DNA of 64,000 bases from Phallusia mammillata (taxonomy: Eukaryota): assembly GCA_965637545.1 (NCBI GenBank), contig OZ281497.1, positions 24,118,001-24,182,000 of the forward strand. Reading direction: 5' to 3'. This document shows positions 1 through 64,000 of the stretch, piece by piece. How positions within the stretch are numbered: position 1 is the first letter of the stretch; each line of letters begins with the position of its first letter. The position numbers and the translations under genes are program-made. The notes under the pieces were generated by a model. It worked only from the letters and a program-made list of their open reading frames with translations. It did no database searches and was not told the origin of the DNA.

Positions 1-3000
1 TTCTCCAGTTTCGGATGGAACTTCAGCTCTTGCGTTGTTTACTGGCCATGGGTTTCTCCTGTAACGTTCCCTGTTGGCACTGCAAAGTAAAAAAATAACT
101 GTAACCTTGAATGAACCCTAAACTTAAAAGTGCATGAACTACATTTGTTTGCATTACACAGGCAGGAGCTTGGCCGAACGGTCTGGCGCGCCTGACCCAT
201 ACACAGACATAAACAACCCTGATCGGGATTCGTCCCCGGGAGAGTCCTGGGTTCGAACCCCGTAAAAAAATGAAAAAAGGTGGTTAAACGTAATATCGGA
301 TTTGGTTATTCAATATATTCTACAAATCATTGTTTTTGACCCTTTGGCAACCTTTTTAAATAAGTCACTGGTTCTCATATCCTGGTTTTTAGCATATTTA
401 ATTATGCTAACGCTAATCATTTTAGCATCCCAGCACCCCTTACATTGGTTCCTCGGCAAATTGTGGGATGGAGTGAACTTGAGGTGTTAAGTTGAAGACT
501 GGTACCGGGTCTGTGCTATTGGGTGCTCTATTCGCCCTGCAAATACAAAACATGTGTGAAATAGAAATTTGTAAAGCCATACATCTCACCCAAATTGTTT
601 GTACAAGTTGTATTAAAAATTGTGTTGGTTGCAATGCAATTTCACAAATCCTAAATGAGAGTTTCTAACTTTTGTCTTTACGCTCTTAAGCCAACGATGA
701 CAATGTCGACTGCAAAGGCGCGCAAAATTTCCATCATTGGTTACTGAGTTAGGGACATGAAAAGTTACAAAATGTGACAAAAAACTCCCTTTCGGCCGAA
801 AATCACGTTTTGTAGCGGGCTATAGAGAAGTCCAATTGGCCTCTAAATGTGCACATGCGTTAAAGTTGATTATATCAGTTATCCTAATCTTGCTGTGCGT
901 ACGGTCAGCAGTTCTTATTCCTTAAACGTGCAAATTTTTGGAGCACCAGATAGCAGCAGGTGCATTTCTGGTTTAAGCAAAGTTCTTCAGAACATCTGGC
1001 CTAGTTTAACTACAACGTAATCACCCAACTGTTTTCGTTGTTGGTTACCATTCCTTTTAGCAAAGTTTGCTTTTTTACTTTCTTCTCTTCCGGCAAAGCA
1101 CAACGATTACGATCACAAGAACAATGAGAAGGATTTCTCCCACGGAACATGAGATTGCAATTATCAACGTCTGGTCATCTATTAAAGTTGAAACGTTCGT
1201 TAGTGATTACAATTGATAAATTTAAGGAAAAAGGCACAATCTGAATAGAACAGGGCAATGTCATTTCAATACCAAGGACAAGTCGCAGACACATGACACG
1301 TAAATTTGAAAAAGTTTTGTATTATTAGTATTTTTTACTGCTTACTAGTTTGAGGAGCCTTTACAGTGGTCTCTGGAACATAAGAAAATAAATGTTATTT
1401 TAGAGCAGGCAACCGCAGTCGGCAACCGCAGATCCGCGGCCCACTGCGACGAGTTCGTTACCATGCTGTATAATTTTTCGGGTTAAATGCTTTAAAACAT
1501 TTTGCCCATATATCACAGGATAATAAACTAATAAAATTTCACTTTCAAAAGCGGTCCGCAGAGCAAAAAAGGTTGCCACACCTTGTTTTAGAAAAACCGC
1601 GTTTATTGATGATTTTTCTGTTTTTCCATTTTTTTGCTAAGTTTGTCTCAAAAACGATTTTGCTACGTTTCATTGGATAGACGTTGATGTTGAAAGTGTT
1701 TTTTGACAACTGCTTTCAAAAAATTTCAGTTTACCACGTTTTTAAAATACAAACCAAATATAATATTGCTCGTTTCATTGGACTGCGTCTAATCCAGTGG
1801 TTCTTAACCGGTGGGAAATTTAATGTTTTCAGAGGGAAATTATGTAAGTCAGGTAACCAAACTTTTGGCCCAAGGGTCGAACCCGGCTTTGAATTAGTCG
1901 TTGAAAGTTACTTTCCTAAAATTTTTCCGCAACAACATGTTAGATTAATTTTTAACCTAGTTTTACAAGACGCCTAAAAATACAAGGCCGTTTGTTACAT
2001 CACATACATGTCTGATAGTATCAATGACTGTGCTATTGTGCGCGAATAAAGGCCTTTCCTTTGTTGATTGTGATGCAATAAATGACTATTGCAAGCAGAG
2101 GAAACTCTATAATATTCCATAAGCTTTATTCTCTCATAGAAACACTATTTAAACTGAATAAGATTGTAGTATATAACTTTGGGGTTCCAGACCAAATTGC
2201 TTCACCAAATTATTTCATTTAAAGAATATTTTTTTTGTTAACGGCACAAAACATCATTATAAAAATAACAAAGGGAAAAATTCAAACTTGGTGATTGACT
2301 TTAGTGGGAAACCACACCAAAGAGGTTAAGAACCACTGAGATAGACCTTGATACCGAAAGTGTTTTTTTTTCACAACTGTTTTTAAAAAATTTCAGTTTA
2401 CCACATGTTTCAAATACAAACCAAATATGATATTGCTCGGAATATAGAAAACGACTTTTTGTATTTTTAAACAAAATTGTATGAAATTTTTTTTAGTATG
2501 AATCCGTAATTACCTTTAAAGTCCGTGGTTGTCCCTGGAGTAGTAAATGTGTTTGGACGAATATTTCAAAAACATAGAGGAAAAACAATGATTGATATTC
2601 AATGATGTTTTTGCAACAACACTTATGGAATTATGTAAGACAGTTAACACATTGAAAGCCATTTCGTACCAAGACACAGTTTTTTTTAAAGTTTTTTTTG
2701 AGGTTTCGATTTTCAAATACGGTTTTGTTAATGTCAATCTTAACCCATATGTAAAAACAAACGATATAAGCAAGAAAAGGAAAAAAAAACGTTATGCAAA
2801 TCTGTTTTACCTTTAAGAGTTCTTTGGCAGATATATCTAGCACTTGATGGACATAACGATGCGCTTATCTCCAAATAACTAGTGGGAGATGATTTCGAAA
2901 TTTTGCTGCAATAGTCATTCCCAGTTCGAACATAAAACTCTTTTTCTGTAAGCACAAGTTTGTGGGTTTGAACAATACGATATGCACCAAAGTTGTAACA

Positions 3001-3865
3001 GTTAATAAACCTGTGTATCAGACAAACCCAGCCCACATCCGTTTTCTACAAAACATGAATTGCTCTCAAAGCTTTAATGTAAACAAAATAATAATAATAA
3101 CTCGGTTGGTTTAGAGTTGGATGAGGGTGGAACTTATGGGCCACAACTCGAAGGCGCAAGCCTGAAACCCGTGTAGTTTTGCAAAACCAAAACCATATCC
3201 AATTTGGCGGACACAACCTGTTCAACCACAATCAAAAAAGTAATTGTGGCAGAGTATGAGTTCAGACCCGGTAATTGAGAAACATTAAGCCGAAAATTAA
3301 ACCACAGGTTCGAATTCTGCAACTCCCAGATAATCTAAAAACCGTTTTTTAGTTGACCCACATTATTTTTCACCTAAATTTGAGGCTGGCACAAAATTTG
3401 ACAAACATAATTTTTTTAATAAATATTTGTTAGCCCGCATCAAAAATAACCTAATTTATGAAAACGAAACCGGAATTTATGAGAACAAAAAATTAACTAA
3501 ATTAGCTGAATAGGATTTGCGTTTACAAACTGGTAACAGTTTAAACTTTGAAAAATCTCATAGCTGCATAATTGCATTAATTTCACCAAACCGGAACCAG
3601 TAAATATTGGTTACTTACTGGAAGAAAAAAAAAGAAATGTTGATGGCTTTGGAAGAAACCCTTGAAGAAAGTGAAGAAGGCGATTTGATTGTACACTCGC
3701 TATCTTTGCATTTAGCTTTGAGCATTCTTTCTCAGCTTGATTATACGAATAGACTTTGTCGGACCCAATATAATACTCGTTTCCATCAAATGAATGCCAA
3801 GTTTGGGCGGAACATGAATGCCAAATTCCAACCACGAAAAGCATTAGGTGTATATTGTTTGCCAT
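1..3865 (-). CDS. C-type-lectin-like type I membrane protein, copy A (3' end runs off the window)
   Basis: Hand-spliced GT-AG exons: 3619-3865 (signal peptide + WHSFDGNEYY..AEKECSKLNAKIASV), 2811-2945 (FYVRTGNDYC..CPSSARYICQR), 1346-1372 (stalk ETTVKAPQT), 1079-1178 (TM, then CRKRR), 444-536, <1-79. Phases are consistent. The stalk exon at ~2514-2564 has lost its acceptor AG. Confidence 0.8.
162..272 (+). mobile_element. short tRNA-derived SINE
   Basis: A-box-like TGGCCGAACGG, B-box GGTTCGAACCC and an A-rich tail. Absent from the paralogous site near 11695. A near-identical inverted copy lies at 39085-39211. Confidence 0.7.
1406..1585. mobile_element. degenerate hAT-type MITE (also at ~12852-13031; related to 24244-24431)
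   Basis: GGCAACC...GGTTGCC termini, flanked by ttttagag/ttttagaa, and absent from the paralogous intron of copies C and D. Confidence 0.6.
1795..2338. mobile_element. hAT-type MITE (duplicate at ~13112-13655)
   Basis: Perfect 15-bp TIRs CAGTGGTTCTTAACC / GGTTAAGAACCACTG. Confidence 0.8.
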
Positions 3866-5400
3866 ATGTACAGTGTCGAATATTAAGCTGTAAAAAACGC
3901 ATAAATGCATAGGTGTTTCGACGAATATCAGCAACTACCTATAACTTGTTTTTCAAGTGGTTTGTGTAACAATCTTCAAGGAGTAGAGATTTTCGTTTTT
4001 GTGCTGATCCGAGCCGTCGCAGCTTTATGAACGTTTTTATCGTTAAGAGAGTTGTCAGCGGTCCTTAAGTTGCGTTCTGGACCCGAAAGTGCAAGCCAGA
4101 AACCCGACTCGCACTCGATTTAAAAAAATACAAAGTTGGAACTAGGCCTGAAATTTGGTAAAAATGCGGCTAAAATGCCGAATGTAAACACAGGTCCAAA
4201 TCAAGATCGTTTTATTACAACTTATGTCTGAACTCAACCCAAATGCGTAAATCCTGGCCCGACTTACAACTCTGCTTTATTTAAATTTGACAAGTTAGTT
4301 ATTTTAAGCATTTTGTTTCATCAAACAACATTTCTGTTATCCCCTTCGTACCATGCACCATCGACTAGTCTAAATAGCAAAGCTTCCCGTTCGTAAACAT
4401 AACTGAATTAAATATATTGATCTAAAGTAACGGTATCTCAGAATAAGCCCTTCAAGCGCAATACAAAAAACAACAACCTTGCAATCAAGTCCAAATCTTG
4501 TTTCGAATATAATTATTTTTTGTACATAAGATTTCAATAATTCTGTAAGAAAGTGCTAAACTAATTTTTATTTAAAACTCTTTCTGTGTTGCTAAGATGA
4601 GAAAAAATCTAAAATAAAGCCTAATTGCTTGGTCTCTACTTTACACACAATAAACGCTTACTTGCTCGTTTTCGACGCTAAAACAATAAACGGATAAAAC
4701 GTGTACATGGCGTAAATCATTTTATAGCGAAACTTTCTCGTTCCTGCCTTACCGAAAGCAATACCACAATAGGTGTGAACTTTTGTTGTTGCCAGTTTAT
4801 ATTAACCTGACATGAGGTCAATACACTAAATATATGTCGGACATGCGTCTTGCATTTTGTATGACTGGTAATTCTCTGTTCAAAAGCTTAGGGAACGTGA
4901 CAGGTAAATTTTTTATCAGTCACTGAGTATTAATTGCTTCTGAAGAGAATCTTATCTATTAGTTACAAAGCATGGCATTTCAGCCTGTAAGACCTAATAA
5001 CCTGAAGGTCCGTACCTTGGCTATTAGCCTGTTTATGCCCATTATATTGTTGCCAGCTGCACTGATATGACTGTACAGGTCGAAACACTGTGTCAAGTTT
5101 TCTGGTTCGCTGTGTGATCTATTTCACACAATGGCATCGAACCTCCACTACACTATCCTTATCAAACTCGGTGTATAGTTGCTTAACGACATCTTGTAAA
5201 TCTGTGACAATCTTTGGTAGATTTTCCCTGGCAGCCATATTTAGATGATGCCACACATCAGAAGTTTACTTAGAAACCCTCAGTGCTCATTAGAGAAGTA
5301 ATTACCTGGTGGACAGCTAATACAGGATTACATACCAACTGCACTTTATGCATAGCTTCAATAGCTCACAACACCAAACAGCAAATGTCTTGTCGCCAGC

Positions 5401-5446
5401 TGCACCAATAAGACCGTTTCGGTCGAAACGGTGGTCACTGTCTACA
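5401..5446 (+). ncRNA. degenerate type I hammerhead ribozyme motif (unit A)
   Basis: TGCA-CCAATAA-GACC..GGTC-GAAAC-GGTGGTCACT-GTC-TACA. The core is mutated; paralogous to 26491-26536. Confidence 0.45.
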
Positions 5447-5693
5447 ACCAACCTAATATTCTACTGAGGCGTTGCTTTTATTCTACGTTAATTGTTTCCA
5501 TATATTAGGCCTGCAACACGACGTATACGTAAAGTTTAAAAATTTAAACACTGTTTCAAAAACCAATTCACTTATCTATTGAGTTTTAGTGTTTTAGATA
5601 AGTTTTGAAACTTTCATTTATGTTCTCAAATATGTTCAATCAAAAGACCTAATCTGTTAAATTTTTAAATTAAGTTTTCTGGTATGCGATCAA

Positions 5694-7133
5694 TTAGTAT
5701 TGGATCAGTAAAACGGAGATTATGGTCATCAGTGTCGAAAGTACAATATTATCGATGAGTTTTCCAGCACCATAACGTAAGTTCATTTTCTTGGCGTAAT
5801 GTGCTGCCACCTAACGACAAAAACAATGAAGCTTTACGTGGTATCAACTATCAATGAGTATAAAACTTAAATTATCTTTTATAAAAAAAATCTCTTTTAT
5901 AAAAACCTGTGGGAATTTGTAACCATGAGCGATGACTTTCAAATGATTTAATACTGCGTTAACCAATTTTACAATGCGTGAGCCAAAGAACTTTTTTATA
6001 GAGAAAACACCATGCAGACGCGTCAGTAATCATTGAAGCAGGCTGTCCATCGAGCTATAGAACACGGTATATAAAGCACTTAAACGGTAAAAAAAAACGA
6101 TCAATGCCAGGTGTGGTAAGTGATGTCAGACGAAATTGGCGATTAGAAATGTTGCGTTGACAAACGATAAGAACCGGAGATGTTTGTCAGCTATATGACA
6201 GATGTAAGGGCATGGAAACTGTGTCAATGTTAAGCTTGGGGTCGTGCTTGTTAATAGAAAGCGATTCGACAAACAACAGTCTGATGCAGTCTTGGCTAAA
6301 GGGATTCGTATGCAAAATGTGTATGTTGGCCATTTACTTGGTTTTGGTCTCCCTAAATGAATATTAATGATTATCATTAAAACTTAAGGGAAAACTGTTT
6401 AAGTTTGGAGTGAATAAACAGATTTTGCATTTTGTAGTTGTATTTTAAGTCCTAAGAAACAGTGACACAACCGGTAAGATATGTATGAAATGTATGTTAA
6501 AGGTCAACAAACGCTTATGTACGACAAGGTGAAGTAATAATGTTTGTTTCATTTTGTTGCGACCATGAGGTTCACGAATTAAATCCCGTCGTAACTGCTT
6601 TGTCAAACTTAAAAATTTGTTGTTCACCTTTCAAGCAAATAAACTTTAGGTTAAGACTGTGACTGAAACAGACAGAAACCTAGAAATACAAACTGAGCCA
6701 CAGCAAAGTCTAAACCAAAAGATTGTGGACACGTGATAAGAAGCACACCACCGCCACTGGTCGGCAGACAATTGAGATTCGAACCCACGACTGGAAAGGC
6801 TCAGTTGTGGGTTCGAATCTCACCGCGGGCTGGATTTTTCTACTCTACTCCTTGCCGCAAGGGAATGGTTGGCAGATAGGCTTGTATAGGTACAACCCCA
6901 TCAATAGGCCTGACGTACTTTGAATGCTAGGCTTTACAAAATGACCTAATTTTTAATCTAGTATATTGTATACTACACAATACAATTTATAGTATACCTG
7001 TAGACCAGTCCCATCCCACAGCCCAATTGTGTTTGCATGTGTAATCATCCTTGCAATTGTTAAACCAAGCTTCACAGGCATCAAGTGACAATGGAACGTT
7101 ACGATACCGTTCAGTTCTGTACGAATTCGTTTT
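5694..7133 (-). pseudogene. orphan folate-receptor-like exons 3 and 5 (unit A)
   Basis: Exon 6998-7133 reads KTNSYRTERYRNVPLSLDACEAWFNNCKDDYTCKHNWAVGWDWSTG. GPI-tail exon 5694-5810 reads VAAHYAKKMNLRY.. Exons 1, 2 and 4 are absent. Confidence 0.85.
6790..6920 (+). mobile_element. 5'-rearranged tRNA-derived SINE (same family as 18210-18345, 27208-27340, 41797-41960 and the 33-34 kb array)
   Basis: B-box GGTTCGAATC followed by the shared body ..ctagatttttctactct..cttgccgcaagggaatg..ggcctgacgtact. Confidence 0.7.
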
Positions 7134-8475
7134 CTAGACGAAATCCACTCAGTGTTAGAATAATTTATTGTTTCTCAACTTTGTTAGGTTTCAAACTGTT
7201 TTGGGCTTTTGTTAATCATTTGTGGATTCGATAAAAGTATGAGTTAAATTGAACATTATTCAGTTGAAATCTACTTTTTGTTTGGTGCTTCAAGAAATTT
7301 GGTTTCAATGTTTTATTCATTATTATTGTTATGATGTAAGTCAAAGTATACGACATAACCAAAGGAGTTGAAAGGGTTGATCATGTCCAAAACGCATTTC
7401 CCTAATCCCCAATCCAAAAGATAAGACATCCCATATGTGCAGATGTCTGAAATCGAAAGCACTTTGTCAACTTTATTTTTTATCCAAGACTTACTTCAAA
7501 GATAGTTGCGCAATTTAAATAAAAATTTAGTAAAAATCTGTAGGCTACAATATATATTCCTGGTTTCACTACTCTCGATGCTTGGTTGCAAAAAAATTAT
7601 GTGGAAGTTACGTTTACATAATGTAGATCTTTTCTTGTCACTTTGAGAAAATTTCTCCCGAAAATAGCATCTGAGTGGCATCTTTGTTTGTCATTGTTCC
7701 AAAAATTTGTTAGTTTCCATGACTCAACTGTTCATAAATCAAAAATGTTTCGAAACTGTTTTGTACATAAGAGTCTATTCAAAAGGTTGCCAATCGTGGA
7801 AGGTTAACTGTTGATCAGCCACTGTGGGTAGGAGTTTTGCTTGCTTTTTGAAGCAATTGTCTATGTCGAAGTACTTGAATGTTTGGCTGAAAATTAAAAG
7901 ATTTGCCTAAAATCCTTGACAGACTTTCCAACAAAAACTTAATCTTAGTTCTTATTAGGTATAAGTCTGCTTTCAAACCACTGATCAAAACTGCTTAATA
8001 ATTATTTTCTGCATGGTTTGGCGGACCAACGATCTGTGCTTTTACTAATACAAAAGTATGTGGTAACTAACAAAACCTTACTGTTAATTTTTTTGTTCAA
8101 ACAAATTCAAAATTCAAAACGTAATATTCGACACAGAAATTGTTTATTCACAGGTTTTGAAGAACTGCAATTAATACAACAATACATTAATTAACTGTAT
8201 TTTACAATACCAATGAAACAATAGGAAAAGTGCAAACACTAGAACAGTTTCAAAGGCCAAGTGGCCGAGTCACAAAGCACATCTTCGCTATTGACACGTT
8301 TTTAACATAAAAAAATACATAAAAAGTACATAAAAAACGCAATGAAAAATCCGATCCAACGGAAAATCCTAACGGCGGAGTCATTGTGAGCATAACAGTT
8401 TAAGCATTTCCCGCCTAACCAGGATAAAAATAAACAAACAAAATGTTCAGAAATCTTATAGTGTTTTAGTAGAAT

Positions 8476-10003
8476 TTAAAAACTCTTTCTTGGTATGGGG
8501 GCGGGTGGGCGATCATATTGGCAAATTTCATAAGGATTAGGTCTTGTTTCGTGGCTAGTTTTCATTGGAATTTCATACACCGACTCTTCAACTGCATTCG
8601 GCTTGGTCTGATTTCTATCTGTGGCTTTGTTTGGTTGTTTGTTGGACCTGCCAATGCAAAAAAAACTCTTTGAGAATTTTTTTTGAAACTGAAAACTGAA
8701 TATTCTTTACAAAACATTGTATGAGCTGCATCTCATGACTGCGAAATCGTATCGGGTTCTGAAAAGTCGATATGGAAACGTTGGTTAAACAGCAACGGTG
8801 CAATTGTTTATTTAAAGTAAAACTTCAGGCCAGGGCTTTATATTCACCATAAAGTATATTCAAAATGAATCAACGCATTTTGCAGGCAATTCCCCACCAA
8901 AATAATAAAAATAAAAACAACAACACAATAGTTCGTTGTAGATTTTGGTTGAAGTTTGCTAGTTTACCTTTTCCTGTCCCAGTAAAACACAGCAATAAGG
9001 ACAACAAGAACCAGAAAGAAAAATCCTGCCACGGCGCTTGGAACTGCAACTGTTACCAATCGGTATTCATTTGCTAAAACCAAGTGTGGTAATGTTAGCT
9101 AGTAATAGATAATCATTAAATGTGCCATGTGTGAACGTCTTAAACTTACAGCATTTAATACAGTGCCGTTGGTATTATTTTTTATAAACCTGTAGGATTT
9201 TAAAGTAGACTATAGGATATTTTAGGCGTGCTACCAACATCAATCCTGCTATTGTTTCAGTCGAAATTTTTCCTCCATAAAAAGATTCATTCAAAGAGTG
9301 ACGTTGACTGATAAATAGCAGTCGAAGTTAGCTGTAAACAATGCACCATAATACTAACAATATGGCTACAGCAAGTTGATTATTGCTTTCATCACGTAAA
9401 TAAATGAATTGAATTGAATTGAATTGAATTTGTACTCAAATTGTTTAAACGATTACTGTTACCTACTTGCTTTGCTGGTAGTTGGATTGTTATGAGTTGA
9501 AACGAATCTTGTTTCCATTATTTGGTTTGTAGCTTCTGTGGTTTCTATAGAATAACAAGCAAAGTCGATCTTTACAGGTACACAAAAACTGAGTGCCTAA
9601 AATAGTGATTGTTTATAAAAAAATGTCTTTTTTAAACGGTTTTGTATTGAAAACTAACAAAATCTATATCAGAAAAATATACACGAAGCAAACATTGGAT
9701 ATTTTTCGCAAAAACTTGTTTAAATTTTTTGCTATAAAAAACATTGCTATAAAATCCACGCACATCATTATTTAATTGTGGTAGTTTCATTGTTGTTTTG
9801 CTATTACGTCAAGCAATATGAATGTCAAACTAAATAAAACATTTCTGTTTACCATAAAAGTCGTCGTTGTTGTCTCCGGGTTCATCATCAAACCCGTTGT
9901 TTTCAAACCCTGACCCAGAATAACCATATCCTAGCCCAGAGTAATAAACAGCCACAGATGTGGAAATATGCGAAATTAAAACAACACAAATAGCCAACTT
10001 CAT
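8476..10003 (-). CDS. small single-pass membrane protein (Ser-Gly/acidic ectodomain, mucin stalk, Tyr-motif tail), copy 1, ~168 aa
   Basis: Exons 9853-10003 (MKLAICVVLISHISTSVA-VYYSGLGYGYSGSGFENNGFDDEPGDNNDDFY), 9467-9544, 8968-9073 (TM VAVPSAVAGFFFLVLVVLIAVFYW) and 8476-8647 (EESVYEIP..YDRPPAPIP). All are GT-AG and the frame is open. Confidence 0.8.
9405..9430 (+). repeat. (TGAAT)n microsatellite
   Basis: Five tandem TGAAT units. Confidence 0.9.
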
Positions 10004-11488
10004 TTCGTGTTCAGTACGCAATATGCAAAAACCACTTTCTGAAGAAAAATAGTTCCAAAAAAGGTTATGAAACACTAAGCAGGAGCCCCAAAACGCGCTT
10101 CAAAACTATAACTGATATATAGTTAGTTTCCTTTTTAAGGTTTAATCTATCGTTTAATTCAATCAAAACCTTTAAAACGGTGTAGCTGCGGCGCGTTTAG
10201 GAATTATCCCCAATTCTGTCCTTAACTATTTTTTGCACACCATAAGATTTAAACTTTGCGCAGCTGTTTCTAGGTGATGGTTAAGTGCAATTTTGTAGCT
10301 ATGTGTTCTTTCACCAAGCGAACTATAAGGCTATGAACAATATGTTTTGTTTTTCTATGCTTGAAGCTTACAAAAAATGTTTATACGTTTCATAACGTTA
10401 AACTTTCCATATTAACTGTGTGAAAATTGCTTTTTCCGGCTATACTGAAAGCGACAACTTCTAACTATATTATCCATGCAACAATATTTGCCAGTTTTCA
10501 TCAGCTAATAAGGCTGCATGGTTTGTGCGCTCACAGTTTTTACCGAAACCATTCCTATGACTCAAGTCAATTCATGTAGTTTCGAAACTTGACAGGTTAA
10601 TTGTTCATTATACACTGTGTATGATTTTTGTCTGTTTTTAAAGGAAGTCTCAAACTACTTTTAGTACATCCTACCAATCACATAAATATTTTAATATCAC
10701 GGTAAAACTGCCAGGAAAACGGTCAATTTTGTCTACAAGTTTATTATTTATTGCAAATTTTAAAATTAGGCGCACGTGTAAAAATTGCAAGGTCATGTAA
10801 GTTGCAGAAGAATATATCAATGACATTTAGCGTTTGTAAAATGTGGCTGTGGTTTATAATTCCCACACAGCCTCTTCTGTTAATGGAAATAAAAATACTC
10901 ATTGTTGAACCCTAGTATTGTTTCTTTTTTTTACACTACATAAAAAACAAATATAACAAAAACAAAAATGAAACATTTATCATACACAAAGTAAAGCTTT
11001 AACCCCTTTTTGTTTAAATATAAAAACAAACTTACATATATCGATAGTTTTCAATAGAAATTTGTCGTACGCAAGGGCAGCGGAACAAAGCATTCACCCA
11101 TGCAAAAAACAAACAATTGGATAAGGCTAAAACGTTGGAAAGCGCAATTCAATAATCGTACACAGTTTATGAATCAAAGAGAAAATACATCTATAGTAAT
11201 CATTGCGTTACATTAAGACCCTTTGAAGTGTAAAGGCCCATAAAAGCCAAAAACTGAGGAATATTACCATTTAAAAAACAAGCTATAGGCAACTAATAGA
11301 AGACTCCATTGTGACTTTAGTTGAAAAATATTGCTGCTCTTTGTCACATGATTTCATTTTTTTGACAAATTTAGAGTTCACAAGTAGGCTAGTTTCGACT
11401 GCAATTAATATACACCACCGACACTGGATGCAACTTTTGGAAGAGGAAAAGCAGGTCGGTCAAAAGGATAAGTTTGTTCAGTATCAGG

Positions 11489-14400
11489 TCAATTGTGGTA
11501 GCGTTTTTTCTCAATCACCGGAACTTCGTAAATTGGTTCTTCAGTTTCGGCTGAAGCTGCAGTTCTTGCGTTGTTTACTGGCCATTGGTTTCTCCTGTAA
11601 CGTTCCCTGTTGGCACCGCAAATTAAAAAAATAACTGTAACCTTGAATGAACCCAAACTTTAAAAGTGCATGAACTACATTTGTTTGCATTACACATATG
11701 TCATAAAATGAAAGAAGGTGGTTAAACAAATATCGGTCATGGTTATTCAATATATTCTACAAATCATTGTTTTTGACCCTTTGCCAACCTTTTTCAATAA
11801 GTCACTGCTTCTAATATCCTGGTTTTTAGCATAATTGATTATGCTAACGCTAATCATTTTAGCATCCTAGCACCCCTTACATTGGTTCCTCGGCAAATTG
11901 TGGGATGGCGTGAACTTGAGGCGTTAAGTTGAAGACTGGTACCGGGTCTGTGCTATTGGGTGCTCTATTCGCCCTGCAATGCGAAACATGTGTGAAAAGA
12001 ATGTTGTTAAACACAATAGAACTCACCCTCATTGTTTGCATAAGTTACATTATAAATTGTTTCGGTTGCAATGCAATTTCACAAACCCTAAATGAGAGTT
12101 TCTAACTTTTGTCTATACGCCTTTAAACCAACGATGACAACATCGACTGCAAAGGCGCGTAAAAATTCTATCATTGGTTACTGAGTTAGGGACATGAAAA
12201 GTTACAAAATGTGACAAAAAACTCCCTTTCGGCCAAAAATCACGTTTTGTAGCGGGCGATAGAGAAGTCCAATTGGGCTCTAAATGTGCACATGCGTTAA
12301 AGTTGATTATATCAGTTATCCTAATCTTGCTGTGCGTACGGTCAGCAGTTCTTATTCCTTAAACGTGCAAATGTTCGGAGCACCCGATAGCAGCAGGTAC
12401 ATTTCTGGTTTAAGCAAAGTTCTTCAGAACATCTGGCCTAGTTTAACTATTAACGTAATCACCCAACTGTTTTCGTTGTTGGTTACCAATCCTTTTAACA
12501 AAGTTTGCTTTTTTACCTTCTTCTCTTCCGGCAAAGCACAACGATTACGATCACAAGAACAATGAGAAGGATTCCTCCCACGGAACATGAGATTGCAATT
12601 ATCAACGTCTGGTCATCTATTAAAGTTGAAACGTTTTACAATTGATAAATTGTGATTACAATTGAAATTTAAGCAAAAAGACATAATATGTATTAAGCAG
12701 GACAATGCCATTTCAATACCAAAGACAAGCCGCAGAAACATAACACGCAAATTTAAAAACTTTTGTATTGTTAGTATTTTTTACTGCTTACTAGTTTGAG
12801 GAGCCTTTACAGTGGTCTCTGGAACATAAGAAAATAAATGTTATTTTAGAGCAGGCAACCGCAGTCGGCAACCGCAGATCCGCGGCCCACTGCGACGAGT
12901 TCGTTACCATGCTGTATAATTTTTCGGGTTAAATGCTTTAAAACATTTTGCCCATATATCACAGGATAATAAACTAATAAAATTTCACTTTCAAAAGCGG
13001 TCCGCAGAGCAAAAAAGGTTGCCACACCTTGTTTTAGAAAAACCGCGTTTACACGTTTTTAAAATACAAACCAAATATAATATTGCTCGTTTCATTGGAC
13101 TGCGTCTAATCCAGTGGTTCTTAACCGGTGGGAAATTTAATGTTTTCAGAGGGAAATTATGTAAGTCAGGTAACCAAACTTTTGGCCCAAGGGTCGAACC
13201 CGGCTTTGAATTAGTCGTTGAAAGTTACTTTCCTAAAATTTTTCCGCAACAACATGTTAGATTAATTCTTAACCTAGTTTTACAAGACGCCTAAAAATAC
13301 AAGGCCGTTTGTTACATCACATACATGTCTGATAGTATCAATGACTGTGCTATTGTGCCCAAATAAAGGCCTTTCCTTTGTTGATTGTGATGCAATAAAT
13401 GACTATTGCAAGCAGAGGAAACTCTATAATATTCCATAAGCTTTATTCTCTCATAGAAACACTATTTAAACTGAATAAGATTGTAGTATATAACTTTGGG
13501 GTTCCAGACCAAATTGCTTCACCAAATTATTTCATTTAAAGAATATTTTTTTTGTTAACGGCACAAAACATCATTATAAAAATAACAAAGGGAAAAATTC
13601 AAACTTGGTGATTGACTTTAGTGGGAAACCACACCAAAGAGGTTAAGAACCACTGGGATAGACCTTGATACTGAAAGTGTTTTTTTTTTCACAACTGTTT
13701 TTATAAATTTTCAGTTTACCACGTGTTTCAAATACAAACCAAATATGATATTGCTCGGAATATAGCAAACGACTTTTTGTTTTTTAAACAAAATTGTATG
13801 AAATGTTTTTTTAGTATGAATCCGTAATTACCTTTAGAGTCCGTGGTTGTCCCTGGAGTAGTAAATGTGTTTGGACGAATATTTCAAAAACATAGAGGAA
13901 AAACAATGATTGATATTCAATGATGTTTTTGCAACAACACTTATGGAATTATGTGAGACAGTTAACACATTGAAAGCCATTTCGTAGCAAGACACAGTTT
14001 TTTTTAAGTTTTTTTTTAAGGTTTCGATTTTCAAATACGGTTTTGTCAATGTCAATCTTAACCCATGTAAAAACAAACGATATAAGCAAGAAAAGGAAAA
14101 AAAAAACGTTATGCAAATCTGTTTTACCTTTAAGAGTTCTTTGGCAGATATATCTAGCACTTGATGGACATAACGATGCGCTTATCTCCAAATAACTAGT
14201 GGGAGATGATTTCGAAATTTTGCTGCAATAGTTATTCCCAGTTCGAACATAAAACTCTTTTTCTGTAAGCACAAGTTTGTGGGTTTGAACAATACGATAT
14301 GCACCAAAGTTGTAACAGTTAATAAACCTGTGTATCAGACAAACCCAGCCCACATCCGTTTTCTACAAAACATGAACTCATAGCTTTAATGTAAACAAAA

Positions 14401-15176
14401 TAATAATAATAACTCGGTTGGTTTAGAGTTGGATGAGGGTGGAACTTATGGACCACAACTTGAAGGCGCAAGCCTGAAACCCGTGTAGTTTTGCAAAACC
14501 CAAACCATATCCAATTTGGCGGACACAACCTGTTCAACCACAATCAAAAAAGTAATTGTGGCAGAGTATGAGTTCAGACCCGGTAATTGAGAAACATTAA
14601 GCCGAAAATTAAACCACAGGTTCGAATTCTGCAACTCCCAGAACATCTAAAACCGTTTTTTAGTTGACCCACATTATTTTTCACCACTATTTGAGGCTGG
14701 CACAAAATTTGACAAACATAATTTTTTTAATAAATGTTTGTTAGCCCGCATCAAAAATAACCTAATTTATGAAAACGAAACCGGAATTTATGAGAACAAA
14801 AAATTAGCTAAATTAGCTGAATAGGATTTGCGTTTACAAACTGGTAACAGTTTAAACTTTGAAAAATCTCATAGCTGCATAATTGCATTAATTTCACCAA
14901 ACCGGAACCAGTAAATAAAGGTTACTTACTGGAAGAAAAAAAAAGAAATGTTGATGACTTTGGAAGAAACCCTTGAAGAGAGTAAAGAAGGCGATTTGAT
15001 TGTACACTCGCTATCTTTGCATTTAGCTTTGAGCATTCTTTCTCAGCTTGATTATACGAATAGACTTTGTCGGACCCAATATAATACTCGTTTCCATCAA
15101 ATGAATGCCAAGTTTGGGCGGAACATGAATGCCAAATTCCAACCACGAAAAGCATTAGGTGTATATTGTTTGCCAT
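11489..15176 (-). CDS. C-type-lectin-like type I membrane protein, copy B (truncated tail, possibly decaying)
   Basis: Exons 14930-15176, 14128-14262, 12792-12818, 12517-12616 (TM), 11881-11973 and a last exon from ~11615. The canonical last-exon acceptor is CAG>CGG (an in-frame cryptic AACAG lies 9 nt inside). There is a premature TGA at 11489-11491 after EEPIYEVP. Confidence 0.7.
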
Positions 15177-16708
15177 ATGTACAGTGTCGAATATTAAGCT
15201 GTAAAAAACGCATAAATGCATAGGTGTTTCGACGAATATCAGCAACTACCTATAACTTGTTTTTCAAGTGGTTTGTGTAACAATGTTCAAGGAGTAGAAA
15301 TTTTCGTTTTTGTGCTGATCCGAGCCGTCGCAGCTTTATGAACGTTTTTATCGTTAAGAGAGTTGTCAGCGGTCCTTAAGTTGCGTTCTGGACCCGAAAG
15401 TGCAAGCCAGCAACCCGACTCGCACTCGATTTAAAAAAATACAAAGTTGGAACTAGGCCTGAAATTTGGTAAAAATGCGGCTAAAATGCCGAATGTAAAC
15501 ACAGGTCCAAATCAAGATCGTTTTATTACAACTTATGTCTGAACTCAACCCAAATGCGTAAATCCTGGCCCGACTTACAACTCTGCTTTATTTAAATTTG
15601 ACAAGTTAGTTATTTTAAGCGTTTTGTTTCATCAAACAGTATTTCTGTTATCCCCTTTGTACCATGCACCATCGACTTGTCTAAATAGCAAAGCTTCCCG
15701 TTCATAAACATAACTGTATTAAATATATTGATCTAAGGTAACGGTATCTCAGAATAAGCCCTTCAAGCGCAATACAAAAAACAACAACCTTGCAATCAAG
15801 TCCAAATCTTGTTTCAAATATAATTATTTTATGTACATAAGAATTCAATAATTCTGTAAGAAAGTGCTAAACTAATTCTTATTTACAACTCTTTCTGTGT
15901 TGCTAAGATGAGAAAAAAATCTAAAATAAAGCCTAATTGCTTGGTCTCTACTTTACATACAATAAACGCTTACTTGCTCGTCTTCGACGCTAAAACAATA
16001 AACGGATATAACGTGTGGCGTAAATCATTTTATAGCGAAACTTTCTTGTTCCTGCCTTACCGAAAGCAATACCACAATAGGTGTGAACTTTTGTTGTTGC
16101 CAGTTTATATTAACCTGACATGAGGTCAATACACTAAATATATGTCGGACAAGCGTCTTGCATTTTGTATGACTGGTAATTCTCTATTCAAAAGCTTAGG
16201 GAACGTGACAGGTAAATTTTTTATCAGTCACTGAGTATTAATTGCTTCTGAAGAGAATCTTATCTATTAGTTACAAAGCATGGCATTTCAGCCTGTAAGA
16301 CCTAATAACCTGAAGGTCCGTACCTTGGCTATTAGCCTGTTTATGCCCATTATATTGTTGCCAGCTGCACTGATATGACTGTACAGGTCGAAACACTGTG
16401 TCAAGTTTTCTGGTTCGCTGTGTGATCTATTTCACACAATTGCATCGAACCTTGATTACACTATCCTTATCAAAATCGGTGTATAGTTGCTTGACGACAT
16501 CTTGTAAATCTGTGACAATCTTTGGTAGATTTTCCCTGGCAGCCATATTTAGATGATGCCACATATCAGAAGTTTACTTACAAACCCTCAGTGCTCATTA
16601 GAGAAGTAATTACCTGGTGGACAGCTAATACAGGATTACATACCAACTGCACTTTATACATAGCTTCAATAGCTCACAACACCAAACAGCAAATGTCTTG
16701 TCGCCAGC

Positions 16709-16754
16709 TGCACTAATAAGACCGTTTAGGTCGAAACGGTGGTCACTGCCTGCA
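16709..16754 (+). ncRNA. degenerate type I hammerhead ribozyme motif (unit B)
   Basis: TGCA-CTAATAA-GACC..GGTC-GAAAC..GCC-TGCA. Stem I is intact and the core is mutated. Confidence 0.45.
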
Positions 16755-17001
16755 ACCAACCTATTATTCTACTGAGGCGTTGCTTTTATTCTACGTTAAT
16801 TGTTTCCATATATTAGGCCTGCAACACGACGTATACGTAAAGTTTAAAAATTTAAACACTGTTTCAAAAACCAATTCACTTATCTATTGAGTTTTAGTGT
16901 TTTAGATAAGTTTTGAAACTTTCATTTATGTTCTCAAATATGTTCAATCAAAAGACCTAATCTGTTAAATTTTTAAATTAAGTTTTCTGGTATGCGATCA
17001 A

Positions 17002-17118
17002 TTAGTATTGGATCAGTAAAACGGAGATTATGGTCATCAGTGTCGAAAGTACAATATTATCGATGAGTTTTCCAGCTCCACAACGTAAGTTCATTTTCTT
17101 GGCGTAATGTGCTGCCAC
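17002..17118 (-). pseudogene. orphan folate-receptor-like GPI-tail exon (unit B)
   Basis: VAAHYAKKMNLRCGAGKLIDNIVLSTLM.., homologous to exon 5 at 54944-55060. Confidence 0.8.
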
Positions 17119-18345
17119 CTAACGACAAAAACAATGAAGCTTTACGTGGTATCAACTATCAATGAGTATAAAACTTAAATTATCTTTTATAAAAAAATTC
17201 TCTTTTATAAAAACCTGTGGGAATTTGTAACCATGAGCGATGACTTTCAAATGATTTAATACTGCGTTAACCAATTTTACAATGCGTGAGCCAAAGAACT
17301 TTTTTATAGAGAAAACACCATGCAGACGCGTCAGTAATCATTGAAGCAGGCTGTCCATCGAGCTATAGAACACGGTATATAAAGCACTTAAACGGTAAAA
17401 AAAACGATCAATGCCAGGTGTGCTAAGTGATGTCAGACGAAATTGGCGATTAGAAATGTTGCGTTGACAAACGATAAGAACCGGAGATGTTTGTCAGCTA
17501 TATGACAGATGTAAGGGCATGGAAACTGTGTCAATGTTAAGCTTGGGGTCGTGCTTGTTAATAGAAAGCGATTCGACAAACAACAGTCTGATGCAGTCTT
17601 GGCTAAAGGGACTCGTATGCAAAATGTGTATGTTGGCCATTTACTTGGTTTTGGTCTCCCTAAATGAATATTAATGATTATCATTAAAACTTAAGGGAAA
17701 ACTGTTTAAGTTTGGAGTGAATAAACAGATTTTGCATTTTGTAGTTGTATTTTAAGTCCTAAGAAACAGTGACACAACCGGTAAGATATGTATGAAATGT
17801 ATGTTAAAGGTCAACAAACGCTTATGTACGACAAGGTGAAGTAATAATGTTTGTTTCATTTTGTTGCGACCATGAGGTTCACGAATTAAATCCCGTCGTA
17901 ACTGCTTTGTCAAACTTAAAAATTTGTTGTTCACCTTTCAAGCAAATAAACTTTAGGTTAAGACTGTGACTGAAACAGACAGAAACCTAGAAATACAAAC
18001 TGAGCCACAGCAAAGTCTAAACCAAAAGATTGCGGACACGTGTTAAGAAGCACACCACCGCCACTAGTCGGCAGACAATTGTTTATCCATCACCAACCTA
18101 ACAAAAATGTGCAGTTAATCAGAAGAAATAAACACAAAACGACGACATGGTCAGGAAATCCACAACGTTTGATATTTTTTCTAAACAAGATAAACAGGCA
18201 GCTTTACAGTCTATGTAGCTCGATAGAGCGCGAGTCCCGGAAAGGCTCCTGTCGTGGGTTCGAATCTGACTGCAGGCTAGATTTTTCTACTCTACGCCTT
18301 GCCGCAAGGGAATGCTTGGAAGATAGGCTTGTATAGGTTCAACCC

Positions 18346-20030
18346 TGTAGCGACCCCTGTCGCTTATGTATTTCTTACGAAGCGTTACGTTTGCCTTTTT
18401 CCTATTGTGCGTGTGTTTTGCCTTTTTCGTGTGGGGCGCACGTTTGCTATGCGTTTGGTTTGACGCGTCATTCTATTATTTGCGATTGAAATAAACGGAC
18501 GCTACATTTGGTGACCCCTAATCCAGAAACGACTTTTCTGGAGTTCATTAAATAAGCATGTCAACCGACGGAGACACCGAGCATGCTGTTGCGATCAAAC
18601 TTCCGAATTTCTGGTCAGCAGAACCACGTGTTTGGTTCCAACAAATTGAGGCACAATTAGCATTAAAAAACAAAGTTGCAGACAAAACAAAGTTTTATTA
18701 TATAGTGTCCGCACTTGATGAAGATACAGCAAAGCGTATAATCGATTTATTGGAAGATCCTCCAGCAGAAAAAAGTTCGCATCAATTAAACAAAGACTGC
18801 TGGATTCTTTTGATTTATCAAATCAAGAAAGAACAGCACGCCTGCTGAACATGGCACCTCTAGGTGATAGAAAACCTTCTGAACTTATGGACGAATGCTA
18901 GCCCTACTGGGAAAACACCAGTCTTGCTTTCTATTCCAACATTTGTTTTTACAACATCTGCCGGAAGATGTTATTGTCCTCGTTTAAAAAGATTTGGAAA
19001 ACCCTCGCGACTTGGCAAAACAGACGGATAGGTTATGGCTTGTTCGGACGAGCAACACAGACTACACCATTGCCAAATTAAGAAAGCAGAGGCAAGCTAA
19101 ATCTTCAACACTTTTCAACAGCAACGACAGTAGTCAGTATTGTTTTTACCACCGGCGTTTTAAACGCCATGTGCTGCACAACAGGGAAACGCCAAGGCCG
19201 GTTGTCCACAATGAATGGGACAACCGGCAATCACACAACTTATTTTTCGTGTGGGATCGAACCTCTGGTTGCAACCAGTGGACACTGGTGCTGAAATCAG
19301 TGTCTTTCCGCCTTCTGGCTATGAAAGGAGAATGAACCACAAGGGACAAAATCTCACAGCAGCTAACGGCAGCAATATAACAACCTACGCTTCCTAGTTA
19401 ATTTCTCTTGATATTCCTTCCGGCAAGTTTGAATGGAAGTTTGTGCTCGCCGACGTATCTAGGCCACTACTTGGAGCAGATTTCCTTCGAGCGCACGGTT
19501 TACTTGTTGATGTTAAACGGCAATGTCTGGTACATGCTCAGTCGTTAACTAGCATGACCATAGGCAAGACAAATCAAGCGGCACCTCGCCTAAACGCAAT
19601 TAGCAACGCACAATCAAGTTATGTCAAACTTTTGGCAAAGTTTCCGGACATAACAACGCCACATTTTTCTGCAGTAATGCCAAAACATTGTGTGGAACAT
19701 CACATTCCCACCAGCGGCCTACCAGTGCACTTTCGGGCAAGACGACTTCCACCCGAAAAACTAGTCATTGCAAAGGCAAAATTTAGTAAAATGATGGAGC
19801 TGGGAATAGTCCGCCGTTCATCCAGTCTATGGTCGTCTCCACTTCATATGGTTCCCAAAACATCAGGTGGATGGCGCCCCTGTGGCGATTACAGGCGCCT
19901 TAATGCAGCAACACAACCAGACCTTTACTCGATCCCACATATCCAGGATTTTACAGCAAAACTGGCAGGGGCTAAGATTTTTTCTAAATCGATCTGGTTC
20001 GAGGATATCACCAGGTACCCGTTACGCCAG
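18346..20030 (+). mobile_element. 3'-truncated, decayed Ty3/Gypsy LTR retrotransposon
   Basis: 5' LTR 18346-18506 (TGTAGCG..CGCTACA) and PBS TGGTGACCC. Frameshifted gag from 18558 (KLPNFW..WFQQIEAQ), protease VDTGAEISV, and RT start [21 protein letters not shown], then an abrupt end. Confidence 0.9.
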
Positions 20031-20263
20031 CATAGGACTGGTAATTAGCATTGCATATGGTTTATTATTGTAAAAGTAGTTGTGTGTAAGGTAACTACAG
20101 TGGATTAGAGTGTACTAGTTGATATATGGATAATTTAAATGTGTGTGATTATCTGACCATGCTAGTCGTGTATACTTTTTATACTTTTTCTCGTGTTAGT
20201 AGCGTAACTAAACTCTGTATTTTGTATTTCTATTTGAATAAGACACTAAGCAATGTAAATCTG

Positions 20264-20521
20264 TGTGGGAACTGCTAACGAGTAATCTGCTCTGTTGTAG
20301 ACTGTTTTGCTCTGTTGTAGACTGTTCTGTTCTGTTGTGACTGTCTTGATTGATTCTTGTCTTGTTTGTCCTGACTATCTGCTCTGTCTTGACTAATCTG
20401 TACTGTTATGAACTGTCCAGTTTCGTTGTACTGTGGTACTCGGTATTGGAATACAGCCTTCGTTTTATTGTTGCAACGTATCAGTGTGACAGACAGCATT
20501 TGGCGGTACAAGTAACCCACA
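20264..20521. mobile_element. possible solo LTR or repeat fragment
   Basis: TGTGGG..CCCACA inverted termini and internal CTGT-rich short repeats; no TSD seen. Confidence 0.35.
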
Positions 20522-20995
20522 CAGTGGCCAGTTAGAAAGCTAGTTGGGACGTGGAATCAGAACCAAAGGGTTTTGTATTCTACAATAGTAATTTGTCGCA
20601 CTCAACGGAAGCGGAACTATACACAAAGCATTCACCCATGCAAAAAACAATTGCTTAAGGCTAAAACATTGGAAAGCGCAATTTAATGGTATAGTAATGG
20701 TACACAGTTTATGGATCAAAGAGGAAATACATCTATAATAATCATTGCGCTACATTAGGACCCACTGAAGTGCAAGGGCCCATACATAGCCATGGGTTGA
20801 CAAATGTTACCTATTGAAAAACAAGCTAGGCAACAAATAGAAGACTCCATTGTGGCTTTAGTTGAAAAATATTGCTGCTCATTGTCATATGACTTATATT
20901 ATTTTGACAAATTTAGAGTTCACAAGGAGGCTAAAAAGTTTCTTTATCAGCAATATTTTATCTCCAGTAAGGCCCCGCGGATAAATAGACTGCAT

Positions 20996-23900
20996 TTAAC
21001 ATGGACCGCCGACGCTGGATGGAACTTTTGGAAGGGGAAAAGCAGGTCGGTCAAATGGACAAGTATGTTCAGTATCAGGTACATTGTGGTAGGGCTTTTT
21101 CTCAAACACCGGAACTTCGTAAATTGGTTCTTCAGTTTCGGCTGGAGCTGCAGCTCTTACGTTGTTTACAGGCCATGGGTTTCTCCTATAACGTTCCGTG
21201 TTGGTGCTGCAAATTAAAAAAAAATTATGATTGTAACCGTGAATAAACCCTAAACATAAAACTACATTAGTCGGTTTTCGTTGTTGTCGGTTTTCAGCCA
21301 ACTGTGTTCGTTGTTGGTTACACTCCCTTTTAGCAAAGTTTGCTTTTTACCTTCTTCTCTTTCGGCAAAGCACAACAATTACGATCACAAGAACAATGAA
21401 ATGGAATCCTCCCAACGAACATGAGATTGCAATTGGCAACGTCTGGTCATCTAGTAAAGTTGAAACGTTAGTGTTAATTGATAAATTTAAGCATAAAGGC
21501 ACGATCTGTATAGAGCAGTACAATGTCATGTCAATACCAATGACAAGCCGCAGAAACATAACATGTAAATTTAAAACCTTTCTGTAGCGTTTACAATTAG
21601 TAATATATGATCTCTATGTTAACAGTATATCACGTGACCGTATTGACCATGCCGTTTCATTCTATGAGCACGAGCAATAGCGAAAGCATATAAACAAACA
21701 CTTTGTGTTATGTCTAGTCTCTGACAAAGCACTAGGCAGCGGAACACTATAACTGGCGACGAGGATAATTAACAGTAATCAAGGATTGACGAAGATATTT
21801 TAAAGTCACCTTAAAACTCGCAAAAATCTTTAAAAGTTGGGGAGAAAGACAGACGAAAAAGCAGAACAAAAACAAAATGGCTGCTATACTGTCAGATAGT
21901 TTACCTCCATTTGACGTTACCGATCATTCAACAGCTGGTACACGTTGAACAAAATGGGTGAAACGCCTTGAAAACTTATTTGTGGTAAAAGACATCACAA
22001 GTGACAAGATTAAACGTGCTTGTTTGCTACATTATGCAGGAGCAGAAGTATTTGACATTTTTGAAACATTACCAGATAATGGCAATGAAGAAAGAAAGGA
22101 AGGAAAATTAATGCTTCCATATAATCCAAATGCATTCACAGTCACACACATCAAAGGCACAATGATCACGGCACAAAACAAATACAAAACAGTAACCAGA
22201 AATTCATCATTCTTTAAGAAAATAAACAGATCATCACAACATGATGTACATACAGATGATGATCACCCGTACTTTACATATGACCATGATAACACAACAC
22301 CTTGTGAAGAACAAAATGCAAATGATATTGTAGAAAATGACCCTGTTCGTCGTTACCCTACAAGAAATCGTAGACCCCCTCAACATCTGAGAGATGGTAC
22401 TTACATTTAAGTGTTAGTGTGAATATTTGATTTGCTTGTATATTGCATTTCTTTACCTATAGTGCTATTCTTCACAACGTACTTCAAACATCCTTTTTAA
22501 AAGAAGCCAATGTATGAGTGTCAAACAAACTGTGTTATCTTGCCAAATTGTATCCGAATACCTATTTGTATTTTCATATAGCAGTAAGTGTCATTGTACT
22601 GTGTCATTTCTAAACAAACTACCATTGTGTATTGTGTTAAATAACTTTGTGATTTAGCATCTATAACTTAGGGAGGAATGTAGTGTTTACAATTAGTAAT
22701 ATACGATCTCTATGTTAACAGTATATCACGTGACCGTATTGACCATGCCGTTTCATTCTATGAGCACGAGCAATAGCGAAAGCATATCAACAAACACTTT
22801 GTGTTATGTCTAGTCTCTGACAAAGCACTAGGCAGCGGAACACTATACTTTCTGCATTTTTTAATACTTTTTCACTATACGTACTGGTTTGATTAGCCCT
22901 TGCAGTGGTCTCTTGAACATCAGATAAATATACGCTATTTTGGCAGAACCACTTTTTGCAATAACTTGTCTGGTTTACCAATCATTTTGCTAAATTAGTT
23001 TTTAAAAAGTTTGTGCTATGTTTCATTGAATTGACCTGGGTGTTAAAAGTGTTTTTACAACTTTTTTTAATTAGTTTACAACGTTTTTTTTTCAAATCCA
23101 AACCTATGATATTGCTCGGAATATAGAAAACTTGTTTTTTTACACAATTGTATAAAATGTTTTTCTAATATGAATCCGTCATTACCTTTAGAGCCATTGG
23201 TTGTCGACCCTGGAGTAGTAAATGTATATAATCGAATACCTTAAAAACATAGAGGAAAAACACTACAAGTTATTTTTTGTTTTTTGAACAAAATTTTACA
23301 AAATGTTTTTCTAATATGAATCCGTAATTACCTTTAGAGCACTTGGTTGTCCCGGGAGTAGTAAATGTATTTAAATGAAAACCTGAAAAACATAGGGGAA
23401 AAACACTACATTTTTTGTTTTTTAAACAAAATTGTAAGAAATGTTTTGATTTTTTGAAACATGATTCCGTACTTACGTCTGGAGGTTGTGGTTGTTTCTG
23501 GAATAATAAATGTGTTTTGAACAATATCTTTAAAAAATAATAGAAAAAAAAAAGTTTATCCAATGATTTCTTTAATTTTTATTTCTTTGCTTTTTTTATT
23601 TTTTTGCGACAAGACTTTGAATCGTTGACGCATGGAATTAAATGAGATAGTTAATACATCTAAATCGGTTTCATAGCAAGACATGCGTTTTTTTATATAA
23701 AAACAAAGGTGAAAATCAAACAAAAAGTTGAGCAAATCGTTTTTACCTTTAGGGATTCTTTGGCAGATATAACTAGCAGTTGATGAACAAGTGGCTTCTT
23801 CCCAATGCCAACCGATACTTAACCAGGAACTCGTTATCTTGCTGCAATAGTAACCCTCAGTATGAACAAAATACTCTGGAAGCACAAAGTATGTAGATTG

Positions 23901-25389
23901 CAGCAATCCGCAATATGCAACATATTTCTAACGGGTAACAAATCTGAGAATCAGCTAAACCCAAAAATACAGATCCAAAATACAATTGTTTTAAACAAAA
24001 AACGAATTTGGCCTTAAAGCTTAAGCTAACAAAATAAAACCATTGCGAAATGGGCACACAGTTGTAGTTTTACTTATCTCAAGTTAGGTCGAAGTTCACA
24101 AGTTGTTCACGAAAATCATACCACCTGAGCGTATGCATATTTATCCAACAGAAAATAAAAACGTAAGTGTGGTAAAGTGGGAATTTAGGGAATTAAAGGA
24201 ACCTAGGCCTCTACTTTTAAAAATGTCGAACAATGGCCTGGTACAGGGGTCGGCAACCTTTTTTGCACTGCGGACCGTTTTTGAAAGTAAAATTTTATCG
24301 GGGATCGGTCTTCTCCGGTATACATGCTGAAATCGTTTCTTAGCATTTAACCCGAAAAATGATACCGCCCGGTAACGAACTCCTGGCGGCCCGGTACCGG
24401 GCCACGGACCGCGGGCGGTTGCCGACCACTGGCCTGAAAAACTCCGGTCCGACTTCTACAACTCCCTCCAGTATATTTAAAAACGAATTAAATTTACAAC
24501 CTTATCGAACTTTGCACATTATTTTCAAAGCAGAATAAGCTGACTGGGTTTTACCATTATACCAGCTGTCGATAGTTTCAACTATTTTGCGCTAGATTAA
24601 TTCATTGGGTTACAAATCACATTAGGCCGCTCTGACTAAAACAGTGGTTCTCAATTTTTTCCGGATCGCGTACCACCTGACAACATTTTCTATCGCTGCG
24701 TACCACCTAAAGTCCTTTCAAACGACTGCCCAGAACGGAGTTTTTGCCCGAACCAGGTCTGGTCAGATGGGTCAGTTGAGTTGCAATTTTAGATCGGACT
24801 TAAATTAGGAATCACAGAGATCTACTCGCGTACCACCTGAAAAGTTCAGGCGTACCACTAATGGTACGCGTACCACAGTTTGAGAACCACTGGACTAAAA
24901 GAATATTTCACACTCCAAAGGCGTCAAAAGATTTTCAGTAAGTCCGCGATCGCTTTACGAAATAATATTTTCAGATCCAATTTTCACTTGTTTATTTCAC
25001 GCTTTCACTACGCATGTGATGGGTAAACGCTAAACTAGTCTAGAGTAGTTCGCCAAGTCCGTTACCAAAAAGCTTTTTTCACAGAAAACAAAAGTAAGCT
25101 GCAGAACTGCACGCTAGGCTATAATACTATTCGATAACTTACCATAATACCATTCCGACCAAGTATAGCCTGAAAGAATGCTGTTGAGAAATGTAAGAAG
25201 GCGAGATGAAGGTTTCACATTCGCTAGTCTCGCATTTAGCTTTGAGCATGCTTTCTCAGCTTGACCATACGAACTGACTTTGTTGGATCCAATATAATAC
25301 TCGTTTCCATTAAAAGAATGCCAAGTTCGGGCGGAACATGAATGCGAAATTGCAAACACGAAAAGCGTTAGGTGTATATTGTTTGCCAT
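20996..25389 (-). CDS. C-type-lectin-like type I membrane protein, copy C, 279 aa, open frame
   Basis: Exons 25143-25389, 23747-23875 (YFVHTEGYYC..WHWEEATCSSTASYICQR), stalk mini-exons 23477-23497, 23332-23382, 23186-23239 and 22885-22911, TM 21351-21450, last exon 20996-21206 (EEPIYEVP). The exons sum to 840 nt. Confidence 0.85.
21583..22847 (+). mobile_element. internally deleted (TRIM-like) Gypsy LTR element, in an intron of CTL copy C
   Basis: 169-bp LTRs at 21583-21751 and 22679-22847 (3 mismatches), 5-bp TSD CTTTC, PBS TGGCGACGAG and PPT AGGGAGGAA. The interior is a gag N-terminus fused to a pol C-terminus (ORF 21958-22410). Confidence 0.92.
24244..24431. mobile_element. hAT-type MITE
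   Basis: TIRs CAGGGGTCGGCAACC / GGTTGCCGACCACTG and an imperfect 8-bp TSD gcctggta/gcctgaaa. Confidence 0.8.
24642..24892. mobile_element. hAT-type MITE
   Basis: TIRs CAGTGGTTCTCAA / TTGAGAACCACTG, a perfect TSD GACTAAAA and GCGTACCAC subterminal repeats. Same family as 59268-59585. Confidence 0.92.
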
Positions 25390-26490
25390 ATGTACAGTGT
25401 TGAATATGAAGCTGTAAAAACGCAAAAATGCTTTTTTTACCATTAAAATCAATTACCTACAAGTCTTCAACTTTTTTTAGGTGGTTGATACAACAAGGTT
25501 TCAAGGAATAGTGTTTACCTATTTGTTGCTGACAGCATCATTGAAGTTTTTATCTCAGAGTTGTGAGCGGGCCTGAAAGTGCCTTCTGGACCCGACTCGC
25601 ACTCGATGTTTTAACACTACAATGCCCGAACCAGTTCCCGTTCGTAAACTTAATCGAATCAAATCTATTGTTTCAAAGGTAACAGAAACTCAGAATAACA
25701 ATTAAGCCGTTCAAGCGCAAAAAGCACACTCTTCGACAAAACTTGGTTACACACCATAAACGGGTGCTATTTGCCTTGCCATTGCTATCCGGGCTGCGCC
25801 ATCGTTGTCTAAATCTTGTTTCAAATACAAATCAAGTATAAATCGTGTTTAAATATATTTTTCTATTTAAATAAGATTTCAATAATTCTTTAAGAAAGTG
25901 CTAATCTACTTCATTCTTTAAATATGTCTATGTTGCAAAGATGATAAAAAATCCAAAAAAATTGTGCAAAACTTGCTTGGTCTCTCACAACAAACACTTA
26001 CTTGCTTGCTTATTTTCGACGCTAACAATAAACGGATAACGTGTACATGGCGTGAACAAATCATAGCGACGTGTGAAACTTTCTTGTTCCTCTCTTTGTT
26101 GCTGGTTTAAATTACCCTGACATAATAAGCTAAAACACTGAATGTATATCGAAAAATACTTCATGCGTTTTCTATGACTGCTGGTTAATTCTCTATTCAA
26201 AGGCTTATGAAACCTGACAAGTTAATATTTTATCAGTCACTGAGTATGAAATGCTTCTGAAGAGAATCTTATCTATTGGCTGTGATGCATGGCATTTTAG
26301 CCTTAATTGGATTTTCAACTTATGTCCTGTAGCTTGGCTATTGGCCTGTTTATGCCCAATATAATGTTACCTACTGCAATGGTGTGATCGTACACTGTGC
26401 AGGTTTTCAACACTGTGCATTGTTAAGTTTTCTGGATCGCTGTGTGATCTATTTCACCAAATTGCATTACACTCATTACACTACACGACC

Positions 26491-26536
26491 TGCACTGATA
26501 AGACCGTACAGGTCGAAACAGTGGTCACTGTCTACA
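26491..26536 (+). ncRNA. type I hammerhead ribozyme motif (unit C), G8>A core variant
   Basis: TGCA CTGATAA GACC gtaca GGTC GAA ACAGTG gt CACTGT C TACA. Stems II and III pair perfectly and the cleavage triplet is GUC. Confidence 0.6.
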
Positions 26537-26804
26537 AACAACTTGTTGTTGTACTTGGCTGTTGCTTTTATTCTACATTGATTGTTTCCAAATATTAGCC
26601 ACGTAACACGATGGCTAGTTCATCTTTTTACAATCATATATTGTGTCCAGCAAGAAAATAAATAACAAAATCTCCAAAAAACAATTTACTCGTCTATTGC
26701 AGTACGTGTTTGTAGGAATAATACATTTTGAACTTTTTTTGAAGATATTCATGTCTCAAAAATACTCAAGCAAAACACTTCTGCCAAAGTTTTCTATTAT
26801 GCAA

Positions 26805-27548
26805 TCAATAGTATTGCAACAGTGCAACGGAGACTATGGCCACCAGTGTCGTAACTACAATATTGTCGATGAGTTTTCAAGCTCCACAACGCAAGTTCAT
26901 TTCCTGGGCGTAATGTGCTGCCACCTAACAACAACGAAAATGACGGTTTACCTGGTATGAGTATAAAAACTTAAACTAATCGGTGTTGGTAACTAGAAGC
27001 GATGATTATTAAGTTAGATAAATTTATAATGCGTCAAACCAGTGGTTCTCAACCTGTCATGGACCGCGCCCCCCTTCAAAAAATAACTTTTGGACTTCGT
27101 GCCCCCTTCAAGTAACCCTGTAGGACATGTAGCCCCCTTAAAAATGTGAATGGCAGTCTCATGTTGAATATCAATACTTATTTCGACTTTAAACAGGTCG
27201 AATAGAATGGCTCCTGTCGTGGGTTCGAATCTCACCGCGGGCTAGATTTTTCTACTCTATTTTTTCTACCCTTGTCGCAAGGGAATGCTTGGCAGATAGG
27301 CTTGTATAGGTACAACCCCAGCAATAGGCCTGACGTACTTTGAATGCTAGGCTTTACAAATTGACTTAATTTTTAATCTAGTATATTGTATACTGTACAA
27401 TATACAATTCATAGAATACCTGTAGACCAGTCCCATCCCACAGCCCAATTGTGTTTGCATGTGTAATCATCTCGTTAAACTATGCTTCACAGGTATCAAG
27501 TGACAATGAAACGTTACGATACCGTTCAGTTCTGTACGAATTCGGATT
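26805..27548 (-). pseudogene. orphan folate-receptor-like exons 3 (disrupted) and 5 (unit C)
   Basis: The exon-3 homolog at ~27420-27548 has an in-frame TAG and a small deletion. The exon-5 homolog starts at 26924. Confidence 0.85.
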
Positions 27549-29539
27549 CTAGATAAAATCCACTCAGTGTTAGAATAATTTATTGTTTCTCAACTTTGTT
27601 AGGTTTCAAACTGTTTTTGGCTTTTATTAATAATTTGTGGATTCGATAAAAATATGAGCTTAATTGAACATTATTCAGTTGAAATCTACTTTTTGTTTGG
27701 TGCTTCAAGAAATTTGGTTTCAATGTTTTGATCATTATTATTGTTATGATGTAAGTCAAAGTATACGAAATAACCAAAGGAGTTGAAAGAATTGATCACG
27801 TCCAAAACGCAATTCCTTAATCTCCAATCCCAAAGATAATACATCCTATATGTGCAGATGTGTGAAATCGAAAGCACAAAATCTGTCAACTTTAGTTTTT
27901 ATCCAATAACTTACTTCAAAGATAAAACCTGATAGTTACGCAATGTACAACAAAGTTGTAATTGAAAACAGAAAACTACACTGAACATTTTCGTCAACAA
28001 GATTGTCAACCGTGCGTCTGCGGACTCAAAAATCCATGAAATTATTTCGTAACACAGTCTACTAATTATTCATTTAAAACCAACAATAAAAGATGCGCTT
28101 TCAAAGAATAGCAAATCTGTATTTTAGTGTTTTTTTATACTTAATCCTGTAGTGAACCGGTTTATATCCTACAACCCCCCAAAATCGGTGTAGTTTCCGG
28201 CTTGGTGATTTTTTTTCTCGACAAGTGAAATAAACTCAACTCAACTCAAATACACGTGGTTAGTTCAAATAATTTTGCATTTTTAGTTAAAAATTTGGTA
28301 AAAATCTATAGGCTACAAAGGTTGCAAAAAATATTCTTGGTTTCACTATTCTCGATGCTTGGTTACAATAAGCTGATGTGGAAGTTTCGTTTACATCATG
28401 TAGATCTTTTCTTGTCAATTTGAGAAAATTTCTACCAAAAATAGCATCTCAGTGGCAGCTTTGTTTTTCATTGTTCCAAAATAATTGCTAGTTTCCATGA
28501 CTCTACTGTTCATAAATCAAAAATGTTTTGAAACTGTTTCTTGTATTGTGTATAAGAGTCTATTCAAATGGTTTGAAATCGTGAACGGTCAACTACCCGT
28601 CAGTCACTGTGTGTATGACTTTTGCTTGTTTTTTTAAGCAATTGTCACAATATAATTTAAGTCGTCTAGTCTGTTGTAAGTGATATACTGAACGTAGTAC
28701 ATTTTGATTTAAAATATTCGCATTTAGTTGTTTGAGGGTTTTTGGTACTTATATGCGCAATAACTTTGTGAAAAAAATTCTTCCCACCTAATTCCCTTAC
28801 TTCAATAAAGACATGTTTAAATAGGTTTGATGCTTATAATATTGTGATTTTTTGTCCTTGCCACCTTTATATCAGTTGTTTTATATAAGGTGGTCGGTTT
28901 GATCCTAAATGGTAACTTAGGACAGACTTATGAGAAGATCGTTTATCGAATTAAGTAAATGTTTGACTGGAAATTAAAAAATGGTTTAATCCTTGACTCA
29001 CCCACGGACAAAACCTTGATCTGAATTCTTTAAAGTCTGTATTCAAACTAATAAAAAAAATTTTTTAAAAGTATTATTTGTCTTAGATTTTTTATTCACA
29101 GGTTTGAAAAGCTGCAATTAATACAACAATACATTCATTAACTGTTATTTATAACAACAATAAAACGATAGGGAATGTGCAAACACTATAACAGTTTCAA
29201 AGGTCAAGTGGCCCAGTCACAAAGAATATCTTCCTTGTTGTCACAGGGTTTTGGGTTCTAATACAATTTCTGTCATTCATGTTTCCCTACGCAAAAGCTT
29301 ACGACGCTCCTACAAAGCAAAGAAACTTGAGGCATAAACTGCATTATTCCCCCTAACTCGAAACAATACATAAAAAAACATTAATGCTATATAAAAAAAT
29401 ATATGTAAAAACGATCCAACGGAAAAGCTACGGACTCATTGTGAACATAACGATTCAAGCGTTGCATGCCCAACGAAGACAAAAATAAATAAACAAACAA
29501 ACATAATGTTCAGAAATCTTATAGTAGAATTTAAAACCT

Positions 29540-32500
29540 CTATATTGGTATTGGGGCTGGTGGACGGTCATATTGGCAACTTTCATTAGGATTAGGTCTT
29601 GTTTCGTGGCTAATTTTCATTGGAATTTCATACACTGACTCTTCAACTGCATTCGGCTTGTTCTGATTTATATCTGCGACTTTGTTTAGTTGTTTGTTGG
29701 ACCTGCCAATGCAAAAAAACTGCTTGAGATTGTTTTAAAAATGAAAACTGAATATTGTGTACAAAACATTGTGTGAGCTGCATCTCATAACTGCGAATTG
29801 GTATCAGGTTTTGAAATGTCGATATGGAAACGTTGGTTAAACAGCAACGGTGTAATTGTATATTTAATCTAAATTCTACACCAGGGCTTTATATCCAATA
29901 TAGAGTATATTTAAAATAAATCAATGCATTTTGCAGGCAATTCCCCACCAAAATAAAAACAACAACAAAATAGTTCGTTGTAGATTTTGGTTGAAGTTTT
30001 CTATTTTACCTTTTCCTGTCCCAGTAAAACACAACAATCAGGAAAACAAGAACCAGAAAGAAAAATCCTGCCACGGCGCTTGGAACTGCAACTGCTACCA
30101 ATCGGTATTCATTTGCTAAAACCAAGTGTTGTAATGTTAGCTGGAATTGTTAATCATTAAGTAGATGTGCCCTATGTGGAGACCGTCTTATGCCACAGGG
30201 ACTATATGCAATGTTATTGGTATTATTTTTTAGAGACATGCAGGATTTTAAAGTAGACTATACTATAGTTTAGGCGTGCTACCAAATTCAGTCATGCTAT
30301 TGTTTCAATAGAAAATTTGCCACCATAAACAAATTCCCGTGCTACCAACGTCAATCATGCTATTGTTTCAATCGAAAGTTTGCCTCTATTCAAAGATTCC
30401 AATTAAAGAATGAAGTTGACTAATAAATAGCACTCGAAGCTTGCTGTAAACAATGCACCATAAGATCAACAAACTGGAACACCATAGCCCGGCTACAAAG
30501 CCCACATGGTTAAAGTCTTGTCACTATCTGCATTTATGAGACCGTTTATATGCTACAGCAGGTTAGCCTACATGAGTGTAACTTAATTCTTTGTTATTGT
30601 TATTGCTTTGTACTCACATTGTTTAAATGATTACTGTTACTTACTTGCTTTGGTGGGAGTTGGATTGTTATGAGTTGAAATGGTTCCTGTTTTCTTTGTT
30701 TTCGTGCCTTGCGTAAAACAAAGTCAAGCGCCAATCTTATGTAGCAGCACAAAATCAATGGGTGTAAAATAGTGATTATTTACATTTAAAACTATAACCA
30801 GTATAAATTGAGTTTGGGTCTCTAACTTCTTGACTCTTACATCTCAGGGTGTTATCAGTAAAACAATGACCTACATAAACTTAAAAAGCTATTTTTTAAT
30901 TTTAAATGCTTCTGCAAACGCCTGTTTTATTATCACTAACTAATTAAAAAGTTTAAATTGATTTTGTCATTGTTTTTGGTCATCGATTTTCCTCGCAAAC
31001 TTTTTAATGGTCATTTATAAACATTTTTGTGTTTAAAACTAAGGTATGTGCTTAGTGCACGAATAATTCCTACAATCTACTTTCTTTAGCCGGGAGAGGA
31101 TTGTTAACAGTTGAAACGAATCCTGTTTCCATTATTTGGTCTGTGCCTTCTATGGTTTCTGAAATAACAAACAATGTCGATATTTATAGGCACACAAAAA
31201 CTAAATGCTTAAAATAGTGATTATTATTCATTTTTAATAACAATACAGTTCAGGTTGATGTTTGTGTCTGAATTTCTTGACAATTACGAGTCCAAATTTG
31301 TTCACAAGCCTTTGTACTAAATCAGGGCTTCCCAAACTGGGGGTCGCGACCCCGGAAGGGGTCGCTTAACAAACTTGAGGGGTCGCAGAGAGCTGTGCCA
31401 ATTTCTGCAAAAAGTAATCAATACACTGGCGCGGAGTACGGGGGTGTGAGGGTGCCGCACACCCCCGGCCTTTATCTTTGTATAACGTCAAAATCGCATC
31501 TTTGTTCAAGTTACGTCGGTTTTAAAACGTTTTCAGCCAAGCGCAAACGCGCTTGTACTGACGCTATTGATCGAACAGACGTCGGTTGAAACGCAACAAT
31601 TGCAATTGTTTTAAAATACCCAGGCATTTTAATGCAGCATAAACATGATATATAGAGTTACAAACGTTTAAGCATTGTTTGGCGCAATAACTTTCTCTGA
31701 TAAAAAATATGCAATAAATTTCCGATTTTCAAGCAGTGTTAAATATCTGTTTTCAAAGCACTGCAACGGCCTAAACTTGGTTCAAGGTGAGCTCAGTTTA
31801 GGCGTCAACAATACACGATTTGAAACTTGTATTGCTTTTACTTTATTTTCCGCCCTAACAAATTACTTAAAACCTAAGTCGTTGTAAAACTTGCCGACTC
31901 GGTAAATCGTCCTTTACGAACGTGCGTATGTTCTCGACGCACAGCAAACGTTCAAACCACACGAAGAAATTGTGACAAGTGCCCATTTGCAAAACAATCT
32001 GTCAGAAACTAAGGCTAAAGCACGTAAAAGTTATCGGTGTTTGAACGTGTAAAGTAGTAGACTCCGAGTACCGGTAGGTTGTTTTTAGTTTTCGCTCGAA
32101 TTCGGCGTTTCAATAAATACAACAAACGTTTTTTTCGCATTGTTTATCATACCGTGAAGGGTCGCGAAAAATTTAAAGAGATTAAAAGGGGTCGCGAACA
32201 AAAAAGTTTGGGAAGCCCTGTACTAAATAATGTCCCAGATTTTACCAACTTTTGAAAGTATTTTTTTAAACGGTTATTTAAAACTAACAAAATCTACACT
32301 AGAAAAGCATACAAGAAACAAACATCAGATAAAGTTTTTAAAACCTTGTTTAATGTTGTTTTTTTGCCAAAAACCGTTGCTATAAAATCCATTTACATCA
32401 TCATTTATCTGCGATAGTTTCATTGTTATTATTGCTATTACGTCAAGCAATATGAATGTCAAACTAAATAAAAATATTTCTTTTTACCGTAAAAGTAATC

Positions 32501-32614
32501 GTTGTCTCCGGATTCATCACTAAACTCGTCATTTCCAGACCCTACCCCAGAGTAATAAACGGCCACAGATGTGGAGATATGCAAAATTAAAACAACACAA
32601 ATGGCCAACTTCAT
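29540..32614 (-). CDS. small single-pass membrane protein (Ser-Gly/acidic ectodomain, mucin stalk, Tyr-motif tail), copy 2
   Basis: Exons 32488-32614 (MKLAICVVLILHISTSVA-VYYSGVGSGNDEFSDESGDNDYFY), 31081-31158, 30645-30707, 30010-30115 (TM) and 29540-29702 (EESVYEIP..YDRPPAPIPI*). The frame is open. Confidence 0.8.
31323..32220. mobile_element. non-autonomous hAT element
   Basis: 16-bp TIRs CAGGGCTTCCCAAACT, a perfect 8-bp TSD TACTAAAT and GGGGTCGC subterminal motifs. Confidence 0.92.
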
Positions 32615-32727
32615 TTTGGTTCAGTACGCAATAGGCAACAACTACTTTCTAGAAAAATATGGCAACTACGTTCAACGTTAAGATGAACATAAATTCATAA
32701 CTGGGATCAACCCTGAAGCGTCTATGC

Positions 32728-33181
32728 CAGTGGTTCTCAACCTTTTTTACTATGCGACCCCCTTTAGAGATTTTCTAACACCACGCGACCCCTTTACACA
32801 CGCACACACACAGGAAGTTTAACTACCAGCATGTGTTGATTGTGTTCATCACACATTTGCAATCTAACGTGGCTGCAATAGTTCGGCGTTTTGCTGTATT
32901 CCGGAAAACGCCTATTTTTCACTAACTATTTCACTATTTCGTGTTTTTCTTATGTTAAAAAAAACCAAAACCCGCAGTTATAGAAGTATACAATCGCAAA
33001 TATTGTTGCGCCCGTTCTAAATCAAACGGTCGTGTGAGTTACTATATGCTAAACAAAAGTCACAGGGAAAGTTTTTTTGATACAGATAAAACAATTCCGT
33101 GTTCGGTTGCGTCTCCGCGACCCCCTCAAAAGTGCTTGGCGACCCCTTGGGGGGTCGCGACCCCCAGGTTGAGAAACACTG
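32728..33181. mobile_element. hAT-type MITE nested in the tRNA-repeat insertion
   Basis: TIRs CAGTGGTTCTCAACCT / AGGTTGAGAAACACTG and a perfect TSD GTCTATGC. Confidence 0.92.
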
Positions 33182-33541
33182 GTCTATGCAGACCAGCGAT
33201 CACGGCACACTCATATATAAATCACAGTACACCAGGCCCATTGAAGGCGCTATACCGAATCAGCCGGTCACCAAGCATTCACCACCATATGGCAAGGCGT
33301 AGGCTAGAGAAATCTAGCTTGCGGTGGGATTCGAACCCACGACAGGAGTCTTTCCGGGACTCGCGATCTACAAACTGAGCTACACAGGCCCTACGCTTCA
33401 GGGCTGATACCAGTTATGAATTTATGTTCATCTTAACTGATACTGGTCAATCTGGCGATCCCCTACTACGAAGCTGACATGTGCAGCATACGAGGCAGGC
33501 AACGGTGCTTGTGATTCGACTTTCGGCGGATTCTCCACTGG

Positions 33542-33615
33542 GCCTGTGTAGCTCAGTTGGTAGAGCGCGAGTCCCGGAAAGACTCCTGTCGTGGGTTCGA
33601 ATCCCACCGCAGGCT
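33542..33615 (+). ncRNA. tRNA-like cloverleaf module of the repeat (also ~33897, ~34243, and inverted ~33316-33388); not a canonical tRNA
   Basis: Acceptor GCCTGTG/CGCAGGC, D arm GCTC-AGTTGGTA-GAGC, stem GAGTC/GACTC with loop CCGGAAA, T arm GTGGG-TTCGAAT-CCCAC. It lacks U33 and has an extra nt before the anticodon stem. Confidence 0.75.
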
Positions 33616-35696
33616 AGATTTCTCTAGCCTACGCCTTGCCATATGGTGGTGAATGCTTGGTGACCGGCTGATTCGGTATAGCGCCTTCAATGGGCCTGGC
33701 GTACTGTGATTTAGATATGAGTGTGCCGTGATCGCTGGTCTGCATAGACGCTTCAGGGTTGATCCCAGTTATGAATTTATGTTCATCTTAACTGATACTG
33801 GTCAATCTGGCGATCCCCTACTACGAAGCTGACATGTGCAGCATACGAGGCAGGCAACCGTGCTTGTGATTCGACTTTCGGCGGATTCTCCACTGGGCCT
33901 GTGTAGCTCAGTTGGTAGAGCGCGAGTCCCGGAAAGACTCCTGTCGAATCCCACCGCAGGCTAGATTTTTCTAGCCTACGCCTTGCCATATGGTGGTGAA
34001 TGCTTGGTGACCGGCTGATTCGGTATAGCGCCTTCAATGGGCCTGGCGTACTGTGATTTATATATGAGTGTGCCGTGATCGCTGGTCTGCATAGACGCTT
34101 CAGGGTTGATCCCAGTTATGAATTTATGTTCATCTTAACTGATACTGGTCAATCTGGCGATCCCTACTACGAAGCTGACATGTGCAGCATACGAGGCAGG
34201 CAACGGTGCTTGTGATTCGACTTTCGGCGGATTCTCCACTGGGCCTGTGTAGCTCAGTTGGTAGAGCGCGAGTCCCGGAAAGACTCCTGTCGTGGGTTCG
34301 AATCCCACCGCAGGCTAGATTTCTCTAGCCTACGCCTTGCCATATGGTGGTGAATGCTTGGTGACCGGCTGATTCGGTATAGCGCCTTCAATGGGCCTGG
34401 CGTACTGTGATCGACGTTCAACGTTGTTGTAAACAATTGTTGTCGACCTGTTTCAACAATGCGTGCGGACTGAACAAAAAATCTGCAAAATGTTTTCGTT
34501 TTGGCTGTCTAGTAAGGATAATACAAAGCCCGCAAAAGGGTATGAAACACTGTACAGAAGTCAAAAATGCGCTATAAAACTATAACTAATCTATATTTTC
34601 AAACTTCAAAATGAAATCAAAACCTTTCAAACGGTGTAGCTGCAGCGTGTTTAGGAATTATCCCCAATTCTACCAGTAACTGTTTTTGCACACCATAAGA
34701 TTTCAACTTTGCGCAGCTGTTTCTAGGTGATGGTTCAGTGCAATTTTGTAGCTATGTGTTCTTTCGCCAAGGCTATGAACAATATGCTTTGTTTTTCTAT
34801 GCTTGACGCTTACAAAAAATGCTTATACGTTTCATAACGTAAAACTTTCCATATTAACTGTGTGAAAATTGCTTTTTCCGGCTTTACTGAAAGCGACAAC
34901 TTCTAACTATATCATCCATGCAACAATATTAGCCAGTTTTCATCACCCAATAAGGCTGCATGGTTTGTGTGCTCACAGTTTACCGAAACCATTCCTATGA
35001 CTCGAGTCAATTCATGTAGTTTCGAAACTTGACAGGTTAATTGTTCATTACACACTGTGTATGATTTTTTGTATGTTTTGAAAGGAAGTCTTAAACTAGG
35101 TTTAGTACATCCTACCAACCACATAAATATTTTAATATCACAGTAAAACTGCCAGTGAAACGGTCAATTTTGTCTATTATGTTATTTATTGCAAATTTAA
35201 ATTAGGCGTATGTGTAAAAAAATCAAGGTCTTGTAGGTTGCATAAGAATATCACTGACTTTTAGCGCTTGTAAAAAGTGGTTGTGGTTTCTAAATCCGGC
35301 TCAGCCTCTTCTGTTAATAGAAATAGAAAGACTCATTGTTGAACCCTAGTATTGTTTCTTTTTTTCTTTTCACACTACAAAAAACGATTATAACAAAAAC
35401 AAAAATAAAACATTTAACATACAAAATGTATGATTAACATCTATATAATTATTGCGTCGCACTAGCACTCATGGAAGTGTAAGGGCCCATACGAAGCCAA
35501 AGACTGACGAGTATTCCCATTTGAAAAACAATAGGCAACTACAAGAAGACTCCATTGTGGCTTTAATTGAAAAATATTGCTGCTCATTGTCATATGATTT
35601 CATTTTTTTGACAAATTTAGAGTTCACAAGAAGGCTAGTTTCTTTTATCAGCACTTTTTTCTCTTCAGTTAGGCGCCTTGGATCAATAGACTGCAA

Positions 35697-38294
35697 TTAA
35701 CATGCACCACCGACACTGGATGCAACTTTTGGAAGAGGAAAAGCAGGTCGGTCAAAAGGATAAGTTTGTTCAGTATCAGGTCCATTGTGGTAGCGTTTTT
35801 TCTCAAACACCGGAACTTCGTACATTGGTTCTTCATTTTCGGCTGGAGCTGCAGCTCTTGCGTTGTTTATTGGCCATGGGTTTCTCCTATAACGTTCCCT
35901 GTTGGTACATATGTTTGTATTACACATATGCTATAAAATGGAAAAAGGTGGTTAAACATAATATCGGTTTTGGTTATTCAATATAATCTACAAATCAGTG
36001 ATTTTTAACCTTTGGCAACCCTTTTCAAATCAGCCACAGGTATTCATATCATATTTACAGCATGTTTAAGTATGCTCATCCATTAACGCTAATCATTTTA
36101 GCATCCCAGCACCCCTTACATTGGTTCCTCGGCAAATTGTGGGATGGCGTGAACTTGAGGTGTTAAGTTGAAGACTGGTACCGGGTCTGTGCTATTGGGT
36201 GCTTTATTCGCCCTGCAAATGCAAAACATGTGTGAAAAGAATTTTTTTAAACACAATAGAATTCACCCCAATTGTTTGTATAAGTTAAAAATTGTTTAAA
36301 AAAAAAAAAAAAAAATGTTTTGGTTGCAATGCAATTTCACAAACCCTAAATGAGAGTTTCTAACTTTTGTCTATACGCCTTTAAACCAACGATGACAACA
36401 TCGACTGCAAAGGCGCGCAAAATTTCCATCATTGGTTACTGAGATAGGGACATAGAAAGTTACAAAATTTGACAAAAATACTCAGTTTCGGCTAAAAATC
36501 ACTTTTTGTAGCGGGCGATAGAGAAGTCCGATTGTGCTCTAAATGTGCAGATGCGTTAAAGTCGATTATATCAGTTATTCTAATCTTTCTGTGGTTTCGG
36601 TCAGATTTCGGTGCTTATTCCTTAAACGTACAAATTTTTGGAGCACCAGATACCAGCAGGAATGGAACATTTCCGGTTTGAGCAAAATTGTTCAGAATAT
36701 CTGGCCTAGTTTAACTGCAGCGAAATCAGCCAACTATTTTCGTTGTTGGTTACACTCCCTTTTAGCAAAGTTTGCTTTTTACCTTCTTCTCTTTCGGCAA
36801 AGCACAACAATTACGATCACAAGAACAATTAGAACGAATCCTCCCACGGAACATGAGATTGCAATTATCAACGTCTGGTCATCTAGTAAAGTTGAAACGT
36901 TCGTTAGTGTTAATTGATAAATTTAAGAAAAAAGGCACGATATGTACAGAGCAGTACAATGTCATTTCAATACCAAGAACAAGCCGCAGAAACATAACAC
37001 GTAAATTGAAAACCTTTCTGTATTTTTAATACTTTTTTACTGCATACTAGTTGGAGTGGCTCTTGCATTGGTCTCTGGAACATAAGATAAATATACGTTA
37101 TTTTGGAAGAACCACGTTTTACAATACTTTTTCTGGTTTTCCAATTATTTTGCTAAATTAGTCTCAAAAAACGTTTGTGCTACGTTTCATTGGATCGGCC
37201 TGGGTGTTAAAAGTCTTTTTACAACTTTTTTTAGTTAGTTTACCACTTTTTTTCAAATCCAAACCATTGACATTGCTCGGAATATAGCAAACGATTTTTT
37301 GTTTTTTAAACAAAATTGTATGAAATGTTTTTCTAATATGAATCCGTAATTACCTTTAGAGCCCGTGGTTGTCCCTGAAGTAGTAAATGTATTTGAACGA
37401 ATGCCTCAAAAATATAAAGGAAAACACTATATTTCTATTTGAGACAACACGAGACAGTTAACACACTGAAAGCGATTTCATTGCAAGACATATGCGTTTT
37501 TATTTTAACACAAAAAACAAAACGATCTTCAAATACGGTAACGTTATGCAAATCTGTTTTACCTTTAAGGGTTCTTTGGCAGATATATCTAGCACTTGAT
37601 GAACAAGACGATGCGCTTATCTCCGAATAACTAGTGGGAGATGATTTCGAAATTTTGCTGCAATAGTTATTCCCAGTTCGGACATAAAACTTTTTTTCTG
37701 GAAGCACAAGTTTGTGGGTTTGAACAATACGATATGCACCAAAGTTGTAACAGGGAATCACAAAACACGAATTGCTCCCAAAAGCTTATTTTTTACCAGT
37801 TTAAACTGTTGTATACCAAATAAGGTTGAACTGCAAAATACATTAAGACCCAAATAGTAGAAGATTTCGAAATATCCCAAATCTCAATGCTATTTCACAA
37901 GTCCATTGTTACATTATTGTTTACGTTTTTATCAGGTCCAACACGGTTAGGTATATTTTGCTCGAAAAAAATCTCATAGCTGCACAATTGCATTAACAAT
38001 TTTAACCAAACCGGAATCAGTAAACTATGGTAACTTACCGTAAGTAAATATTAATGTCCAAATATTTGATGATGTTTCCGGAAGAAACGTTTGAAGAAAG
38101 TGAAGAAGACGAGTTGATTGTACACTTGCTATCGTTGCATTTAGCATTGAGCATTCTCTCGTAGCTTGATCATACGAACTGACTTTGTTGGATCCAATAT
38201 AATACTCGTTTCCATCAAAAGAATGCCAAGTTCGGGCGGAACAGGAATGCCAAATTCCAACCACAAAAAGCATTAAGTGTATATTGCATGCCAT
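35697..38294 (-). CDS. C-type-lectin-like type I membrane protein, copy D (~287 aa if the cryptic last acceptor is used)
   Basis: Exons 38039-38294, 37563-37697, 37354-37404, 37048-37074, 36783-36882 (TM), 36120-36212 and 35697-35898 (EEPMYEVP). The normal last-exon acceptor is deleted; an in-frame AACAG is available. Confidence 0.75.
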
Positions 38295-39084
38295 ATGTAC
38301 AGTGTCGGATATTAAAAACGTAAAAATGCTTTTTTTACCAATAACAGCAATTACCTACCAAGTCTACAACTTTTTTTAAGTGGCTGGGACAACAAGGTTT
38401 CAAGGAATAGTGTTTAACTATTTGGTGCTGACCCTAGCCGTTGCAGCATCATAAAAGTTTTTATCTCAGAGTTGTTAAGCGGACCTGAAGTTGAGTCCTG
38501 AATCCGAAAAAATATACAAAGTCTGAACCAGGCCCGAAATTTGGTGAAATTGCAGCTAAAATGATGTCAAATGTGAATTGTGAAGTCAGGTCGGATCAGG
38601 ATCGTTTTATTAAAACTTGAACTCAATCCAAAAGCAAAACCAAAACTCTGTTCTATCTAATTTTGACAAGTTAGCTATTTTAAATGAGCTTGAACCCCAC
38701 CCTCTTTCCTTAACACGGAAGGTTAGCTTTTAGGATCCCAACCCCTCCCCAGTCTTGATGTCCCAATGCCCCAACCTCACCCTCTGATGTCCCTGCCAAA
38801 TAACACATATAGTAACGCTGTAGCTGCAGCGCGTTTTTCATCTTTCCACCAATTGTGCTCTTAACTTTGTCGCGCTTTATGACGTTCCAACGTTGCGCAG
38901 CCTATTCAGGTTTGGTGTTTATTTTAGCGCAATTGTGCTGCTACGATTTGTATCACCGGAGAAATAAACTCAACTCAACTCAAATGTGCTGTTTCATCAT
39001 GCAAACAAAATTTATGCCATCTGAAGCTACTGGCGTTTGCTGTTAAGCGAAATATTTTTCTTTCAAGTTTACCGGACATTGTTC

Positions 39085-39211
39085 TTTTTTTCATTTTCAT
39101 TTTTTTTTCACGGGGTTCGAACCCAGGACGCTCCCAGGGACGAATCCCGATCAGGTTTTTTATGTCTGTATATGGGTCAGGCGCGCCGGACCATTCGGCC
39201 AAGGTCCTACC
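39085..39211 (-). mobile_element. short tRNA-derived SINE
   Basis: Reverse-complement copy of 162-272 with A and B boxes and an A-rich tail. Confidence 0.7.
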
Positions 39212-42200
39212 CAACCGGACATTGTTCTAGTCTAAGGTTTTTCAAACTTCACACCATGCGCCATCAACCTGTTTAAATACTTAAGCTTCGCGTTCGCTAG
39301 GTAACTGAATTAAATGTAAGTAACGGTGATTCAGGTTCATGAGCCCTTCAAGCACAATTGAAACTGCTTCTATGTTGCAAAGATAAGAAAAAATCCAAAA
39401 TCAGTGCAAAACTCGCTCGGTCTCTGCTTTACACACAATAAACGCTTACTTGCTTATTTTCGACGCCAACAATAAACGGAAATAACGTGTACATGGCGCA
39501 AATCAATTCAAAGTGAACTTTCTTGTTCCTGCTTTACCGAAAGCAATACAACAATAGGTTTAATCTTTTGCTGTTGTCTGCTTATATCAATCTGATACAA
39601 TAGATTAAAAATAAATGCATTTTGCATGACTGGTCAATTGTCTATTCAAGAGCTTATGAAACCTGACAGGTTAATTTTTTACTGTGTAGGATTCGCTTTT
39701 GAAGAGAATTTTATCTATAGTTTGTGAAGCATGGTGTTTCAGCCTGTAAGACCCAACAAACTGAATGTCTGTAGCTTGGCTATTAGCCTGTTTATGCCCA
39801 TTTTTGCAAGCTACACTGATATGACTGTACAGGCCGAAACACTGTACAAGTTTTCTGGTTTGCTGTGTGATCTATTTAACAATATTGCATCATGCCCGGT
39901 TACATTAGCCTAAAGAGCAAATGTCTAGTTGTCACCGGCTGCCCTGATAAGACAATATAGGTCGAAACAGTCTGTTTACCAATCAACTTATTATTATCCT
40001 GGACTGTTGCTTTTATTCTACATTAACTGTTTTTAAATATTAAACATGTAACACGATGGCTACAGTTCAACTTTCTACATACATGTATTGTGTCCGGTTT
40101 TAAAGCAAATAAACAACAAAATTTAAGCAGTATTCTAAAAACCAATTTAGTAATCATTGCAAGTGTTTGTAAGAATTAATACATTCTCAAGTTTTTTGAA
40201 ACAGGTAAAGGGTTTTAAAAATACTAAATCAAAACACTTATTTATCTGCTACAATTTCTTTTAATTAAGTTTTTATTTATGCAATTAATTAGTATTGGAA
40301 CAGAGCAATGGAGATTATGGCTATCAGTGTCGTAAGCACAATATTGTCGATAAGTTTTCCAGCTCCACAGCGCAAGTTCATTTCCTTGGCGTAATGTGCT
40401 GCCACCTAACGACAAAACAATGAAGGTTTACGTGGTATCAATGAGAATCAAAGCTTTTTCTTTTTTAAAAACTGATCGGTACCTGTAACCAGCAGCAATA
40501 CCTTTTAAATGATTTAATAATGCGTTAAACAATTTTATAATGCGTATAAACCAGAGAACTTCTGTATAAAGAATACATTGTGCAGACGTTTCAACGTCTC
40601 TGTTGTCACCATCAAAGTAGGTCGATCGACTCGAGCACGGTATAGAACACGGTATATAAAGTACTTATGAAAAAAGGGGAATGCAATGTATGTGAAGTGA
40701 TACCGAAGACAATAGCACGGAACTGGCGATTTGTTCAAGACCAACTGTCTATTGTATTAGTTGTCTTGGTCTTTCCTGATTCTTTAATGTATAGGCCTGC
40801 CAATTAAACTTTCGGGCCTTAACGGAGCTTTTGAATACAAAGCGATTCGAGGAACAACAGTCTTATGTGGTCTTACAGAGACTCGTACGTAAAATGTGTA
40901 TGTTGGTAATTACTTTGTATTTAAAAGTTGTACTCTAAGAAACAGTGTCACAACCAGGTACGATATGCATCAAATGTATGTTAAAGGTCAGCAAACGCTT
41001 GTGTACGGTAATGCGACAAGGTGAAGCAACGTTGATTGTTTTTTATCCTCGCTTGAAATAACATTTTACTTGATTTTTTTTACTTAGGTAGTTATACACG
41101 CGACCGAGATAGAATTAGAACCGTAACCTTGTGAACAAAAGGTGGTTGCGCTAACCACTCGGTATACATATATGTCTTGTGTGACATGGTAAGGCAATTT
41201 AATTACCATGGTTACTTACCGCATCATTAGGGTTGACATCACCTTCGAACCAGAAAACCATCGCAGGTTCTCCAACTGGTACAACCTCATCTGGATAAAG
41301 TTGCTCACACGTTTCTGTGACCGAGGCGAAAACCTCACTAAACTTGCGACATGTTTTGTCTGCTGGACAAACGTTCGTCCCAATGATTAGTAAAACAGAC
41401 ATAAGTTAGTTTTTCTGCTATTAACATGTATGGATGGATTGGCATAACGGTTAGTGTAGTGGGCTTGCAGCCACGAGGTTCGAATCCCGTCGTAAGCGAT
41501 TCGTCAAACCTAAGAAATGTTGTTCATCTTTCAAGCAATAAACGTTGGGTCAAAACTGTGGCCAAAACAGACAGAAACCTAGAAATAAAACTGAGCCACA
41601 CCAAAGTCTGAACCAAAAGATTGCGGACACGGGTTAAGATGCAGCAACGCAACTGGTCGGCAGACAATTGTTTATTCATCACCAGTCTAACTTAAAATGT
41701 GCAGTTAATCAGAAGTAATAAACACAAAACAACGAGATGGTCAGGAAATCCACAACATTTGATATTTTTTCTAAACAAGAGAAGCAGGCAGCTTTACAGC
41801 CTGTGTAGCTCGATAGAGCGCGAGTCTTGGAAAGCCTACTGTCGTGGGTTCGAATCTCACCGCAGGCTAGATTTTTCTACTCTACGCCTTGCCGCATGGG
41901 AATGCTTGGCAAATCGGCTTGTGTAGGAACAACGTCTTCAATAGGCCTGATGTACTATGAATGATAAGCTGTACAAATTGACATATTTTTTAGTCTATAG
42001 TATGTTGTATAGTATACCTGTTGACCAGTCCCATCCCACAGCCCAGTTTTGTAGACATGTGTAGTCGTCCTCACAATCGTTAAACCAAGCTTCACAGGCA
42101 TCAAGTGACAATGGAACGTTACGATACCGTTCAGTTCTGTATGAATTCGGTTTCTAGATAAAATCCACTCAGTGTTAGAATAATTTATTGTTTCTCAGCT

Positions 42201-43128
42201 TTGTTAGGTTTCAAACTGTTTTTGGCTTTTATTAATAATTTGTGGATTCGATATAAATATGAGCTAAAATCAATTTTTTTTTAATTGGGTTGTTATTATT
42301 TGCCTTTTTGACCAAATATCAAGTTTCGGCCAAATCTTTTTGGCGAGTGTGGTGCATCACTGCCAAACGCTTTTCACAAGTTTATTCCTTTTCACTCATT
42401 TAATAGGATTTACAACACAAGTACACTCAATAACTTACAGTAACCACTCACGGACCAACATTTGGCGAACACTCGTAGAAGCAGTCGTACTCTAGCAATC
42501 GTTCACGGCATTTTGCAGAGATTTAGTGATTAGGGCAGTGATTGTATCTGAAGCCATACAGAATATCTGGTCCATCTTGGTGTGAACCGTAAGCGGTGTA
42601 ATTTGTGCAACACGAACGAGCCTTCCACGGGGAGCACTGCAATCACAAAAGACGTAAATTACACAAAATTTTTACATTAGGCCTTACAACACGGTGTAGC
42701 TGCAGCGCGTTATAACATTATCCACCTATTGTGTTATTCACTGTTTTGCGCTCCATAGGGCAGCTATTTCCGGCTTGGTAATTTGTTTTAGTGCAATTGT
42801 GTCGCTATGTTTTCTATTGTCAAGCTAAGTAAACTAAATTTAACCTAACAAACTGTAATGTCGTCAGGTGGCTATCCATACGGCCTGTTACAGCTTATTT
42901 GCCAGTAATTGCCAATTTCTATTGATTCCCACGTTTCCTCACTAGTCACTACAGCTTGTGTTGTAATCTATTGCGTTATGTGACGTAATAATCGACTGCC
43001 AGTTTTGTGTGATAACGCGACGTGGTTTAGTTCTTTTCGTTGCTGACTTCCGTGGAGCATGGTGCTGCGTCAGTTGTATTAGAAAAGTCGTTTATTGTCG
43101 TGTTGACGATTATTGGTGAGTCACTTTG

Positions 43129-43159
<31 letters not shown>

Positions 43160-43165
43160 TTAATG

Positions 43166-43686
43166 CAGGGAGTCGAACCGCTTGTCATATGGGTTCAGGT
43201 TCGGTTCGGGTTCAGTTCGTTTTGTTTTTAAGGGTTCGGGTTCGGTTCAGGTTTTTAAAAATATACATTTTCGGGTTCGGGGTTTGTTCCGGTTTGGGCA
43301 AAGTATCCCGTCCAAACCGGTTTGCGGTTTTTGAACCGGTTCAAATTTTCATTTGTTTCGATTTAATTCTACCCATCATCTACTTGGCCTTATCAAACTC
43401 CAAACAATTTTGACCGTGCACTGTTATTTTTGACACGCCATATAAGTGTTATCTCGCGTATTTTTCAGTGCGCTGTTTTGAAGAAAAAATCACAAATATA
43501 AAACTGACTGCATTTTTTTCTGGTTCAGTTCCGGTTCGGGTCCAACGCCAAACAAAAAATAGGGTTCAGCTCCGGTTCGGGTTTTTAGAAAATCATAATT
43601 AGCGGTTCGGGTTCGGTTCGGGTTTAATGAAATTAACCGCTCAAACCGGTTCGCGGGTTCGGGTTCAGTTCCGGTTCGACTCCCTG
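43166..43686. mobile_element. hAT-type MITE rich in GGTTCG repeats (degenerate relative at ~51208-51520)
   Basis: TIRs CAGGGAGTCGAACCG / CGGTTCGACTCCCTG and a perfect TSD GTTTAATG. Confidence 0.92.
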
Positions 43687-44009
43687 GTTTAATGACTCCA
43701 AAATGTGAATTACTATAATGAATGCGAACTTAACTGCAATAACTTAAAATGTCATTTTGCCTTGTAATGGTTGTACTGTACGTGTAGTTGGATTCATTTA
43801 AGTTGCTAAAGTTGTAATTGTTTACGCAGCGTTCTTGTACGATACTCACGTGAAGCGTGATTTTTCTACCCTGTTGCTCTACATATAGCTTGATAAGCAT
43901 TGTGTATGACGTCATAATGGCATATTGTGGTCTCATGCTTTATTGTGTATTTAGGTGTGTGACAGTGATATCTGGGATTGCCCATGTTATATGTTTTCTT
44001 CCGGTTCCC

Positions 44010-44150
44010 ATAATAGTTGGTAAGCTTTGAGTTTCATTCCTACATTTAAAGCGCTGTGCTAATGCCATGCTTTATGTAGAAACCGTTTCCTATCGTTTCT
44101 ATCGCCTCCCACCGTCCTCTTCATTCTTAATTGAAAGTGTTTGAATATAA
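44010..44150 (-). mobile_element. possible remnant of the C-terminal end of a Penelope-like GIY-YIG endonuclease
   Basis: The minus strand reads ..RNDRKRFLHKAWH*HSALNVGMKLKAYQLL, resembling the KR..EAWHI..LN..G..L..Y end of PLE proteins. It lies next to a hammerhead motif. Confidence 0.35.
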
Positions 44151-44291
44151 GATCTACAAAACACCCTATCTGTGTGGACTGCTTGTTGGAGACCTTTTAG
44201 GATTTGTGTTTCAATTCCCGCACGTGTGACGTTCCGCGCTGTAACCGGTGCGCGTTCACGGGACGCTACACGGCCTATTAACTATTGTCAA

Positions 44292-44339
44292 TTCTACTGA
44301 TGAGACCTTATTTGTCGAAACAATGTGAACTGTCTGTAG
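44292..44339 (+). ncRNA. minimal type I hammerhead ribozyme motif with intact core
   Basis: CTGATGA GAC cttattt GTC GAA ACA atgtgaac TGT C; stem I is weak. Confidence 0.55.
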
Positions 44340-45613
44340 CTTACTTATTATGGGCATTGGTTTTTAGAACAACACTATCGTTCGAAAGTTCGAAAGTTGT
44401 GGAACGCAACCGCGCTATTCCCGAGCACGCGGCTCGAGGCATTCTTGTGTTATTTTAATTGCTATGCGTTGTGTGTGTGTACGCGCTTGATTTGTGCCTA
44501 CTGCAGGAATGTAATTGGTGCGTTTGCAATTACTTCGTGAGCCTATAAAAGGCTGTCCACTTACTACGTTACTATTCTATTTTACTGATTTCGAATGAAT
44601 ACAACCTAAGTTACAACAAGCAAACTGTGCTTATTTGGACTCTGTAAAGAAGCAAGGCGCAAACGTGATTGAAAACACAACAGAGTTTTTGGCGACGAGG
44701 ATGGGATCGGTCAACTGAACGACTTGTTTCAATCTCAACGTTTGTGTCAATATGGAGAAGTTATTGGAGACGATGCAGAAGCAGATGCAACATCAACAAC
44801 GACGTCATGAAGAGCAACAACGACAGTATGAAGAGCAAATGAATCTTATCCTGTCTGTGTTGGAAAAGTCTGCTGGTCCCGCCGTTGCCAATTCTAATGT
44901 TGCTGCACCTAGCTTTAACCCCTTTGATTCTACGACAGAATTGTGGGACGACTACTGGTCTCGCTTCTCAACATTTGTGAAGGCTCATGTAATATCCGAA
45001 AAGAGGGTTGCCCAAGTGTTTTTGACGAACCAAACCACTACAACTTACAAGCTGCTGTCCAATTTAGCAGGACAAAGTTCGCCAGCGAAAGACGTCAACG
45101 ATCTAACGATGACGGAGATTGAAGGCTTCATGAAAGATCAATTTGATCCCAAGCGTTTTATTATTCGCGAAAGGTTCCGGTTTTGGAGCAACATGCAGAG
45201 AAAGCCAGGTGAAACGGTGCAGGAATTGGCCGCCCGGATTCGTCACGATGCTGCTACATGCGATTTCACCTCTATCAAAGATCCGTTGGATGAAGCTTTA
45301 CGAACCAGGTTCCATCTGTTCAATATCCAATGAAGCGGTGTTGAAGGCCCTGTTTAAACTCAAGTCAGATGAACTTACTTTCTCTCGTGCGATTGAGCAG
45401 ACGGAGGATGCGGCGCAAGTTGCCAAGGAAACCGTCTATGGGACAAGCGGTTCTGTGCGTAAGGTGCGCGGATCCAAGAAGCAGTCTACAAAATCCACAC
45501 CGAATGAGAAGCCCAAAGCAGCTGCCCGATGTTATCGCTGTGGGAAAACTGGTCATTTTGCGCCGGTTTGCCGTCACAAGAATGCGACGTGCCGATATTG
45601 CAATCGCATAGGT

Positions 45614-46439
45614 CAGGGGTCACCAAACTACGGCCCGCGGGCCGGATCCGGCCCTCGAGGTCATTTCATCCGGCCCGCGACCACATTTTTTGGTTTGCCA
45701 AATCGTATTGAGAACTTTGTAACATTCAAAAATTAATCTACTCCTTACGAAAGTTTTCCTGTCGCAATATTTAGCATTGATATTACCTAGTTCAGTGTTT
45801 CTTAACCTTTTTTGCGCTCGTACCCTTTGAGCTTTCATAAAATTTTCTCGTACCCCCTGTCTACAATGGCCAACGGAAGTAATAAAATTGTAATAATAGG
45901 AATTAAACCTAGTGTATTTATAACTTGGGTGTTGAATGCATGCATGAAATCAGTATTCTAAGTAGGACAAAACTAGCCCGTTCTAAACATATAACAAAGT
46001 ACCTTGTTGCGCATTCTTCACAAATATGCCTAAATAGCATATAATTTCACCCTGCATGTCGTACCCCCTGCTTTGATGCTTTGTACCCCCAAGGGGTACA
46101 CGTACCCCTGGTTAAGAACCACTGACCTAGTTTCATAGGATTACAACGCTCAAGATTGATTCAAAGCCGGTTTGTTACGTCACAAATTGAACTACAAGTG
46201 TTAATTGTGTGCAAACAATTGCCTTATTTTGTTACTTGTGACGTAATATAGAAGCATTGCTCGTATGATGAGACCAGCTGTACAGTTTAACAGTCGCATT
46301 ACCAGATTTTGAATGGGATTGTGGAAAGACCATCTCTTGGCGCCCCTATAAAAATCGCTGGGGCATGTAAACTATGCGGCCCGCGCGAATCAATTTTAAA
46401 CTTATCCGGCCCGCAAAATAAAAAGTTTGATGACCCCTG
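45614..46439. mobile_element. hAT MITE inserted in the Gypsy gag zinc knuckle
   Basis: TIRs CAGGGGTCACCAAACT / AGTTTGATGACCCCTG and a perfect TSD GCATAGGT. Removing it restores CRYCNRIG-HTEDAC. Confidence 0.93.
45793..46124. mobile_element. hAT MITE nested in the previous MITE
   Basis: TIRs CAGTGTTTCTTAACC / GGTTAAGAACCACTG and a perfect TSD ACCTAGTT. Confidence 0.92.
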
Positions 46440-49400
46440 GCATAGGTCATACTGAAGATGCTTGCCGTAAGAAGAAGTCCGATGTGGTCAATTCGATGAC
46501 GAATGTTCATTTTCTGAAGTCAATTTCCACTCATTCCCCACTACACAAGTTGGAGATTGTGGTGTCACTTTTTGGCAAATTTTGCGAGTTTGAGCTGGAT
46601 ACAGCAACCAGTGGAAATTTCTTGTCTATCCACGATTGGAAGAGAATCGGGTCGCCTAAGCTTCGGGCTCCTGATCGACGTTTTAATTCTGCGACAAAGC
46701 ACCCAGTGCCTTTGTTGGGTATGTTTACGATGCCAACTACGTATGGTGGTCGAGTCTTTGATCAAGATTTCTTTGTCACGAAAGTTCCGCGCTTAAATTT
46801 GCTTGGTCGCAGTGCCATTTGTTCTTTGGAGATTACGGTTGACGACATACTGCATCATTCATCTCCCAAAGATTGCGTTAATTCCGTTGTTACGTCAGAC
46901 GACCAACGCTATCTGCCTTTACAAGATGCTTGCGGAAGTCTTTGCAACGAGTTTAAAGACATTTTCAAACCTGAACTTGGTTGCTTGAAAGGTTTAGAGC
47001 TTGAAGTGAAGTTTCAAGCAGAGGCTAAACCGGTTTTCTTTAAGCACCGTTCTGTGCCATTTGCGCTACAAGAAGATGTTGCCCGTGAATATGATGCAGG
47101 AATCGCGCGAGGAATCTGGACTCCAGTGAAGTTCAATGACTGGGGTACACCGGTGGTTCCCGTTCGAAAAGCACCGTTGTCAACTCACAACAGGCCACGA
47201 CTAAGACTTTGCGGGGATTATTCAGCCACGGTAAATCCCCAATTGGCACTCCATCGACATCCACTACCTCTTCCAGATACTTTGATGCAGAAGCTTCGAG
47301 GAGAATTTGGTTTCACGAAAATCGATCTTGCTGATGCGTACAACCAAATACATCTAGGTCCCGAAAGCCGGAAAAGGTTGGCTTTGAGCACTCACCGAGG
47401 TGTCTTGCTGCAAAATGTATTACCGTTTGGCATCACCTCGGCTCCGGGATACTTTCAACAGATTATGGACGAACTGACGCAAGATCTCCCAGGAGTGGCT
47501 GTATATCTCGATGATTTACTTGTCAGCGGTTCATCGGCAAAAGATCACTTAAACAATCTTCGTCGATTGCTTCAACGTTTAAGTGAGAAGGGGCTTCGCT
47601 GTCGTTTCGAGAAATGCAAATTTGCACAACCCACAGTTGAATACTTGGGTCATTTACTTCATAAAGACGGCATCAGGAAAGCTTCTAAACTCGATGGTGT
47701 GCTCAATATGCCTGCACCGAAAGACGTATCGGCGCTACGTTCGTTCCTTGGGTCGGTTCAATTTTATAGCAAATTTTTGCCACCAAGTTTTTCTTCCATT
47801 GCTGAACCTCTGTATCGTCTGACTCGAGACAAAGTTCTTTGGAGTTGGAATAACGAACAATCAAAAGCTTTCCGCCAATTGAAGACATGGCTGTCTTTTG
47901 ACAATGTCTTAACTTACTTTGATCCTTCTCTTCCTATTGGGATATCTTGTGATGCGTCCAGTGTTGGCATTGGTGCCGTACTTTTTCATCGCTATTCGGA
48001 CGGAAGCGAGAGGCCAATTGCCAATGTCTCAAAGCTACTCTCCTCCAGTCAGCGCAACTACAGCCAAATCCAAAAAGAGGGTCTTTCAATTATCTTTGCA
48101 CTGAAGAAGTTTTACCAGTATCTTTTTGGTCGTGAATTCATTCTTGTCATCGACCACAAGCCATTGTTGGCACTTTTTGGTCCTACCAAGCCAACACCTC
48201 CACTTGCGGCAAATCGGTTAGCACGATGGGCGCTTTTCCTTGGTCAGTTTAAATACAAAATCGAGTACAGGAAGACCGCCAGTCACCAGAACGCCTATGC
48301 ACTCAGCCGTTTACCACAAGGGGAAGATGCCTATTTTGACAAAGAGGAAACTACAGATGATGTCGACACTGTTTGCACCATCACCACGCTAAGTCGTCAA
48401 GTCCAGCCCACAGACCCCAACACCATGAAGAAGGAATCCGGAAAAGATGATGTTCTTTCCCGAGTCATGCGTTTTGTCCAACACGGTTGGCCAACAACTC
48501 TTTCCTCGAATGATCCAGCTGCAAAGTTTCGCAGGTCTGCTGATTTATTGACAGTTTCTCACGGTTGTCTTTTCTATGGAACTCGATTGGTTATTCCGCA
48601 AAAGCTACGACAACACGTGCTGCAACTGCTACACCAAGGTCACTTTGGCATTCAAAGGATGAAGCAGTTGGCTAGGTCTGCAGTGTACTGGCCGAACCTT
48701 GATGACGATATTCTAATTCTTTGCTGAAAATGTTCTATATGCGGAGAACAGCAAAACCTTCCCACTACACCTTCTGTCCATCCATGGATGATTCCTGAAA
48801 AAACATGGAGTCGTGTTCACATCGACCATGCTGTAAACTTCTTGGGAAGCAATTGGTTGCTCATGATCGACGCCTATTCTAGTGCCCATGCATTCATGCT
48901 ACTTCATTGATGACGTCCAAGGCGACCATGAACTTGCTCGAAGAAGACTTCGCACATTTTGGTTATCCACACACTATTGTCTCGGATAACGCGCAAGCTT
49001 TCGTTTCTGCCGAGTTCCAGGATTTCTGCCGGCAGAGGGGTATTGTTCATCTTACGGGTGCGCCTTATCACCCGTCTACAAATGGCTCCGCCGAACGGCT
49101 AGTTCAAACGTTCAAGAAGGCAATGAAGAAGTCGGAGAAACCCCCGAAAGAAGCTTTACAGGAGTTTCTTCTTCAGTATCGAAGAACCCCAAATTCTAGC
49201 GGTTTCTCCCCGAGCGAGCTGCTCAACGCTCGACAAATTCGATCGCTCATTGACACGATGGTACCATCACCTACACATGTCTTACAACGCCAGCAACAAA
49301 ATGCCGTGTCGAAGAACAACAAACTAGTGCGTATCAGTTTCCGAAATGGTGATCCATGTTACGCGCAATATTTTGGATCTAGACACGATGGTTCGAAAAG

Positions 49401-51854
49401 ATGGGTTCCTGCCACTATCGTTAAATGCTGTGGGAGTAGAACATTTAACGTGAGAGTATTTCCTCGTGGTCCAATCTGGAGACGTCACCTTGACCAACTT
49501 CGCCCCAGATACCCTAATGAAGACGATGACCCGGGTGAGCCTGAACTCTCATTTCCGTCAGAGCATATTCCGCTGGTCCCGTACACTGATATACCAGCAT
49601 CATCCTCATCTACTCCTCCCGATTCCCCGAGGTTTGGTCCTGACAATCCCCGTCGCTCGAAGAGACAACGTCTACAGCCGAGGAGGTTCGGCTACGATGT
49701 TCAGGGTGAACAATAATTTAAAAGGGGAGGTGTTGTGGAACGCAACCGCGCTATTCCCGAGCACGCGGCTCGAGGCATTCTTGTGTTATTTTAATTGCTA
49801 TGCGTTGTGTGTGTGTACGCGCTTGATTTGTGCCTACTGCAGGAATGTAATTGGTGCGTTTGCAATTACTTCGTGAGCCTATAAAAGGCTGTTCACTTAC
49901 TACGTTACTATTCTATTTTACTGATTTCGAATGAATACAACCTAAGTTACAACAAGCAAACTGTGCTTATTTGGACTCTGTAAAGAAGCAAGGCGCAAAC
50001 GTGATTGAAAACACAACAACTATCGCAACAACTAAAAGTTTATTGTGAAATTTGTAAACATAACTACTAAAACATTGCCATGTACCAAACAGTGGCATCT
50101 ATATGACAGATTTATCAATGCAACTTGTATGTAAGTTTTGGTTGAATAACTTAACACAATGCATTTTTCAGCAGCAAATATTGCTACTGTTCAATCAAAT
50201 CTGAAAATAAAACCATTTCTACTCCAGACAACAGTATATACTCCATACCTTGTTGTATAAACCATCTTCAGGGCCAGGCTTACTTTTATGATACTTTGCT
50301 TCCATACACAAATTACATGCATCTTCTTTCACAGCTGAAACGCACAAGAAAAAGCCGTACAACACAAAACTCAGTACAGGTACAGTCATAATTGCAATAG
50401 CATTATTTTGTTTGAAAATACAACGCTTATGATCTGTAAAGAATGCAAATATTTTAAGGCGTTATCGAAACGATAATTCTCACACATTTTACTTTCTGAA
50501 TATTAACTGTTCTGTTAATTGCTAGCATATTCTGTTCCATGCAGACGCTTTTACAAACGCTGTGAAAGTACACACACCAGTTTACAAAATCAAAAGTCTT
50601 TGTAACTGATGTACTACAATAGGCTATTATTTGTTACATTGAATTTTATTGCACTGCAAAGCGTTTTTGCGTTTTTAAACAATTTGAGGTTGGGCTGCTT
50701 GTTAAAATGTTTGCGTGAAATCTTTTCAAACACACTTTTCACGACACAATGTGATAAACCATCATGGCTTTATTGCAGTAAATTTCCAAATTGTTTGAAC
50801 AAAGAGCATGTGAATACAAGTGTTTGTTTGAATTTATTTGATCTTTACCGCTTGAGTTTGTCCTCTGTCGAGCTGTCGTCTTCTGGGTAATCAGGTTTAA
50901 AATCACGCACCCCAAAGGGCAAGTCCAAAACCAGACCAGAACCCGAATTTTGTTTGGAATAAAGCTCGAAATAAAACCGAAAATATTTTTTGTCTGGGAC
51001 ATCAATGTAGCATAGTGTAAAGTCTGGACCGAATCAAGTGCATTATATTTAAACCAAATCTCCCGGATTTATAGCTTTCCTGACCACTCGACCATGTTTG
51101 CAAAATTGTGAAAGTCTGGATCACACAGGGTAAAGTATTCCGGTCTCAAATCAAAAGCAAACATTTTCTCAACAAACAGCACAGTCAAATAATGCACACC
51201 GTCTAGCCGCTTGTCATATGGGTTCAGGTTCGATTCGCGTTCATTTTTTATTTGTTTTTAGGGGTTTGGCCTCGGCTCAGGTTACAATGTATTTTTAGGG
51301 TTCGGGTTTAGATCCGGTTTGCGCAATTTACCCGGTTCCGACAGGTTTGCGATTTTAAACTGATTTTTTATTGAATCACCTTTCCGACAATTTCAATTTT
51401 ACCTATTATCTGAAGAGTCTAATGAAACATTAAAAATATCTAATTCAACTCTGGATCGGTTGTGTAATTTACGGTTCGGATAATATAATTTACGGTTCGG
51501 GTTCGGGTTCGGGTTCGGGCATTGTTGGTCAAAAGGATACATTACCATTTGATCTTACGAAACACTTCAGCTTACTATGTATTACACAATCCTCAGTGTG
51601 TTACAGATTAACCAACCAGTGTACGTCAGTCATACCATGGCATGTCTCGGCCAGCACGCAGGTAGCATGCATTGTTTACATGGCAAACACAATGCACAAC
51701 GCGTACCCCGTTGCTCACCCCTCTTGCAGGAATGTATCGAATGGGAGTACATTGATTGTGATTGTGTATGGCAAAGGCGATATTTTTTCGATATTTTATC
51801 AATGCTGTGTTTGTAGTTTTGCAGAAATTTGATAAGGTTTTGTAATAACTAATT

Positions 51855-54800
51855 ATGTCTACTCGGGTGTTATTATGTTTGGTTCTGTTTGCTTCCGTGT
51901 TGTGCGTTTCCGCAGAACAAGAAGACGTTTGTAATTTGTGCATTGACGGGAAGTATCACAAAAGCGAGCCAGGACCAGAAGATAATTTATACAGCAAGGT
52001 ATATAGAGTATAATGTGGTTTAAAAAATAGTCCTTTAATAGGATTAGTTAAAGAAAATGATAAATATGAATACACGTGTATACTTTTCCTGATCTGTGCT
52101 GAATGATTTTACGCTGTAACGTTTATACCTATCACACATGCTTCATCCTACATTTGCACTTTTAGCTTCCACCCGTTTTCACTTAACATTTTCACTGAGT
52201 GTGTTCCCTTAAAGCGTACTTTGTACTCACATTTCCGTATTGTACGCGCTATGCACTAATTTCCCACGTTGATGTCCACAAGCATTCCTGCCTCTGATTA
52301 CACCACGCGAAAACCAGTGCTGATAATTGAGTGCTCTGTTATTTGTTTTCGGTATAACAGTCAAGACAAGAGTTTCTTGTCCAGTGGTTTCAGGGTCTGC
52401 CAGCAACTGCGTGTGTTTGAGGGATTTAGTTCTATTGTACAGTTTTGCCTTGAGTTAAATGTGATGTGTATATGCCACTGAAAATAGAGAATTTTATCTT
52501 GCTTTTTAAATGGACACAGGCAATGCTTGAGCGTGTCTTAACTGGCTGTCCATTGCTAGTCGTTGGTAGAATATTAAAAGCATTTGAAACCATTCATTAG
52601 GGCGCTGTATATGTTAATTCTTGCCAGATTGTCAGCATCATGAAAGCTTCAGTATTAACATTTTATATTCGTGTAATGTTGGTAGTGCTCTCCGTGGAAG
52701 TCTCGTTCATGTTGCACCAACCAAACAGCTTACTGGGCGCATCAGGGTGGGCCAGGCGCTCTGTACGACTTCACATACAATCATTGTCCTAACAACCCAA
52801 TGTCTGCGAAGTGCCGGGATCGATTTCAAGAGAATAGCTGCTTCTATGAATGTTCACCAAATATTGGGCCTTGGATGGTTAAAGTGAGTACATACTACAA
52901 ACATTACATGCTATTTCGATCTATGATTTTATTAGTGTAACTAACTTTCCTTACCATTTGTGTGGTGGTATGCCTTTAAACGGCAAAATTCCTGTCCTAG
53001 ATTTTCAAAGTTGGTTAATTTCCCCCAAAAAATGAAAAAAATAACGGCCCAAATAGAGGTAATACGCAATATGCTTTATTGCTCAAATGTTTCGAAAAAT
53101 GCTCGTAAGATCATCAGTAATATGATGGGCCACATCAGCATTTGCCGAAACGTTTGAACACTAAAGGATGTCGCTTTTTGCGTGTGTTTAGGCCGTTATT
53201 TTTATCATTAAACTTATGAACAGATCTGCGTATAGTGTTCCAAATAACACTTAAATGAGGTAATAATTTTCTAAAAATTTTGCACTGAAGAAACTTTGGG
53301 CGTTAATTTATCTTCAATATCAGTCACTAATATGAAAGGTAACATTTAACTTCAACTTTTCTTAAAGAAAAAATAAGAGAACCCAAAATCGCAAAATATC
53401 TGTTTTACATCGTTGTCAAAATTTTCAATTTTCAATTCATCAATTTACATAAAAGTTTCAAAATTGTGTTTTGGCGACTTTCTATAAACACTTAAAACTA
53501 CTTTGTTTACCCTCCTGTGACAGTTGAAAGATTAAAGCCATTGACTCACTTCAAAACAGGGAAACATCGAACGGATCAGCCTTAAAGTGTCGTTTGTTTG
53601 ATTGTGCCATATAAACATACTGAATTTTAACTTCCAAAAAATGAATGTAATGGCTAACTTGCGTTTTTTGTTAGGAACCAAACTCGCACCGTTCGGAAAG
53701 ATTTCGGGATGTGCCATTGTCACCTGCAGTCTGTAATGCTTGGTTTAATGACTGCAAGGATGATTACACATGTAAAGACAATTGGGCTGTGGGATGGGAC
53801 TGGTCTTCAGGTATTTTAGCTGTTTCGTTGTTTGTTCTGCAACCTATTGACATTTCATAGCATGTGTTCTTAACAACTAAAGGAAGGTCCATGAGAAAAA
53901 AGTCTATTTTTATTTTGCTTTTGGACAAACTTATTGTTAGCAGTAGGTTGAATCACAAGAAGCTTTTCCAAAATATGCCAGCCGACACAATCCATATTTA
54001 AAAACATGTAAGGCTTAGGTCGGTATTCGAACCAGCAACCCTTTAGTGCAAGTGTTGCAATAAAATCACCAACTGAAATCAACTTTAATGTGCGCAATAT
54101 GGGTAGAATTTTGGCACCAAAAGGTATAAAGTAAGATTTTCATATTGTCAGGTACATCTGAATTTTAGGACTAAAACACAATGGAGAAATGGTAAATGTT
54201 AATATACTTAAAACACGATTTAAGCACCACAACACACTAATCGTTGTGTCATCTAATCAAGCCAATATCAATAGGCAAATAACGAATTAATAATTTTGTG
54301 TGTGTGTATGTGTGTTTTAGGAACGAACGTTTGTCCAGCAGACAAACCATGCAAGAAGTTTTCTGAAATTTTCACCTCGGCAACCGAAATGTGTGAAACA
54401 ATTTATCCTGACGATTTTAAAGTAACAACCAATGGTCCCACGATGGTTTTATGGTTTCTAGGAGACACGAATCCTAATGATGCGGTAAGTAACTGCTGAG
54501 ACTTCCATTTTGGATTTTTTTTATTGTAAGGTTTTTTATGTGTGAAGTCTTCCACAGTATTTAAAGATATAGATATTTTATTCAGGCTCTGCGTTTCTTT
54601 GTTATTTTTTATTGCTAAAGACTTACTAAATTTACAGTCTTTTATTATAAGCGACTGTTGTCTGTATCGCCCATACTGTCGGTATGAATATCTATGTTTC
54701 TGCGTTTTTTTAATCTTTTGATATTGTTCTTTCTTCAAAAATGCTCAAAACATTGGGAAGTGCCATATCAGGTTTTCATAGTGACCAGTATGATCCAATG

Positions 54801-55060
54801 CGTTCTACATTTATTGTCAAATTGCTGTTTTATTTCTAAAAATATATTGCTGTTCTTTCAGATAGTACACAAACTCAAACTCTATATTAAAACTTTAACC
54901 ATAGATCTATTAAACTTCTCACATACCTGTTTTGTCTCGTTAGGTGGCAGCATACTACGCTACAGAAATGAACTTGCGTTGTGGAGCTGGAAAACTCATC
55001 GACAATATCGTACTTACGACACTGATGGCTATAATCTCCCTTGCATTCTTTCAATACTAA
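51855..55060 (+). CDS. folate-receptor/riboflavin-binding-protein family GPI-anchored protein, 252 aa, intact
   Basis: Exons 51855-51998, 52686-52883 (CSPWKSRSCC..CFYECSPNIGPW), 53675-53810 (VPLS..NWAVGWDWSSG), 54321-54484 (WF..NPND) and 54944-55060 (VAAYYA..hydrophobic tail). All are GT-AG and the frame is open; AATAAA at ~55220. Confidence 0.93.
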
Positions 55061-56096
55061 CTACTTATAAAGCATTTTGGAAAATGTTTGTTAAGTGAAG
55101 CATTTACTGTAGCATAAGTAGGATAAGTATTAAAAGACATAGTTGTATTTTATGCTTCTTATTATATTATTTTGATGTTGAATAATTGACATTGAAGACA
55201 TTGAAGCGCTGCGATGTGGAATAAATTTCAAATGTCAAAAATAATTGCCTATTGTCAACTTTACAGCCTAATATTTGCTATGGCTTGCGATTTTGTGTTC
55301 CTAAATGACCTATTGTGGATATAAAAGAAAAAGTGGTTCAAATCGAAACTAATGTGTATTATATATTTAAAACGTGATCCAATGGCTTAAGCGAACAGGA
55401 ACAAAATCACCTTGTAGTAGTTGATTTGAGTTTATTTTGCTTGGCTGAAAGAACGCATAGCGACAGAATAGCACTAAAACAATCCCTAAGCATGAAATAG
55501 CTGCCAACGTTAAAAAGATACGGAGCGCAAAACAGTGTAGGGCACAATTGGTGACTAAACGCGCTGCAGCCATATCATATAGTAGTTACATTTTGGGGAT
55601 GCATAATCATCATTTTGAATTTTACTTATCGCAAAATTACCGACGTGCAATATTTTAATTTATATTTCTCAACCGAAAACACAATTGTTTCTAATAAAGT
55701 GTAATCAACACCTGTATACGACCGTTACAGTTCAAAAACAAACAAACTAGAAAGCCATCTGAATTGGCATACACCATTACAATCCATTTAATCATACAGA
55801 TCAGGTACGTCAATGCACAAAGGATTAACATCGTTATATGGTGTGTGCATTTTATTTACCATGTAAGCAACGCATGGCTCACATGGTGGGGTCCGGACAT
55901 ACAACTGCAAAGAAACCAGAGTTAAAGTATCCATCATCGCAGACCGGCAAAATTCATTTATATTATGGTAATCAAATAACAGTGCATAACATACAGATGG
56001 TTTCCTTTGTGGAGTATGGTCGCGATTTTTAATATTGCTGACATTAGAGCAGTGGATAAATCGAGCAATTATTATTCAACAAGAGTTTTCATGCAA

Positions 56097-57541
56097 TTAA
56101 TACTGGAAAAGTGCAATGGAAATTATGGCCATCAGTGTCGTAAGTACAATATTGTCGATGAGTTTTCCAGCTCCACAACGCAAGTTCATCTCCTTGGCGT
56201 AATGTGTTGCCACCTAACGACAAAACGACAGACGTTGTTTTAAAGTGCAAATATTTTAAATTCTATCCAGTTTAATATTGAGTTTATGTTTGTGTGCTTA
56301 TCTAAAGCGCTGGTAAAGAACAATATTGGAATGTTTAAACTGTAAGCTTAGAGGCTCCAACCAAGTAAAAACTTGCAACTCTTGATTGCGGAATTTGTTT
56401 AAAAAAAACAGTAACCATGTGTGGCAAATAATATAATCACAATAGAGATACCCAATAATTTGAGAAATAAATCCATCTTAAAAACGGTTAAAGAAGTACA
56501 CTTATTAAATTTTACAGTCAAAACAATACAACAGAAAGGACGTTTTGGCAGTTACATACCTCATCATTAGGATTATTTTCGCCTGTAAACCACAAAACCA
56601 TTGCGGGATCACCATTTGTCACCACTTTAAAATCGTCAGGATAAACAGTTTCACACATTTCGATTGCTGAAGCGAAAATTTCCGTAAACTTCTTGCATGG
56701 TTTGTCTGCTGGGCAAACATTTGTCCCTGAAAATACAAAAGTAAAAATACATCAATTCCTAATTTGTTTATTGATATTGGCTTGATTAGATGACCCAGTG
56801 ATTAGTGTGTAGTGGTGCTTCAAAGTGTTTTCAACGGTACAGTAAATCAATATTAGCATTTTTGTAATTTAGGCTTACATGACGAATGCAGTAGTGCATG
56901 GCATTGCAGGAATCTTACTTTCTACTTTTGTTGCTAAAATCCTACCATTATTCCCCACATTAAAATTCCTTTCAGTTAGTTTTTATTACAACACGGGTTA
57001 CTGATTCAAAACGTTGGAATATTTTGTGTGTTGTAATGCTGAAGTATGGTGTAAGTTGTAATGCTGGAATATTGAATGTGTGTAAATTGGTACATTCTGG
57101 TTAGCGGACTTAAATAAAACCATGAGTTATTTAACTTAATTTAGTAATTGACTACAAAAAATTCTTGTCTAAAAATACAAATTAACCTTCTTTTCCTAAA
57201 TGAGGACAGAATATGTTATAAATATTTATTGTTTTGTGGATCAATTAAGCTACAACACCTGTAGTCCAGTCCCATCCCACAGCCCAGTTTTGTAGGCATG
57301 TATAGTCGTCCTTACAGTCGTTAAACCAAGCTTCACAGGCATCAAGTGACAATGGAACGTTACGAAACCGTTCATTTCGGTGCGAGGCTGAGTCCTGGTA
57401 TAACAAACCTCTTTAAAGTTTATGGCACCATTAAACAAACGACTTTGCAAAAAAACGCATCAGTGGATACTCACTTTTTCCATCCAAGGTCCCATATCTG
57501 GTGAACATTCATAGAAGCAGTTGGGACTTCCATGGGGAGCA
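56097..57541 (-). pseudogene. folate-receptor-family pseudogene
   Basis: Exon 2 is reduced to 67 nt (57475-57541, frameshifting internal deletion). Exons 57259-57394, 56560-56726 and 56097-56213 are intact. Exon 1 was not found. Confidence 0.87.
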
Positions 57542-59267
57542 CTACATAATTTATACAAAAAAGTCATGATATTAAAAATAACACATTTAATGGTGTTGAA
57601 TCATAAATCATATTCAAAGCATTGTTTCGATATATCAGTCTCCTAGGCATGCTAAAAAAAACAGAAACCCTCACCTAATATTTTGGGAAAACATCAGAGC
57701 ACATAATTCAAGTGACTGACACCAAAGTTTGTTAACATCCTAGTGGCTTTTTATGTTGCAATAAACATCATAACTATATAGCAAGAATACTCATGTGGTA
57801 TATTCGAGTCCACTATTGCGCAAGTACGAGTTGAGCACAAACTACCATTTTTGAGGGAAATATTCAGATGCGGTATGGAAGCAAAACAGATTGAAAATTA
57901 TAGTGAAAATGAAGGAAAACATTTGTATAATAAGCATGAGCGTATGAGGCACACATTTAAGTAAACGCAGCAAACAAGAGTTCAAAAATGATGGATAAAT
58001 GTGTATTTATGTTTATAATTATCCTTAACTGACAGTATTGGATATTGTGGTGGGGGGTTGAGGCTACCACAATTTGTTCATACCTTGCTGTATAAATTTG
58101 CTTCCGGTCCGGGTTCGCTTTTGTGATACTTCCCGTCAATGCACAAATTACAAACTTCTTCTTGCTTTGCGGAAACGCACAACAAAAATGCAAATAGTAC
58201 CAAACATACTAACACTCGAATACACATTACTTTATTTAACATTTATCTCAAATTCCTGTAAAACTACGAAAACAAAACATCGATTAGAAAACGTGCCAAG
58301 TTAAACGATAAAATGCATCCCCCAAGCCGAAAGTTTAATTTATATTCAATAGCATGTGAGAAAATTACAAGGGATTGCAGTTACTGCAAAGCTGCAAGGC
58401 TAATGACCTTCATCCGTGGCTTAAACGATTTATGACCTGCAGTCTGCATTCAATTTCAAAATGGTTAACAAATAACCCCGTGATTACCATGCACCTTGTT
58501 CAAACAATTTTTGGATGAAAAAAAAACAAAATACGGATTTGTGCCATAAAAAGAGTTTTTAACCCGTGACAATGACTTGACGCAAAAAAATTTAACAACA
58601 GCTAAGTTCAAATAGTTTTAACAACACTTAGCTCAAAAGTTACAAAGGCAATAAAATTCAATGTCAAAATAACGAGCGTTTGCCAACATTGTATCTAATT
58701 ATATGTGCAATGACTTGCGATTTGTGTTTCTAGAGGACCTAATACAGTGGATAAAAAAGAGATAGAAGCTTAAACTGAAAGTGCTGTGTATTATATTTTA
58801 AAGGCGGGATTGAAATGCCAAAACGCACATCAAAGAAGCAAAAGGACCCAACAAACCAACACTTGAATAAAAATAAATTTGTTTAATGTTTATTTTAATT
58901 CCTGCAAACTCTTCAATTACAATATAAATTAGAAGACGTGCTGAGGTAAAGTCGAACTAGCGATAAGTTAAAGTTTCGCCTCAAGTTCTAAAATGTGGTG
59001 TTAGACATCCTTTAATAAATTGATACACTTTTCCGCCTTTCATACATCTATTACGTTATAACTGTTGCTAAGAACCTATGCACCGTTGTGATTTATGTAA
59101 CAATAAAGGGATTTTTTAAAAAAGCAAATGTATAGCTGAGAAAAATGAATCGCAGTCGTTGCGAAAAAGAATTGACAACTCTGTTTTACGCTTTGCTTTT
59201 AACTTGTTTACGATTTTTCAACACAGTTTGATGTTTTCGGATACTGAAGATGCCTATTAACTTACTT

Positions 59268-59585
59268 CAGTGGTTCTCAAACTGTGGTACGCGTACCACT
59301 AGTGGTACGTCAGAACTTTTCAGGTGGTACGCGAGTAGATTTCTGTGATATACCGATTACAGAATTAGAACCTAATACCTAATTTAAGTCCGATATAAAA
59401 TTGCAACTCAACTGACTAAACTGATCAGCCCTGGTTTGGGCAAAACTAAATATGGTAACCAGGTTAAGAAAATGGGCCTATTTCTTGGTTTATCTATTCA
59501 AACAGGGTTTAGGACTTTAGGTGGTACGCAACAATAAAAAAAGTTGTCAGGTGATACGCGATTCCTAAAAGGTTGAGAACCACTG
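59268..59585. mobile_element. hAT-type MITE
   Basis: TIRs CAGTGGTTCTCAA / TTGAGAACCACTG and a perfect TSD ACTTACTT. Confidence 0.92.
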
Positions 59586-59682
59586 ACTTACTTGAACTAT
59601 AATTACAATATAAGCTTATCTATATGTAATTCCAGTAAAAACAATTCAACTATGATATGTCCGCTTAAATTGTACTTGTATT

Positions 59683-62110
59683 TTACATATTGCGACAAAA
59701 AACCGTTGTGAGCAGGAGAAATAAATTTCCGAAGTGCAACCTGTTTGCATGGCAACGCAAACCATTCTGTTCAGCGTACTCTGCTGCAACCTGGAGAAAA
59801 TTAAATCAAATAAATGATGATAGGTTAAAAAACAAGTAAAAAATACCTGGTCATTTGGATTTACATCTGTATCGAACCAAAATACCAATCTAGTTTGACC
59901 GTTTTCAACAACTTTATATTCTCCAGGATAAAGGTTTTCACACATCGTGACTGCATTTGCGAAGTATTGGGAAAATTTTCTACAAACTGAACCTGACTTG
60001 CAAACGTTAATACCTGCAAAAGAGGCAAAATGAAAGTAAAATTGTCTGGAATCTTCTCTATTAAATCATGGGTTTATATCTGGGTGATTCTCTAGTATAT
60101 ATGAGTGAAATTGTGTGAACAATTTTTCATTTGCTAATATTTGAAATCAAATTTTGCACAAGTGCTAACGGTTAGGGAGACTAGGGTGCTCTTTACGCCA
60201 TCTATCAGTATTTTTCAATGTGTTTGGTCTAAACAATGCAGCTGGTCTATCTATCTATCTCTCGTCACCAGCTGAATTGTTGAGACCTAATAGGTCGACA
60301 ATATATACTGTCTGTATAGGTTAAAGTTAAATGTTTTTTTTTATTATTATGCCGCAGACAGTGTAACTTACGATGTTTCGATCTATAAAGGCTCATAAGT
60401 GCAGCAGATTCTACGAGGGCCTACTCTAGCCATCTTATATCAGAGTTTGTTGGAAGACATTAAGTCATTTTTAACTTTTTAAATAAAACATTATTTTGAA
60501 GGTAATATCACTAAAAGTAAGTTATGGATAGCAGAATTAAACACCGGAGCGGGTTAATTTATATTTTCCAACGTACTCATGTATAGTTGTTATTCAAGTC
60601 TTTAATGCATTTTTACCAGTGCTCCAATCCCATCCACTGCTCCAATCATCCGTGCATGTATAATCATCTTTACAATCTTCATACCAGGCATTGCAAGTTT
60701 CAGCTGACAATGGCATGTTGCGAGGCTTCTGCCTTGTGGAATTGGGAAGCTTACAAAAATAGTATAGAATTTCAAAAATATAAAACCACCAACAATCTAT
60801 TACAGTTTTTCCATCCACCTATATGTGTAGCCAAAATTGATTAGAAAGGTTTTAAACCCAAACTTAAAAGAAAAAAGAAGTATTAAAAGCAGGGGTGCAC
60901 AACTGCAATTTAATCAATATCTTTTTTTGCATACCTTCTTCTCCATAGAATGTTCAAGTAATTAAATATATTATGTAACTAAGTTATTTCAAACATTAAG
61001 CGCAAAGTCATCGCATAAAACCCTGTAGGTTTGCGATCCCAGTTTGGGAAGCAGTGACATAAAGCAGTATCAATTGCAAAGACAAACGAACATTAAAATC
61101 CATAATGCTAGGATTTGCAAGCGGCCTTGAAATAAAAATGAGTCCTAACCTTTTTTTAATCAGGCCTGTAAGTCAGTAAAAATGCGGCAAAGATAATACC
61201 GAGATTATAGTAGTGAGATCGGATTCAAGCCTGGTTTGTTGAAATCCTAGTCCAAACCTGACCAAGAAGCCGGCCAGACTTGCTGGTCTTAACTTAATTC
61301 ATAGAGAAGGGTGGGATTCAAACCGACAACCCTATCACTTACGTTCTCAATCCACGGTCCAATGTTAGGTGAGCAGTGAAAGAAACAATCCTGCTCCTTA
61401 AATCGCTCCCTACATTGTGACGACATGTTCTTTTCAGCGGGACAGTGGTTGTACACCAAGTTGTATAAAGCACCCGGACCCTCTAAATGGATTTTGTAGG
61501 CTGTCTCGTTTGTGCAACACGATCTGCTTTGAAAAGCCGAGCACTGTCAAAAAAGATAAATATGTCTTTCAGGAGTTCTCCTTATTTCTGTTCAACAAAT
61601 TGCACAGAAAACGTTTTTAGATAAAGAATGAGTGATGGTATCAAATATTTACCTCTTGTATTTTCAAAGTCATGGTACGCATACACTGAAGGTATGTGAT
61701 TAAATATGCAATATTTGTTCAGTAAGGTCCAAAAAATAACTGATTGCTTTCAAGGTGCACAAATAGCGTTTTCCATAACTTATACAAAACGAAGGAACGC
61801 GACACACGTAATTGAAAAGTAATTTTTTAAAAGACTATTGACAAAGAGATTGTGTTGAATAGATTTTAGTATATACGCGTTTATTTAAGTAGGTTCTATT
61901 TTTAAAAAAAAGGCCCTTACAGTACTGTCTAATTAAAAAGGTAATACACGTGCATTGCCTGTTTACCTTATTGAACAGACCGCCACTTTCCGGACTAGGC
62001 TTGTCTTTGTAAACTTCTGAATTCAGGCATAAATCGCATACATCCTCATCAGCTATGGCAAACACCGAAAGCACAATTAGGAAATAAACTACATACGATT
62101 TTGCTTTCAT
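59683..62110 (-). CDS. folate-receptor/riboflavin-binding-protein family protein, 250 aa, intact, divergent paralog
   Basis: Exons 61967-62110, 61343-61543 (CSAFQSRSCC..CFFHCSPNIGPW), 60617-60749 (MPLS..DWSSGWDWSTG), 59847-60013 and 59683-59790. The frame is open. Confidence 0.92.
60890..61037. mobile_element. degenerate hAT-like MITE
   Basis: CAGGGGTGCACAACTG .. CAGTTTGGGAAGCAGTG imperfect termini. Confidence 0.4.
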
Positions 62111-63017
62111 TTTGAAATCTTCTGTCCAAAATCAGACAAAAGTTATTAACCAACGCCTTTGTAAAAATCGTTTAACCCTAAATTTTAAACTCTAGTATCG
62201 CGAAGCAGAATCTACCAATAAAGATCAGAGGGGTATATTGGAAAAAGTAGGACACCAAAGTAAACGATTAAAAAAATCCACAGCGGCTTTTATATATTTT
62301 TTGTTTTCCTATTTTTTAATACAGCTACCAACCTCGACCCCAATACAAATACTCTCAGTGTCCACTAAACCGCTAATCTATTTGCTTTCTAAGTGTTTGG
62401 TAGCTGTGATTATCACATGTACTTTGACCACAACATGTTGGTTAATAAGTAGCTTAAGTAGCTAGCAAATAACTTACTTTGGGGGTAGCCTAATTAAATT
62501 ACTTTGTGACAAAGTATGTTGTACCTACAGGAATCTGTTTGTAAAGCCGAAAATCTCTTGAACTGCACGACTTTGCTTACCAATTGAAAAGTTGAAAAAC
62601 GCATTTTTGCCTGTGCATGAAGTTAACTCAACTAAATCGTGGAGAAAAATGACTCAAATCAAAAATCAACAAGGTATAGCTCCAGAATCAATAGAACCTT
62701 CCTAAGTCAACAAGTTATTGTAAAGTTTTGCTTGCAGCAAATTTATTCCAGACTTCTGCATTTAGCGACAAGAAACGGTTACAGCAGCAACGTGTTAAAC
62801 GAAACAATGTACAAACTGGTAAAATTTAGGACATAAGCTTAACCGAGTAATATTATCACAAACAAAATTGTCTTTTCCCGAGAGTTTGTGTGTAGTGAAT
62901 ACCCTTGTGAATACACAAGCACGTTGCAACAACCGCTGTGTCAACAGCAGAGCCTCAGCATGGTCGGTCTTATACACAAGATCTGTATGTGGGTATTTGT
63001 TTACAAACATTTACTTT

Positions 63018-63265
63018 ACACTGTAAACCAATTTGGGTAAATCGAGCGAGAGAACTTTGGGTACAGCAGCAATATACCCAAATATTTTGGGTAAACTGTT
63101 TTGTTGCCCAATGGTTTATACCCAAATTTAAGTTACCCAAACGTTTTTACCCTACTTTATTGGGTAAAAAATTCTTTACCCAAAATCGTTTGGGTAAAAT
63201 GGCATGGATACTCTACCCAAAAAAATTGGGTTGTTTGGGGAAAATGTTGGTGTTGGTACTGTAGC
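63018..63265. repeat. repeat with multiple direct and inverted TTGGGTAAA/TTTACCCAA motifs, probable DNA-transposon remnant
   Basis: At least six TGGGTA/TACCCA motifs within 250 bp. Confidence 0.45.
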
Positions 63266-64000
63266 CACAATATTGAGGTTTTTTAACTCAACTAACTCTT
63301 TTCTTTTAATGTTTGTGCTTTTTTTCAAATTGAACTGTTTTTCCGAACACTTAACGTGTTTAAAACACTTTTAGCTTGGTTTAATCTAAACTACGACCGG
63401 TTATTGGAAAATGATACCAATCGAAAATTTTTCGAAAGATCGAAAATAAAAATAATAAGAACAAACAAAAAAATCCCACGCTAAATCGCCCGCCCACTGG
63501 GCTTAAAATTGCGTCATGCTTGGCTGACCGCCTGCGATCAACTGCCAAACAAAAAGTGCGGGAATCTTAACTCCCTTAATCCCTTGGGCTTTGCTGTTTT
63601 GCCCGTTCCTGCGTGAAAGTGCCTAAACTAGCCCTATAGAGACTAGAGAGATTGGTGCTGTACTGCTGTTGAAAGTAGAAAGTAGTGCGAAGGTTGATGG
63701 AGGAATTCAAGGTTTAACCGATTTTGTCGAAACTGTTCTTGGTGACTTGGACGTCGCACAGAAAGAGATTGATACTTGGAAGTGTACTGACCCAGTGGGT
63801 AGACAATTAAACACTCCGTGTATCTGACTCTAATAAACAAACAAACTATCACTGTCGAAACAAACCTAAAAAAACGCAAACTGGTTTAACGTTCCCCCAT
63901 TATATTTCAATAAGGCATGCCACGAAAACGCCTCTTGCGGCTAAACACGCAACACAAAAGTCACCGCGCACGAATCAACTGTGAGACATCAATTCTAATG

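Follow-up and report, generated by a model that had tools for sequence, protein, structure and literature searches.

The 64-kb window, that is, the whole stretch of Phallusia mammillata DNA analysed here, holds part of an array of nine genes for compact C-type-lectin-domain (CTLD) receptors that continues beyond it. Within it, the compact genes alternate with a second small gene, mucin-like and termed the partner gene, which also has nine copies. The four receptor paralogs located in the window (A, B, C and D) all lie on the minus strand. Their models follow the same order: signal peptide, a CTLD carried by two exons, Thr-rich stalk exons, a transmembrane (TM) exon and a tail exon, as in type I proteins. 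Phases are compatible throughout, donors are GT and acceptors AG, and all four give open spliced models at the gene-model level. The features of the window are:

1 to 3865, minus strand: compact CTLD receptor A, open model of 246 aa; exons 3865-3619, 2945-2811, 2534-2514, 1372-1346 and TM 1178-1079; tail exon starting at 79 and ending about 131 bases past the left window edge
7429 to 7492: second partner-like first-exon relic
8476 to 10003, minus strand: partner gene P1, open model of 168 aa; signal peptide and Tyr/Asp-rich tip 10003-9853, Thr-rich stalk 9544-9467, TM 9073-8968, tail 8647-8476 with motifs VYEIP and YDRPP
11489 to 15176, minus strand: compact CTLD receptor B, model of 215 aa; exons 15176-14930, 14262-14128, 13852-13832, 12818-12792, TM 12616-12517, tail 11606-11489
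20996 to 25389, minus strand: compact CTLD receptor C, of the aromatic (WHWEE) type, open model of 252 aa; exons 25389-25143, 23875-23747, stalk 23497-23477, 23209-23186 and 22911-22885, TM 21450-21351, tail 21206-20996
27844 to 27908, minus strand: relic of a partner-like first exon
29540 to 32614, minus strand: partner gene P2, open model of 157 aa; exons 32614-32488, 31158-31081, TM 30115-30010, tail 29702-29540
35697 to 38294, minus strand: compact CTLD receptor D, model of 246 aa; exons 38294-38039, 37697-37563, 37374-37354, 37074-37048, TM 36882-36783, tail 35898-35697

The initial annotation described four paralogs with signal peptide, CTLD, stalk, TM and tail, and these are borne out as gene models in which phases and splice sites fit. 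Its span began at 2811, which is merely the end of exon 2 of A; this gene runs from 3865 to past the left window edge. The four CTLD paralogs are real, and the sequence segments cited for them do occur there, but the partner gene interleaved with them had been overlooked. The usual tail acceptor is mutated in B and deleted in D, an in-frame cryptic AG being assumed in both models, and the B tail meets a premature stop past its YEVP motif. P2 may possess a second stalk-like exon near 30701-30643. In two units to the left of the window the CTLD exons are replaced by exons related to the partner-like first exon.

The Pfam Lectin_C profile matches exon 1 of A (E 1.6e-4, 22.8 bits for a cut-off of 22.6) and, slightly below the cut-off, exon 1 of D (E 3.5e-4), while exon 1 of C scanned alone gives no match. 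HHalign comparison of the compact domains with the profile of the canonical, loop-bearing family yields probabilities of 99.2-99.7. The four cysteines and the YICQ end noted initially are present in A to D, and all four cysteines are retained across the two compact types, which are about 53% identical to each other. Searching PDB sequences with exon 2 of the compact genes returned nothing below E 0.027, the matches being mostly chance ones to antibodies. When the two exon halves of C are paired in structure prediction they score 0.52 (best control 0.02), a weak value lying in the range where mismatched pairs also pass. The criterion used (runs agreeing in at least 68% of contacts, partner pLDDT of at least 46) is reached by 51 of 78 solved pairs and 2 of 108 mismatched pairs; at scores up to 0.60 it is reached by 5 of the 78 solved pairs, and all 4 passing mismatches (of 180) fall there. 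The score obtained for C may reflect likeness to solved CTLDs.

The motif-to-cysteine spacing is 9 in all nine compact copies versus 33-41 in the 109 measurable canonical models; this loss of the long loop is far outside the variation of the family. The signature of Ca2+-dependent recognition domains (EPN/QPD and WND) is missing in the nine copies, two of which have W-E-E alone. The absence of WIGL, EPN/QPD and WND stated initially holds for WIGL, EPN/QPD and the literal WND, but a trace of the latter remains in gene C as W-E-E: the WND region of this gene scores 7.1 bits against the family profile, compared with a canonical mean of 17.4 and with -1.3 to -3.9 for the common type, which has lost the β4 Trp. 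Among canonical models, EPN and WND occur together in 5 of 110. Since splicing is predicted from gene models, an unrecognised exon or alternative splice site could restore the long loop, so that the domain would not be truly compact. This is barely credible, however: in canonical relatives the loop sits inside exon 2, searches of intron 1 in the nine copies with canonical exon-2 profiles, both protein and DNA, reveal nothing resembling the loop (best E 0.76), this intron is only 341 bases long in D, and an orthologous, phase-compatible acceptor is conserved in the compact genes. The extra exon that the initial annotation named as a possible refutation is therefore not found in these introns at the gene-model level, and its view of a compact domain, which is unable to form the canonical Ca2+ site, is supported both by the spacing of 9 and by the loop-free intron 1.

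At least 141 further relatives are found on the same chromosome, and 132 of the 139 fetched keep the long loop. The whole type I C-type-lectin receptor family comprises at least 150 genes in P. mammillata. Its best main-family matches to compact exon 1 reach about 45-50% identity. A transcript-derived database protein is identical to the genome across the CTLD of one canonical relative, which confirms the exon layout of that relative, and this CTLD is predicted to adopt the canonical fold. The fold of P0005, poorly predicted from its single sequence (pLDDT 42.6), was modelled from an alignment instead; a homolog search with P0005 retrieved itself alone. The compact genes share with CAB3231619.1 ('CLEC4G-like', P. 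mammillata) and the main family a two-exon CTLD, a phase-1 intron, type I topology and similar exon 1 and TM exons. However, CAB3231619.1 and the main family carry the long loop and long tails with ITIM and [AD]VYxxV motifs, whereas the compact tail is short, with YEVP. Two weak exon-2 matches elsewhere, L050 and L053, are ordinary CTLDs. An exon-1 profile search gave 73 matches (best E 2.9e-15), with no compact gene product among the 33 examined. Homolog searches with C exon 1 and the P1 tail gave no matches; like the profile search, which yielded no compact or partner protein, they are weak negatives. Atlas look-ups led to lectin fragments and nothing else, and a sequencing-run search with B and P1 listed two runs (shares 0.65 and 0.64), neither of them RNA and neither used as evidence.

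Compact CTLDs described so far are Link modules and bacterial domains, in which the long loop is missing as in the array. According to the available part of PMC9630629, Link domains arose from a canonical CTLD by long-loop deletion. Unlike Link modules, the array proteins keep the inner cysteine pair, and five exon queries gave no Pfam Link match at E up to 1 (exons being scanned singly, with lower sensitivity). Because this pair is kept and more than 130 loop-bearing relatives of the same layout occur in the same genome, the array looks like a separate case of loop loss, and probably corresponds to a local, independent origin of a compact CTLD. A canonical gene would have undergone a deletion in exon 2 and then been multiplied with the partner gene in units of about 11.5 kb, unequal crossover mixing ectodomains and tails. 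In a quick tree with long branches the compact clade is not confidently placed inside the canonical family. A loop-less clade standing beside more than 130 loop-bearing relatives would give a direct view of a fold shedding its Ca2+ site and relocating its binding face.

The compact genes have lost the long loop with its EPN/QPN site and retained the cysteine and helix scaffold. Binding may have shifted to the face formed by the α2 end, the α2-β2 region and β3-β4, where two variable segments, V1 and V2, are predicted to lie. In gene C these are:

25143 to 25187, minus strand: V1, 3' end of exon 1, α2-β2 loop or replacement β2
23790 to 23843, minus strand: V2, 18 residues between the two inner cysteines, comprising β3, the β3-β4 loop and β4

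Genes C and A are identical at 35 of 47 positions from β1 to α2, at 2 of 12 in the exon-1 end and at 4 of 18 in the inter-cysteine loop. The conserved framework with two radically different segments proposed initially is thus observed between C and A, but V2 is nearly constant among A, B and D (A and B identical at 18/18, A and D at 16/18). Nor is the inter-cysteine loop hypervariable and aromatic in general: V2 falls into two types within the array, a common one in seven copies (1 aromatic residue) and a rare one in two copies (3-4 aromatic residues). The array may encode two principal binding specificities, one aromatic (W/Y/H) and one rich in Ser/Thr, along with variants. A compensated frameshift as the source of the difference between V2 types is supported by nothing more than a gapped alignment (p 0.05), and derivation of V1 from partner exon 1 was rejected (p <0.05 in 2 of 28 comparisons).

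The identification of FYV/YFV as β2 is not established. Compact exon 1 has about 8 codons more than that of most canonical relatives, a MAFFT alignment places the exon-1 end on β2 and FYV on β2', and the profile score favours this placement, though not significantly (p 0.15-0.32); FYV may be β2' rather than β2. C2, the twin of C, has one new cysteine in each of V1 and V2, as expected if the two segments touch. Among canonical relatives extra cysteines occur in both segments together in just 1 of 13 cases, that one involving an unintended cysteine within the counted range.

Across the CTLD, C and C2 differ by 10 non-synonymous and no synonymous changes (p 0.10 for this ratio taken alone), and 7 of the 10 fall in V1 and V2 (p 0.02). 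Their pN of 0.041 is near the non-coding divergence of 2-6%. Between types, synonymous divergence in V1/V2 is 0.47-0.75 and non-synonymous divergence 0.51-0.59. An excess of non-synonymous change at the variable segments is therefore suggestive: the distribution of the C-C2 changes agrees with it, but dN does not exceed dS between types. The diversifying family proposed initially is supported in general terms.

An unlikely alternative is that the array is a decaying or near-neutral by-product of birth-and-death turnover, with a domain disabled by the loss of its loop, copies produced by recent unequal crossover and V segments that are unconstrained (an exonised intron at the exon-1 end, T-run slippage). 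Units E, F and G are about 99.5% identical, the B tail is truncated, the F TM exon is frameshifted, units I and J have no CTLD exons and two partner copies are also damaged. The A-type V1 variation lies within a T-rich run with a splice-acceptor-like end. The framework pN/pS of about 0.66-0.74 points to weaker constraint than in the main family and may not differ from neutrality, and the loss of the β4 Trp fits the same reading. However, none of the nine copies has a stop or frameshift in its CTLD exons, the four cysteines persist in both divergent types, length differences in the CTLD exons (3, 3, 6 and 9 nt) all keep the frame, as do those of partner exon 1 (6, 24 and 27 nt), and splice sites are conserved while intron 1 diverges.

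Among tail exons related to the database protein, 21 of 24 carry the ITIM consensus (I/L/V/S)xYxx(I/L/V), as against none of 11 array tails. Compact tails are short and of the YxxP type (YEVP), a motif preferred by Crk/Nck/Abl. The partner genes also end in a YxxP tail, after a Tyr/Asp-rich tip varying in length and Tyr number, a Thr-rich stalk and a TM segment. Once the receptor is engaged, its single acidic YEVP tyrosine could be phosphorylated and recruit an SH2 adaptor, the partner tail possibly serving as co-adaptor; next to a family in which most members bear ITIMs, the array would then act as a branch that does not inhibit or that tunes the response.

PSGL-1 and NKR-P1/Clr offer comparisons for another relation between the two genes. 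Like PSGL-1-type sulfotyrosine mucins, the partner has a signal peptide, a Tyr/Asp-rich tip, a Thr-rich stalk and a single TM, but its stalk is much shorter and the likeness is one of layout alone, with no sequence or family match. It could be the counter-ligand of the adjacent compact CTLD, which would read its tip (possible sulfotyrosines) as matched locks and keys per haplotype, in allorecognition or missing-self recognition. A partner lies directly downstream of all seven common-type genes, and its tip is variable. The accessible part of PMC12582321 describes Botryllus fester and the fester co-receptor as ascidian type I allorecognition receptors encoded and duplicated as gene pairs, with tyrosine motifs. 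This linked receptor-ligand reading is nevertheless improbable: neither of the two aromatic-type genes has a partner directly downstream, tips vary while V2 of the neighbouring genes is nearly constant, similar YxxP tails on both genes fit co-receptors or paralogs, and the pairing may follow passively from the duplication unit. In the same part of that source, the fester family is of the Ig superfamily, maps to the histocompatibility locus and has tyrosine motifs in one gene per pair; homology is not claimed. Its core-2 motif [A/D]VYxxV is shared by 15 of 24 main-family tails of P. mammillata.

We lean, on sequence grounds, towards the compact genes being calcium-independent immune recognition receptors, a local offshoot of the main family under birth-and-death evolution. 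The immune role, probable for the array, was already put forward initially and is plausible from family size, the main-family ITIM tails and turnover. Allorecognition, the other function put forward initially, is not supported for these genes, and the single relative known from a transcript matches the genome exactly over its CTLD. A non-immune role in adhesion or recognition, whether of gametes or of self polysaccharide in the tunic or matrix bound by an aromatic face, is quite improbable. Rapid divergence and the W/Y/H platform of type C would suit carbohydrate stacking, and Link-type compact domains bind hyaluronan; but the common-type V2 is not aromatic, and signalling tails with a large ITIM receptor family indicate leukocyte-type receptors. 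For the immune receptors that we favour, the most likely ligands would be surface polymers of microbial or non-self origin, whether glycans or proteins. The 'non-sugar' label given initially is unsupported and is not implied by the missing loop, because the equivalent surface of DC-SIGN (α2 end, α2-β2 loop and β3-β4) is one continuous surface that binds oligosaccharides, as described in the available text of PMC12933331, and dectin-1 binds β-glucan without Ca2+ via aromatic residues in that of PMC7618208.

The vertebrate NK complex (Ly49, NKR-P1/Clr, dectin-1 cluster) and ascidian CD94-like proteins are likewise CTLD receptors that form expanding clusters, act independently of Ca2+ and include both inhibitory and non-inhibitory members. 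However, they are type II and keep the long loop, whereas the array proteins are type I (they begin with a signal peptide, and the TM follows the CTLD) and loop-less. A decidedly unlikely extension is an NK-complex-like system built from type I C-type lectins: about 150 mostly ITIM receptors on one chromosome arm, with an independently evolved loop-less sub-array paired with a variable sulfotyrosine mucin, which it would read, or co-signal with, for self/non-self. It would then be possible to trace, beside loop-bearing relatives, how a canonical CTLD became compact, perhaps with the conserved β2 strand replaced by exon-1 sequence.

The surrounding family is the larger result, with about 150 receptor genes, many of them ITIM-tailed, and a literature search found no description of it or of the loop-less clade. 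The solitary ascidian in which it occurs is a close relative of vertebrates among invertebrates, and the family is a testable candidate for recognising non-self specifically. The canonical family is under purifying selection overall (pN/pS 0.40-0.42; 0.42 over 21 pairs). Its variation peaks at one hairpin, the β3-β4 loop, where pN/pS is 0.94-1.09 and entropy is highest (2.94 bits); the value for the α2-β2 loop is 0.25, and this region is not fast-evolving.

The window corresponds to G000 C4:24,118,001-24,182,000. Within it and a 100 kb flank, the array comprises nine compact CTLD genes, two extra units (I and J) and nine copies of a small mucin-like partner gene, P. Genome-wide queries with exon 2, with the tail and with the first exon of P give no close matches outside it. 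Four of the CTLD genes (A to D) contain the segments quoted in the initial annotation, all located on the minus strand. Exon 1 (247 or 256 bases) ends in phase 1 with a GTAAGT donor, exon 2 (129-135 bases) has a conserved, phase-compatible acceptor, and short stalk exons rich in Thr, one TM exon of 100 bases and the tail exon complete the predicted models (246, 215, 252 and 246 residues for A, B, C and D). All four are open. A runs beyond the left window edge, which cuts it, and B carries a stop soon after the tail tyrosine motif. The tails of B and D require a cryptic in-frame acceptor. The array is a real observation; its function we infer.

The motif-to-Cys spacing is 9 residues in all nine array genes versus 33-41 in the 109 measurable models of canonical, long-loop-bearing relatives, where beta2, the long loop and beta3-beta5 share one exon. 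A hidden exon restoring the loop has almost no chance of existing: canonical exon-2 profiles run against the nine copies of intron 1 found none (best E 0.76 for protein, 3.9 for DNA). Spacing and profile search thus bear out the absence of the long loop at the gene-model level. The Ca2+-independent compact type also holds, in that the sequence does not allow the canonical Ca2+ site to form.

Compact exon 1 is longer: the alpha1 Cys lies 34-35 residues from the donor in 8/9 compact genes measured, compared with 26-31 residues for the 110 canonical models. In the MAFFT alignment the extra residues fall on beta2 while FYV lines up with beta2', so that V1, the variable 3' end of exon 1, may be a replacement core strand instead of a loop. 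At this register profile scores lean the same way, not significantly, and HHalign is unsure. A quick tree, with long branches and an unsure root, has a branch that sets the nine compact genes apart (SH-aLRT 94); their probable descent from a canonical ancestor is deduced from the common exon layout and sequence, not from this tree. The canonical receptor adjoining the array (L038, C4:24,039,300-24,041,800, plus strand), a candidate sister gene, seems to use a GC donor for its first intron, and its tail, with SIYEIP, resembles array tails. Three other canonical relatives, L062 (G000 C4:8,948,347), L064 and L065, show a partly shortened long loop (spacing 33-34), which suggests that the loop has eroded more than once among these genes.

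Exon 1 of C as genome query finds at least 150 matches, nearly all on chromosome C4 and mostly at 23.4-29.2 Mb, a lower bound as 150/150 scored among 201 candidates matched. For the non-array matches, 139/141 were fetched: exon 2 with the long loop is present in 132, partial in 2 and absent from the range examined in 5. Automatic modelling succeeded for 128/150 matches; after removal of nine of these models, 110 canonical and 9 compact ones were kept. Canonical type I CTLD receptor genes with two CTLD exons number at least 141 and lie at C4 ~23.4-29.2 Mb and 7.8-9.2 Mb and on C1 (L010-L030, L054-L158), in dense clusters where ITIM tails are common and several tail types occur, by cluster. EPN plus WND are kept in 5/110 models. 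Throughout its CTLD the P. mammillata database protein CAB3231619.1 matches one canonical model exactly, supporting the exon layout; folded from a 20-row alignment, it gives a canonical CTLD matching the MCL, Mincle and DCIR domains. These clusters are possibly more interesting than the window itself.

Between C and A, identity is 35/47 in the exon-1 framework, 2/12 in V1 and 4/18 in V2, the 18 residues between two inner Cys. The strong divergence first described for both segments is therefore present, but V2 exists as just two types (A and B identical, A and D sharing 16/18) and is aromatic in two genes (3-4 aromatic residues, against one in the other seven). V1 has 7 distinct sequences among the nine genes. 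In DC-SIGN the alpha2 end and alpha2-beta2 loop are described as packing on beta3 and beta4 into a continuous oligosaccharide-binding surface (PMC12933331), and dectin-1 as needing no canonical site to bind beta-glucan, which it contacts at an overlapping site through aromatic residues (PMC7618208). By analogy, V1 and V2 together would build a candidate binding face. The ligands may include sugars, and the original "non-sugar" reading is not retained. The two exon products of C pair with a score of 0.52 versus 0.02 for the best control (contact agreement of 68% or more, partner pLDDT of 46 or more), weakly supporting a fold made of the two halves, with the reservation that the score may reflect likeness to solved CTLDs.

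Between types, synonymous divergence of V1/V2 is as high as non-synonymous, with no measurable dN above dS, which fits old or replaced segments within more homogeneous flanks. The excess of non-synonymous change anticipated initially is suggested by C versus its twin outside the window, C2 (L002/L042, C4:24,109,460-24,111,029, minus strand): the CTLD shows 10 non-synonymous and 0 synonymous changes, 7 of them in V1+V2 (p 0.02); the 10:0 ratio has p 0.10 alone and p 0.033 against TM plus tail. V1 and V2 of C2 each contain a single new Cys, and the two may form a natural disulfide across the putative binding face. In 21 disjoint canonical pairs no more than 15% apart (3 identical ones excluded), overall pN/pS is 0.42; among the loops it reaches 0.94 for beta3-beta4, 0.60 for the long loop and 0.25 for alpha2-beta2. 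Entropy also peaks in the beta3-beta4 loop; V2 variation thus appears to be a family-wide trait, relaxed or mixed and not clearly above neutral. Weak constraint on the array genes, together with broken copies and the lack of a gene product in databases, would suit an array that is a decaying by-product. We regard this as unlikely, as the CTLD exons are intact in 9/9 genes and indels keep the frame.

P directly follows each of the seven CTLD genes of Ser/Thr-rich type, but neither of the two of aromatic type (C, C2). The copies of P are located as follows.

8476-10003, minus strand: P, small type I protein with YxxP tail
29540-32614, minus strand: P, same type
C4:24.045-24.151 Mb: all nine copies

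In the P product a signal peptide precedes a tip rich in Tyr and Asp, whose length varies, and a Thr-rich stalk and a TM segment lead to the tail. This tail contains VYEIP and YDRPP and is weakly similar to the CTLD-gene tail (E 0.03-0.9); a family search with P gave no match. Two copies are damaged (a stop in the stalk exon, a frameshift in the tail). The alternation of CTLD genes with P and its variable tip could indicate a linked lock-and-key system, a distinctly improbable reading, given that the aromatic type is unpaired and that P varies next to a near-constant V2. In units I and J, partner-like exons replace the CTLD; stalk, TM and tail are as in the CTLD genes. Chimeric units at L037 and L038 (G000 C4 ~24.056 and 24.049 Mb) join partner-like first exons with an altered start codon to the stalk, TM and tail of a CTLD gene, and relics of such first exons follow most partner genes. 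Divergence between A and B is 1% for the CTLD exons and 9% for the tail, between C and D 34% for exon 2 and 7% for the tail, indicating that ectodomains and tails were mixed in the array. Units E, F and G are ~99.5% identical and could be an assembly duplication, against which stands a TM deletion unique to F.

Each of the 11 tails in the array carries a single acidic [IMV]YEVP motif, and none has an ITIM. Tail exons related to that of CAB3231619.1 carry the ITIM consensus in 21/24 cases, [AD]VYxxV in 15/24 and a stop inside in 7/24. YxxP tyrosine motifs can recruit adaptors. LAT and SLP-76 are reported to be missing in ascidians, and it has been proposed that receptor tails serve as adaptors (PMC12582321, PMC11507803), a role that would suit a small co-encoded protein like P.

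Judged from sequence, the array genes probably work like a compact, Ca2+-independent CTLD receptor. Tests for a Link module, a canonical CRD, an ITIM receptor and a type II NK receptor were negative. PMC9630629 describes compact CTLDs as Link and bacterial domains. The ascidian CD94-like lectins are described as type II (PMC5465252, PMC514892), whereas the array and its family are type I. Searches of open-access literature on ascidian and tunicate lectins, ITIMs, expansions and compact CTLDs listed no account of either. Besides the proposed immune or allorecognition role, non-immune adhesion has a slim chance of being the function.

The window also includes the following elements.

~18,500-20,560: retroelement remnant between B and C, gag/protease-like frames
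33,182-34,411: tandem array of about three 347-base units, containing tRNA-like SINE sequence
~44,400-50,020, plus strand: LTR retroelement of Ty3/gypsy type, carrying frames for RT, RNase H and integrase
~50,200-62,150, both strands: exons from three or more genes of the folate-receptor family

The Ty3/gypsy-type element has 287-base direct repeats of 99.7% identity, and an inverted partial copy adjoins the 347-base repeat.

What the first reader, a model, noticed from the sequence alone, without database searches (positions are those of the whole stretch)
8476..32614. Lectin-less partner gene sharing the same signalling tail: a paired receptor/adaptor system
Seen: two intact genes (8476-10003, 29540-32614) lie downstream of CTL copies B and D. 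They have the same exon-phase plan (phase-1 stalk exons, phase 1>2 TM exon, phase-2 last exon) and a homologous tail (EESVYEIP..YDRPPAPIP vs EEPIYEVP..FDRPAFPLP). In place of the CTLD they have a short Tyr/Gly/Asp-rich peptide with SGSG or SGVGSG..ESGD. Known: Ser-Gly near acidic residues is the glycosaminoglycan attachment signature, and Tyr among acidic residues is a sulfation signature. Inference: exon shuffling produced a proteoglycan/sulfopeptide-type sibling that may act as co-receptor, ligand or decoy for the CTL receptors.
Basis: partly seen in the sequence, partly recalled or inferred. Interest (0 to 1): 0.78.

Follow-up and report, generated by a model that had tools for sequence, protein, structure and literature searches.

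The report
Lectin-less sibling genes sharing receptor tail
A sea-squirt gene cluster repeats a two-gene unit, a lectin-like receptor followed by a small acidic, tyrosine-rich membrane protein with a related tail; the genes look real, but whether the two proteins work together is untested.

Summary

- **Family size.** They belong to a family of nine copies. Seven are intact. All lie in one roughly 110-kb array on the same strand.
- **Pairing.** Each copy starts 1.3-1.6 kb (3.1 kb for the second) downstream of a gene with the lectin-type tail. Seven of those are compact C-type-lectin-like receptor genes; the two lowest are lectin-less hybrids.
- **Tail homology is real but old.** Identity is 28% and collinear. 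Profile-profile E is 2.5e-6, and 0 of 20,000 shuffles reached the observed score. Genome-wide, each tail class finds only the other.
- **Shared motifs.** An acidic [IV]-Y-E-[IV]-P site and a [YF]DRPxxP[IL]P motif are conserved in both classes.
- **Outer part.** It has no Cys and no basic residue, carries 5-7 acidic residues and 4-6 Tyr, and sits on a Thr/Ser/Pro stalk.
- **Constraint is modest.** dN/dS is 0.45-0.85.

I found no RNA evidence, no relatives outside this genome, and no match to a known family. The proteoglycan, sulfopeptide, co-receptor, ligand and decoy roles remain untested. No adaptor-type features (charged membrane residue, ITAM) are present.

The parts
9853..10003 (-). P1 exon 1: ATG, 19-residue signal peptide, then a 31-residue Gly/Tyr/acidic peptide (7 D/E, 0 K/R, 5 Tyr, no Cys); ends in phase 1
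9467..9544 (-). P1 stalk exon (phase 1>1), Thr/Ser/Pro-rich (10 of 25 residues)
8968..9073 (-). P1 membrane exon (phase 1>2, 106 nt); the helix has no charged residue and carries an S-xxx-G motif
8476..8647 (-). P1 tail exon with stop (56 residues): EESVYEIP and YDRPPAPIP motifs
10039..10048 (-). Acceptor-like ttttcttcAG 35 nt upstream of the P1 ATG; similar in all copies printed; candidate trans-splice or 5'-UTR acceptor (inference)
   Evidence: spliced-leader 16-mer count
32488..32614 (-). P2 exon 1: signal peptide and a 23-residue acidic Tyr peptide (SGVGSG, DESGD)
31081..31158 (-). P2 stalk exon 2 (phase 1>1)
30645..30707 (-). P2 stalk exon 3 (phase 1>1); present in the 5-exon subtype only
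30010..30115 (-). P2 membrane exon (phase 1>2)
29540..29702 (-). P2 tail exon with stop (53 residues)
35697..38294 (-). CTL D, the lectin-like receptor upstream of P2: exons 38294-38039, 37697-37563, 37404-37354, 36882-36783 (membrane) and 35898-35697 (tail); 247 aa
   Evidence: Lectin_C E = 3.5e-4 on exon 1, 21.7 bits, just under the 22.6-bit cut-off
20996..25389 (-). CTL C, a lectin-like receptor with no partner behind it: 7 exons, 270 aa; membrane exon 21450-21351, tail 21206-20996
11414..15176 (-). CTL B, upstream of P1; probably disabled: tail-exon acceptor reads GG (11617-11616) and there is an in-frame TGA at 11491-11489
1..3865 (-). CTL A: exon 1 at 3865-3653, second lectin exon at 2937-2812; the tail runs off the window start (75 and below); its partner Pm1 lies just outside the window
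   Evidence: (Lectin_C E = 1.5e-4, 22.9 bits, over the cut-off)
32668..34425 (.). tRNA-Ser-headed repeat inserted between CTL D and P2; it accounts for the longer 3.1-kb spacing of this pair

Best explanation
The two loci are intact members of a nine-copy family, apparently restricted to this lineage, of small type I membrane proteins.

**Anatomy of each protein**
- A signal peptide.
- A 23-31-residue N-terminal peptide with no Cys and no basic residue, rich in Gly, Tyr, Asp and Glu.
- A Thr/Ser/Pro stalk made of one or two symmetric phase-1 exons.
- One membrane helix.
- A 53-56-residue tail.

**Origin and arrangement (shown)**
- The family is an old paralogue of the neighbouring compact C-type-lectin-like receptors in its membrane and tail exons.
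- It has a different first exon in place of the lectin exons.
- Receptor and sibling together form the two-gene unit that was amplified in tandem.

**How it most likely works (inferred)**
- Both proteins present the same invariant acidic [IV]-Y-E-[IV]-P site. After tyrosine phosphorylation this would be a pYxxP docking site of the Crk/Nck/Abl SH2 type.
- Both also present an adjacent RPxxP[IL]P proline motif, so both would feed one cytoplasmic pathway.
- The sibling would bring that module to the surface under an anionic, probably O-glycosylated and possibly Tyr-sulfated or glycosaminoglycan-bearing mucin-like peptide instead of a lectin domain.
- The tails are not identical. The lectin tail has YEVP plus YHN[GV] (Grb2-type), whereas the sibling has YEIP plus YDRP.

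A physical or ligand relation with the lectin receptors is possible but unproven.
For: **Gene models.** They are intact, with conserved ATG and GT-AG sites, in all nine copies. Seven have open frames.

**Location.** The family is confined to C4:24.044-24.151 Mb on one strand. Each copy starts 1.3-1.6 kb (once 3.1 kb) behind a gene with the lectin-type tail.

**Tail homology.** hhalign E = 2.5e-6, BLASTP E = 7e-7, and 0 of 20,000 shuffles reached the score. The two tail classes are each other's only cross-hits genome-wide. The phases and junction position match.

**Conserved motifs.** E21, Y24, E25, P27, D45, P47 and P52 are invariant across both classes.

**Outer-part composition**.

**Modest purifying selection.**
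- dN/dS is 0.45-0.85.
- By exon, dN/dS is 0.44 in exon 1 and 0.58 in the tail.
- dN is 0.07-0.16, against a last-intron divergence of 0.10-0.22 (0.02 in the closest pair).

**Known parallels.** pYxxP is the Crk SH2 consensus, conserved from before the animals and in Ciona (PMC5043372). An acidic sulfo-Tyr peptide directly N-terminal of a mucin stalk is the layout of PSGL-1 and GPIb-alpha, which are counter-receptors of the C-type lectin P-selectin (PMC2195629).
Against: - No transcript evidence. Three runs guessed to be RNA cover only repeats in the stretch 8300-14299. They cover no exon of P1 or of CTL B, so they say nothing either way.
- Selection is weak. dN/dS is about 1 in the stalk and membrane exons and 1.08 for the closest pair.
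- Two of nine copies are broken. The three best-conserved copies are near-identical recent duplicates.
- No relative was found outside this genome. The profile search of 1.84 billion representatives gave one chance bacterial hit and not even a self hit, so the library lacks this species.
- Phosphorylation, SH2 or SH3 binding, glycosylation and sulfation all rest on motif reading only.
Confidence: 0.6

Rival explanations
1. The sibling is a proteoglycan or sulfopeptide that binds, or is bound by, the adjacent lectin-like receptors. It would act as a dedicated co-receptor, ligand or decoy, so the cassette would be a genetically linked receptor and counter-structure pair.
For: - A partner follows nine of the eleven genes that carry the lectin-type tail.
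- The partner N-peptide has 5-7 acidic and no basic residues. The lectin domain of CTL D is net basic, with 11 K/R against 6 D/E, and its second exon has 8 against 1.
- SG[VL]G is present in 8 of 9 copies, and an acidic Tyr cluster in all.
- The genome encodes a xylosyltransferase-type gene and Sulfotransfer_3 genes.
- Both membrane helices share an S-xxx-G motif that could mediate association.
- Vertebrate precedents are P-selectin with PSGL-1 or GPIb-alpha (PMC2195629) and CLEC-2 with podoplanin (PMC10949654).
Against: - Pairing on the chromosome follows from tandem duplication of a two-gene unit and needs no functional link.
- Similarity groupings of partners and of the adjacent lectin-type tails agree only in part.
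- CTL B, the gene paired with P1, is disabled, while P1 is intact.
- The strong glycosaminoglycan contexts (SGSG, DESGD) are each in only 2 of 9 copies.
- The lectin domain is compact. About a dozen residues lie where the long loop would be, and I saw none of its usual sugar-binding motifs.
- There are no binding or expression data.
Confidence: 0.2
2. One complex locus rather than two genes. The partner exons would be alternative 3' exons, and partner exon 1 an internal alternative first exon, of the upstream lectin gene. All the junctions are phase 1, so lectin exons could splice onto the partner's stalk, membrane exon and tail.
For: - Same strand, with only 1.3-1.6 kb between the lectin-gene stop and the partner ATG.
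- All stalk junctions are phase 1 in both genes.
- AATAAA or ATTAAA is absent within 600 nt of the stop in three lectin copies (m2-m4) and lies far from it in others.
Against: - Partner exon 1 has its own ATG and signal peptide in all nine copies.
- The lectin tail exon ends in a stop codon in every copy.
- The acceptor-like site 35 nt upstream of the partner ATG is in frame with that ATG in P1 but out of frame in P2, where a TGA lies 9 nt upstream. Reading through from lectin exons is therefore not conserved.
- No joints were seen, though no RNA was available either.
Confidence: 0.1
3. Non-functional by-products. The partners would be decaying partial duplicates carried along by the amplification of the lectin genes, intact only because the copies are young.
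For: - dN/dS is about 1 in the stalk and membrane exons and 1.08 between P1 and Pm2.
- Pm5 and Pm7 are broken, and the hybrids m6 and m7 have lost their ATG.
- No RNA support and no relatives elsewhere.
Against: - The tails of the two gene classes are only 28% identical, while copies within each class are at least 75% identical. The partner lineage is therefore much older than the array expansion, yet it kept an open frame, all its splice sites, its signal peptide and its motifs.
- dN/dS is below 1 for the deeper pairs. For P1-P2, 19.5 of 102 synonymous sites differ against 33.5 of 360 non-synonymous sites, which by my hand chi-square is p about 0.01.
- Exon 1 and the tail are the constrained parts.
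Confidence: 0.1

Closest known systems
PSGL-1 and GPIb-alpha (sialomucin counter-receptors of the C-type lectin P-selectin)
   Same: Type I membrane protein with an anionic Tyr cluster free of basic residues directly N-terminal of a Thr/Ser/Pro stalk, then a membrane helix and a short tail. PMC2195629 describes this layout and its role in binding a C-type lectin.
   Different: There is no sequence relation: Pfam and the Atlas gave nothing. The protein here is much smaller, at 168-178 aa. Its tail is homologous to that of the neighbouring lectin-like receptor, which is not the case for PSGL-1 and selectins. Sulfation and binding are untested.
Podoplanin and CLEC-2
   Same: A small acidic mucin-type type I membrane protein that serves as the ligand of a C-type-lectin-like receptor carrying a tyrosine motif (PMC10949654).
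   Different: No Podoplanin family match at E up to 10. To my knowledge those two genes are neither linked nor related in their tails.
Syndecans
   Same: Type I membrane protein with an outer part free of Cys, Ser-Gly dipeptides near acidic and aromatic residues, and a short tail containing Tyr.
   Different: The conserved syndecan cytoplasmic blocks (which I recall as RMKKKDEGSY and EFYA) are absent from the tail sequence. Neither the membrane exon nor the tail exon matches the Syndecan family. So it is not a syndecan.
Linked receptor-ligand gene clusters (NKR-P1/Clr in the rodent NK complex; s-Themis/v-Themis in Ciona), from my own knowledge
   Same: Receptor genes and candidate counter-structure genes are interleaved and inherited together.
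   Different: In those systems binding has been shown; here it has not. The partner here shares the tail rather than the outer part with the receptor.
Paired immune receptors with DAP12- or FcR-gamma-type adaptors
   Same: A multigene receptor array that includes small membrane proteins carrying Tyr motifs.
   Different: The logic is reversed: here the tail is shared and the outer parts differ. The membrane helix has no charged residue, the outer part has no Cys, and there is no YxxL/I-x6-8-YxxL/I.
Crk-binding YxxP sites (paxillin Y31/Y118, p130Cas substrate domain)
   Same: An acidic [IV]-Y-x-x-P context. Phospho-YxxP is the CRK/CRKL SH2 consensus and is ancient (PMC5043372; PMC2174549 by its title).
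   Different: This is a short-motif resemblance only. No phosphorylation or binding was tested.

Membership tests
C-type lectin-like domain proteins (Pfam Lectin_C) | The partner genes contain a lectin domain | tested here: not met
   No partner exon matches Lectin_C at E up to 10, and the outer part has no Cys. In the neighbouring genes, exon 1 does match: CTL A at E = 1.5e-4 and 22.9 bits (cut-off 22.6), CTL D at E = 3.5e-4 and 21.7 bits.
The local lectin-receptor tail family (defined here) | Homologous last exon entered in phase 2, carrying EExxYExP and [YF]DRPxxPxP | tested here: met
   Genome-wide, each tail class finds only the other.
Syndecan | Conserved membrane and cytoplasmic C1/V/C2 blocks (Pfam Syndecan) | tested here: not met
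   No Syndecan match for the membrane or tail exons. No EFYA terminus.
Syndecan | Ser-Gly attachment sites that carry heparan or chondroitin sulfate | not testable with these tools
   SG[VL]G is present in 8 of 9 copies; SGSG and DESGD are each in 2 of 9. A xylosyltransferase-type gene exists in the genome.
PSGL-1/GPIb-alpha-type sulfated sialomucins | Acidic Tyr cluster next to a mucin stalk | tested here: met
   The N-peptide has 4-6 Tyr, 5-7 D/E and no K/R. The stalk exons are 28-50% Ser/Thr/Pro.
PSGL-1/GPIb-alpha-type sulfated sialomucins | Tyrosine O-sulfation and binding to a lectin domain | not testable with these tools
   Only the sequence context is visible. A Sulfotransfer_3 gene covering the whole profile exists on C1, but I did not show that it is a tyrosylprotein sulfotransferase.
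DAP12/FcR-gamma-type signalling adaptors | Charged residue in the membrane helix, Cys in a very short outer part, and an ITAM | tested here: not met
   Read from the sequence. The helix LVTVAVPSAVAGFFFLVLVVLIAVFYW has no charge, the outer part has no Cys, and the Tyr motifs are YEIP and YDRP.
ITIM-bearing inhibitory receptors | [SIVL]xYxx[IVL] | tested here: not met
   SVYEIP has Pro at +3. No other Tyr in either tail class fits the pattern.
Expressed protein-coding gene | Spliced transcripts | tested here: inconclusive
   X1 is a DNA run. X3, X6 and X8 are only guessed to be RNA and cover repeats alone, with no exon of P1 or CTL B.

The most novel reading that the evidence does not exclude
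The array is a genetically linked receptor and counter-structure system. Each compact lectin-like domain would recognise the sulfated or glycosylated acidic Tyr peptide of a partner protein, in cis or between cells. Both sides would signal through the same pYxxP tail. Tandem diversification of the pairs would give a recognition code, for example for blood-cell self/non-self or gamete recognition in a sea squirt.
Probability: 0.08. Interest if true: 0.8.

Novelty: new variant of a known kind. Interest (0 to 1): 0.42.

Why it matters
If the genes are expressed, this is a clean natural example of module exchange at symmetric phase-1 introns. One signalling tail is placed under either a lectin-like domain or an anionic mucin-like peptide, and the two genes are amplified together.

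It offers a small, tractable test case for two questions:
- How do invertebrate chordates build lineage-specific surface-receptor families?
- Did lectin and acidic-mucin counter-receptor pairs, as in the selectin/PSGL-1 and CLEC-2/podoplanin systems, arise independently?

As it stands, it is an orphan gene family with a suggestive layout and no functional data.

Tried and rejected
1. **RNA support.** I laid X1, X3, X6 and X8 on 8300-14299. X1 is DNA, and the other three cover only repeats at 10100-10499, 10900-11099 and 12700-13699. Nothing follows about expression.
2. **Relatives elsewhere.**
   - A profile of both tail classes against 1.84 billion representatives gave one hit. It is a 1,096-aa bacterial repeat protein that I judge to be chance.
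   - The library does not even return this genome's own proteins, so absence elsewhere is weak evidence.
   - I skipped the word search. Its length filter excludes full-length proteins for an exon query, and the exhaustive search had already found nothing.
3. **Known families.** Pfam on every partner exon gave nothing beyond generic membrane-segment matches below cut-off. The ESM Atlas gave nothing usable.
4. **Adaptor reading.** Rejected: no charged residue in the helix, no Cys in the outer part, and no ITAM or ITIM.
5. **In-frame read-through from lectin exons into partner exon 1.** Rejected because the frame is not conserved between P1 and P2.
6. **Strict co-duplication of the pairs.** The similarity groupings agree only in part.
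7. **Left out under the operators' rule.** I made no search or structure prediction with a joined (spliced) protein; all searches were exon by exon, by reference.

Full report
**Observation**

Both genes lie on the minus strand. A script that locates each exon by short anchors gives two models.

| Gene | Exons (window coordinates) | Length |
|---|---|---|
| P1 | 10003-9853, 9544-9467, 9073-8968, 8647-8476 | 168 aa |
| P2 | 32614-32488, 31158-31081, 30707-30645, 30115-30010, 29702-29540 | 178 aa |

- Every intron is GT-AG.
- The phases are 0>1 (signal peptide plus N-peptide), 1>1 (stalk), 1>2 (membrane exon) and 2>end (tail).

I modelled the lectin genes in the same way (from the reads).
- CTL C has 7 exons and 270 aa. 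CTL D has 5 exons and 247 aa.
- Both follow the same plan. Their membrane exon is 100 nt, against 106 nt in the partners, and the last intron splits the basic stop-transfer residues at the same point.
- Exon 1 of CTL A matches Pfam Lectin_C at E = 1.5e-4 and 22.9 bits, over the 22.6-bit cut-off.
- Exon 1 of CTL D matches at E = 3.5e-4 and 21.7 bits, just under the cut-off.
- The domain has the four canonical Cys. Only about a dozen residues lie where the long loop would be, so it is a compact lectin-like domain. I saw none of the usual sugar-binding motifs.

The window is G000:C4:24118001-24182000. I ran six-frame searches of the whole 240-Mb genome.
- The P1 tail finds nine places.
- P1 exon 1 finds nine places.
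- The CTL C tail finds eleven places.
- All lie on C4 between 24.044 and 24.154 Mb, and all are on the minus strand.

I fetched the 78 kb before the window and mapped every exon. Read along the minus strand, the order is:

D, P2, C, B, P1, A, Pm1, m1, m2, Pm2, m3, Pm3, m4, Pm4, m5, Pm5, m6, Pm6, m7, Pm7.

- A partner follows nine of the eleven genes that carry a lectin-type tail. The partner ATG lies 1,335-1,570 nt behind the stop, or 3,083 nt for D/P2.
- C and m1 have no partner. They share a distinct lectin-domain subtype, whose second lectin exon is about 40% identical to that of the other subtype.
- The amplified unit is therefore a two-gene cassette.

**State of the nine partners**

| Copy | State |
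|---|---|
| P1, P2, Pm1, Pm6 | Open frame |
| Pm2, Pm3, Pm4 | Open frame; identical proteins; recent 11.9-kb repeats |
| Pm5 | TAA in stalk exon 2, a phase 1>1 exon whose skipping would keep the frame; also an in-frame 22-residue duplication of the YEIP module in the tail |
| Pm7 | Frameshift in the tail |

- All nine keep the ATG and all their GT-AG sites.
- There are two subtypes. P1, Pm2-4 and Pm7 have four exons. P2, Pm1, Pm5 and Pm6 have five.

**Is the tail similarity real?**

- Genome-wide, the cross-class hits are weak, at E = 0.03-1.6. However, they are the only other hits either tail has, apart from one E = 0.6 hit on C8.
- Within the 142-kb cluster, tblastn gives E of 1e-6 to 4e-5 in both directions.
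- BLASTP of P1 against CTL C gives E = 7e-7, with 15 of 53 residues identical and one 2-residue gap.
- A profile of five partner tails (A1) against eight lectin-type tails (A2) gives hhalign probability 88.7% and E = 2.5e-6 over 40 columns.
- The Smith-Waterman score is 77, against 29 +/- 5.8 in 20,000 shuffles, and none reached it. The P2/D and P1/D pairs gave 0 and 2 of 20,000.
- The joint alignment (A3) is collinear over the whole tail. E21, Y24, E25, P27, D45, P47 and P52 are invariant across both classes.
- Taken with the identical exon position and phase, this is homology and not a shared short motif.
- Within each class the tails are at least 75% identical; between classes they are 23-29% identical. 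The split between lectin gene and partner is therefore much older than the array expansion.

**Module exchange**

The two lowest lectin-type tails, m6 and m7, have no lectin exons.
- Their 3' part, from the intron before the membrane exon onward, is 84-96% identical in DNA to CTL D.
- Their 5' part has no DNA similarity to D, C, P1 or P2. It encodes a partner-like exon 1 that is 36% identical to P1 and ends in an acidic ...FIY.
- It also encodes a partner-like stalk exon, DTTQI..NNEPPAQG.
- Both copies read ATA where the partners have ATG, and the m6 membrane exon is degenerate. I therefore take them for dead hybrids.
- They show that 5' partner-type and 3' lectin-type modules have been recombined in this cluster.

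**The outer part**

- After a 19-residue signal peptide ending ...TSVAV comes a peptide of 23-31 residues.
- That peptide has 5-7 Asp/Glu, no Lys/Arg, 4-6 Tyr, 3-7 Gly and no Cys.
- YYSG[VL]G at the N-terminus is present in 8 of 9 copies (YYTGLG in Pm6).
- The block DE[PS]GD[NI][ND] followed by 1-4 Tyr at the end of the exon is present in all nine.
- SGSG occurs only in P1 and Pm7. DESGD occurs only in P2 and Pm6, where the other copies read DEPGD.
- The acidic Tyr cluster is thus the conserved feature, and the Ser-Gly signature is uneven.
- The stalk exons are 28-50% Ser/Thr/Pro.

This layout, an anionic Tyr cluster directly N-terminal of a mucin stalk on a type I membrane protein, is what PMC2195629 describes for PSGL-1 and GPIb-alpha. 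Both are counter-receptors of the C-type lectin P-selectin.

- The genome has a xylosyltransferase-type gene and Sulfotransfer_3 genes, so the enzymes needed are plausible.
- The lectin domain of CTL D is net basic, with 11 K/R against 6 D/E.
- None of this tests sulfation, glycosaminoglycan attachment or binding.

**The tail**

- The invariant site is acidic [IV]-Y-E-[IV]-P.
- Phospho-YxxP is the CRK/CRKL SH2 consensus. It is conserved from choanoflagellates onward, and membrane proteins with cytoplasmic YxxP sites are known (PMC5043372).
- The partners have a second YxxP site (YDRP) where the lectin tails read FDRP.
- The lectin tails have YHN[GV], which I recognise as a Grb2-type YxN motif; the partners lack it.
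- Both classes keep RPxxP[IL]P.
- No ITIM or ITAM is present, and the membrane helix has no charged residue, so nothing resembles a DAP12-type adaptor.
- Both helices carry an S-xxx-G motif that could mediate helix association. This is inference.

**Selection**

Nei-Gojobori counts were summed exon by exon.
- dN/dS is 0.45-0.85 for nine of the ten pairs and 1.08 for the closest pair, P1/Pm2.
- By exon, it is 0.44 in exon 1, 0.58 in the tail and about 0.9-1.0 in the stalk and membrane exons.
- dN is 0.07-0.16, against a last-intron divergence of 0.10-0.22 (0.02 in the closest pair).
- For P1/P2, 19.5 of 102 synonymous sites differ against 33.5 of 360 non-synonymous sites. My hand chi-square puts that at p about 0.01.
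- The constraint is real but modest, as in many fast-evolving surface-receptor families.

**Independence of the gene**

- Thirty-five nucleotides upstream of the P1 ATG there is an acceptor-like ttttcttcAG (10048-10039). All seven copies printed have a similar site.
- The frame from it to the ATG is open in P1. In P2 it is shifted by one base, and a TGA lies 9 nt before the ATG. Splicing from lectin exons into exon 1 is therefore not conserved.
- A trans-splice or 5'-UTR acceptor is more likely.
- The 16-nt spliced leader that I recall from Ciona occurs 3,860 times in this genome, and its reversed control occurs 0 times. This also supports the sea-squirt origin given by earlier notes.
- Alternative use of the partner's 3' exons by the lectin gene cannot be excluded without RNA.

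**Expression and relatives**

- The run search found two DNA holders, plus small runs only guessed to be RNA.
- Laid on 8300-14299, those small runs cover only repeats. Nothing follows about expression.
- The profile search of 1.84 billion representatives gave one chance hit and no self hit.
- Pfam and the ESM Atlas gave nothing.
- Two full-text paper searches for sea-squirt lectin receptors found nothing on this family.
- Earlier notes of this scan describe other lectin-like receptor arrays with two-tyrosine tails on other contigs (s1-394843, s1-392393). The tails here have no match there.

**Verdict**

- The shared ancestry of the tail and the genomic pairing are solid.
- The 'adaptor' label fails its tests.
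- The proteoglycan/sulfopeptide and co-receptor/ligand/decoy readings remain open hypotheses, with a suggestive vertebrate analogy.
- This is an orphan family, apparently restricted to this lineage, and a variant of known kinds (receptor arrays that lose domains; acidic mucin-type membrane proteins). Its interest is moderate until transcripts and binding are shown.

Noticed in passing
window 11414-11617 (CTL B tail exon): CTL B looks disabled. The tail-exon acceptor reads GG instead of AG (11617-11616), and an in-frame TGA (11491-11489) cuts off the FDRPAFPLP half of the tail. Its downstream partner P1 is intact.
   Followed up: partly
L045:4972-7093 and L044:7696-9588 (C4:24054972-24057093 and C4:24047696-24049588): Two hybrid genes (m6, m7) join a diverged partner-like exon 1 (ATG changed to ATA) and a partner-like stalk exon to a lectin-type membrane exon and tail that are 84-96% identical to CTL D. 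They are probably dead, but they show that modules have been exchanged.
   Followed up: partly
L045:8045-8269 and L046 (Pm5, C4:24058045-24060284): The Pm5 tail carries an in-frame 22-residue tandem duplication of the SVYEIPMKTSNET.PNP.EIC module, giving two YEIP sites. Its stalk exon 2 has a TAA, but that exon is phase 1>1, so skipping it would keep the frame.
   Followed up: no
G000 genome-wide; window 20227-20242 (one near-match): The 16-nt Ciona-type spliced-leader sequence occurs 3,860 times dispersed over the genome, against 0 for the reversed control. That is far more than I would expect for a leader-RNA gene family, and it suggests a leader-carrying repeat.
   Followed up: no
window 10100-10499 and 12900-13699: Two stretches have 10- to 100-fold higher contig depth than their surroundings in the DNA run. 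They are the only parts of this stretch covered in the runs guessed to be RNA. They are high-copy repeats, one between the genes and one in an intron.
   Followed up: no
window 18300-20500 and 21600-22900: A retroelement fragment with a reverse-transcriptase-like open frame (19443-20048, + strand) separates CTL C from CTL B. Another insertion, flanked by direct repeats of about 150 nt (about 21600-21760 and 22730-22880), sits in the CTL C intron before the membrane exon.
   Followed up: no
window 23747-25389 and 37563-38294: The lectin-like domains are compact, at about 105-108 residues on two exons. They have four Cys, and only about a dozen residues lie where the long loop would be. The C/m1 subtype has a Trp-rich second exon that is only about 40% identical to the other subtype, while the tails stay 80-99% identical.
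   Followed up: partly
C4:24071254-24098227 (L047-L049): Three cassettes (m2/Pm2, m3/Pm3, m4/Pm4) are 99.8-100% identical repeats with a period of about 11.86 kb. They are either very recent duplications or an assembly effect.
   Followed up: no

What the first reader, a model, noticed from the sequence alone, without database searches (positions are those of the whole stretch)
32668..34425. Multimeric tRNA-headed retroelement with twin-priming inversion, implying a concatemeric or circular RNA template
Seen: nearly three near-identical 355-bp monomers, each with a full tRNA-like cloverleaf, are preceded by an inverted segment. Read on its own strand, that segment starts at the tRNA 5' end (GGGCCTGTGTAGC), reads through the monomer junction and ends with a 3-nt microhomology (GTT) to the left flank. 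The whole is bounded by a 12-bp TSD (ACGTTCAACGTT) and has no poly(A). The consensus monomer has no T4 run. Older dispersed single copies (6790, 27208, 41797) end near the same ..GTACT point. Known: TSD plus 5' inversion is the twin-priming signature of target-primed reverse transcription, and tandem plus inverted pseudo-LTRs typify Penelope-like elements and retrozymes. Inference: a Pol III read-through multimer, or rolling-circle reverse transcription of a ~355-nt circular RNA, was retroposed. This would be an unusual SINE/retrozyme-like class in which a tRNA fold might replace the ribozyme as the processing signal (RNase P/Z).
Basis: partly seen in the sequence, partly recalled or inferred. 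Interest (0 to 1): 0.85.

Follow-up and report, generated by a model that had tools for sequence, protein, structure and literature searches.

The report
tRNA-headed retroposon inserted Penelope-style
This is one copy of a young, few-hundred-copy, non-coding jumping element of a sea-squirt genome that carries a tRNA-like gene and inserts as tandem units plus an inverted arm, the footprint of Penelope-like retrotransposons, so it is a ribozyme-free variant of a known kind, with no evidence for an RNA circle.

Summary
A 12-bp target-site duplication (32668-79 and 34414-25) brackets an inverted arm plus 2.9 direct 355-bp units, each with a tRNA-like cloverleaf. There is no poly(A), no T4 run and no known ribozyme. 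Two corrections apply. The inverted arm is split by a later 454-bp hAT-like MITE. The "older single copies" are pieces of a different ~0.8-kb repeat that shares only unit positions 1-170.

The locus is not unique. The spacer-specific 25-mer occurs 335 times in the assembly. About 49 independent insertions were analysed. They show 6-12-bp duplications, variable 5' ends, 0.8-4 units and only two 3' ends (about 170 and about 250).

Of 16 two-armed insertions with canonical ends, 15 have one end of each type (P=2.6e-4). Partial tandems, an inverted 5'-truncated arm and a one-sided tail form the published Penelope-like (PLE) signature, not L1 twin priming. PLEs with intact reading frames are abundant here, and one PLE family shows its own 38-bp one-sided tail. 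No PLE sharing the element's 3' end was found.

Recurrent 5' ends at 328-333 point to linear RNA. RNase P/Z sites do not match the 3' ends, so the circle idea and the tRNA-as-processing-signal idea are unsupported. The scan had already found this family on other DNA (s1-355927, s1-375405).

The parts
32668..32679 (.). left copy of the 12-bp target-site duplication ACGTTCAACGTT
   Evidence: Exact word found only twice in the window; sequence read.
32680..32727 (-). outer part of the inverted arm (unit positions 252 down to 205); its outer end is the family's second canonical 3' end (the 'tail' end)
   Evidence: blastn 100% to unit 202-252. The same end at 249-254 recurs in at least 15 other loci.
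32728..33181 (.). later insertion, not part of the element: 454-bp hAT-like MITE with terminal inverted repeats CAGTGGTTCTCAACC and an 8-bp duplication GTCTATGC (32720-27 and 33182-89)
   Evidence: The two halves of the arm overlap by exactly the 8-bp duplication (unit 202-209).
33182..33391 (-). inner part of the inverted arm (unit 209 down to 1, plus one base matching position 355), with a tRNA-like gene at 33316-33389
   Evidence: blastn 97.6%; ARAGORN and Rfam tRNA, 37.7 bits.
33392..33392 (.). 1-nt filler at the inversion junction
33393..33540 (+). direct arm, 5'-truncated unit A (unit 208-355)
   Evidence: blastn 98%.
33541..33895 (+). direct unit B (1-355), used as the reference unit; tRNA-like gene at 33542-33615 with intact A box (TAGCTCAGTTGG) and B box (GGTTCGAATCC)
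   Evidence: Rfam tRNA 55.3 bits.
33896..34241 (+). direct unit C (1-355, 96.6%), with a deletion of about 9 bp in the T arm; it lacks the locus-private variant 82C
   Evidence: (25.2 bits, below the gathering score).
34242..34411 (+). direct unit D (1-170), ending at the main canonical 3' end; tRNA-like gene at 34243-34316
   Evidence: blastn 100% to unit B 1-170. The same end at 165-174 is seen in over 35 other arms.
34412..34413 (.). 2-nt filler (CG) between the element's 3' end and the duplication
34414..34425 (.). right copy of the 12-bp target-site duplication

Best explanation
The stretch is a single insertion of a young, non-coding retroposon family. The family is built from a 355-bp periodic unit: a tRNA-like head with Pol III A and B boxes (1-74), a body (75-170) and a spacer (171-355).

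Proposed mechanism (inferred unless marked shown):
1. The unit has no terminator, so it is transcribed, probably by Pol III, into linear RNA that can span more than one unit. The RNA starts about 27 nt upstream of the tRNA-like +1, or at +1 itself.
2. The reverse transcriptase / GIY-YIG endonuclease of a Penelope-like element (PLE) uses this RNA in trans.
3. Both nicked strands of the target prime cDNA on element RNA, at two preferred sites about 80 nt apart (about 170 and about 250).
4. Each cDNA runs 5'-ward for a variable distance, across unit boundaries.
5. The two cDNAs are joined head to head.

The result is a direct arm of 0.8-4 units, often an inverted 5'-truncated arm, a 'tail' at only one end, and a 6-12-bp target duplication.

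Shown: the anatomy, its family-wide regularity, the single-event origin, and the presence of intact PLEs with the same tail behaviour in this genome.
For: 1. The duplication brackets the whole composite here and in at least 19 other independent loci, with lengths of 6-12 bp.
2. The spacer 25-mer has 335 genome-wide hits, mostly one per locus, and units are 96-99% alike.
3. There are only two 3' ends, 165-176 and 249-256, while 5' ends vary.
4. Of 22 two-armed insertions, 16 have canonical outer ends on both sides. Fifteen of those 16 pair one end near 170 with one near 250 (binomial P=2.6e-4). Only 4 of 25 single-armed copies end near 250.
5. The arms of one insertion share variants found nowhere else in the assembly. 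L023 150G occurs three times in the genome, all in that locus and including the inverted arm. The window's 82C is likewise confined to this locus.
6. The literature defines PLE insertions by partial tandems, an adjacent inverted 5'-truncated copy and a 30-40-bp tail often at one end only (PMC8557442; PMC8969392).
7. The same genome holds at least 132 PLE RT/GIY-YIG matches, many with open frames of about 800 aa and many in head-to-head or tandem pairs. PLE family A ends with or without a shared 38-bp tail.
8. 5' ends recur at 328-333 in 5 of 68 arms (Poisson P=0.0065). Two of these are joins that look like a jump from one RNA's 5' end onto another RNA (L011, L004).
Against: - No autonomous partner was identified. 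The 3' UTRs of the two PLE families I could read (family A; the pair in L039) show no similarity to the unit, with scores at or below the shuffle mean.
- The tail is about 80 bp rather than 30-40 bp.
- The unit has no hammerhead motif, which canonical PLEs and animal retrozymes carry.
- Six two-armed copies have non-canonical outer ends (at 355, 29, 86, 25, 284, 223).
- A 27-nt leader is long for a tRNA-type Pol III start.
- Transcription rests only on contigs from runs that are guessed, not recorded, as RNA.
- The sample is about 49 of roughly 250-300 loci. Half of them were chosen for holding a full unit.
Confidence: 0.65

Rival explanations
1. It is an ordinary tRNA-derived SINE mobilised by a LINE. 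The inverted arm arose by L1-type twin priming, and the multimer comes from Pol III read-through of a tandem master locus.
For: The unit has a tRNA-like head with intact A/B boxes. It shows variable-length duplications and 5' truncation. There is a 3-nt GTT/AAC overlap at the left junction. Six two-armed copies have non-canonical outer ends, as twin priming predicts.
Against: - There is no poly(A) or microsatellite tail.
- Sixteen of 22 inverted arms end at a canonical 3' end, and the two ends pair 170/250 in 15 of 16.
- The inverted arms copy the same 3'-proximal region as the direct arm, not the region upstream of it (for example L023, 83-251 against ...1-168).
- In this window the 208-252 overlap differs between the arms at positions 219 and 224.
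- No long master array turned up among the best genome hits; the largest has about 4 units.
Confidence: 0.15
2. Unit-length RNA is released by RNase P/Z at the tRNA fold, circularised, and copied by rolling-circle reverse transcription, so the tRNA fold replaces the hammerhead of retrozymes.
For: The units are seamless 355-bp repeats. All units and the inverted arm of one insertion can share assembly-unique variants (L023), as expected if one unit is copied repeatedly. A few arms begin at tRNA +1/-1 (this window's inverted arm, L003, L012, L029). Animal retrozymes of similar size do form circles (PMC7229834).
Against: - The 3' ends lie near 170 and 250, not at 355/1 or near 74.
- Discrete 5' ends at 328-333, with jump-like joins, imply linear RNA.
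- Units within one insertion are not always identical in lineage variants: the window's unit C lacks 82C and unit A lacks 219T, and L027 is split 2+2.
- The fold is no more stable than shuffled sequence (z=-1.2).
- No junction test was possible with contigs.
Confidence: 0.1
3. It is a DNA-level product: local tandem duplication and inversion, re-integration of extrachromosomal satellite DNA, or an assembly artefact.
For: Units B and D are identical over 1-170 while unit C carries a deletion. Some post-insertion unequal exchange or conversion in this particular array therefore cannot be excluded. The short contigs of the DNA run could not bridge the array.
Against: Dozens of unlinked loci repeat the same build, with their own duplications, constant 3' ends and variable 5' ends. 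That is the pattern of target-primed reverse transcription, not of DNA duplication or of a cut-and-paste element.
Confidence: 0.03

Closest known systems
Penelope-like elements (PLEs) and their non-autonomous derivatives (e.g. MRC1/Chlamys in Chlamydomonas; PMC8557442)
   Same: Both show 5' truncation, partial head-to-tail tandems (pseudo-LTR-like), an adjacent inverted 5'-truncated copy, an extension (tail) at one end only, and variable target duplications. PLEs with intact ORFs co-occur in the same genome.
   Different: This element has no ORF and no sequence similarity to the 3' ends of the two PLE families examined. Its tail is about 80 bp rather than 30-40 bp. It carries an internal tRNA-like Pol III promoter, and it has no hammerhead.
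Metazoan non-LTR retrozymes (PMC7229834; bioRxiv 10.64898/2026.07.22.740005)
   Same: Both are small (150-400 bp) non-coding units found as short dispersed tandems, with duplications longer than 4 bp. Retrozymes are proposed to be non-autonomous PLE derivatives.
   Different: The defining type I hammerhead ribozyme is absent on both strands. No circular RNA has been shown. The unit carries a tRNA-like gene instead.
tRNA-derived SINEs mobilised by LINEs
   Same: Both have a tRNA-related module with A and B boxes, are non-coding, number in the hundreds of copies, and carry target duplications.
   Different: Most copies here begin upstream of the tRNA-like part. Copies are multi-unit or part-inverted. 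They lack an A-rich or microsatellite tail, have two alternative 3' ends, and no LINE-like 3' part was identified.
L1 twin priming (5' inversion)
   Same: Both give an inverted 5' segment inside one target duplication, with short overlap or filler at the junctions.
   Different: In L1 the outer end of the inverted segment is an arbitrary internal site, and the segment lies upstream of the direct part in the RNA. Here the outer end is a canonical 3' end, and the two arms overlap in unit coordinates.
Small-RNA-gene-bearing non-SINE retroelements (Cassandra, Helenus, Ajax; PMC10886601)
   Same: Both are non-autonomous retroelements of a non-LINE class that carry a tRNA-like or 5S-like Pol III module.
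   Different: Those are LTR-type elements with PBS/PPT and 4-5-bp duplications. This one shows TPRT-type, Penelope-style insertions.

Membership tests
Penelope-type (PLE-mobilised) insertion | 5'-truncated copies arranged as partial head-to-tail tandems | tested here: met
   0.8-4 units in about 49 independent loci; the window has 2.9 units.
Penelope-type (PLE-mobilised) insertion | Inverted 5'-truncated copy adjacent to the 5' end, inside the same target duplication | tested here: met
   22 of about 49 loci are two-armed. The duplication brackets both arms (for example L015, L023, L029, L041, L044, L048), and the arms share assembly-unique variants.
Penelope-type (PLE-mobilised) insertion | Extension (tail) present at one end only | tested here: met
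   15 of 16 two-armed copies pair an end near 170 with an end near 250 (P=2.6e-4). The length is about 80 bp against the published 30-40 bp.
Penelope-type (PLE-mobilised) insertion | Sequence shared with an autonomous PLE (3' end / pseudo-LTR) | tested here: inconclusive
   No similarity to the two PLE families that could be read.
Penelope-type (PLE-mobilised) insertion | Autonomous PLE with RT and GIY-YIG present and apparently intact in the genome | tested here: met
   (open frames up to 845 aa).
Metazoan non-LTR retrozyme | Type I hammerhead ribozyme in every unit | tested here: not met
   No Rfam ribozyme at E<=10 on a dimer. No CUGANGA on either strand.
Metazoan non-LTR retrozyme | Unit-length circular RNA | not testable with these tools
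   Only contigs were available. Every junction also exists in genomic tandems.
tRNA-derived SINE (LINE partner) | tRNA-related head with Pol III A and B boxes | tested here: met
   Rfam tRNA 55 bits; A and B boxes read directly from the sequence.
tRNA-derived SINE (LINE partner) | Copies start at the head, and end in an A-rich or microsatellite tail or a LINE-derived 3' part | tested here: not met
   Most copies start in the spacer upstream of the head. The ends are GTGAT(TT) or CATCTTAA, with no tail.
L1-type twin priming | Outer end of the inverted segment at an arbitrary internal site, with the segment lying upstream of the direct part in the template | tested here: not met
   16 of 22 outer ends are canonical 3' ends, and the arms overlap in unit coordinates.

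The most novel reading that the evidence does not exclude
The tRNA-like module has functionally replaced the hammerhead in a retrozyme-like life cycle. Host tRNA-processing enzymes would cut read-through RNA into unit-length pieces. These would be circularised or repeatedly re-used, and a Penelope reverse transcriptase would copy them round and round. That would explain why all units and the inverted arm of one insertion can share variants that exist nowhere else in the genome.
Probability: 0.08. Interest if true: 0.85.

Novelty: new variant of a known kind. Interest (0 to 1): 0.5.

Why it matters
How Penelope-like elements build their tandem/inverted insertions and one-sided tails is still undefined (PMC8557442). 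A 355-bp, high-identity, few-hundred-copy passenger shows these features at single-nucleotide resolution. It has two fixed priming ends 80 nt apart, almost always one of each per two-armed insertion, and the arms share assembly-unique variants. That makes it a compact natural substrate for working out the mechanism and for a trans-mobilisation assay.

It would also be, as far as my literature searches show, a Pol III/tRNA-headed element spread by a Penelope enzyme rather than by a LINE. This widens what counts as a SINE, and it shows that the hammerhead is not needed for this mode of spread.

For annotation, such copies are easily miscalled as satellites, tRNA pseudogene clusters or MITEs.

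Tried and rejected
- **Ribozyme search.** Rfam at E<=1 over 3 kb and at E<=10 over a dimer found only tRNA. There is no CUGANGA core on either strand.
- **Viroid-like structure.** The unit's fold is no better than shuffles (z=-1.24). The 150-270 region, tested as a hairpin that might bring the two ends together, gave z=-0.6.
- **Partner search.** blastn and Smith-Waterman of the unit against the 3' UTRs of PLE family A and the L039 PLE gave scores at or below the shuffle mean. The only hits were tRNA T-arm matches to genuine tRNA genes in L036/L039.
- **Larger census.** I did not try to obtain those letters by another tool. The census therefore rests on 39 fetched loci plus 10 read from the hit table.
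- **RNA evidence.** No run is on record as RNA, and all runs are contigs. Starts, ends, strand and circular junctions could not be read. The contigs only show that family pieces, including spacer-to-tRNA bridges, occur in three small, probably transcriptomic data sets whose flanks are silent.
- **DNA transposon or Helitron reading.** Rejected because of variable duplication length, constant 3' ends and variable 5' ends.
- **Two independent head-to-head insertions.** Rejected because one duplication brackets both arms and both arms share assembly-unique variants.
- **ADAR editing of one template.** All three locus-private changes in L023 (112, 150, 305) are A-to-G. Other loci show no such bias, so I do not rely on this.
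Full report
**1. The observation**

- ACGTTCAACGTT occurs exactly twice in the 64-kb window, at 32668-79 and 34414-25.
- I took 33541-33895 as the reference unit (355 bp, position 1 = tRNA +1).
- The insert then reads: inverted arm = unit -1/1 to 252 on the minus strand (33391 down to 32680); one filler base; direct arm = 208-355, 1-355, 1-355 (96.6%, with a deletion of about 9 bp in the T arm), 1-170; two filler bases (CG); second copy of the duplication.
- Three cloverleaves pass Rfam's tRNA threshold (55, 55 and 38 bits). The fourth is degraded (25 bits).
- The unit has no run of four T or four A.

Two corrections apply.

- The inverted arm is split by a 454-bp MITE (32728-33181), with terminal inverted repeats CAGTGGTTCTCAACC and an 8-bp duplication GTCTATGC. 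It inserted later.
- The 'older single copies' in the window are internal parts of a longer repeat of about 0.8 kb. Its copies stay homologous to each other for about 300 bp on both sides of the part resembling unit 1-170. The GTACT point is where two families stop sharing a module, not an insertion end.

**2. It is a family**

- The unit finds 143 high-scoring segments in the 240-Mb assembly.
- A spacer-specific 25-mer (unit 255-279) has 335 hits at up to 3 mismatches, against 0 for the reversed control, mostly one per locus. That implies a few hundred insertions.
- I analysed 39 fetched independent loci plus 10 read from the table. Half of this sample was chosen for holding a complete unit, so unit number is biased upward there. 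The 20 loci taken from the 25-mer list are unbiased in that respect and mostly hold 0.8-1.4 units.
- Units are 96-99% identical to the reference.
- At least 19 loci besides the window's have clean target duplications of 6-12 bp that bracket the whole composite, inverted arm included.

**3. Regularities that decide the mechanism class**

(a) The 3' ends fall in only two places, 165-176 and 249-256, while 5' ends are scattered.

(b) Twenty-two loci have an inverted 5' arm. In 16 of them the outer end of that arm is again one of the two canonical 3' ends. In 15 of these 16, one side ends near 170 and the other near 250 (binomial P=2.6e-4 at p=0.5). Among single-armed copies, only 4 of 25 end near 250. 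The window's copy is typical: 252 on the inverted side, 170 on the direct side.

(c) The arms overlap in unit coordinates. They both copy the 3'-proximal region, unlike L1 twin priming, where the inverted piece lies upstream of the direct piece.

(d) Variants private to a locus are shared by its units and its inverted arm.
- L023 150G occurs three times in the whole assembly, all in that insertion, one of them in the inverted arm.
- The window's 82C exists only here, in units B and D and the inverted arm.
- 219T and L015's 86G turned out to be subfamily variants.

Each composite is therefore one event, made from templates of one source.

**4. Comparison with what is known**

The published description of Penelope-like element (PLE) insertions lists the following (PMC8557442; PMC8969392):
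- strong 5' truncation;
- partial tandems forming pseudo-LTRs;
- often an inverted 5'-truncated copy at the 5' end;

The same papers say the underlying transposition steps are undefined. All four features are met here, with a longer tail of about 80 bp.

The genome carries many PLEs.
- GIY-YIG and RT-EN searches give at least 132 matches from 985 candidates, with open frames up to 845 aa and many head-to-head or tandem pairs.
- In L039, a head-to-head PLE pair (arms 1404-3862 and 3934-6391) sits inside a genuine tRNA gene array.
- PLE family A has a defined 3' end. Two independent copies (L034, L035) carry the same 38-bp extension beyond it and two (L032, L037) do not. The tail phenomenon therefore operates in this genome.

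Animal retrozymes are small tandem hammerhead units now argued to be non-autonomous PLE derivatives (PMC7229834; bioRxiv 10.64898/2026.07.22.740005). They are the nearest non-coding relatives. Their defining ribozyme is absent here.

My full-text searches found no PLE or retrozyme paper that describes a tRNA-like module in such elements. That is absence from the searched library only.

**5. What the template was**

- Five of 68 arm 5' ends fall at 328-333, against 1.1 expected (P=0.0065).
- In L011 the copy reads 330-355, 1-39, then 329-355, 1-355, 1-172. In L004 it reads 123-168, then 328-355, and onward. Both look like a reverse transcriptase reaching an RNA 5' end at about 329 and jumping to a second RNA. 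In L004 it lands at about 168, the canonical 3' end.
- This argues for linear RNAs with a discrete 5' end about 27 nt upstream of tRNA +1. Some of these RNAs span more than one unit.
- A few arms start at +1/-1 (the window's inverted arm, L003, L012, L029). That would fit an RNase P-trimmed 5' end, but the numbers are small.
- The 3' ends coincide with neither RNase P nor RNase Z sites.
- Lineage variants are three times rarer in the tRNA-like part (3 of 38, against 8.1 expected, P=0.025). Two of those three (7C, 8T) make it more tRNA-like. This suggests selection on that module in source copies, most simply as the promoter.
- Sharing of assembly-unique variants by all units of an insertion fits repeated copying of one unit (a circle, or re-use by template jumping). 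It fits a multi-unit transcript of a lost or unassembled homogeneous source equally well.
- The mosaic state of the window's copy (unit C lacks 82C, unit A lacks 219T) and of L027 (2+2) speaks against a single homogeneous circle in those cases.
- The fold is not unusually stable.
- Reads gave only contigs. Three small, probably transcriptomic data sets from three studies hold family pieces, including 181-232-nt contigs bridging spacer and tRNA-like part, while the unique flanks are silent. Nothing can be said about ends or circles.
- A second organism label (run X18) also holds 46% of the sampled words.

**6. Mechanism proposed**

The steps below are inference. A multi-unit RNA, probably made by Pol III, is bound by a PLE RT-EN. 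One nicked target strand primes near 170. The other primes near 250, possibly on the 80-nt stretch of RNA left free downstream of the first priming site. Both cDNAs extend 5'-ward across unit boundaries and are joined. This yields the direct arm, the inverted arm, the one-sided tail and the target duplication.

The window's copy holds two intact tRNA-like heads and one degraded head in direct orientation and no terminator. It could itself serve as a source of multi-unit RNA.

**7. What is missing**

The partner is not identified. A LINE partner therefore keeps about 15% in my estimate, and the circle model about 10%.

**8. Relation to earlier notes of this scan**

After I had formed the Penelope reading (stated), the findings index showed that the same family had been noted on other DNA of this genome and read the same way (s1-355927, s1-375405). 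It also showed that hammerhead retrozymes with Penelope-style insertions occur in the same sea-squirt genome.

What this report adds:
- the 170/250 pairing statistic;
- the test of variants that are unique in the assembly;
- the recurrent 5' end at 328-333;
- the in-genome PLE tail control.

Noticed in passing
window 32720-33189: A 454-bp hAT-like MITE (terminal inverted repeats CAGTGGTTCTCAACC, 8-bp duplication GTCTATGC) sits inside the inverted arm. Other copies of it lie inside long contigs (up to 7.2 kb) of the probable RNA runs.
   Followed up: partly
window 41483-42268, 17889-18343, 6582-7248, 27199-27815: An older repeat family of about 0.8 kb (83-91% between copies) contains an internal module 75-83% like unit 1-170 (tRNA-like part plus body) but has different flanking parts. 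The 1-170 module is therefore shared by at least two families, and its boundary equals the main 3' end.
   Followed up: partly
L039 (G000:C4:7516000-7525999) 1-1317 and 6508-9573: A genuine tandem array of tRNA genes (487-bp period, tRNA-Leu on + and tRNA-Met on -, at least 9 units) is interrupted by a head-to-head pair of Penelope-like elements (arms 1404-3862 and 3934-6391, 98-99% complementary).
   Followed up: partly
L034 2094-2131 and L035 2093-2130: Two unlinked copies of PLE family A share a 38-bp extension beyond the canonical 3' end that two other copies lack. The extension and the 3' UTR contain a GGTG(A/G)ACGAAACG motif reminiscent of a minimal hammerhead core.
   Followed up: partly
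L023 (G000:C5:6911205-6914559) 1156-2023: All three changes private to this insertion (unit 112, 150, 305) are A-to-G and are present in every unit and in the inverted arm. This could be chance, or editing of a single RNA template that was copied repeatedly.
   Followed up: partly
G000:C4:27432015-27434603: The longest copy seen (about 4 units plus an inverted arm) lies about 400 bp from a PLE RT-EN fragment on the opposite strand (27433971-27434603). It could not be fetched.
   Followed up: no
G000:C3:3.89-5.07 Mb: At least ten near-identical copies share the same insertion (204-355, 1-355, 1-250) and the same flanks. This indicates a segmentally duplicated region carrying one insertion, not ten events.
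   Followed up: partly
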